Program-made: the position numbers and the translations under genes | Notes under the pieces: generated by a model | Database searches by the model: none | Told to the model about the DNA's origin: nothing | The model's input: only the letters and a program-made list of their open reading frames with translations | Shown here: one piece after another, positions 1 through 40,933 of the stretch | How positions within the stretch are numbered: position 1 is the stretch's first letter | Layout of the letters: every line of letters begins with the position of its first letter | Assembly: GCA_049999805.1 (NCBI GenBank) | Contig: JBNGIO010005439.1 | Span: forward strand, 62,001-102,933 | DNA length: 40,933 nucleotides | Reading direction: 5' to 3' | Source: Folioceros fuciformis | Taxonomy: Eukaryota

Positions 1-1343
1 GAAGACCATGGCAGTCTCGTGCTTGCTCTCCACTTCTGCTATCTTGATTTGCGTGAGCCAATAAGATGCTGTTTCCAGAATGGAGAGTCCTGCTGCACAC
101 CTTCCTTCAGCAACTTTCTGAGGACCCTTCTTTAAGTTTTTGCACTGAGTAGAGGATATCTTGGAAGCAGCCGTATGGCCAACTTGACCTCTTACTGCCG
201 TCTTAAGTGGAGCTGGCGTTGACACACGTTCTGAGTTCCGTATGGAGGTGCCATGACTATCTGGCTTTGAAGGAGTTCTGAAATTCATAGATATGGAATT
301 CCCACGACTTGCCGGTTCTCGAGCAACCTGTTGGGGTTTAAAACCTTTGTTGTCAATATTGACGCTTGGACCCTGGCCAGCAATATCAGGAGTCACACAC
401 GTTGAAACGTCCTGTTTCTGTCTCGACACCTTTGACAGTGACTCCACATTGCCAAACTTGGAGGAGACCACACGAGATCCGCTAGCTCTGCCATGGAAAA
501 CAGTAGACACCACAATTGTACCACGCGCACGTCAGCTTTGGCATGAACCTGAGACGTTGAAGCTCCCACCGTCAAGCGAACCATCAAAAATATAACACCA
601 AGCACCAGTGAGCTAGACACCTTTTCGGGATAGACGGTGTGACAGGCCTTGCACCATTCCATTCCTTCAAAGGCGTCATTCCTCTCCGTTGCCTGGCTCC
701 AGCTGGCGTCTGCCTCTCAGAGACCTGGCCCACTAGCGAGGTCGAAGACAAAATCCAAAGCAAACCATCAACACCAAAGTTGAACCAAGGCCTCCTCCCA
801 GAAGAAGTTCGGCAATGCGGTCAACCAGCAGTCATCCATGTGTGACGCCAAAACCGTTTACAAAGCAGAAATACAGACAACGTGAGCAAAGAGGATGAAA
901 GCGCAAGCATGAAGAATGAACACTCCAGCAATTACAACAATGTAAAGAGCATACAGAGATTCCGAAAACGTTATCAGTTTTCCAGCCCGTAGCCGGCAGA
1001 TCGCTACTCAGTCCACAAGCAAGCAGATGCATCTTACGCGATCCCTCTCTCCGCTGGTTTCAGCTGCCAGGAGGTTGCGAGTTTCTTCGGAAGCCATCCG
1101 AAACCCCACTATAGATTGGAAAAGCGGAGGGAATAGAATCGCACCTGGGCGGGACGCCATGCTTGGCATACTCAGCTGCAGCGAATGTTGGCGCAGGGGG
1201 CGTCCGCATTAACTGATCGAGAGGCTCAAGATGCAGATGCAGCGGGCGTCACATTGGCGGTCCACGCCAACCTCTTCTCCGTGGGAGCAAACAACGGGGG
1301 AGGAAGGTGGCGCGGGATCAGCCAGTGAAGTGAGATCGTGCAT
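1..1343 (-). CDS. 5' part of a multi-exon plant protein of the microtubule-associated futsch-like family (runs off the window start)
   Basis: The minus-strand frame ending at base 1 reads ...GLSILETASYWLTQIKIAEVESKHETAMVF, matching the plant 'YWLxQIKLAExxxKHxxxxxFF' motif, after a long S/P/K-rich exon. The start is uncertain: ATG 1343 (MHDLTS) or ATG 1097 (MASEETR...DR|gtaaga). Confidence 0.6.
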
Positions 1344-1493
1344 TCCGCTCCTGGCGCCAATTTTTTTTTGAAAACACAGGCCAGTTTCGCCCTTATCGCC
1401 AGGTTTTAGCCATTTCAGTCGTGTCCGTTCGCGTTTCAAAGTCTTCGAGCCGGCCACGCCTGTTATCTCGTTTTCCCGCGTTACGAGTCGTCG

Positions 1494-2822
1494 ATGGTTT
1501 GTGGTTTGTGGAAGATGGAGGCGCCGCAGCAAGGCTGCAGCGCCTTTTTCCAAGACATTTGCTTCACGCCGGAGGGTGTAATTGACGCGTACATGTCTGG
1601 CTCTCGTGCAGGGATCGCGCCATTTCGCCCGAGCTCAATTTGTTATTGGCGTATGATTCCGGTCCCTCAAGATCCGAGCGCGTTCCTTGTGTCAGGCGAT
1701 GTCTGTGAGGAGAATCCTACAGTCCAAGATCCGGACGACTATGAGCCAGCAAGCTCTGTGATATCTATCTCAACATCGCACGTAACTGATTGTGTCCCTG
1801 GTATCAACAATCGGGTGTTGCAGGAACCAGGGCCCACGTATGCACAATTTGCACATGATCTTGACACATCTGGTCATGAGCTTCACCAGCGAATTGCTGC
1901 ATACAGTTTTCAGTACTGGAGACTGAGAAGGCTGTCACAGAACACACTCATCGGAACATCTGAGCAGAGCACTGTAGAGAACACACCGCGTTCTGTACAT
2001 AATGTCGGCTATACCTTAGAGCTCAGTCCCAAGCGGGTGCCCGAGATCAATCCGAGGTCTGGCGGCAGTGGTGGAGATGATATTGCCTGCGAGCTGGATG
2101 GCGGTGAAACGCAGCCATTTGCCTCGAAGAATGTTCTTGTAAGTCCTTCGTATGCCATTCCCGATGAGTCTGCTATCCGATTTGGAGCTGCAAGTAAACA
2201 TTGCTCAAATACTGCCAGACTTGGGAGTGTCACAGTCATTGCTGCGAAGTCACCAAAGTCGGAGCAGGACACTGGCTCAACGGCAACTTCAGAGGGAGCA
2301 TTCAGACCCCCCCAAATTCCTTCAAGGAACCGACGAGATACCGTAGTTGAGCCTGATTCTGACACCAGTGGTGATGTGTGCTCATCCAAGGCCTTGCAGG
2401 CTTCTGCCAATCTTGATGAGCTGCAGGCCCCTATCCCTGCGATCGAGTCGCAACCCTCGGAAGACTTGTCCGCCACGATTGATATTAAAACGTATAAGCG
2501 CAAGCCGAGACAGGATTTCACTGCCAAAGAAACCCTCTGCCTTGCTGAAGCTGTGAAGAAAGTGATTAATGTGTGGCCCAGACGAGAGAAACCTACCATT
2601 GCTTTCTGGAAAGCAGTCTTCGAGGCGACCCGTTTCCATGAAGCTAAAGGGCCTGCAAAACTTAGAACGAAGTGGTGGTATGAGCTACAGAAGAATAACA
2701 AGCGGCGGCATGGCAGTTCTGCCTGTTACTCTGTCGCAGGTGACAGAACTTTGAGCAAGGGCTGGCGGGGCAAGTATCGAGCACTAATACATGACCTTCA
2801 GACACACATTCACGAGCGATGA
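1494..2822 (+). CDS. Intronless protein with a disordered N-terminus and a C-terminal Myb/SANT-like domain
   Basis: 442-aa ORF (alternative ATG at 1515). The C-terminal KRKPRQDFTAKETLCLAEAVKK...FWKAVF...KLRTKWW resembles a Myb/SANT (TRF-like) helix pattern. Confidence 0.6.
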   Translation: MVCGLWKMEAPQQGCSAFFQDICFTPEGVIDAYMSGSRAGIAPFRPSSICYWRMIPVPQDPSAFLVSGDVCEENPTVQDPDDYEPASSVISISTSHVTDCVPGINNRVLQEPGPTYAQFAHDLDTSGHELHQRIAAYSFQYWRLRRLSQNTLIGTSEQSTVENTPRSVHNVGYTLELSPKRVPEINPRSGGSGGDDIACELDGGETQPFASKNVLVSPSYAIPDESAIRFGAASKHCSNTARLGSVTVIAAKSPKSEQDTGSTATSEGAFRPPQIPSRNRRDTVVEPDSDTSGDVCSSKALQASANLDELQAPIPAIESQPSEDLSATIDIKTYKRKPRQDFTAKETLCLAEAVKKVINVWPRREKPTIAFWKAVFEATRFHEAKGPAKLRTKWWYELQKNNKRRHGSSACYSVAGDRTLSKGWRGKYRALIHDLQTHIHER

Positions 2823-3637
2823 CCCTGCAATTCGTGCTGCGATGTGGAAGCTGATGTTCATCGTCAAATAGAGCTTACTGCCGGTATCGGATCGGTCACC
2901 TCCGTCCTTTTCATGATTATGTGATGATATGACATGGCTTAAAAAAAGGCCATCACGGAACGGATGTTGCACCCACATTTTCGAGCTTCAGCCATTCGAG
3001 AATTCGAAGCTCACAAACGGTGTGATTCGGATTTGTCCAGATGAATGCTTTCACCGCGAAATTTGTGTTCGCGTTCCCTTGCTTGAGTTGAGTGCCTTGC
3101 CCGAGGCGTTACTTGTGCCACCTCAAGTCTCACTCATTTGATTGCTTTTCAGTCGTGGGAATATCCGACTGCTTCAACTTTCTTTCTAAGTTACGTCTAG
3201 AGGTGAAGTGTTCAAATGTGTACCGCAACTCGACTTCTTTGCCTTGTCGAAGTTAGTTCAGCGGCTGAGTAAATCTTATCCCTGTAGCAACCAACTGTTT
3301 TGGCCCTGTACTTTAATTGAAACATGAAAGAAAACAACAATTCGATCTGTCCACGGCTCTTTGAGCTCTATTTTGCGAAGACCGGCAGAGTCAGTGGTTT
3401 GCACTGCACAGCTTCTAAACTCGCATAATATCCTCGTTCCAGCACCAGGACACGGGCACGCCGTGTTCCCAGAGTGAAAAAGTGTCGTCGAATTGGCATG
3501 ATCTAACGCACAATGCTATTCCCCGCAGTCAGCACACGGGAGAGGACAAGCAGGCAGGGTCCTGGGAAGGACAGCGCCGCCCTGAGAGAGCGGAGTACGG
3601 CGTATGTACGTACATTCACGATGCCGGAGAAAACGGT

Positions 3638-4353
3638 CTAGTGAAATTGGAGGTCAGGGACGCCGCCCTCAAATCCCATCCACTCTTCCCACTCGCTCCA
3701 GGACTCGTCTCCCACTCCCATCATCCCCTCCCAGCAGAAATCTGCTAAATCCTCGGTAGCATCCTCCTGTTCCAATTGCCTGACAATTTGCTGCACGCGG
3801 CAAACTCAGAGAAAATTAATGCCTGAACAAAGCATCTCTCTCACTCAGCGCCGCTACCCGCCCGAAACTGACTGAAACGCGGTGTCGCGTGCACACCTCA
3901 TAAGCCGCTCGCACTTGCTTAAACTTCATCTCGCAGTGATCTCCTTTGCAGACATCGGGATGGAACTGCAGACGCCAATTGCTCCGTCAGAGAGAGTGCG
4001 GACAAGGCAGAGGCAGGCCACAAACAGACCACTTCCCTAGCACCACTGCTCGGCGCCTCAAACAAAGCGAATTCCACAGCGGTGCAGGCCACCTGCAGAG
4101 CGAGCCTCCGGTATGCCGTCTTGACGTCGCTCTTGGACGCGTGGTGCGACAATCCGAGCACCTCGTAGTCGTCCATGGGGGAGGAATCGGAGGTAGGGCT
4201 GCCAGCCTGAGCCCGGACCGACATTCTCCGGGCCCTGCACTTGATGCTATCGGCACTGGAAACACCGCAGCCTTGCGAGTTCACGGTCCCGCTCCCTCCG
4301 TTCGTCGACACCGACTGCACCCAGGGTGAGCCTGCAGCTGCTGCCTGCGCCAT
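3638..4353 (-). CDS. DJC22: Small chloroplast J-domain chaperone (ATJ8/DJC22-like), 3 exons: 4353-4093, 3965-3897, 3790-3638
   Basis: The spliced product has a transit-like N-terminus, DDYEVLGL...KTAYRRLALQ|FHPDVCKGDHCEMKFKQVRAAYE (HPD motif) and C-terminal WSEWEEWMGFEGG typical of ATJ8. Both introns are GT-AG and keep the frame. Confidence 0.88.
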
Positions 4354-4410
4354 AGGTCTGTGTCCGACTTCACTCGCCGCGCCAGAAATCACCAACTGGC
4401 ACCGCATCAC

Positions 4411-4420
4411 ATATATATTT
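4411..4420 (-). promoter_or_regulatory. Candidate TATA box of the DnaJ gene
   Basis: AAATATATAT on the minus strand about 60 bp upstream of ATG 4353, in GC-rich surroundings. An ACGT-core element (gccacgtc) lies at about 4663. Confidence 0.4.
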
Positions 4421-5036
4421 CTCCCCCCGCCCCGTTAAAAGGTAGGTAGTAAGGTACATCCTGTGTGTATGTACACGCATGCCATGCCTCCTGGACCCCC
4501 GGCCAACAGCGCGACGAAGCCGAGAAGAGACCCGAAACGAAACGAGGAGGCGTGTGATGTGCAGACGCGCCACATGCGTATGCCTATGCATATATTTAGC
4601 GTGAAGCGCGACGGAATGACGGAGACAGGGAGATGCCCGAATGGGATTGGGGACCAGCCACGGCCACGTCATGGCGGGCCCTACCGAAGATTTCGCCTTC
4701 ATTTGTGCCCACCCGAGGCGCGGCGTAACACGGCACTCATCACTACACAACATGTATCCGGTTCACGACGCCCCCGGGCCTCGGCACGGCACAGTCCCAC
4801 GGCCCCGTCCTCGTTAAGTAACGCGGTAGGACCCACACTTTTGGACGTGGTACCGTGCCATTGGGAAGACTATTCTGCGGAGCAGATTTTCCCGCAGGCA
4901 ATCGAGCAGGAGTTTGGGTTGGGCGAGAGACTGAAACTGTTCTCATGGGATTCTGGATTGCATTCTGGCCTATCTCTATTTTCAATTGCACTTGGACTGC
5001 CCTCTCCCGTCGGCCCAGGAGTCTGTACTGTCTGCT

Positions 5037-8000
5037 TCAGCACATCCCAGCCCTGCCATGCCACACCCTGCTCTGCTTGACCCTCATCCCCAACGGAAAC
5101 CTATGCACCACTCCGTCCATGTCTGTCCACCAGCTCTCACCAGGCTGCTTCCATGCCCTCAACCTTTTCCTCTTGGCCTGCACCTTCTGTGCCTGCTCCC
5201 ACATCTGGGCTCCTGTGTAGATGTTGGACATCAGGACGTAAGCAGCAGCATCTTTCTGGTCCAGCTTCACCGCCTCCTTGAACGCATGCTGCCCCACCTC
5301 CACGTTGCTCCACTTCTGACACGCACCCAACAGGGTGTGCCAAACTGCACCATTAGGCAGTACAGGCATGGTTCTTACCAGGGCTAAGGCCTCGTTGAGG
5401 TGGCCTGCTCGACCCAGCGCATCCACCATGCACGTGTAGTGGGCCTGCGACGGCCTGACCCCGTAGTCTCTGCTCATGGCCTGGAAGAACTCCTGCGTCT
5501 TCTCCACCAGACCCGCATGGCAGCACGCTGTTAGTACGCTGAGCGATGTGATGCCGTCCGGCCATACCCCGTCGTCTCGCATCCTCTGCACCAGGTCGAA
5601 CACCGCTTCGCTGTCTCCCTGGCACGCGTAGCCTGCAATTAGGGCACTCCACGAGACGACGTTTCTTTCAGGTAACGCGTCGAACACCTGCTGTGCATCA
5701 CCCATGCTTCCGGACTTGCCGTACATGTGAATCAAACTGCTGGCTACGAGGCCGTCGGATTGAAGCCCTTGCTCTAAGATGTGCGCGTGAAGTTGCCTCC
5801 CCAGATACAGTGCTGCAGTCGATGCGCATGCCTGCAGCAGGCATACCAAGGTCACCTTGTTCGGTGCTGAGAGGCCTTCTTCTTGCATAGCACGGTAGAG
5901 GTGAAGTGCTTCCTGGCCCATGCCCTGCTGGGAATACCCTGCCAGCATGGAAGTCCACATCACCACATCCTTGCGGCTAAGCCCCTCAAACACTGTCTCG
6001 GCGGCTTCCAAGCTGCCACACTTTGCATACATGTTTACCAAACTGCTGGCTACAAACACATCAGCTTGCTGTCCTCTTTCTGCGATCTGTGCGTGAAGCT
6101 GCTTCCCCATTCCCAGTGCGGGGCTGCCCACGATTGCACATGCCTGCAGGAGGCAGATGAATGTCACGGGATCGCCTGCTTCGTCCATCCTGCCGTACAG
6201 ACGTAGAGCCTCCTGCCCCATACCCAGTTGCAAATATCCTGCTATTAGTGCGTTCCATGTCACCACGTCCTTTTCGCCCAAACCGCAAAACAATCTCTCT
6301 GCTTCTTCCAAGCACCCACACTTCACGTACATGTTCACCAAACTGCTTGCGAGAAATACGTCAACCTGGTCCCCTCGTTCTGCAATAAGCTTGTGAAACT
6401 CCTTGCCCATCTCCAAAGCCGGAGCACCGACACTCGCACATGCCTGTAGGAGGCAGACATAGGTCACGGAGTCAGGCACACAGACCCCTTCATCTTGCAT
6501 AGCACTGTATAGACGAAGGGCTTGGTGCCCCATGCCCTGCTGGGAATATCCTGCTATCATGGCATTCCACACCACCACGTTTTTTTCACCCACTCCATCA
6601 AACACGTTCTGTGCGTCTTCCAAGCTGCCACACTTTGCATACATATTTACCAAACTGCTGGCTACGAACACACCTGCTTCAAGTCCTTGATCTCGAATCT
6701 GCATGTGAAGCTGCTTCCCCTTCTCTAGCGCCCGGCTGCCCTCACTTGCACATGCCTGCAGTAGGCACACAAATGTCACACGATTGCGTACAGCGATGCC
6801 TTCTTCTTGCATCGCACTGTACAGGTGAAGGGCTTCCTGACCCATGCCCCGTTGGGAATACCCTGATATTATCGCAGTCCACATCACCTCATTCTTTTTA
6901 CGACATCCATGAAAAACTCTCTGAGAGTCTTCCAAGCTGCCACACTTTGCGTACATGTTCACAAGACTGCTAGCTACAAACACATCGGCATCGTGTCCTA
7001 GTTCTCTAATTTGCATATGAAGCTGCTTCCCCTTCTCCAAGGCTGGAGTGCCCACACTTGCACATGCCTGCAGGATGCACACAAATGTCACCGAATTCGG
7101 TACCACCAAACCCTCTTCCTGCATAGCAATGTAAAGTTGAAGGGCTTCAACGCCCATGCCCTGCCGCGAATATCCTGCTATCATGGCAGTCCAAGTCACC
7201 TCATCTTTTTTACTGAGTCCCTCAAACACTCTCTGTGCATCAGCCAAGCTCCCACACTTTCCATACATATTCACCAAACTGTTGGCTACAAATACATCAA
7301 CATGAAATCCTCGTTCCTGTATGTCAGTATGAAGACGCTTGCCCTTCTCCAATGCAGGGTTGCCCACGCTTGCACACCCCTGCAGGAGGGATGCAAATGT
7401 CACAACATTTGGTACAGCAATGCCTTCTTCAAGCATAGCGCTGTAGAGCTCAAGAGCCTCCTGCCCCATTCCCTGCTGTGAATATCCTGCTATCATGCAG
7501 TTCCACGTGACCACGTCTTTTCGGGCGAGACCGTCAAAAACTCTTTGTGCATCTTCCAGACTGCCACACTTTGCATACATGTTGACCAAGCTGTTGGTTA
7601 CAAGGACATCAGCTTCGAATCCATGTGCTCTAATCTGGGCATGAATCTGCTTCCCGTCACACAATGCTAGTCTGCTGACACCTGCACATGCCTGCAAGAG
7701 GGATACAAATGTCACGGCATCAGGTGCAGGCGTGCCTTCTTCTTGCATAGCACGGTACAGACGGAGGGCTTCCTGTCCCATGGCCTGTTGGGAATAGCCT
7801 GCTATCATCGAGTTCCATGTCACCACGTTTTTCTTTACAAGCCCATCAAACACCTTGCGTGCATCTTGCAAGCTGCCACATTTTGCGTACATGCTCACCA
7901 AGCTGTTGGCTACAAACAGATCAGCTTGGTATCCTTGTTCTCTAATTAGCCCATGGAAATGCTTCCCCTTCTCCAATGCTGGGGCACCCACCCTCGCACA

Positions 8001-9077
8001 TGCCTGCAAGAGGCACACAAATGTCACGGAATTGGGTACAGTCATGCCTTCAGCTTCCATAGCACTGTAGAGGAGAAGAGCCTCCTGCCCCAGCCCCTGC
8101 CTGCAATATCCTGCTATCATAGCAGTCCAGGTCACCACATTTTTGTGACGCAGTCCAGCAAACACATTCCTAGCGTCTTCCAAGCTACCGCACTTAATAT
8201 ACATGGTCACCAAGGAATTACAGAGCAACATATCAGGAACAACACCACTGGCCAACGCATCAGCATGCACCTGCTGCCCTGTTTCCAGGTCTGCCTCCCG
8301 TCCACAAGCCTGAAGGGCAGCCATGAAGACATGGCCATCCGGCTTCACACTCGACCTCCGCATTAGATGGTATAGTTCTATGGCCCTCCTGTCGTGTCCG
8401 TATTTAACGTGGGCGGAAATTATGGCAGACCAGGCGAAGGCATCTGGTTTTGCAACTTCTTCAAACACATCCATCGAGTCTTGCAACCTGCCATGAGAAG
8501 CATACATTCGCAGGATGTGGAAGCCCAGGAAAGTGTCTGACTGGTACCCGCTTACAACCGCGACGGAGTGGACGCGGCGACCCAGAACAAGATCCTTCTT
8601 GGCTACACATCGACTCAGCACCCTGTAAACCAGAGATTTGGGAATGCAGCAGTCTGTCTGCACCAGAAGCTCCAATGCCTCCACAGCCTCAGCGAGATGC
8701 CCTTCACGACATAGCTTGCTCACTGTTAGAGCCATCACGCCGCTGTCATGATCTGCAGGTCTTCCAGGGCCAGGACCTTGCGGCAAGCTTCTGCCGAGCG
8801 CAGCGAGCTGCACATCCATCCAACCTGCCTTGTAGACATTGTTCAACCTGACGACCTCTCGGGACTGCTTGGTCCGGTCGCCAGACCCATGGTCCTGGAA
8901 ATACTGTCGCCACAAATTCTCCAGCCCAAGACCCTCTCTGGAACATCTGCCTCCACCCAGACATCCTCCAGGACGGCCGGGCTGTCTCACGAGGAACCCG
9001 TACCAACCCAACTGTTCGGGCGTCAACGGTGAAGTCAGGCGACTGTGACATCTTCTTAAAGTACCCACAAACTGCAT
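5037..9077 (-). CDS. PLS-class PPR protein 1 (E+ type, 7 P-LL-S units, no DYW)
   Basis: 1346-aa ORF with repeats VVTW.AMIAGYSQQG / VTFVCLLQACASVG / SLVNMYAKCGSL, then P2-L2-S2-E1-E2 and KQPGESWWTDMDGVVHRF. Confidence 0.95.
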   Translation of the reverse strand: MQFVGTLRRCHSRLTSPLTPEQLGWYGFLVRQPGRPGGCLGGGRCSREGLGLENLWRQYFQDHGSGDRTKQSREVVRLNNVYKAGWMDVQLAALGRSLPQGPGPGRPADHDSGVMALTVSKLCREGHLAEAVEALELLVQTDCCIPKSLVYRVLSRCVAKKDLVLGRRVHSVAVVSGYQSDTFLGFHILRMYASHGRLQDSMDVFEEVAKPDAFAWSAIISAHVKYGHDRRAIELYHLMRRSSVKPDGHVFMAALQACGREADLETGQQVHADALASGVVPDMLLCNSLVTMYIKCGSLEDARNVFAGLRHKNVVTWTAMIAGYCRQGLGQEALLLYSAMEAEGMTVPNSVTFVCLLQACARVGAPALEKGKHFHGLIREQGYQADLFVANSLVSMYAKCGSLQDARKVFDGLVKKNVVTWNSMIAGYSQQAMGQEALRLYRAMQEEGTPAPDAVTFVSLLQACAGVSRLALCDGKQIHAQIRAHGFEADVLVTNSLVNMYAKCGSLEDAQRVFDGLARKDVVTWNCMIAGYSQQGMGQEALELYSAMLEEGIAVPNVVTFASLLQGCASVGNPALEKGKRLHTDIQERGFHVDVFVANSLVNMYGKCGSLADAQRVFEGLSKKDEVTWTAMIAGYSRQGMGVEALQLYIAMQEEGLVVPNSVTFVCILQACASVGTPALEKGKQLHMQIRELGHDADVFVASSLVNMYAKCGSLEDSQRVFHGCRKKNEVMWTAIISGYSQRGMGQEALHLYSAMQEEGIAVRNRVTFVCLLQACASEGSRALEKGKQLHMQIRDQGLEAGVFVASSLVNMYAKCGSLEDAQNVFDGVGEKNVVVWNAMIAGYSQQGMGHQALRLYSAMQDEGVCVPDSVTYVCLLQACASVGAPALEMGKEFHKLIAERGDQVDVFLASSLVNMYVKCGCLEEAERLFCGLGEKDVVTWNALIAGYLQLGMGQEALRLYGRMDEAGDPVTFICLLQACAIVGSPALGMGKQLHAQIAERGQQADVFVASSLVNMYAKCGSLEAAETVFEGLSRKDVVMWTSMLAGYSQQGMGQEALHLYRAMQEEGLSAPNKVTLVCLLQACASTAALYLGRQLHAHILEQGLQSDGLVASSLIHMYGKSGSMGDAQQVFDALPERNVVSWSALIAGYACQGDSEAVFDLVQRMRDDGVWPDGITSLSVLTACCHAGLVEKTQEFFQAMSRDYGVRPSQAHYTCMVDALGRAGHLNEALALVRTMPVLPNGAVWHTLLGACQKWSNVEVGQHAFKEAVKLDQKDAAAYVLMSNIYTGAQMWEQAQKVQAKRKRLRAWKQPGESWWTDMDGVVHRFPLGMRVKQSRVWHGRAGMC

Positions 9078-9464
9078 GATCCAGCAGACGGGTCATGCCT
9101 GCTGTTGCATCCATAAATCACAGCGCAACGCAAGTCCTGTCCAGTCCTGTCAAGCCATTACAATCTCTGCGTTTGCACTTGAGTCAGGCAGCAACTGGCA
9201 ACATACAACAGGACCAGCTGGAGGAGCCATGTTTGTTAGACCGGGCAAGCTAGTCTTGGTGGCGTTACGGGGATTCCAGACCGAGCTCCACCCCCCTCAC
9301 CTCATGGAACGCGTCATTGGCGACCAAGGACGCCGCGGGGTTCAGTGCCTTTGCAAGATAACCAGCTTGTCACATAGGATGTCTGGTACGAGAGACATGT
9401 TCCAGCGAATGCTGTTTGCAGGCTCGTACTCGTCGCAGGTGTAGTAGCTGGCGAGCGCAGAATA

Positions 9465-12400
9465 ATGAGAGGAGCAGGGGGGGGGCTTGACTGTTGCCAC
9501 ACGTTCTACAAATCAGCTCGGGTGGATGCCCAGCTTGATTGTCTACATGTAGAGATGGGTCCCGGTGTCTGGAGCTTGCCGCATGATTGTGGCCCTGGAG
9601 GTTCTGCGGGATATGACAGGGGCGTGACGGCTGACATTGTGAGCACCTTGTGTCGTGAGGGCTGTGTTGCTGAGGCTGTGGAGGCTTTGGGAGTGCTGGT
9701 GCAGACGGACCGTTGTGTTTCCAAAGCTCTTTTTCATACTGTCTTGAAGAAGTCTGTTGTGGAGAGGGATCTTGTTGTGGGTCGTCGCGTTCATGCTTAC
9801 GCGGTGAAGGGGGGTTATGAGTCGGACACGTTCTTTAGCAATCACATTCTTCGAATGTATTCTTCTCATGGCAGGCTGCAGGACGCGATGGATGTGTTCA
9901 CCATAGTTGCGGAACCGGATGCTTTCATGTGGTCTTCCATCATTTCTGCCCATGTGAAACACGGACAGGAGAGACAGGCTATACAGCTGTATCATCGGAT
10001 GTGCAGGGCAGCTGTGAAGCCAGATGGCTACGTATTTGTAGCAGCCCTTCAGGCTTGTGCACGAGGATCCGACTTGAAAACCGGGCAGCAGGTGCATGCT
10101 GATATCGTGGCTGCCGGAGTTGAGTCTGATTTGTTTGTTTCTAGCTGCTTGGTGGACATGTATGCCAAGTGTGGCTGCTTGGCAGAAGCACAGACTGTGT
10201 TTGACGGACTCGGTCAGAAAAATGTGGTAACTTGGAATGCAATGATGGCAGGTTATGCCCAGCAGGGCAAGGGGCTTGAGGCCCTTCGTCTGTATAGGAG
10301 TATGCAAGAGGAAGGTACCTCACTTCCCAATTGCGTCACGTTTGTGTGCCTCTTGCAGGCATGTGCGGGTTTGGGCAATTCGCTTTTGGGGATGGGGAAG
10401 GTGCTTCACTCACAAATAAGAGAACAAGGACACGATGCTGATGTGGTCGTAGCTAACAGTTTGTTGAACATGTATGCAAAGTGTGGCAGCCTCGAGGATG
10501 CTCAGGAAGTATTCGACGGACTTGGTCAAAAAGATGTAGTGTCGTGGAATGCCATGATAGCAGGGTATTCTCAGCAGGACATGTTCCAGGAAGCCCTTCG
10601 TTTATACACTGCTATGCAAGAAGAAGGCATCACTGTACCGAGCTCCGTGACGTTTGTGTGCCTCCTGCACGCATGTGCAAGTGTGGGCACCCCAGTGGCA
10701 TTGGAGAAAGGCAAACAGCTCCATTTGCACATCAGAGAACACGGATACGAAACTGATGCGTTTGTGGCCAACAGTCTGGTGAACATGTATGCGAAGTGTG
10801 GCAGCTTGCACGACGCGCAAATAGTGTTTGATGGTCTTGGCCGAAGGGATGTGGTCACATGGACTGTGCTAATTGCAGGATATTGTCAGGAGGGCTTGGG
10901 CCAGGAAGCCCTTAGTCTGTACAGTGTCATGCAAGAGGAAGGCATGGTTGTACCTGATTGTGTGACTTTTGTGTGCCTCCTGCAGGCATGTGCCAGTGTG
11001 GGCCCCTCAGCTCTGGAGAAGGGGACACAGCTTCATGCAGAAATTAGAAAACAAGGATACCACGCTGACGAGATTGTGGCGAACTGTCTGATACACATGT
11101 ATGCAAAGTGTGGCAGCCTAGACGATGCGCAGAAAGTGTTTGACGAACTTGGTCACAAGGGTGTGGTGATGTGGAATGCTATCATAGCAGGGTATTGCCA
11201 GCAGGGCAGGAGCCATGAAGCTATTCAACTCTTCAGGGCTATGGAACATGAAGGCTTGGCCAGACCCGATTCTGTGACATTTGTGTGCCTCCTGCAGGCA
11301 TGTGCGAGCGTGGGCGCGCAAGCATTGGAAATGGGAAAGCAGCTTCATAGACAAATAAGAGAAGGAGGACATCAACATGACTTGTTTGTAGCAAACAGTC
11401 TGATAAACATGTACGCCAAGTGCGGTAGCTTGCATGATGCTCAAGGAGCGTTTGATGGACTTGATCAGAAAGATGTCGTGACATGGAATGCCATGATAGC
11501 CGGGTATTCCCAGTTGGGTATGGGCCGGGAAGCCCTTTATCTCTACAATGCAATGGAAGAAGAAGGCATCAATGCACCTGATTCAGTGACATTTGTGTGC
11601 CTCCTGCAGGCATGTACAAGCCTGGGCTCCGCTGCCCTGGAGAAAGGGAAGCAACTTCACTTACAAATCAGAGAACGAGGACACCAAGCTGATCCGTTTG
11701 TAGGGAACAGCTTGGTACACATGTATGCAAAATGTGGCAGCTTGGGAGACGCTCAGAGTGTGTTTGACAGCCTGGGTCAAAAGGATGTGGCGACATGGAC
11801 TGGGCTAATTGTAGGATATTGTGAGCAGGGAATGGGCCAGGAAGCCCTTTGTCTTTACAGTGCTATGCAAGCAGAAGGCATTGTTGTGCCTAATTCCTTG
11901 ACATTTGTGGGTCTCTTGCAGGGATGTGCAAACGTAGCAGGTCTACATCTGGGAAGGCAGCTACATGCACAGATTGAAGAACAAGGGCTTCAAGCTGACA
12001 TGTTCGTTGCAGGCAGTTTGATAAACATGTATGGTAAGTGCGGATGCATCACCGATGCACAGCAGGTGTTTGATTCATTGCCTCAGAGAGATATTGTCAT
12101 CTGGAGTGCACTGATTGCAGGCTACACTTGTCAAGGAGACAGTGAAGCGGTTTTCGACCTGGTCGAGAGAATGAGAGAGGATGGCATACGGCCCGTTACC
12201 ATCACATTCGTTAGTGTCCTAACAGCATGCAGTCATGCGGGTCTAGTGGACAGAGGGATGGCTTATTTTGAGGCTATGAGCACACACTACGGCATAACCC
12301 CTACCGTGGAGCACTACACATGCATTGTAGACCTCCTGGGCCGTGCAGGCAGACTGGACGATGCACTAGCTTTGATAAGGACAATGCCTATTCCGGCTGA

Positions 12401-12752
12401 TGTTGCAGTTTGGCACACTGTGTTGGGTGCTTGCCGGACCTGCAGCAACATGGAGGTGGGACGCCATGCTTTTGATCAAATACTGAAGTTAGATCACAAA
12501 AATGCTGCAGCCTATGTCGTAATGTCAAGCATTTACACCAGCTTACAAATGTGGGAGAGGGCAGAGGAGATGCAGGCTAGCAGAGCAAGAATCGGGGCAT
12601 GGAAGCAGGCGGGTCAGAGCTGGTGGATAGACATGGACGGGTTGGTGCATAGTTTCGTGGTTGGGGAGCAGAAATTCTCGCCCCAAGATTCAAGGGGCCA
12701 ATCCAACGACAGCTACATATCGTCGGGCCTGGGGTTCACAGATCCACTCTAG
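9465..12752 (+). CDS. PLS-class PPR protein 2 (E+ type, 5 P-LL-S units, no DYW)
   Basis: 1095-aa ORF with the same architecture; ends KQAGQSWWIDMDGLVHSFVVG plus a short tail. Confidence 0.95.
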   Translation: MRGAGGGLDCCHTFYKSARVDAQLDCLHVEMGPGVWSLPHDCGPGGSAGYDRGVTADIVSTLCREGCVAEAVEALGVLVQTDRCVSKALFHTVLKKSVVERDLVVGRRVHAYAVKGGYESDTFFSNHILRMYSSHGRLQDAMDVFTIVAEPDAFMWSSIISAHVKHGQERQAIQLYHRMCRAAVKPDGYVFVAALQACARGSDLKTGQQVHADIVAAGVESDLFVSSCLVDMYAKCGCLAEAQTVFDGLGQKNVVTWNAMMAGYAQQGKGLEALRLYRSMQEEGTSLPNCVTFVCLLQACAGLGNSLLGMGKVLHSQIREQGHDADVVVANSLLNMYAKCGSLEDAQEVFDGLGQKDVVSWNAMIAGYSQQDMFQEALRLYTAMQEEGITVPSSVTFVCLLHACASVGTPVALEKGKQLHLHIREHGYETDAFVANSLVNMYAKCGSLHDAQIVFDGLGRRDVVTWTVLIAGYCQEGLGQEALSLYSVMQEEGMVVPDCVTFVCLLQACASVGPSALEKGTQLHAEIRKQGYHADEIVANCLIHMYAKCGSLDDAQKVFDELGHKGVVMWNAIIAGYCQQGRSHEAIQLFRAMEHEGLARPDSVTFVCLLQACASVGAQALEMGKQLHRQIREGGHQHDLFVANSLINMYAKCGSLHDAQGAFDGLDQKDVVTWNAMIAGYSQLGMGREALYLYNAMEEEGINAPDSVTFVCLLQACTSLGSAALEKGKQLHLQIRERGHQADPFVGNSLVHMYAKCGSLGDAQSVFDSLGQKDVATWTGLIVGYCEQGMGQEALCLYSAMQAEGIVVPNSLTFVGLLQGCANVAGLHLGRQLHAQIEEQGLQADMFVAGSLINMYGKCGCITDAQQVFDSLPQRDIVIWSALIAGYTCQGDSEAVFDLVERMREDGIRPVTITFVSVLTACSHAGLVDRGMAYFEAMSTHYGITPTVEHYTCIVDLLGRAGRLDDALALIRTMPIPADVAVWHTVLGACRTCSNMEVGRHAFDQILKLDHKNAAAYVVMSSIYTSLQMWERAEEMQASRARIGAWKQAGQSWWIDMDGLVHSFVVGEQKFSPQDSRGQSNDSYISSGLGFTDPL

Positions 12753-12959
12753 TAATGCATGCCAGGTGCCACGGCACATGCAAAGTGTCGAATTGAGACA
12801 ACGTAATGGATCTAAGGTAGCAACAATTGTTATCTAAGATACTGACTTGATGAACTGGCAGGGAGGTATCGTCGAAGATGATCTGAGGAGTTGGTCAAGT
12901 TTATCTGCGTACAGTTGGGTGAATGTTTAGCTCGCTGAATCGGTAATCTGTGGGAAGAC

Positions 12960-12984
12960 AACCCTAAACCCTAAATAAACCCTT
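12960..12984 (+). repeat. Telo-box / short interstitial plant telomere repeat
   Basis: aaccctaaaccctaaataaaccctt is about three imperfect CCCTAAA units, roughly 100 bp upstream of the U6atac gene. Confidence 0.6.
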
Positions 12985-13009
12985 CAGCCTCAACTTTTAC
13001 AGAACCCGT

Positions 13010-13055
13010 ATACCCCATGTTCCGGAGAGACTATTGAAGACACCCTTTCAAGTAG
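13010..13055 (+). promoter_or_regulatory. Putative Pol III snRNA promoter (USE-like and TATA-like elements)
   Basis: ataccccatgttcc at about -65 and ctttcaagta at about -30 from the U6atac start. The spacing fits plant Pol III snRNA promoters, but the sequence differs from the angiosperm USE (RTCCCACATCG). Confidence 0.4.
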
Positions 13056-13077
13056 TCGTCGCCACCTATCCAATAAC

Positions 13078-13199
13078 GTGTTCGTTGGGAGGAGAGAAGG
13101 TTAGCATCCCCCTCGATAAGGACGGGAAAGGTCTTCGGACCTTCAAAGAAAAGGTTAAGGCTCTCCACCTTCGGGTGGATCTCAACCAAATTTTTTTTT
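13078..13199 (+). ncRNA. U6atac: U6atac minor-spliceosomal snRNA
   Basis: GTGTTCGTTGGGAGGAGAGAAGGTTAGCATCCCCCTCGATAAGGACGGG... carries the GGAGA box and AGC triad/ISL. It also has the hairpins AAGGTC-TTCG-GACCTT and TCCACC-TTCG-GGTGGA, the GGTTAAGGCTCTCCAC segment and a T9 terminator. It is colinear with plant U6atac as I recall it. Confidence 0.9.
13191..13199 (+). terminator. RNA Pol III oligo-T terminator of U6atac
   Basis: Run of nine T shortly after the 3' hairpin. Confidence 0.8.
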
Positions 13200-13452
13200 G
13201 TCCTTTTCGTGGGACAAAAGTGGCGAGGCGGTGCTTTTGAAAGTTGCTCGTACTCACAACAACGTGACTGACGGCTCGACGCCGTTTAGAACCGTCTGCA
13301 TTCGGGTCGCTTGTCAGGTGTATCTTACTTGAGCGTGACTGCGGGTGTCGGAGCGTGCGCAAAAGATGATGACCAAAGTTCTCTGGAACAGTCCACGACT
13401 CTACAGAGTATGTGGACAAGTACAGTGTGCTCTCACTTCGCGCAGATCATCC

Positions 13453-15698
13453 ATGGGGACGGCGTCTGCACCTGCAACTCGCTTCGATAAGCTTAGGCGT
13501 GTTTTCTGCAACAATCTTCCATCAGTGACGCTGCCGAAGCAGCGTCCCCTGGGGCTTACGGAGTACATTTTCTTGAGGAATGCCGACAAGCTATCGAGCG
13601 AGAAAATGGCGTTGGTGGATGCAGTCACCGGGGATCAGGTTACGTATGGGGAGCTTAAAGAGCGGGTTGCTGCACTAGCAGGGGGACTGACGGACCTTGG
13701 AATCACTAAAGGCAGCTTTGTATTGCTTCTGTCTCCGAACAGTATTGAGCTTGTTGTGATCGTCCTCGCCAGTTTAGCGCTTGGTGCTGTGGTCCTGACT
13801 GCAAATTATACCTATCCGGGTGAAGAGCTGGAGAAGCAGTTCTCGGATGTCGATATCAGCTTGCTTTTCAGTACCGTGGAGATTGTCAGCAGGCTGAGAT
13901 CTGGATCTGTTTTCCTTTCCTCCTTGAAGACAGTGTTGATCGATCGAGAGGAAGGAACTCGATCGCATGCAGATCTCTTGTTGTCTGATTTGTTTGCCTC
14001 CCGACGGGTGCCAGTGCGGCCGGTGCCGGTGCCAGAGGTGACTCAGGATGATCCTGCGCTGGTGATGTTCTCGTCTGGTCCGATGGGACTGAGTAAACGA
14101 GTTGTCTTCACGCACCGCAACCTTATTGCTTGTGTGACTGCGTATTGCGATAATCCATTGAGTGAAGATTCGAGCGATGATGTGGAGATCTGCGTGATTC
14201 CTCAGTTTCAGCTCTACGGCCTTGTGGTGCTCACCTTCACGTGCCTACTGAGGAGAAATACAGTGGTGATTCTTCCCAAGTACACTAATGGAGGGGAGCT
14301 TCTGGAGGTTGTCCACAAGTATCATGTCACGATTTTGGATGCCTCGCCTGGGATTCTGATGCAGATCATGAACAAGAACGGAGCAATATTCAGAGCGCAC
14401 GAGTCGGAACTGGGATGTTTGAAGAAGATGAGGACCGCCGGTGTACCAATGGATCGAGACATCATCATGAAATGGGTTCAGTTCGCACCTCAACTGAAAG
14501 TGTTGCCGGTACAGCCGAAGTATCTGAGTTTGGGTGCCGGAAAATTGCCGGCATGAGAAAATCTCCTTCTGATACGTGCACGAAATGCTAACTTACGAAT
14601 GTCTTGTACAGGGTTATGGCCGCTGTGCTGAGACGACAGCAATGGGTGCAACATTTCCTGCGTCAGACTACGATCCTGCGAAGAACTTCCATGCAGGAAC
14701 CGCAGGCACTTTGACTATGAACACGCAAGGAAAAATTTTGCAGCAGACTTCATACCAGTTTCTGCCGACTTCAATGCTGGGGGAGCTGTACCTACGTAAC
14801 ACTGATGCAATGGCAGGTAATGGGGGCCTTAATCCTTCAATTCATGTCTCTTGCTGTTACTAGCGACTAGCAGTACTGTTTCTCATTGTTGTAGGATCAT
14901 TGTGACCGTTGGCCCCATTGGAGAACGTGCTAACACGACGCTGAACGTAGCTTATTTCAAGGATCCGGTAGCAACTGCGAAGGCTGTAGACGAGGAAGGT
15001 TGGTTCAACACAAGAGATATCGCGTGGTTCAGCGAGCAAGGTTACGTTTATGTCAGAGAGATCAACTCTGACAAACACTCCAAGGTACCATGGTCGTCGT
15101 GTTGCAGTAGATTTGATGAGTAGTCCTGTAGCACCTTTTCACAGCCAGCCTTCATTGCTTCCAGTTCACAGCTGCTTCGATGCAGCTTGAAGAAGTGTTA
15201 CGGAAACATCCGAAAATCCAGAACGCTGTTGTGATATTGTAAGTGCTGTCAGAGACTTGCCCAACGTCCTTCAGCTGCCTTTCTGAGGAAGTTTCAACTT
15301 CACGAGACCTCAAGGCATCGCTCCGTCTGCAGTTACAGTAATGAGATCGAAGTCGAGATATACCCAATAGCATTTGTACAAAATTTGCCCGGCGTTCTAC
15401 TGAATGAAATGGATGTGAGGAAGCACATTGACGACACAGTAAGTCAGGTAAGTATTGAGTAGCCGTGCAAAACGATGACGCTCATGCATTGTAGCCACTA
15501 ACCCACTAACCCACGCTGGTTGCATCTGATTACGCGTGACAGATGCACAAGGACACATTCCGGACGGTCTATAAGGTCGAGTTCCTTGACCACATCCCCC
15601 AGCTGCCTCGCGGATTGAAGTTGCAACAAGTTCTCTTCAAGCTGGCACGACCTGATGGTTCAGAGGTGGGTCATCCAACGCCCATTTCCTGCCTTTAA
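13453..15698 (+). CDS. 4-coumarate-CoA ligase-like / acyl-activating enzyme (AMP-binding superfamily), 6 exons, divergent motifs
   Basis: Exon 1 runs from 13453 to 14508 (ALVDAVTGDQVTYGEL, LMFSSGPMGLSKRV). Exon 2 is 14612-14816 (GYG..ET, GELYLR) and exon 3 is 14951-15084 (YFKDP.AT..AVDEEGWFNTRD). Later exons give QLEEVLRKHPKI.NAVVI, YPIAFV and KVEFLDHIP...PISCL*. Introns are GT-AG. Confidence 0.8.
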
Positions 15699-16094
15699 CG
15701 TTCAGACACCAGCAATGCGTGCGACGGGTTGCGTGCAACGGTGAAAGGGTGGTAGAAGGCAGCACCAACTGGCTGCTGAATTATGTATCTTAGCACATTT
15801 GCACTGATGAATTCGCCGGAGCTCCAGAGACGTAGAAGCTGTTAGGATCGTGGTACGTGATATCCTGAACTGCCTAGGACCGGCTATGGCTTTTCATCTT
15901 CGAGAATTCCCGAACATGGAGTCAACAAGTTGCAAATTTGACTACCCTTTAAGGATCAAGTTTCCTCCGTCCCGGGTCGGTGGCACACTGGTTACAAACA
16001 GCGTAGGCTACTCTCAAACCGTCAGATTTCACCGTCGTTTGTACTATAACGGACGTCTCGTTCTTTCAGGATTTGGCTGCCTAGAAGCCCCAAC

Positions 16095-16836
16095 GGAACC
16101 GAAGTCTATGCACCTGCCCGTCCATGTTGGTCCACCAGCTCTGACCCGTCTGCTTTGATTCCATGAATCTTTTCCTCCTGCCAGGGCCTGCTCCAACATT
16201 TGGGCCCGGCGTAAATGTTTGACATCGACACATCGCTTGCTTGCGTCGTCTCGTTTGTCCACCTCACACTGCATGGACGGAAGCGTGGCATCCTACCTAG
16301 GCCTCCGTGTTAATCCACTTTCGTTCGACAAGCACCCAACAAATTGCGGCATCCCACGTTGCCACGGCTTCGTCATCAAGAGCGTCAAAAGCATCCTGAA
16401 GACTCCTCACGCTCCCGCACTTGGCATGCATGTGTGCAAATGCCTACCAGATTCCAGGCCACACACATATCCGTTTCATGTCCTTTCTTGTGTAATTCGA
16501 GCGTGAACTTGTTTCCCCTTGACGCTCGGTCGCCATGGCCAAGTACACGCCTGCAAGAAGTGACACACACGTCACTCTATCGGGCCCAGCTCACCTCAGC
16601 CTTTCTTCTTGAACAGCACGTAAGATAAGGAGGGCATCCTGGCCCAAGCCGCGGTGATAGTATCATGCATACCCTGCTACCGTGGCTTTCCGTGTCACCA
16701 TATGTTTTATGTGGCCCTAGTCCCAGAAGCTAGTCGTCGTCCAAGGTTCCGCACTTTGCACACGTATCTCCAGCAAAACTGTTTGCTACAAGTACGTACG
16801 CTTCATGGCTTTGTTCTCTCACTTGTGAGCGTGTAG
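16095..16836 (-). pseudogene. Collapsed PLS-PPR pseudogene (LL-S-P fragments, E domains, PG box)
   Basis: The minus strand has frameshifted relics: LHA..REQSHE, VANS...AKC, VTCVSLLQACT, an E2 remnant and KQTGQSWWTNMDGQVH (about 16105-16155). Confidence 0.8.
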
Positions 16837-19800
16837 CTACTTAACCACAAAACTATGCACCAGTCCGTCCAAGTCTGTCCACCAGCTCTGACCCGGTTGC
16901 TTCTCTGCCCCGTCCCTTTTTCTTCTCGCCTGCAACTCCTGTGCCTGCTCCCACATCTGGGCAGCCGTGTAGATGTTGGACATCAGCACATAAGCTGCAG
17001 CGTTTTCCTTGTCTAGCTTCACTGCTTGGTCGAAAGCATGTTGTCCCACCTCCACGCTACTCCACTTTTGACAAGCACCTAGCAGAGTGTGCCAAACTGC
17101 AGCATCAGGGACGACTGGCATAGTCTTCACCAAAGCTAGTGCTTCGTCCAGATGACCTGCACGCCCCAGAAGATCCACCATGCATGTGTAGTGCTGCAGC
17201 GTGGGGTTGATGGCGTGGTCCTTGCTCATAGCATCGAAGTACTGTCGCCCCTTGCTCACCAGACCCGTGTGGCTACACACTGTTAGTAAACCAAGGAAGG
17301 TGATGCCGTCTGGCTGAATGCCATCCTTTCTCATTCTGCGGACCAAGGTAAAGACCTCTTCACTGTCGCCCTGATGGCTGTACCCTGCAATGAACGCATT
17401 CCAGGCCACAAGGCTTTTTTCAGGCATAGCGTCAAACACCTTCTGTGCATCAAGCATGCTTCCACACTTTCCATACATGTTTATCAAAGCGGAGGCTACA
17501 AACACGTCCTCGGATGGAAGATCTTGTTCCACCATCTGTGCATGTAGCCGTCTTCCCAGATGCAAAGCTGCCACGTTTGCACAAGCCTGGACAAGGCACG
17601 TGAGAGTCAGGGAGTCGGAGACGGCCATGCCATCGTCTTGCATAGCACTGTAAAGACGAAGGGCTTCCTGGTCCATGCCCTCCTGGGCATATGCGGCAAC
17701 TAGAGCACTCAGTGTGGCAACACCTTTTTGAGCAAGGCCATCCAGCGAACTCTCGGCATCCTGCAAGCTGCCACACTTTGCATACATTTTCACTAAACTG
17801 CTAGCTACAAAATCATCAACTTCATACCCTCCTTCTCTGATCTTTGCATGGAGCTGCTTTCCCTTCTCTAGAGCTGGGGTGCCCACCATTGCACATGCGT
17901 GTAGGGCGCACATGAATGTCACAAGATTTGGTACAGTTAAGGCCTCTTTTTGCATAGCAGCATACACACCAAGAGCTTCCTGGCCCATGCCCTGCTGAGA
18001 ATATCCTGATATCATAGCATTCCACGACACTACATCTTTATTCCCGAGTTCATCAAACACACTCTGCGCATCGTCTAGGCTGGCACACTTTGCGTACATG
18101 TCAATCAAACTGCTGGCTACAAACGCGTCCTCAACATATCCCCGCTCTTTGATTTGCTCATGAAGCTCCTTTCCCATCTTCAAAGCTGGGATGCCCACAG
18201 TTGCACATGCATGCAGGAGGCGAGAAAATGTCACAGCATTGGGTTCAACAACGCCCTTTTCTTGCATAGAACCGTACAGACACAGGGCTTCTTGGGCCCT
18301 ACCCAATTGCGAATAACCTGCTATCATGGCATTCCACGTCTCAACATTTTTGTGCGCCAGACCGTCGAATACCTTCCGAGAGTCTTCCAAGCTTCCACAC
18401 TTTGCATACATGTTGACTAAGCTGCTAGCTACCATCACATCCTCTTCATGGCCTCCTTCTCTTAACTTCCCGTGAAGCTGCTTGCCCATCTCCATAGCTT
18501 GGGTGCCCAAACTCGCGCATGCCTGTAGGAGGCACACAAACGACATGGAATTGGGTATAGCTTTGCCGTCTTCTTGCATAGCCGAGTAGAGGCGAAGGGC
18601 CTCCTGGCCCATGCCCTGCTTGGAATACCCTGAAATTAGAGCAGTACGAGTCACAACATCTCGTTGACCAAGTCTGTCAAACGCTTTCTGTGCATCCTCC
18701 AAGCTGCCACATTTTCCATACATGTCTACCAAGCTGCTGGCTACAAACGCATCAGCTTGGTATCCTTGTTCACTAAATTGCGTATGAAGATGCATCCCCA
18801 TTTCCAACGCTGGGGGGCCCACACTCGCACATGCCTGCAAGAGGCACCCATATGTCACAGAATTGGGTACAGCCAAGCCTTCTTGGTGCATAGCCCTGTA
18901 AAGATGAAGGGCTTCATGGCCCATGCCTTGCTGGGCATACGCCGCGATTAAAGCAGTCCATGTGACCACATCTCTCTCAACCAGCGCATCAAACACTCTT
19001 TGGGCATCTTCCAAACTGCCACACTTTGCATACATGTTCACCAAACCGCTGCCCACAAACAGATCAGCTTGGTATCCCCGGTCGATAATTTGGGCATGAA
19101 GCTGCTTTCCCCTCTCCAAAGCTGCAGTGCCCACACTTGCACACGCCTGCAGGAGGCATGCAAACGTCTCGGAATTGGGTACAGCCATACCTTCTTCCTG
19201 CATAACACGGTAGAGATGAAGGGCTTCCTGCCCCCTGCCCTGTTGGGAGTACCCTGCAAGTAGAGTAGTCCATGTCACCACATCCTTTTCTCCGAGTCCA
19301 TCAAACACAATCTTGGCATCATCTAGGCTGCCACACTTTGCATACATGTTCACCAAACTGTTGGCAACAAACACATCCGCTTCTAATCCTCGGTCTCTGA
19401 TTTGAGCATGCAATTTGGTCCCCATCTCCAAAGATGGAATACCTTCAGATGCACATGCCTGAAGAAGGCACACAAATGTCACAGAATTGGGCACGCTGAT
19501 GCCTTCTTCTTCCATCATACTGTAGACACGTAGGGCTTCCCGGCCCATACCCTGCTGGGAACACCCTGCTATCATGGAATTCCACGTCACCACATCCTTC
19601 TCCGGAAGTCCTTCAAACACTCTTTGTGCATCTTTCAAGCTCCCACACTTGGCATACATGTTGAGTAGACTGCCGGCAACAAACTTGTCAAACCTGTGTA
19701 CTCGTTCTTCAATTTGTGTATGAAGGTGCTTCCCCATCTCCAAAGCTGAGCTGCCTACACTAGCACATGCGTGCAGGAGGCACACAAATGTCACAGAGTT

Positions 19801-21153
19801 GGGTACACTAATGGCTTCTTCTTGCATAGCCCTATAGAGACGAAGGGCTTCTTGGCCCCTGTCTTGCTGGGAATAGCCCGCAATCAGAGCAGTCCATGTC
19901 ACCACATCTTTGTGAGCAAGTTCGTCAAACACGTTTTGAGCGTCTTCCAAGCTCCCACACTTGGCATACATGTTGACCAAACTGTTGGCCACACATGCAT
20001 CACCTTCGTGGCCTCGAGCTCTAATTTGCGCATGGAGTTGCTTTCCTTTCTCCAAAGCTAATGGCCCCACACTTGCACATGCCTGGAGAAGGCACAAAAA
20101 AGTCACAGAATTGGGTACGGCAATACCTTCTGCTTGCATGTCCCTGAAGAGAAGAAGGGCTTCCTGCCCCATGCGCTGTTGGGAGTACCCTGCTATCATG
20201 GCAGTCCAAGTGACCACATCCTTTTTACACAGACCATCAAACACTCTTTGAGCCTCTTTCAAGTTACCACACTTTGCGTACATGTCCACCAAGCAACTAC
20301 TGACGTACAAATCAGGCTGGACGCCACTGGCCAACACATCAGCATGCACCTGCTGCCCAGTTTCCAAGTCCAATGCCCTTGCGCAAGCCTGAAGAGCAGC
20401 CACGAAGACATGGCCATCTGCCTTCTCACTGGACCCACGCATCTGATGATACAGTTGTATAGCCTGCTTGTCTTGTCCCTGTTTAACATGCGCAGAAATT
20501 ATGGAAGACCACATGAAGGCATCAGGGTTAGCTACCGAGGTGAACACATCCATCGCGTCCTGCATCCTGCCATGAGAGGCATACATTCGCAGGATGTGGT
20601 TACATAGGAACGTATCCGATTGATACCCCAACTTCACTGTCAAAGCATGGACGCGGCGACCGCAAACTAGATCCTTCTTGGCTCCACACTTCTTCAGGAA
20701 GGTGTACAAAAGAGATTTGGACACACTACAACCTGTCTGCACCAAAACTCCTAAAGCCTCCACAGCCTGCGTGAGATTGCCCTCATTACATAGCTTAGTC
20801 ACGGTCTCAGCCATTGCACATTCTGCAGCCAAGCCCCTGGAGGACTTGGAGGCTCCAGAATTCTCCTCCATCTGCATAAACAGAGAAGCTCCTGGGTTTA
20901 GCCAGAGAAGCTCCTGGGACTCCCAACGGAAGTCACGCAAGCGCTTTATCTTGCTGCCGTTTGCGAGGATGCTGCATCTCGCATTTGCCTTGCTTGCCAA
21001 CACTTGGTTCCTCGACGTCAGCCGACCGGGAGCTGGTCGAAGGATACCTGTCGGGCTTCCACTTTGTTGGGTATCTCTCTGGATCCATGCACACCAACTG
21101 TGTCCCAAATACGCGTCCTGCTGTGACTCGATTGCAATTCTCCCGATAAGCAT
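16837..21153 (-). CDS. PLS-class PPR protein 3 (E+ type, 8 P-LL-S units, no DYW)
   Basis: ORF 16837-21174 with first ATG at 21153; ends KQPGQSWWTDLDGLVHSFVVK*. Confidence 0.95.
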   Translation of the reverse strand: MLIGRIAIESQQDAYLGHSWCAWIQRDTQQSGSPTGILRPAPGRLTSRNQVLASKANARCSILANGSKIKRLRDFRWESQELLWLNPGASLFMQMEENSGASKSSRGLAAECAMAETVTKLCNEGNLTQAVEALGVLVQTGCSVSKSLLYTFLKKCGAKKDLVCGRRVHALTVKLGYQSDTFLCNHILRMYASHGRMQDAMDVFTSVANPDAFMWSSIISAHVKQGQDKQAIQLYHQMRGSSEKADGHVFVAALQACARALDLETGQQVHADVLASGVQPDLYVSSCLVDMYAKCGNLKEAQRVFDGLCKKDVVTWTAMIAGYSQQRMGQEALLLFRDMQAEGIAVPNSVTFLCLLQACASVGPLALEKGKQLHAQIRARGHEGDACVANSLVNMYAKCGSLEDAQNVFDELAHKDVVTWTALIAGYSQQDRGQEALRLYRAMQEEAISVPNSVTFVCLLHACASVGSSALEMGKHLHTQIEERVHRFDKFVAGSLLNMYAKCGSLKDAQRVFEGLPEKDVVTWNSMIAGCSQQGMGREALRVYSMMEEEGISVPNSVTFVCLLQACASEGIPSLEMGTKLHAQIRDRGLEADVFVANSLVNMYAKCGSLDDAKIVFDGLGEKDVVTWTTLLAGYSQQGRGQEALHLYRVMQEEGMAVPNSETFACLLQACASVGTAALERGKQLHAQIIDRGYQADLFVGSGLVNMYAKCGSLEDAQRVFDALVERDVVTWTALIAAYAQQGMGHEALHLYRAMHQEGLAVPNSVTYGCLLQACASVGPPALEMGMHLHTQFSEQGYQADAFVASSLVDMYGKCGSLEDAQKAFDRLGQRDVVTRTALISGYSKQGMGQEALRLYSAMQEDGKAIPNSMSFVCLLQACASLGTQAMEMGKQLHGKLREGGHEEDVMVASSLVNMYAKCGSLEDSRKVFDGLAHKNVETWNAMIAGYSQLGRAQEALCLYGSMQEKGVVEPNAVTFSRLLHACATVGIPALKMGKELHEQIKERGYVEDAFVASSLIDMYAKCASLDDAQSVFDELGNKDVVSWNAMISGYSQQGMGQEALGVYAAMQKEALTVPNLVTFMCALHACAMVGTPALEKGKQLHAKIREGGYEVDDFVASSLVKMYAKCGSLQDAESSLDGLAQKGVATLSALVAAYAQEGMDQEALRLYSAMQDDGMAVSDSLTLTCLVQACANVAALHLGRRLHAQMVEQDLPSEDVFVASALINMYGKCGSMLDAQKVFDAMPEKSLVAWNAFIAGYSHQGDSEEVFTLVRRMRKDGIQPDGITFLGLLTVCSHTGLVSKGRQYFDAMSKDHAINPTLQHYTCMVDLLGRAGHLDEALALVKTMPVVPDAAVWHTLLGACQKWSSVEVGQHAFDQAVKLDKENAAAYVLMSNIYTAAQMWEQAQELQARRKRDGAEKQPGQSWWTDLDGLVHSFVVK

Positions 21154-21524
21154 TGCACACCTGTCGTTGAACACTACAAGGAGTACTATTGCAGTAGCAG
21201 ATTTGCCGATACTGGAACCGGGCCACGCCCGACCTGCTGGTCATGACAACCCTCTCTACAGAAGCCTGTCAGATGGGAAACAGGATGCTCTCACGAAGCT
21301 CAGGCGAAATCTACAATATTGAGCCCTTATCACTGCGATGAAGTCTGTCGGTGCAGAGTTGGAATTGTGACAGAGGTTACGTTCGCATCATGGGTGACTG
21401 ACTTTGCGATTCTGCTGGCCGACATTCGGGTGTTACACAACATCGTGTTGCAGAACAAGACCTCGGTGAACAGTCGGGGCTTCATATTCACCACACTGTT
21501 CAGCCATCTCCAGTGCTGTTGACG

Positions 21525-21900
21525 GCGATCACATGAGCTTCATGGCCTCGTATTTCAATCTTTGCATGAAGGTACTCCTCTCTCCAAAACTCAAGTGCTC
21601 AAAATCACGCACACTTTTACTGTGCTTCCTTCTTAAGAAATCGGTACAGTTACATCCTCTTCTCGCATAGCCCAGGTAAGAAATGTGACAGACTAGGATA
21701 GGAAAGCGTAGGCCTCTACACATTTTCGTGCAATCTGCTCTCTGGTCTGGCCCACGCCGTGCTGGGTACACCCTGCAAAGTCAATGTGACAACTTCTTGT
21801 CAACGAAGTCCGTCAAAACACTCGTGTGTTGCATCCTCTAAATCAGAGAGCACACTGTGCATATGATACAAGTTCACCCACATGTACATCTACGCAAGTC
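21525..21900 (-). pseudogene. Degenerate PPR S-P-LL fragment
   Basis: Minus-strand relics ttagaggatgca...gtgttttgacggactt (LEDA..VFDGL), cagcacggcgtgggccag (QHGVGQ) and cttcatgcaaagattgaaatacgaggccatgaagct (LHAKIEIRGHEA), broken by indels. Confidence 0.65.
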
Positions 21901-22164
21901 TGTCTTGGCTACAAACGCATAACATCGGTGTTCTTGATCCCAAGCAGTTGGAAGTCGTGCATGCACGGGCTCTGAAAAGCGAAGGTACTAAAGAGTCGCA
22001 GAATTCCAAAATGGGTACTGCACACTCCCGAAGTTCGGGACACAAAGGAGAGCAACAAATGTAGGGAGAGATGCAGGGGCACATCGACGAAAACTCTGGT
22101 TTGGCCATCGATCAGATGGACTGAACCATGTTTGTGAGGGCTCAGCCTTTGCCCCGCTCCAGCC

Positions 22165-25100
22165 ATGGCTGTGGTGTGGATTGCAGCTGAGTCGCACAAA
22201 GTGCAGCAGGATACATTGTGGGGACAATGTTTGTGGACCCAGCCTGGTGGTCGGTTCACAATTCATGTAGGCAGAGCTCCCGCTCGATTGCCTTCAAGAA
22301 ACCCACTATCCGCAGTCAAAGAAGCCGCCAGGTCCTGCACCTTCCTACATGACCCTGCCAGGCTCACATCGGGTCATCATCATGAGCGCTTGTCAGGACG
22401 CCGCCTTTTGTTGCTACAACAGGCAAAACCAGAAGAGCAATGCCTTCCGCCAGAAACAGTATCTGTGCAAGCCTGGGTGGCGCAGCCTGTGGCTCTGGAA
22501 GTGGAGATGGGTCGTGCTCCCTCCGAATCCAACTGGAGCTGGCCGGACGATGCTGGCCCTCACAGGCCTGTAGAATACGAAAGCGGTGTGACGGCTGACG
22601 TGGTGAGCAAGCTATGTCAGAAGGGCCGTCACGCACAGGCTGTAGAGGCACTGGGCATTCTGGTGCAGAGAGATTGTTGCATTTTGCAGTCTATGTTTTA
22701 CGATGTCCTAAAGACATGTGTAGTCAAGAAGGATCTTGTTCGAAGTCGCCGTGTCCACGCCTTCACGGTGAAAATGGGATATCAGTCGGATACGTTCCTG
22801 TGCAATCACATCTTGCGAATGTATGTTTCTCATAGCAGGTTGCTAGAATCGATGGATGTCTTCGCCGCAGTTGCAGAACCAGATATATTTCTCTGGACTT
22901 CCATAATTTCTGCACATGTTAAGCACGGCCAATACAAGCAGGCTATACAACTGTATCACCTGATGCGCAGGTCAAAGACGAAGCCCGATGGCCATGTATT
23001 TGTGGCAGCGATTCAGGCTTGTGCAAGGGGATCGGACTTGACAACGGGAATGGAGCTGCATGCTCATGTGTTGGCCAGTGGCGTTGAGCCTGATTTGTTC
23101 ATAGCTAGTTGCTTGGTTGATATGTATGCCAAGTGTGGCAGCTTGCAGGATGCACAACGAGTGTTTGATGATCTTGGCCAGAAAAATGTGGTGACGTGGA
23201 ATGCCATTATAGCAGGATATTCCCAGCACGGCATGGGGCAGCAAGCCCTTCATCTGTACAGTGCTATGCAAGAGGACGACATGGCTACACCTGATTCTGT
23301 GACATTTAAGTGCCTTCTACAGGCATGTGCAAGTTTAGGCAAAAACTATTTAGAGCGAGGGAAGGAGCTTCATGAACAAATTAAAGAACGAGGCCATGAA
23401 AATGACATGTTTGTAGCCAGCAGTTTGGTGAACATGTATGCAAAGTGTGGCGGCTTGGAAGACGCAAGGAGAGTGTTTGACGGACTTTGTCACAAAGATG
23501 TCGTGGTTTGGAATGCCATGATAGGAGGATATTCCCAGCAGGGCATGGGGCAGGAAGCCCTTCGTCTCTTCAGTGCCATGCAAGAAGTCGGCGCGGCTGT
23601 ACCTAATTCAGTAACGATTTTGTCACTCCTGCAGGCATGTGCAAGTGTAGGGACCTCAGCTTTAGAGAAGGGAAAGCAGCTTCATTTGCAGATTAAAGAA
23701 GATGGAAAGGAGGCCGATGTCCTTCTAGCTAATAGTTTAGTCAACATGTATGCAAAGTGTGGCAGCCTAGAGGATGCGCAAACAGTATTTAATGGACTTG
23801 AGCAAAAGGATGTGGTCACGTGGAATGCCCTGATAGCAGGATACTCCCAGCAGGGCATGAGCGAGGAAGCCCTTCGTCTTCACACTGCTATGCAAGAAGA
23901 AGCAATGACCGTACCCGACTCTGTGACATTTGTTTGCCTCCTGCAAGCCTGTGCAAGTGTGGGTCCCCGGGCGTTGGAGAAAGGGAAGCAGCTCCACACA
24001 CAGATAACAGAAAGAGGACTCCATACTGATGTGCCTACAGCCAACAGTTTGATGAATATGTACGCAAAGTGCGGCTGTTTGGAGTACTCTGAAAGAGTTT
24101 TCGGTATTCTTGCTCAAAAGGATGTTGTGACGTGGAATTCATTGATTGCAGCGTACTCCGATCAAGGCATGTGCCAGAAGGCTCTTTGTCTTTACAGCTC
24201 TATGCAAGAAGATGGAAAGTCTGTGCCCAACTCTGTCACCTTTGTGTGCCTTCTGCAGGCATGTGCAAGACTTGGCACCACAGCACTTGAGCAGGGAAAG
24301 CAGCTTCATTTTGACATCAGAGAACAAGGGTATGAAGCTGAATCAAATGTTGCCAACAGTTTGGTGAACATGTATGCAAAGTGTGGCAGCTTGAAAGACG
24401 CTCAGAGAGTGTTTGATGGACTTCAGCAAAGAGATGTCGTCACATGGACGGCTCTTATTGCTGGATATTCCCAACAAGGCATGGGCCAAGAAGCTCTCGG
24501 TCTTTACAGTGAGATGCAAGGAGAAAACATAATTGTAGCCGATTCTGTGACAATTGTATGCCTCCTGCAGGCATGTACACGTATCGGTACCCCTGCTTTG
24601 GAGACGGGCCGGCAGCTATATGTGCTAAGTAGAGAACGTGGACATCTAACCGATGCATTTGTAGGATCCAGTTTGATAAATATGTTTGCAAAGTGTGGGA
24701 GCCTAAAGGATGCCCAGAAAGTGTTTGACAGACTTGTTCAGAAAGACACGGTGGCATGGAACGCCATAATAGCAGGATATTCCCAGCAGGGTATGGGCCA
24801 AGAAGCCCTTAGCCTTTACAGAGCCATGCAGGAAGAAGGCATGGCTGCACCAGACTCTGTGACATTTGTGTGCATCCTCCAGGCCTGTGCAAGTTTGGGT
24901 GCCCCAGCATTCGAAATGGGGAAGCTGCTCCATAGAACAATTAGAGAACAAGGACTCCAAACTTATGACTTTGTAAGCAGCAGTTTGGTAAGTATGTATG
25001 CAAAGTGTGGCAGCGTGGATGATGCTCAAACAGTGTTTAAAAGACTTCATGAAAAAGATGTAGTGACGTGGAATGCCATGATCGCAGGGTACGCCCAGTA

Positions 25101-26580
25101 TGGGAAAGGCCAGGAAGCCCTGCGTCTTTATAGCACGATGCAAGAAGAGGGCCTCACTGTAGCGAATGCTGTCACGTTTGTGTGCCTCTTGCAGGCATGT
25201 GCAAGTGTCGGCACACCAGCTTTGGAGATCGGGAGGGATGTGCATAGGCAAATTATAGAACGTGGCCACCTAGCTGATGACTTTGTTGCCAGCAGCTTGG
25301 TGCACATGTATTCAAAGTGTGGCAGCTTCAAAGGGGCTCAGAGAGTGTTTGATGGGCTGAGTCACAAGGATGTTGCCACATGGAATGCCATGATAGCAGG
25401 CTGTTCCCAGCATGGCATGGGACAGGAAGCACTTCATCTCTTTCGTATCATGCAAGAAGAAGGCATAGTTGTACCCAATTCCAGTACGTTTGTGTGCCTC
25501 CTGCAGGCATGTGCGTCTGTGGGTGGCTCAGCTTTGGGAACGGGAAGGCTGCTTCATGCTCAGATTAAGGAACTAGGAGTTGACACCGATGTGCTTGTAG
25601 CCAACAGTTTGGTACACATGTATGCCAAGTGTGGTGGTCTACAAGCTGCTCACAGAGCGTTTAATAGATTAGGTCAAAAGGATGTGGTGACCTGGAATAT
25701 TATGATAGCAGGGTATTGCCACGAGGGCATGGTCCAAGAAGCTTTTCTTCTCTACAGCGCTATGCACAAAGACGAAACAGTTGTAGCCGATTCCGTGACA
25801 TATGTGTCCCTCCTACAGGCATGTGCAAATATGGCAGCCTTGCATGTGGGAAGGCAGCTGCATGCACAGCTCGAAGAAGAAGGGCTTCAGGTTGACACAT
25901 TTGTTGCCGGCAGTTTGATAAACATGTATGGGAGGTCAGGGAGCATGGATGATGCACAGCAGGTCTTTGATGCATTGCCCGAAAAAGACATTGTTGTTTG
26001 GAGTGCACTGATTGCGGGCTACACCTGTCGAGGAGACAGTGAATCGGTTTTTCATTTGTTCCAGAGAATGCAAGAGGATGGCATACAGCCAGATGGCATC
26101 TCATTCCTCAGCGTATTAACCGCATGTAGCCATGCGGGTCTACTGAACAAGGGGATACTGTACTTTGAAGCCATGAGTAGGCAATACGACATCACTCCCA
26201 CAGTCGAGCACTACAGCTGCATGGTGGATCTCCTGGGCCGCGCAGGCCAACTGGGTGCAGCACTAGCTATGGTAAGGATCATGCCTTTGCAGCCTAACTC
26301 TGCAGTTTGGCACACTTTGTTGGGTGCTTGTCGAAAGTGGAGCAATGTGGCGGTGGGGTGCATTGCTTTGAATGAAGCTGTGAATCTAGACAACACAGAT
26401 GCGGCAGCGTATGTGTTAATGTCAAACATATATACAACGGCCCGGATGTGGGAGCAGGCGCAGGAGATGCAGGCCAAGAGAAAAAAAATTAGTGCGTACA
26501 AGCAGCCAGGTCAATGCTGGTGGACTGACATGGACGGACAAGTGCACAACTTCTTGGTAGGGGTGAAGTCTTACGATTGA
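22165..26580 (+). CDS. PLS-class PPR protein 4 (E+ type, 8 P-LL-S units, no DYW)
   Basis: 1471-aa ORF; ends KQPGQCWWTDMDGQVHNFLVGVKSYD*. Confidence 0.95.
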   Translation: MAVVWIAAESHKVQQDTLWGQCLWTQPGGRFTIHVGRAPARLPSRNPLSAVKEAARSCTFLHDPARLTSGHHHERLSGRRLLLLQQAKPEEQCLPPETVSVQAWVAQPVALEVEMGRAPSESNWSWPDDAGPHRPVEYESGVTADVVSKLCQKGRHAQAVEALGILVQRDCCILQSMFYDVLKTCVVKKDLVRSRRVHAFTVKMGYQSDTFLCNHILRMYVSHSRLLESMDVFAAVAEPDIFLWTSIISAHVKHGQYKQAIQLYHLMRRSKTKPDGHVFVAAIQACARGSDLTTGMELHAHVLASGVEPDLFIASCLVDMYAKCGSLQDAQRVFDDLGQKNVVTWNAIIAGYSQHGMGQQALHLYSAMQEDDMATPDSVTFKCLLQACASLGKNYLERGKELHEQIKERGHENDMFVASSLVNMYAKCGGLEDARRVFDGLCHKDVVVWNAMIGGYSQQGMGQEALRLFSAMQEVGAAVPNSVTILSLLQACASVGTSALEKGKQLHLQIKEDGKEADVLLANSLVNMYAKCGSLEDAQTVFNGLEQKDVVTWNALIAGYSQQGMSEEALRLHTAMQEEAMTVPDSVTFVCLLQACASVGPRALEKGKQLHTQITERGLHTDVPTANSLMNMYAKCGCLEYSERVFGILAQKDVVTWNSLIAAYSDQGMCQKALCLYSSMQEDGKSVPNSVTFVCLLQACARLGTTALEQGKQLHFDIREQGYEAESNVANSLVNMYAKCGSLKDAQRVFDGLQQRDVVTWTALIAGYSQQGMGQEALGLYSEMQGENIIVADSVTIVCLLQACTRIGTPALETGRQLYVLSRERGHLTDAFVGSSLINMFAKCGSLKDAQKVFDRLVQKDTVAWNAIIAGYSQQGMGQEALSLYRAMQEEGMAAPDSVTFVCILQACASLGAPAFEMGKLLHRTIREQGLQTYDFVSSSLVSMYAKCGSVDDAQTVFKRLHEKDVVTWNAMIAGYAQYGKGQEALRLYSTMQEEGLTVANAVTFVCLLQACASVGTPALEIGRDVHRQIIERGHLADDFVASSLVHMYSKCGSFKGAQRVFDGLSHKDVATWNAMIAGCSQHGMGQEALHLFRIMQEEGIVVPNSSTFVCLLQACASVGGSALGTGRLLHAQIKELGVDTDVLVANSLVHMYAKCGGLQAAHRAFNRLGQKDVVTWNIMIAGYCHEGMVQEAFLLYSAMHKDETVVADSVTYVSLLQACANMAALHVGRQLHAQLEEEGLQVDTFVAGSLINMYGRSGSMDDAQQVFDALPEKDIVVWSALIAGYTCRGDSESVFHLFQRMQEDGIQPDGISFLSVLTACSHAGLLNKGILYFEAMSRQYDITPTVEHYSCMVDLLGRAGQLGAALAMVRIMPLQPNSAVWHTLLGACRKWSNVAVGCIALNEAVNLDNTDAAAYVLMSNIYTTARMWEQAQEMQAKRKKISAYKQPGQCWWTDMDGQVHNFLVGVKSYD

Positions 26581-27028
26581 AGCTAGACTGAAAACAATGA
26601 TGTTAGGATGTAGACTATGATACTTGCCCTTGTTGGTTTCAACTTGGGTGCCTATGTAACCACAGGGGACACGGGAGTCTATCGTGGGCACAGAATTCCT
26701 TGAAGGTCAGAAGCTTTTGTTTTCTAGATCTTTTCTAAACCATAGGTAAATTCCATTGCCACAAAAGTTTGAAACGGGCACCTAATCAATGGAGAGGTTA
26801 ACCTACCTAATGCCTATGTAGCCACATCCTCCACACTAATTGTTGCTCTTCATAGAGTTTATCGTCAGGAATTTGTTTGCTTGTGCATAAATGTATTTTA
26901 TTTATTTATCTTTTTAAAAATAAGATGGAAAAATTCATCTAAAGTTCGTTTGTCTATGGCTATTTTTTCCTAGGCAGAAAGTTTATCTACTCCAAAGACC
27001 CGAACAAGGCTGAAGGGTACTCAGTCCC

Positions 27029-27166
27029 TTTAACCATCATTCTCAAAAACTGAACATCATTATAAGAAACCACCTTTAAACATCATTCTCAAAGACTCAA
27101 CATCATTATAAAAAACTACGTTTAAACATCATTCTCAAAAGCTAAACATCATTATAAAAAACTACC
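27029..27166. repeat. Three tandem 46-bp repeats
   Basis: The unit tttaa(a/c)catcattctcaaaNNctNaacatcattataaNaaacNacN starts at 27029, 27075 and 27121. Confidence 0.9.
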
Positions 27167-27719
27167 TAAAACCTGACCCAGTGTTTGTGGTATAGGTAGG
27201 AGAATGCCCTTTGAAAATTAAAATTTTTATTTTCTATTTGTTAAGTTATTTTCAAATTTACTTGCAACTAAAATAAGGAGCATGATTTTTATTTTATTTT
27301 TATGCTTGTTGCTTTGCCAATGGTAGAATTTTAGGTTTTATGTACTTATAATTCACCTACAAACTCCTTACAATCTACCTACAAACTTCTAAATACATTT
27401 TGAATTTAGAGAGTATGGGCCATCTTTGATAACCAAAGCTCCACCCATCATTTCTATAAAGGAAGGTAAACTTAAACTCCAATACATTGGATTTCTTTCA
27501 ATATTTATAATAGAATGTTATTTTAAAATGATACAAAAATTATTGAGATAAAATAATAATTAATTATTAAAGAAATAATTACAAAGAGGTTTAGAGTAAA
27601 GTGTTTATTTAGATCACATCACAATAAACCCTAATGAGTTCTCCTCTTGGGTTGTTTTCAAGAGGAAAAAATAAGTTTGTATCGAGTTTGTATCTTTTTG
27701 TGTCTCTCATGTAGTTGTT

Positions 27720-27905
27720 ACAAATCCCACAATTTTATCGCTCACAAATCCCGCTCACAAATCCCATAATTTTCCCGCTCACAAATCCCATAATTTTCCC
27801 GCTCACAAATCCCACAATTTTATCCCCATATTTGTGACACTCATATAATTGTTACAAATCCCACTAAGGATTCAATTTACGATCAAGAAATTATCACAAA
27901 TCCCA
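27720..27905. repeat. Array of ACAAATCCC motifs (24-bp period core)
   Basis: acaaatccc occurs at about 27720, 27744, 27757, 27781, 27805, 27854 and 27896; the core unit is cgctcacaaatcccataattttcc. Confidence 0.85.
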
Positions 27906-28136
27906 CAAAAAATTCGATTTGCAAAATTTAAAAATTCAATTGACAAACACACAATCAAAAGTTTAAAGTACAAAGTTTAAGAATTCGACTTCCAAACACG
28001 TAATCATCGCAAGGATTTGACCCTCAGAAGGGATAGAAAGTTTTGTAAAGGCCAAAGTTCATAAATATTTTCTCTTTTATATATTTTCCACTAACTCCAT
28101 TTTGATGTAATCTGCGTATATTTATATTATATTCGA

Positions 28137-28540
28137 CTAGCTCCAGTTTGATGTGGAGCTGTGTTGACCCATCTCTGCGTCCCGAGTCCCGAGCAGTACG
28201 CTGGCCATAACCATGCGCCCAAGTTGGCTTGCAGAGGAAGCTTCTAGCAACAAACTCGATGCAATGTGCTCCATCACACCCTTTGAGACGACAACCATCT
28301 GGTTCCTAGTTTGGATGCTGCAGCTGGCGCCATCGTTGTGTCCCATGACTTGTCTCCTCCGAGGCACGCAAACAGGAGCGCCTCAGAACCCCGTTTTGCC
28401 CTTTGGCTCTAGGGAACACGCCCTGACAAACAGGACGCAAAAGGAAAGTGACAAGGATCAACCCGGAGATCGACGACACGACCATAACAGTCTCCATGAC
28501 TTGGGTCTTCACCATACCATCCAGTATTGCACTCAATACA
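28137..28540 (-). pseudogene. Orphan 5' leader of a lost PPR paralogue
   Basis: gcagagatgggtcaacacagctccacatcaaactggagctag (AEMGQHSSTSNWS*) matches PPR4 gtggagatgggtcgtgctccctccgaatccaactggagctgg (VEMGRAPSESNWSW) and PPR6 TEMAGGPSKSNWS. Confidence 0.6.
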
Positions 28541-28699
28541 GCCAGCCAAGCTCAGAAGCAGACAAGTGACGGTAGTGCGGTGATGGTATTTCGGTTCTCC
28601 ATTTCCAAATTGATCGTGAGTGAGTGAGTTAGCAAGTCAAAGACTCGGATTCCCCTAATCCTTGCAAGACACCCCTGTGATATCAAACTTCGTGACTCT

Positions 28700-31600
28700 T
28701 CACAGGGACATCTTATTCCCAACCAGAAACGTGTGCACGACCCCGTCCATGTCTGTCCACCAGCTTTCACCTGGCACCTTCCATGCCCCCATTCGTACTC
28801 TCCTTACCTGCATCTCCTTCGCCTGCTCCCACATCTGGCCACTGGTGTATATATTCGACATCAGCACATACGCTGCAGCATCTTTCGTGTCCAGCTTCAC
28901 AGCTTCACGGAAAGCATGACAGCCCATCTCTACGTTGCTCCACTTCTGACAAGAACCCAGCAGAGTGTGCCAAACTGCAGCATTAGGTTGCACAGGCATT
29001 GTCTTCACCAAACCTAGTGCTTCATCCAGTCGACCCGCACGGCCCAGCATATCAACCATGCACGTATAGTGCTCCACAGTGGGAGTAATGCCATCATGTG
29101 TACTCATGACCTCGAAGTACTCTTTCCCTTCGTCCACCAAACCCGCATGACTGCACGCTGTTAGTACACTGACGGATGTGATGCCTACCGGCTCTATTCC
29201 ATCCTGTCTCATTCTCTGGACCAATCTAAAAACCATTTCACTGTCTCCTATGCAGGCATAGCCTGCAATCAGTGCACTCCATGCCACAACGTCTCTTCTG
29301 GCCAATCCATCAAACACCTGCTGTGCATAAACCATGCACCCTGACTTTGCATACATGTTTATCAAACTTCCAGCTATGAACAAATCAGCTTCAAGTCCCT
29401 GTTCTGCAAGTCGTGCATGTAGCCGTCTTCCCATGTGTATAGCTGCCACATTTGCACATGCCTGAAGGAGGCAGACAAATGTAACAGAGTCAGCCACGGT
29501 CAAGCCGGATTCTTCCATGGCACTGTGCAGACGAAGGGCTACCTGGCCCATGCCCTGCTGGGAATACCCTGATATCATAGCAGTCCACATTACCGCATCT
29601 TTATTTCCATGACTGTCGAACACTTGTCGAGCATCTTCCAAGCTGCCGCACTTCACATACATGTTTACCAAACTGCTCGCTATAAACGGATCTTTGTCAT
29701 GTCCTTGCTCTCTGATCTGGATATGCAGCTGCCTCCCCTTATCCAAAGCTGAGGGACCCACTATTGCACATGCTTGCAGGAAGCACGAAAATGTTACCAA
29801 ATCAGGAATAACCCTGCCTTCTTGCATTGCAGTGCAGAGACCAAGGGCTTCCTTGCCCATGCCCTTCTGAATATATCCTGCTATCATGGCATTCCACATC
29901 GCTGAGTCATTTTGATCAAGCCCCTCAAACACTCTCTCAGCATCCCCTAGGCTGCCACACTTTGCGTACATATTTACCAAACTGCAGGACAAAATTACAT
30001 CGAGTTGGTGTCCTAGTTCTCCTATTCGTGCATGGAGCTGCCTACCAACCTCCAAAGCTGGGGCGCCAATGCTTGCACATGCCTGCAACAGAGATACAAA
30101 TGTCATGGAGTTGGCCACACTGATGCCTTCTTCTTGCATAACACTGTAGAGATGAAGAGCTTCTTGGCCCATTCCCTGCAGGGAATATCCAGCTATCATT
30201 GCATTCCAAGTCACCACATTTTTTTCATCAATGCCATGAAATACACTTCGGGCATCCTCGAGGCTGCCACACTTTGCGTACATGTTTACCAAACTGTTAG
30301 CTACAAAAGCATTACCTTGCTCTCCTCGTTCCGAGATTTGCACATGAAGTTGCCTCCCTTTCTCCAAGGCTGGGGTTCCTATACTTGCACATGCCTGAAG
30401 GAGGGACACCCAAGTAATGGAATCTGGTAAAGCGATGCCTTCTTCTTTCATCATACTGTACAGATGAAGGGCCTCCTCGCCCATGCCCTCCTGCGAATAT
30501 CCTCTAATCATGATATTCCAGGTCACAACATCCTTTTCAGAAATTCCATCAAACACACTCTGCGCGTTCTCCAGGCTGCTACACTTTGCATACATGTCTA
30601 CCAGACTGCTGGCTACCCGCAAATCACATTCAAGGCCTTGTTCCCTAACTTGAGCATGAAGCTCTTTGCCCATGTCTAATGCTGGGGCCCCCACACTTGC
30701 ACATGCTTGGAGGAGGCAGACAAGTGTTATGGAGTTTGGAATAGCCATACCTTCTCCTTGCATGACACTGTAAATATGAAGAGCCTTCTGGCCCATCCCC
30801 TGCTGAGCATACCCAGCAATTAAAGCAGTCCATGTCACAACATCTTTCTGATCAAGGCCATCAAACACTCTTTGAGCGTCTTCCAAGCTGTCACACTTCG
30901 CATACATATTCACCAAACTGCTGGCAACCACCATCTCCTCGTGGTGTCCTTGTTCCCTGATTTGAGTATGAAGTTGCCTCCCCTTGTCCAATGCCGCATT
31001 GCCCACACAGGCACATGCCTGCAAGAGGCACACAAATGTCAGTGTATTTGGCACAGCCATGCCTTCTTCTTGCATCTCGTCGTAGAGCTGCAGTGCTTTC
31101 TGGCCCATGCCCCCCTGGGAGTACCCCGCGATTAGGCTAGTCCAAGTTACCACATCTTTCCGAGGGAGATCGTCAAACACTCTCTGAGCATCTTCCAAGC
31201 TGCCACACTTGGCATACATGTTTACCAAGCTGCTGGCTATAAATACCTCATTTTCATATCCTCCTCCTTTTATCTGTGAATGGAGCTGCTTCCCCGTTTC
31301 ATAGGCCAAGTTGCCAATCGTTGCACACGCTTGCAGGAGGCACACCAGTGTCACGCAATCGGGTACAGCAATACAGTCCTGTAGCATTGCACTGTACAGA
31401 CGGAGGGCTTCCTGCCCCAAGCCCTGCTGGGAACATCCTGCTATCATGGCATTCCATGTCACCACGTCTTTTCGACCAAGACTATGAAACACTGTTTGAG
31501 CTTCTTCCAAGCTACCGCACTTTGCGTACATATTTACTAAACTGTTAGCTATACGTACATCAGTTTGATATCCTCGTTCCAAAATTTGGGCATGAAGATG

Positions 31601-33121
31601 CTTCCCTTCCCCCAATGCTGGCATGCCCATACTTGCACAAGCCTGGAGGAGGCACGCAAACGTCACAGAATCGGGTACAGCCATGCGTTGCTCTTGCATA
31701 ATCCTGTACAAGTGAAATGCTTGCTGCCCCATGCCCTGCTGGGAATACCCTACAATCAAAGCAGTCCATGTTACCACATCTTTTTGACAGAGACCATCGA
31801 ACACTATCTGAGCATCTTCCAAGCTGCCACACTTGACATACATGTTCACCAGACTATTGGCTACGCACACATCATTGTGATGCCCATGCTCTCTTGTGTG
31901 TGCATGAAGCTGCTTCCCCGTGTTCAACGCGGTGTTACCTAGAGCAGCACATGCTTGAAGGAGGCACACAAATGTCACAGAATTGGGAGCAACAAGACCT
32001 TCATGTTGCATAATCCTGTAGAAATGAAGGGCTTCCTGTCCCAAGCCCTGCTGAGAATACCCAGCTATCAAGGCATTCCACGTAACAACATCCTTTTCGA
32101 GCAGCCCATTGAACACACTCTGGGCTTTCTCCAAGCTGCCACACTTTGCATACATGTCCACCAAACCACTGCATACGAACAAGTCAGGCTTCACGCCACT
32201 GTCCAACACATCAGCGTGCACCTGTAAACCACCTTCCAAATCTGATCCGCGAGCACACGCCTGTAGGGCCGCCACAAATACATGGCCATCTAGCTTCACT
32301 GTTGACCTGCGCATCCGATGATACAGTTGCATGGCTTGCTTGTCACTTCCGTGCTTAACATGCGCAGAGATTATGGACGACCACATAAAGACATCCGGCT
32401 GGTCAACCATGGTGAAAACATCCATGGCCTCCTGCAGGCTCCCATGAGAGGCATACGTTCGCAGAATGTGGTTGCAAAGGAACGTGTCCGACTGGTGCCC
32501 CATTCTCACCGTAATTGCGTGGATTCGGCGACCCAGTACAAGATCTTTCGTGACAGCACACTTCTTGAGCACAATGAACACGAGAGATTTGGAAACACAA
32601 CACCCTGTCTGCACCAGAACTCCCAATGCCTCAACAGCCTGAGTGACAGAGCCCTCATCACACAGCTTGCGCACGGTCTCAGTCGTGACGCAGCTTTGGT
32701 GTCGTGCAGGCCTGCACGTGTCAGGATCACTCTGCAAGCTCCAGAAAGATTTGCGAGCACCACGCCTCATCTCCTCTGCGCGCAGCTCAACAAGCGGCGA
32801 ATTCATCCAAGCTGCCATCAAGTTCGGTGGGATGCCAAGCAAGGACTGCCGCCAACCGTCAGCCTTCGTGTCTTGCAAGTTATCCCACCCGAGCGGGCGG
32901 TGGTGACAGCAATGTTGCCACAAGGCAGGTTGGCGCAAGCGCGGATTCTGGCTGGAAGACCCGTCTCCAGACAGACATCCAGTTTTATCGGCCTTGGGAG
33001 TCTTTGTTGCAGAACAAGTCCTGCACCTCGCAGCTCGGTTGTTGGCCAGCAGTTGGTTCTTGGCGGTCAGGTGGGCGGGAACTCTTGCCAAAATACCAAT
33101 TGACATGCTCCAGACCCACAT
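28700..33121 (-). CDS. PLS-class PPR protein 5 (E+ type, 8 P-LL-S units, no DYW)
   Basis: 1473-aa ORF; ends KVPGESWWTDMDGVVHTFLVGNKMSL*. Confidence 0.95.
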   Translation of the reverse strand: MWVWSMSIGILARVPAHLTAKNQLLANNRAARCRTCSATKTPKADKTGCLSGDGSSSQNPRLRQPALWQHCCHHRPLGWDNLQDTKADGWRQSLLGIPPNLMAAWMNSPLVELRAEEMRRGARKSFWSLQSDPDTCRPARHQSCVTTETVRKLCDEGSVTQAVEALGVLVQTGCCVSKSLVFIVLKKCAVTKDLVLGRRIHAITVRMGHQSDTFLCNHILRTYASHGSLQEAMDVFTMVDQPDVFMWSSIISAHVKHGSDKQAMQLYHRMRRSTVKLDGHVFVAALQACARGSDLEGGLQVHADVLDSGVKPDLFVCSGLVDMYAKCGSLEKAQSVFNGLLEKDVVTWNALIAGYSQQGLGQEALHFYRIMQHEGLVAPNSVTFVCLLQACAALGNTALNTGKQLHAHTREHGHHNDVCVANSLVNMYVKCGSLEDAQIVFDGLCQKDVVTWTALIVGYSQQGMGQQAFHLYRIMQEQRMAVPDSVTFACLLQACASMGMPALGEGKHLHAQILERGYQTDVRIANSLVNMYAKCGSLEEAQTVFHSLGRKDVVTWNAMIAGCSQQGLGQEALRLYSAMLQDCIAVPDCVTLVCLLQACATIGNLAYETGKQLHSQIKGGGYENEVFIASSLVNMYAKCGSLEDAQRVFDDLPRKDVVTWTSLIAGYSQGGMGQKALQLYDEMQEEGMAVPNTLTFVCLLQACACVGNAALDKGRQLHTQIREQGHHEEMVVASSLVNMYAKCDSLEDAQRVFDGLDQKDVVTWTALIAGYAQQGMGQKALHIYSVMQGEGMAIPNSITLVCLLQACASVGAPALDMGKELHAQVREQGLECDLRVASSLVDMYAKCSSLENAQSVFDGISEKDVVTWNIMIRGYSQEGMGEEALHLYSMMKEEGIALPDSITWVSLLQACASIGTPALEKGRQLHVQISERGEQGNAFVANSLVNMYAKCGSLEDARSVFHGIDEKNVVTWNAMIAGYSLQGMGQEALHLYSVMQEEGISVANSMTFVSLLQACASIGAPALEVGRQLHARIGELGHQLDVILSCSLVNMYAKCGSLGDAERVFEGLDQNDSAMWNAMIAGYIQKGMGKEALGLCTAMQEGRVIPDLVTFSCFLQACAIVGPSALDKGRQLHIQIREQGHDKDPFIASSLVNMYVKCGSLEDARQVFDSHGNKDAVMWTAMISGYSQQGMGQVALRLHSAMEESGLTVADSVTFVCLLQACANVAAIHMGRRLHARLAEQGLEADLFIAGSLINMYAKSGCMVYAQQVFDGLARRDVVAWSALIAGYACIGDSEMVFRLVQRMRQDGIEPVGITSVSVLTACSHAGLVDEGKEYFEVMSTHDGITPTVEHYTCMVDMLGRAGRLDEALGLVKTMPVQPNAAVWHTLLGSCQKWSNVEMGCHAFREAVKLDTKDAAAYVLMSNIYTSGQMWEQAKEMQVRRVRMGAWKVPGESWWTDMDGVVHTFLVGNKMSL

Positions 33122-33229
33122 GACCTTGTGCTCCTTGCATGATTCAACACGGCCTACCCAGCATCATAGGTGCTCAGGATTGCTGGAATGGGGCTGGGAT
33201 CAGCATGGAGAAGATAACAGCGGGCGCCA

Positions 33230-33570
33230 AGCGATTGTTGGAGAATCGGAGTATAGCAATGATCCTTGCATATCAGTTGCAATCTCTTCTCCTCGCATTG
33301 AACTACGATGTTGCAATGCCGTCTAACACTTGCCCAGGTGACCATATACAGCAGGCATTATGTTGAAAGTGGTGACCACATATTGTTGGCCAAGTCCTTG
33401 AAACTCTCCTGAAAGTATTCCCCAAGCTGCCACGGTTTGCACACAAATGCATGAACGTAATATCCTCCTTTGATACGAACAGGCAGCTGCTTCCCCTCCA
33501 ATAGGAAGCAGATAGGGATAGGGGAAAGTGTCCCACGGTAGAACATGCATGCTGCAGGGAACGCATGTCC
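33230..33570 (-). pseudogene. Degenerate PPR LL-S-P fragment
   Basis: Minus-strand relics in shifting frames: SLQHACSTVG, LEGKQLPVRIKGG, cgtggcagcttg (RGSL) and FQGLGQQYVVT. Confidence 0.6.
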
Positions 33571-33670
33571 AGTGATCTCTGTCTGTCCAGGGCACCCTTA
33601 GCTATTACCTTACGACCGATTCCCCACGCCACGATCTGGGCCTCACCAAACCACGATTCCAGCCATCCCG

Positions 33671-34411
33671 TTATCCTATCCTGGTCAGGCCTTCATTGAA
33701 TGCCTTCACCTGCCCACTAGCATGGCGAACACAAGCACAGCGGAGCCTGGAGGGCCATATCAGTTCGAGTAGATAGCTGGAGTCGGAAACTATGTGCGTT
33801 CGAACACCCTAAACCCTCTCCAACTCTCTACTCATAGAATCCATACGCGTTTCACCAACCCCTGCCACCCCTCGATCAGGGCCTTCTGCCTGTCAACAAG
33901 CTCCGACTTCGCCTGCAGCTCCGCTTCTAGGGCTGCAATTTCCTGTCATGTCAGCCGTAACACCACGCAATTACTGCAAGGCAGAGTAGCAGAGCCAAGT
34001 CAAGCAAGCTGGCCCGCATGGCTGATGGACTAATCACCACCATGCACACCTTAGTCAAAAGACCCTCCCGCGACGGAGGGTGCTGATATTGCACACCGAT
34101 GAGCAGCAATTGCAGCTTCTTGGCCGTCTCGATAAACTCCCTGACGTACTTTTCTACATTCGCTGAAACTTGCAGCAGCCTCGCAGTCAGACAAGGCAAG
34201 GCAAGGCACATGAGCATAGCTCTGCTCACAGCAGATGCAAGCAGGAAGAGCGCACATGTACCGTACCTGGGTGCGAAAGCGTGTAACTACGATCAGCCGC
34301 CTGGAGCTCCTTGGCCGGAAGACACGGCAGCAGGTTCCTGTCCATTGCCGCCACCAAGTTCAGCATCTCGGCTTCCGGTGCACAGGGCGATTGCTGTTGT
34401 GATGATGCCAT
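33671..34411 (-). CDS. MED28: Mediator complex subunit 28
   Basis: Exon 34411-34267 gives LVAAMDRNLLPCLPAKELQAADRS and exon 34162-34050 gives NVEKYVREFIETAKKLQLLLIG. A third exon gives EIAALEAELQAKSELVDRQKALI, matching plant MED28 (LLPCLPARELQA; FMEAAKKLQ). The last exon (VKAFNEGLTRIG*) is tentative; an alternative stop lies at 33832. Confidence 0.88.
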
Positions 34412-34882
34412 GCCGCTCCGCAGGTGCTGCACCGTGGAAGCTCAAGCGCATCCCGTGTCACAGTCACAGTCGTGACACTCGGGTCCAGGGTGTATCCCCA
34501 CTCTAAACTGTCCCCGTAGGTGTTGGGAGACAGTTGCTGTCAAAATCACACCCATTACAGTATTAGTTACACTTGCAATGATCCTGATGAGGAAACAAAG
34601 GCCATCCATGGTTCTCCTTCCGTTTCATGTCAAGGAGAAGACGTCGTGGAAACTCCAGATAGACAGGATGGGGTGAGATAGCTGGCTAGCTAGCTAGCCA
34701 TCTCGCACATAGGAGCATGCAAGTTTGGATACATGTACATACCACGAAAGTGGAGCTGAGGTGATTTGGGACGAAGTGAAGTCCCTGTTTGAGTGGTGCT
34801 AATATGTATGGAATGTGTAGAGTGAAGCAACTCTACGAGCGAGCTTGGGCTCATACACACCTTCGTGGTGTTGGAGACGGAG

Positions 34883-37800
34883 ATGGCTGGTGGACCCTCC
34901 AAATCAAACTGGAGTTTGCGGGATGATCCTGAGACTTGCAGGCCAGAAGGACATGTAGCTGGCGTTACGACTCAAACCGTCGTGACGTTATGTCGTAATG
35001 GGTATCTCGCAGAGGCAGTTGAGGCTTTGGGAGTTCTGGTAGTGACACAGTGTTTTGTTTCCACATCTCTCTTATATGCTGTTCTCAACACATGTGCAGC
35101 AGGGAAGGATCTTGTTCTGGGTCGTCGCGTCCATGCATTCACGGTAAAGTTGGGGTACCAGTCGAACACGTTCCTGTGCAACCTCATTCTGCGTATGTAT
35201 GCCTCTCATGGCAGGTTGCAGGACGCGATGGACGTGTTCACTATGGTGCCCGAGCCAGATGCTTTCATGTGGTCTTCCATAATTTCTTCGCATGTCAAAC
35301 TGGGACTAGACAAGCAGGCCTTACAGCTGTATGAAAGGATGCGAACGACCAACGTGAGGCCAGATGGCCATGTGTTTGTGGCAGCCCTCCAGGCTTGTGC
35401 AAAGGGAGGAGACTTGCGAACTGGGCGGTGGCTGCATGCCCATTTGTCGTCCAGTGGGCTTGAGTGTGATTTGTTTGTCTGTAACTGCTTGGTGGACATG
35501 TATGCCAAGTGTGACAGCTTGGCGGACGCTCGAAAGGTGTTTGACGGACTCAGTCACAAGGATGTCGTGACGTGGACTGCCATGATAGGAGGATATTCCC
35601 GGAAGGGCATGGGCAAGGAGGCCCTTTGTTTGTACAGTGTTATGCAAGAAGAAGGCTCTGCTGTACCCAATTCTGTGACTTATGTTTGCCTCTTGCAGGC
35701 ATGTGCAAGTGTGGGTGTTTCAGCTTTGAATGACGGGAAGCAGCTTCATGCTCAAATTAGAGAACGAGGATGCCAAGGTGATGTGTCCGTAGGCAACAGT
35801 TTGGTGAACATGTATGCAAAGTGTGGCAGCTTAGCGGATGCTCAAACAGTGTTTGACACACTGGGTCAGAAAGATACGGTGACTTGGAATGCCATGCTGG
35901 CAGGATATTCCCAGCAGGGCCTGGGCCACGAAGCCCTTCGCCTTCATGTTGCAATGCAGAACGAGGGCATCGTTGTACCCGATTCAGTGACATTTGTGTG
36001 CCTGCTGCAGGCATGTGCAAGTGTGGGCACCGAGGCGTTGGAGAAAGGGAGGCAGCTGTATGAGCAAATTATAGAACAAGGACATGAAACGGACGTGAAA
36101 ATAGCCAACAGTTTGGTAAACATGTATGCAAAGTGTGGTAGCTTGGATGACGCTCAGACAGTATTTGATAGTCTTGCTCAAAGAGATGTAGTGACATGGA
36201 CTGCTCTAATTGCAGGATATTCGCAGCAGGGCATGGGCCAGGAAGCCCTGCGGGTGTACACTGCTATGCACAACGAAGGTATCCTTGTACCCAACTCTGT
36301 GACATTTGTGTGCCTCCTCCAGGCCTGTGCAAGCGTGGGTGGCGGGGCATTGGAGAAGGGGAAGCAGCTTGAAATGCAATTGAGAGAACGAGGATACCAG
36401 GATGATGTGTTTGTTGCCAACAGTTTGGTAAACATGTATGCAAAGTGTGGCAGCTTGGAAGATGCTATGAGAGTGTTCGATGGACTTCGCCAGAAAGATG
36501 TGGTGACATGGAATGCCATGATAGCTGGATATTCCCAGCAGGGCATGGGGCTGGAAGCGCTTCGCCTGTACAGTGTGATGGAAGAAGAAGGTACTGTCGC
36601 ACCCAACGCTGTGACATTCGTGTGCCTGCTGCAGGTGTGTGCAAGTATGGGCATACCAGCTCTGGAGAAAGGAAAGCTGCTTCATGCACAAATTTGCGAA
36701 CAAGGGCATCAAGCTGGTGGGTTTCTAGGCGGCAGTTTGGTAAACATGTATGCAAAGTGTGGCAGCCTAGAGGATGCTCAGAACGTGTTTCAAGGACTTA
36801 GTCAAAAGGATGTGGTTACGTGGAATGCCTTGATAACAGGGTATGCCCTGCAGAGTATGGGCCAGGAAGCCCTTCGTCTCTACAGTGCTATGCAAGACGA
36901 GGGCATTACTGTACCTGATTCAGTGACTTTTGTGTGCGTGCTGCAGGCATGTGCAAGTATTGGTACTTCTGCTTTAGCCAAGGGGAAGCTGCTCCATACA
37001 CAAATTAGCGAACAAGGACACCAAGCTGATGTGGCTGTAGCAAACAGTTTGGTAAACATGTATGCAAAGTGCGGAAGCGTGGAAGATGCTGAAAGAGTGT
37101 TTGACGGAGTTGTTTCAAAAGATGTGGTGACATGGAATGCCATGATAGCTTTGTATTCCCAAAGAGGGCTGGGGGAGGAAGCCCTTCGTCTGTACACTGA
37201 CATGCGACAAGATGCCGTGGTTGCGCCTGATTCCGTGACATTTGCGCGCCTCTTGCAGGCATGTTCAAGTGTGGGCACCTCAGCTTTGGAGCAAGGGAAG
37301 CAGCTTCATGCCCAGATTAGAGAACGAGGACGTGAAGGTGATCCGTTTGTATCCAGCAGCTTGGTGAGCATGTATGCCAAGTGTGGCAGCTTTGAAGATG
37401 CACAGAGGGTGTTTGACGGACTTGGTTTTAAAGATGTGGCGACCTGGAACGCCATGATGGCGGGATTCATCCTCCAGGGCTTGGGGCAGGAAGCCATTCA
37501 TCTCTTCAGTGTGATGCAAGCAGATGGCAGTGCCCAACCGGACTGTGCGACATTTGTGTCTTTATTGCAGGCCTGTGCAAGTATTGGCATCCCTGCTTTG
37601 GAGAAAGGAAAGGAGCTCCATGTTCATATCAGAGAACGAGGACATGATGAAGATGTTGTTGTAGCAAACAGCTTGGTAAACATGTATGCGAAGTGTGGCA
37701 GTCTGGAGGATGCTCAACTAGTGTTTGACCGACTTGGTCGCAAAGATGTGGTGACGTGGAATACCATGATAGCAGGGTATTCACACAAGGGAATGGGTCA

Positions 37801-38671
37801 GGTGGTCCTAAATCTTTACAGAGACATGCAAGCAGATGGCATGGCTGTACCTGATTCCGTGACCTTCGTGTGCCTCCTGCAAGCGTGTGGAAATTTGGCA
37901 GCCTTGCATCTGGGAAGGCAGCTACATTCAGAAATAGAAAACCAAGGTCTTCACGCTGATGCGTTTGTAGCCAGCAGTTTGATGAACATGTATGGAAAGT
38001 GCGGGAGCATGGTTGATGCACAGGAGGTGTTTGATGCCTTGGCAAAACGAGATGTTGTGGCCTGGAGCGCACTGGTTGCAGGCTACACCCGCCAAGGAGA
38101 TAGTGAGGCAGTATGCGACTTGGTCCAGAGAATGCTGGAGGATGGGATACAGCCGGACGCCGTCACATTCCTCAGTGTGCTCACGGTATGCAGTCATGCA
38201 GGTCTAGTGAATAAGGGGGAAGAGTACTTTGAGGCTATGAGCAAACAGTTTGGTATCACTCCCACAGTGGAGCATTACACATGCATGGTGGATCTCCTGG
38301 GTCGTGCAGGCCAATTGGATGAGGCACTTTGTTTGGCAAGGTCAATTCCTGCACTGCCTGGTGCAGCCGTTTGGCATACTCTCTTGGGTTCTTGTCAAAA
38401 GTGGAGTAATGTGGAGGTGGGATGTCATGCTTTCAATGAAGCAGTAAAGCTAGATGCGAAAGATGCAGCAGCTTACCTACTGATGTCAAACATATACAGC
38501 AGTGCCCAGATGTGGGAGCAGGCTGAGGAGATGCAGACGAGGAGGAAAAGGATCAGTGCATGGAAGCGGCCAGGTCAGAGCTGGTGGACAGACATGGCTG
38601 GAGTGGTGCACGCTTTTGCTGTTAGGGACAAAACAGGCATCCCAAGAGTCGAGCAAGGTTGTGAAATATAA
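34883..38671 (+). CDS. PLS-class PPR protein 6 (E+ type, 7 P-LL-S units, no DYW)
   Basis: ORF 34865-38671 with first ATG at 34883. The MYAKCG motif recurs every 312 bp (35807, 36119, 36431...). Ends KRPGQSWWTDMAGVVHAFAVRDK... Confidence 0.95.
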   Translation: MAGGPSKSNWSLRDDPETCRPEGHVAGVTTQTVVTLCRNGYLAEAVEALGVLVVTQCFVSTSLLYAVLNTCAAGKDLVLGRRVHAFTVKLGYQSNTFLCNLILRMYASHGRLQDAMDVFTMVPEPDAFMWSSIISSHVKLGLDKQALQLYERMRTTNVRPDGHVFVAALQACAKGGDLRTGRWLHAHLSSSGLECDLFVCNCLVDMYAKCDSLADARKVFDGLSHKDVVTWTAMIGGYSRKGMGKEALCLYSVMQEEGSAVPNSVTYVCLLQACASVGVSALNDGKQLHAQIRERGCQGDVSVGNSLVNMYAKCGSLADAQTVFDTLGQKDTVTWNAMLAGYSQQGLGHEALRLHVAMQNEGIVVPDSVTFVCLLQACASVGTEALEKGRQLYEQIIEQGHETDVKIANSLVNMYAKCGSLDDAQTVFDSLAQRDVVTWTALIAGYSQQGMGQEALRVYTAMHNEGILVPNSVTFVCLLQACASVGGGALEKGKQLEMQLRERGYQDDVFVANSLVNMYAKCGSLEDAMRVFDGLRQKDVVTWNAMIAGYSQQGMGLEALRLYSVMEEEGTVAPNAVTFVCLLQVCASMGIPALEKGKLLHAQICEQGHQAGGFLGGSLVNMYAKCGSLEDAQNVFQGLSQKDVVTWNALITGYALQSMGQEALRLYSAMQDEGITVPDSVTFVCVLQACASIGTSALAKGKLLHTQISEQGHQADVAVANSLVNMYAKCGSVEDAERVFDGVVSKDVVTWNAMIALYSQRGLGEEALRLYTDMRQDAVVAPDSVTFARLLQACSSVGTSALEQGKQLHAQIRERGREGDPFVSSSLVSMYAKCGSFEDAQRVFDGLGFKDVATWNAMMAGFILQGLGQEAIHLFSVMQADGSAQPDCATFVSLLQACASIGIPALEKGKELHVHIRERGHDEDVVVANSLVNMYAKCGSLEDAQLVFDRLGRKDVVTWNTMIAGYSHKGMGQVVLNLYRDMQADGMAVPDSVTFVCLLQACGNLAALHLGRQLHSEIENQGLHADAFVASSLMNMYGKCGSMVDAQEVFDALAKRDVVAWSALVAGYTRQGDSEAVCDLVQRMLEDGIQPDAVTFLSVLTVCSHAGLVNKGEEYFEAMSKQFGITPTVEHYTCMVDLLGRAGQLDEALCLARSIPALPGAAVWHTLLGSCQKWSNVEVGCHAFNEAVKLDAKDAAAYLLMSNIYSSAQMWEQAEEMQTRRKRISAWKRPGQSWWTDMAGVVHAFAVRDKTGIPRVEQGCEI

Positions 38672-39947
38672 AAGGACCGGAACCTGATCCTCATAGAGGA
38701 CGGGCACAGGGAGGTGGTTGCCGGATCTCCGAGAGGACTCAGAATCATGGCTACAATGTTAATTCTCTGTGCAGCACGTGATCTCAACAACGTGTCTGTG
38801 TAAGAGCAAGGAGAGCAAGCCCTGGTGATGTAACGTGTGTGAGGTCTCGCCGTCGTCGTCACGTCTAAGAAATACAGTCGAGGGAGTGATTCCTATCTCG
38901 TTCGTCAGCTAGGAAATGGTATTCTTCGGTTCTACGGTTTGGCCGTAACCTGTCCCCTGCCTGGCACGGCAGTGTTGACCAAGTTGGTGTACAGTTTGAG
39001 TGCGCAATTTAGAAAGCCTTGGCAGCATCCACTCCTAGCCTGCATCCTGTCTGTTGCCGAGGATTCAGCTGATCAGCCCGGTGCCAGCTGTTGGGGACTT
39101 TATGCGCTCGTGTGTGGCAGAGGGGGAACTTTTTGTCCAAGGGTTTGCCTCAACCGAAGAACACGGGTGCTCGTGAGTGAATTGGACGTGCAGACCCGGA
39201 GAGCCGTCAGTGCACGCGGATCGTACCCCGTGGTTGGCCAAGCTAACCATAATCTCCAGTCCAACACATGCAGCTGTAGCTGTTCCCTCGAGGATGCTCA
39301 CCACGCGGCTTCCAAAAAGCATGGAATGTATAGAACATGTGCAGGTGGTCGCCCCACGAGACCACGAGAGGGCGAGGAGGGGAACAGATTCTGCTGGACA
39401 GCTTTGCCAGGAAGGGCACTGGTAAGGGTAGCCTTGAAGAGACTGATGTCAGCATATGCAGTGGGCAGGTAGCTCATTCCTGATAGCGGGAGTTTGAATG
39501 GTGGTTTTTTTAATTCCATCCGACCATATTCGTGACGTCCATCTGCAGGCACCTGTGCACATCACAATGGCCAAGGTTCGTCACCTTTTAGCCCCCCGGT
39601 TGTCACGAAGCTTACCTTTCTTCAGAGACACTGCAGGCCCGTTTATCCTCCTAGTATACAAAACTTTCCTCGTCTACCCCAATCCAGACGACCGTTGAAG
39701 ACTGCGTTCTTTGACGACGCAATGTCTCCGTCACGCGATTCAAGCTTGCCCCAAACCAGATGACAGTAGTACGGTTCGTGAACGAATGTTCGGCGTCCAT
39801 GTGCCGTTCCGCAGAGATTCCGACGGTCGTTTCAGGTAATTGGTTTGTGGATTAGCTCGGTTTTCTGAATGAACCGTAATGTACAGTGGCGAAAGTTAGT
39901 CAGGGCGCGGTGCCCGAAGCTAGCAAACCAGTCTACAGCGGCAGTTA

Positions 39948-40933
<986 letters not shown>

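Follow-up and report, generated by a model that had tools for sequence, protein, structure and literature searches.

Six PPR genes in alternating orientation, a probable local cluster of an old, lineage-specific PLS E+ expansion in a hornwort-type genome

The 40,933-nucleotide stretch of DNA analysed here (the window) carries six intact PLS-class pentatricopeptide repeat (PPR) genes, G1 to G6, in the order -,+,-,+,-,+, as originally predicted, and all six are uninterrupted open reading frames. The locus probably belongs, as a single local cluster, to a large, old and lineage-specific expansion of PLS E+ PPR genes in a hornwort-type genome. The radiation of this family is almost star-like, and its repeat units are now about 29% diverged. 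The original prediction that inverted arrays keep inversion, conversion and unequal exchange going here was not supported: no pair of window units exceeds 79.8% identity, strand has no effect on dS, a conversion scan was negative and alternation is depleted elsewhere.

The minus-strand genes are G1 (5037..9092; 1351 aa stop to stop, ending 35 aa past the start of its PG box), G3 (16837..21240; 1467 aa) and G5 (28700..33163; 1487 aa); the plus-strand genes are G2 (9378..12752; 1124 aa), G4 (22138..26580; 1480 aa) and G6 (34826..38671; 1281 aa). Each is a PLS-E+ gene without a DYW domain. The numbers of central 312-bp units, 7, 5, 8, 8, 8 and 7 from G1 to G6, agree with the original count. The tandem period in the window is 312 (TRF), and 40 of the 43 central triplets are exactly 104 aa long. 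With 8–11 anchors per gene, these tandem S-P-L units identify the arrays as PLS triplets. Common to all six, again as predicted, are an N-terminal triplet and a C-terminal P2L2S2-E1-E2-PG-box block; the N-terminal extensions are variable. The claim that only unit number differs did not hold, since the genes are 68–74% identical throughout and the string of specificity residues is unique to every gene. Three of the six were scanned with Pfam, and all three matched PPR_2, PPR and E_motif, with PF20431 (E1-E2) above its cut-off. A PG-box motif with WW is present in all six, and this variant is reportedly labelled 'WW-type' by Gerke et al. and Gutmann et al. in 2020. PLS triplets, E1-E2 followed by a PG box, the lack of a complete DYW domain and canonical code residues place the genes in the E+ subgroup. 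An assembly artefact was ruled out, as the window contains no N and its unique junctions are bridged by contigs.

No DYW deaminase was found in any of the six window genes or in any of 84 sampled family genes, an absence from the window on which the original prediction was silent. The window genes stop 19–47 aa after the PG box begins. Neither a concealed DYW exon nor a tail displaced by a frameshift was found behind any of them, as nothing DYW-like appears in three frames over the 700 bp downstream. Among the 79 sampled family genes in which the box was located, the distance from WW to stop is 15–157 aa. The six carry the PG/WW box and not the KP motif of DYW:KP U-to-C factors; KP-type genes sit elsewhere in the genome.

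Three relic regions lie between the genes, and not the four or more that had been proposed; a fourth was searched for in the window and not found. They were recovered by nhmmer as six unit-profile and three C-block matches (E 2e-37 to 1e-4; best control E 0.21). The first (16105..16817, minus strand; nhmmer E 2e-37 and 2e-32, and tblastn) is the decayed 3' part of a PPR gene, with about 1.4 units followed by an E domain and WW box, and stands directly behind G3 on the same strand. The other two are decayed single units on the minus strand, one between G3 and G4 (21543..21920; E 2e-12 and 1e-6) and one between G5 and MED28 (33279..33567; E 2e-12 and 1e-4). One N-terminal relic was also seen about 11 kb upstream of the window. 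Between G2 and G3 lies an intron-containing AMP-binding gene (acyl-CoA ligase/4CL-like; 13339..15700, plus strand, 3' end approximate), which the original prediction did not mention; PF00501 matches positions 13339–14553 (E 6e-51), and the later exons were read by eye. An AT-rich insert between G4 and G5 (26900..28000, GC 0.30, short tandem repeats) is possibly a transposon remnant. Mediator subunit 28 (MED28; about 33832..34411, minus strand, three exons) does lie within the third gene pair, between G5 and G6, where PF11594 matches two exon pieces (E 0.034 and 3e-5, each under the cut-off).

The family comprises about 390 copies genome-wide, since the WW-box pattern gives 397 matches against 29 for a control and is matched by 79 of the 84 sampled family genes. 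The best 150 C-terminal matches are all 66–77% identical and spread over many contigs; in the list for G6, its window neighbours rank 2nd, about 53rd, 86th and 123rd, and G2 is absent from these 150. The genome holds 488 DYW candidates, and of six DYW loci that were read, two have the ending DRH, a hornwort variant of DYW:KP according to PMC9478123. DRH-variant DYW:KP domains together with a very large PLS family point to a hornwort origin. Plastid rbcL was searched for in the assembly and not found. Among the 120 protein-database matches listed, plant PPRs are 32–51% identical and no named close relative appears; ESM Atlas matches are generic streptophyte PPR clusters.

If the inverted arrays were still recombining, converting and inverting, the cluster should resemble the restorer-of-fertility-like (RFL) clusters, whose described behaviour shows that PPR clusters can act in this way (PMC5075784), and the differing unit numbers and the real, family-wide rarity of the alternation would fit such activity. 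The RFL hallmark of greater similarity within than between clusters is, however, absent for units: identity is 71.2% between window genes (661 pairs), 70.9–71.7% within genes (119 pairs) and 71.6% between clusters (43,074 pairs). Terminal blocks are 74.3–74.4% identical within and 72.2–73.0% between clusters (SD 2.3). The closest pair among all 302 units reaches 82.7%, and for 35 of 40 window units the best match lies on another contig. Units show no grouping by gene and little by position. Unit dS is 1.14–1.18 and dN/dS 0.21–0.22; the units are under purifying selection, and opposite-strand and same-strand pairs are equally diverged (dS 1.13 vs 1.16). No exact 45-mer is repeated in the window on either strand; identical runs reach at most 43 nt, compared with 49 nt for unlinked pairs. 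The conversion scan revealed no recent tracts or chimeras of the RFL type (best p 0.056, 0.31 and 0.14); it found a planted fresh 90-nt tract (p 0.005) and missed one aged by 10%, so its reach is limited to recent tracts and old exchange is invisible to it. Intergenic junctions from 14.5 to 34.5 kb were bridged or covered by short-read contigs of two samples with no differences, and a run labelled as another species contains gene-specific pieces of G3, G4 and G5 that are 90–95% identical. For recent times an active, RFL-like locus is thus largely refuted, and we regard it as very improbable overall. Module reshuffling itself, as originally proposed, finds support as an ancient, genome-wide event, but not as an orientation-driven process at this locus.

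The alternation may instead be a fossil of local inverted duplication early in the founding burst, either through tandem copying of a head-to-head pair or through fold-backs that made G4, G5 and G6. All six genes fall in one sub-lineage of 35 of the 74 rows, and by residual distance G4 and G5 are mutual nearest relatives, with G5–G6 next; their residuals (-0.029 and -0.021, SD 0.010) are closer than background, so that local inverted duplication of these genes is possible, and the mean window residual is -0.009. Same-strand pairs, however, are no closer than opposite-strand pairs (mean residual -0.009 and -0.009), and the spacers show no relationship to one another: the genes that separate the pairs differ, and no non-coding flank is common to them. 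In an AU test on 39 rows, picked after the first tree had been seen and with a bootstrap that had not settled, a single origin of the six (p-AU 0.006) and a clade of the minus-strand trio (p 0.021) were rejected, and a clade of the plus-strand trio was not (p 0.26). The corresponding tests on a 74-row quick tree gave no rejection (p 0.51–0.96) and are uninformative because the constrained trees beat the free tree. Tandem copying of a pair was rejected on the same-strand distances and the minus-strand trio, and we consider inverted duplication as a whole unlikely. In the 39-row analysis G3, G6 and G1 group with genes on other contigs, G3 with the C6161 cluster (97/97); inner branches make up 7% of C-block tree length, and the N- and C-terminal ends are co-inherited (Mantel r 0.25, p 0.001). 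Selective survival, in which head-to-tail neighbours were lost or divergent pairs were kept for a bidirectional promoter, would account for each of the three relics sharing the strand of its adjoining minus-strand gene and for the short distances between the ORF starts of G1/G2 (286 bp) and G3/G4 (898 bp). Against it, intact head-to-tail runs of five and six genes survive in other clusters, and only 6 of 52 neighbour pairs there are head-to-head; as the cause of the alternation it seems a little less probable still than inverted duplication.

The orientation sample covered 84 family genes in 27 regions (about 630 kb), and more clusters are visible among the genome matches. In the 26 other clusters, 39 of the 52 neighbour pairs are head-to-tail, so alternation, whose possible enrichment in other PPR clusters of the genome had been proposed as a check, is depleted there and the alternating order in the window is a local, unexplained outlier. 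Five successive switches have p 1/32 at coin-flip and p 0.001–0.002 at the switch rate of the other clusters, for a pattern chosen post hoc and with 3 of the 27 regions holding at least six intact members. As all three relics are on the minus strand, the full order becomes -,+,-,-,-,+,-,-,+, and the alternation is broken once they are counted. The improbability of the alternation among the six intact genes at the family's own rate (0.1–0.2% per six-gene run) counts against the explanation that we prefer, a local cluster of an old expansion.

Specificity residues were read at positions 5 and last of the motifs in 302 units. P motifs carry mainly ND (104), NN (57), TN (56) and TD (36), and S motifs ND (129) and SD (64); code-position Ser is encoded by AGY in 133 of 134 codon rows listed, one step from Asn. 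The P motifs have two 12-nt specificity-site variants with linked silent changes, and the order of the two differs gene by gene, an arrangement suggesting that modules were shuffled as the family first expanded. We tentatively entertain, without favouring it, the reading that the family is a fossil combinatorial library in which the two P-motif forms were strung together in varied number and order before exchange stopped. At founding, a near-homogeneous 312-bp master triplet would have existed in two forms differing mainly in their 12-nt heads, N-A-M-I (predicted to read pyrimidines) and T-A-L-I (predicted to read purines). Hundreds of genes could so have gained instant target diversity, all without a deaminase of their own, and the presumed factory would indeed have existed, but across the whole genome and irrespective of how the genes were oriented, and would have ceased long ago. 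Our literature search, which covered triplet shuffling and conversion as well as hornwort and WW-type PPR genes, found no account of this two-variant pattern, although one may be contained in Gerke 2020 or Gutmann 2020; a search on pentatricopeptide PLS head-to-head inverted clusters found no paper combining all these features.

By analogy with characterized factors, each protein of this old expansion would be imported into plastids or mitochondria, use its P and S motifs to bind a single RNA sequence, and mark a cytidine on which a DYW deaminase acting in trans would carry out C-to-U editing, like CRR4/DYW1 and the partners of DYW2. We infer that the 312-bp unit was nearly homogeneous during the founding burst, so that slippage, or unequal exchange among units lying head-to-tail, could readily alter their number and order. 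Dispersed (probably retro-) as well as tandem duplication would have distributed the copies; according to PMC13386178, hornwort PPR expansion is dominated by dispersed duplication linked to retroposition. Members of at least two or three sub-lineages may have accumulated at the locus, lying in either direction; head-to-tail neighbours would have decayed into the three relics, leaving the alternating survivors. Divergence would later have shut exchange down, and specificity would now drift by point change at code residues while genes die by frameshift.

These unit-level data suggest a two-step origin of editing specificities, with two ancestral cassettes shuffled in one burst followed by point change and slow gene death, and so bear on how hyper-editing plants gained hundreds of distinct specificities. 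The coexistence of about 390 factors lacking a deaminase with few canonical DYW genes predicts that hornworts have a shared trans-acting deaminase.

Among known systems, trans-complemented PPR-E+ proteins (Arabidopsis CRR4/DYW1 and the E+ partners of DYW2; PMC11897456, PMC10226603) share with the window genes the PLS array, E1-E2 and the PG box, followed by a DYW domain cut short near its start and lacking the zinc-binding deaminase motif. The window family differs from the CRR4 type in its much longer arrays (8–11 triplets), its WW variant of the PG box and its approximately 390 paralogues. RFL clusters likewise consist of clustered PPR genes with differing motif numbers and code strings, but according to PMC5075784 they are P-class, with high within-cluster similarity, chimeras and ongoing exchange, whereas the window genes are PLS-E+, with units no more alike within than between clusters and no recent tracts. 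The PLS expansion in Anthoceros and related hornworts (PMC7027989, PMC10030945, PMC13386178) likewise has intronless PLS genes numbering in the hundreds, present as dispersed and tandem copies in a genome that is small, gene-dense and also encodes DRH-ending DYW:KP domains. What is accessible of these papers gives counts and duplication modes; the unit history, cluster orientation and two P-motif variants come from the present analysis of the window. The locus is an ordinary cluster of this known hornwort PPR expansion.

The six intact PLS-class E+ PPR genes of the window (G1–G6) are open reading frames of 1124–1487 aa in the orientation -,+,-,+,-,+, and their central triplets, cut at the S-motif anchor, number 7, 5, 8, 8, 8 and 7, as the original prediction had it. 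The same cut gives a first triplet of 101 aa common to all six. The central triplets are followed in every gene by a 102–103-aa triplet and a terminal block, E1-E2 plus a PG box, here in its "WW-type" variant, PG.SWW.D. Counted from where the box begins, the stop codon comes after 19–47 residues in all six, and no DYW sequence was found in any frame within 700 bp downstream. MED28 indeed sits between G5 and G6; an AMP-binding (acyl-CoA ligase / 4CL-like) gene (PF00501; 13339–15700, plus strand), absent from the earlier account, separates G2 from G3. At least four PPR relics had been proposed; profile searches of the stretches separating the genes found three, all on the minus strand (16105–16817, 21543–21920 and 33279–33567). 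With relics counted the order is -,+,-,-,-,+,-,-,+, so strict alternation is true of the survivors only: the six-gene anatomy stands, the relic count and the strict alternation of the full set do not. Among the matches listed, contigs of two samples show no differences where they bridge unique junctions.

Contig C5439, part of an assembly of 87 Mb, ends with the window. A 470-aa ORF (1410–2822, plus strand) and a flanking ORF (39948–40931, minus strand) had no match in Pfam; the latter resembles a WRKY C-terminus. A DnaJ-like exon (3919–4434, minus strand) was under the cut-off at E 1e-5. The AT-rich stretch at 26900–28000 (GC 0.30), with tandem repeats of 46, 24, 22 and 13 bp, is possibly a non-autonomous transposon remnant. 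A lone relic of the family N-terminal block lies ~11 kb upstream of the window (L002, contig positions ~50560–50810).

The WW-box pattern, present in 79 of 84 sampled family genes, matched the assembly 397 times against 29 for a control, which points to ~390 family copies. The best 150 matches to the G6 C-terminus are 66–77% identical and widely scattered, and those of G2 and G3 are scattered similarly. No full DYW domain was found among the 84 sampled genes (27 regions); tails past the WW box, of 15–157 aa, carry variable, decaying traces of a DYW start. The genome holds 488 DYW candidates, and in most of the 150 scored the match ends at position 91/93. The six loci read (L124–L129) comprise four PG-type genes ending in DYW and two KP-type genes ending in DRH, described as a hornwort variant (PMC9478123); a further KP-type gene (C6284:197391–197999) ends in DNQ. 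Hornworts are described as heavy editors that possess >1,400 PPRs (PMC10030945, PMC7027989), and their PPR expansion as chiefly dispersed duplication linked to retroposition (PMC13386178). It is on these features that we assign the genome to the hornwort lineage. Family-type C-termini at C6356:174941–175339 (L024) and C5967:67529–67927 lie in open frames whose listed lengths are 9217 and 5893 aa and which could be giant arrays, fusions or N runs.

For orientation, 26 other regions (~590 kb), picked for at least two matches within ~15 kb irrespective of strand, contain 78 genes with the family C-terminus, ORFs <180 bits (broken or KP-type genes) excluded. Their 52 neighbour pairs divide into 39 head-to-tail, 7 tail-to-tail and 6 head-to-head, which means that alternation is depleted in the family, not enriched. 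Five consecutive switches have a probability of 0.001–0.002 at the family rate and 0.03 at coin-flip, values that describe a pattern selected post hoc. The window is a true outlier, and we found no mechanism that requires its alternation. At C6373:582610–600643 and C6161:4403–22967, six and five intact members respectively follow one another purely head-to-tail; the members are locally related yet <80% identical, and the runs are old tandem duplicates.

The terminal-block tree is near-star, with inner branches contributing 7% of its length and stars on 6 of 71 branches, and it places all six genes inside one sub-lineage of 35 of the 74 rows. A more careful tree of 39 rows, selected after the first and with bootstrap not settled, groups G3 with five C6161 genes (97/97), G6 with two other genes (98/86) and G1 with two more (92/87). 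On this tree, with the same caution over its bootstrap, a single origin of the six (p 0.006) and a minus-strand clade (p 0.021) were rejected; a plus-strand clade was not (p 0.26). Applied to the 74-row quick tree, these tests gave no rejection and are uninformative, because constrained trees outscored the free tree. G4 and G5 are mutual nearest relatives by residual distance. A mixed history is most likely: copies would have arrived separately, in either orientation, perhaps with local inverted duplication among G4–G6, and head-to-tail neighbours would have decayed.

The original prediction was that inverted arrays at the locus could keep recombining RNA-recognition modules. For 302 units of exactly 104 aa, drawn from 76 genes and including 40 of the 43 in the window, identity is 71.2% between window genes, 70.9–71.7% within them and 71.6% between clusters. 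The highest pair reaches 79.8% in the window and 82.7% overall. Of the 40 window units, 35 have their nearest unit in another cluster and 5 have it in a different gene of the window, about the expectation from 40/302; none has it in its own gene. Identical stretches extend to 43 nt at most, compared with 49 nt among 6,371 sampled unlinked pairs, and a search of both window strands for repeated 45-mers found none. Opposite-strand and same-strand pairs are about equally diverged (dS 1.14–1.18, dN/dS 0.21–0.22). Our own implementation of a GENECONV-style scan gave a best global p value of 0.056 for the N block, 0.31 for the C block and 0.14 for units. Control sets of unlinked sequences fell below 0.05 in 3/20 and 6/20 cases, so the scan is biased toward false alarms. 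It detected a fresh planted 90-nt tract and missed one aged by 10%; within that sensitivity no conversion tracts emerged, and an active factory is not supported.

Run X4, under another species label, has eight listed pieces of 250–370 bp, too short for gene order or orientation, that are 90–95% identical to parts of G3, G4 and G5. Since this is well above any paralogue, it suggests that these three genes predate the split from that species. Some pieces, at 24369–25514 and 28959–30845 (91–94% identical to G4 and G5), have 1-nt gaps, and the G4 and G5 orthologues may be dying there by frameshift.

The units do not group by gene and hardly group by position (71.8% identity for same-position units against 71.2%), so the founder's units must have differed little at the time of the family's spread. 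Third-position linkage beyond 6 nt is at background (r2 0.0046–0.0052 vs 0.0047 expected, 211 units). The exception is the neighbourhood of the P-motif specificity residue, where two forms, N-A-M-I and T-A-L-I, give a bimodal score, with pure types at 81 and 9 vs 28 and 0.2 expected. Their order differs gene by gene, and their linkage to the rest of the unit is weak (largest r 0.24; 95% of permutations <0.22). Silent changes accompany the two forms: Ile codons split 125/12 between ATA and ATT where Asn is present and 37/40 where Thr is (p 5e-12), and the Leu codon is mostly CTA, two steps from ATG. Residue co-adaptation explains the amino-acid pairing but does not easily cover the silent Ile site; context-dependent mutation may produce that silent linkage. 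Point change contributes too, since 13 of 98 Thr units occur on the Asn background and the Ser codon at code positions is nearly always AGY. The N- and C-ends of genes still have a common ancestry (Mantel r 0.25, p 0.001); whole genes therefore escaped scrambling.

We read these patterns as module shuffling in one ancient burst between head-to-tail units, for which inverted genes would be unnecessary; the proposed reshuffling would thus survive as an ancient event, not as an active, inversion-driven process. That the two P-motif forms are cassettes left by such fossil shuffling has, in our estimate, slightly less than an even chance, and is a lead worth following. T-type P motifs are scarce in a sub-lineage of 24 of the 74 rows (C6373, C5679, C4078, C6255 and others), where the first unit often carries Ser; sub-lineages therefore differ in their mix of cassettes.

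Read with the residue-to-base table of the PPR code, the code residues are canonical and their order differs among the six genes, which predicts a different RNA target for each. High within-cluster similarity is the mark by which RFL clusters, the known example of recombining clusters, are recognised (PMC5075784); it is missing here. In Arabidopsis, E+ proteins that have a PG box but lack a deaminase, as G1–G6 do, are reported to be complemented in trans (PMC11897456, PMC10226603), and by this analogy we infer that the six are putative C-to-U editing guides sharing a partner.
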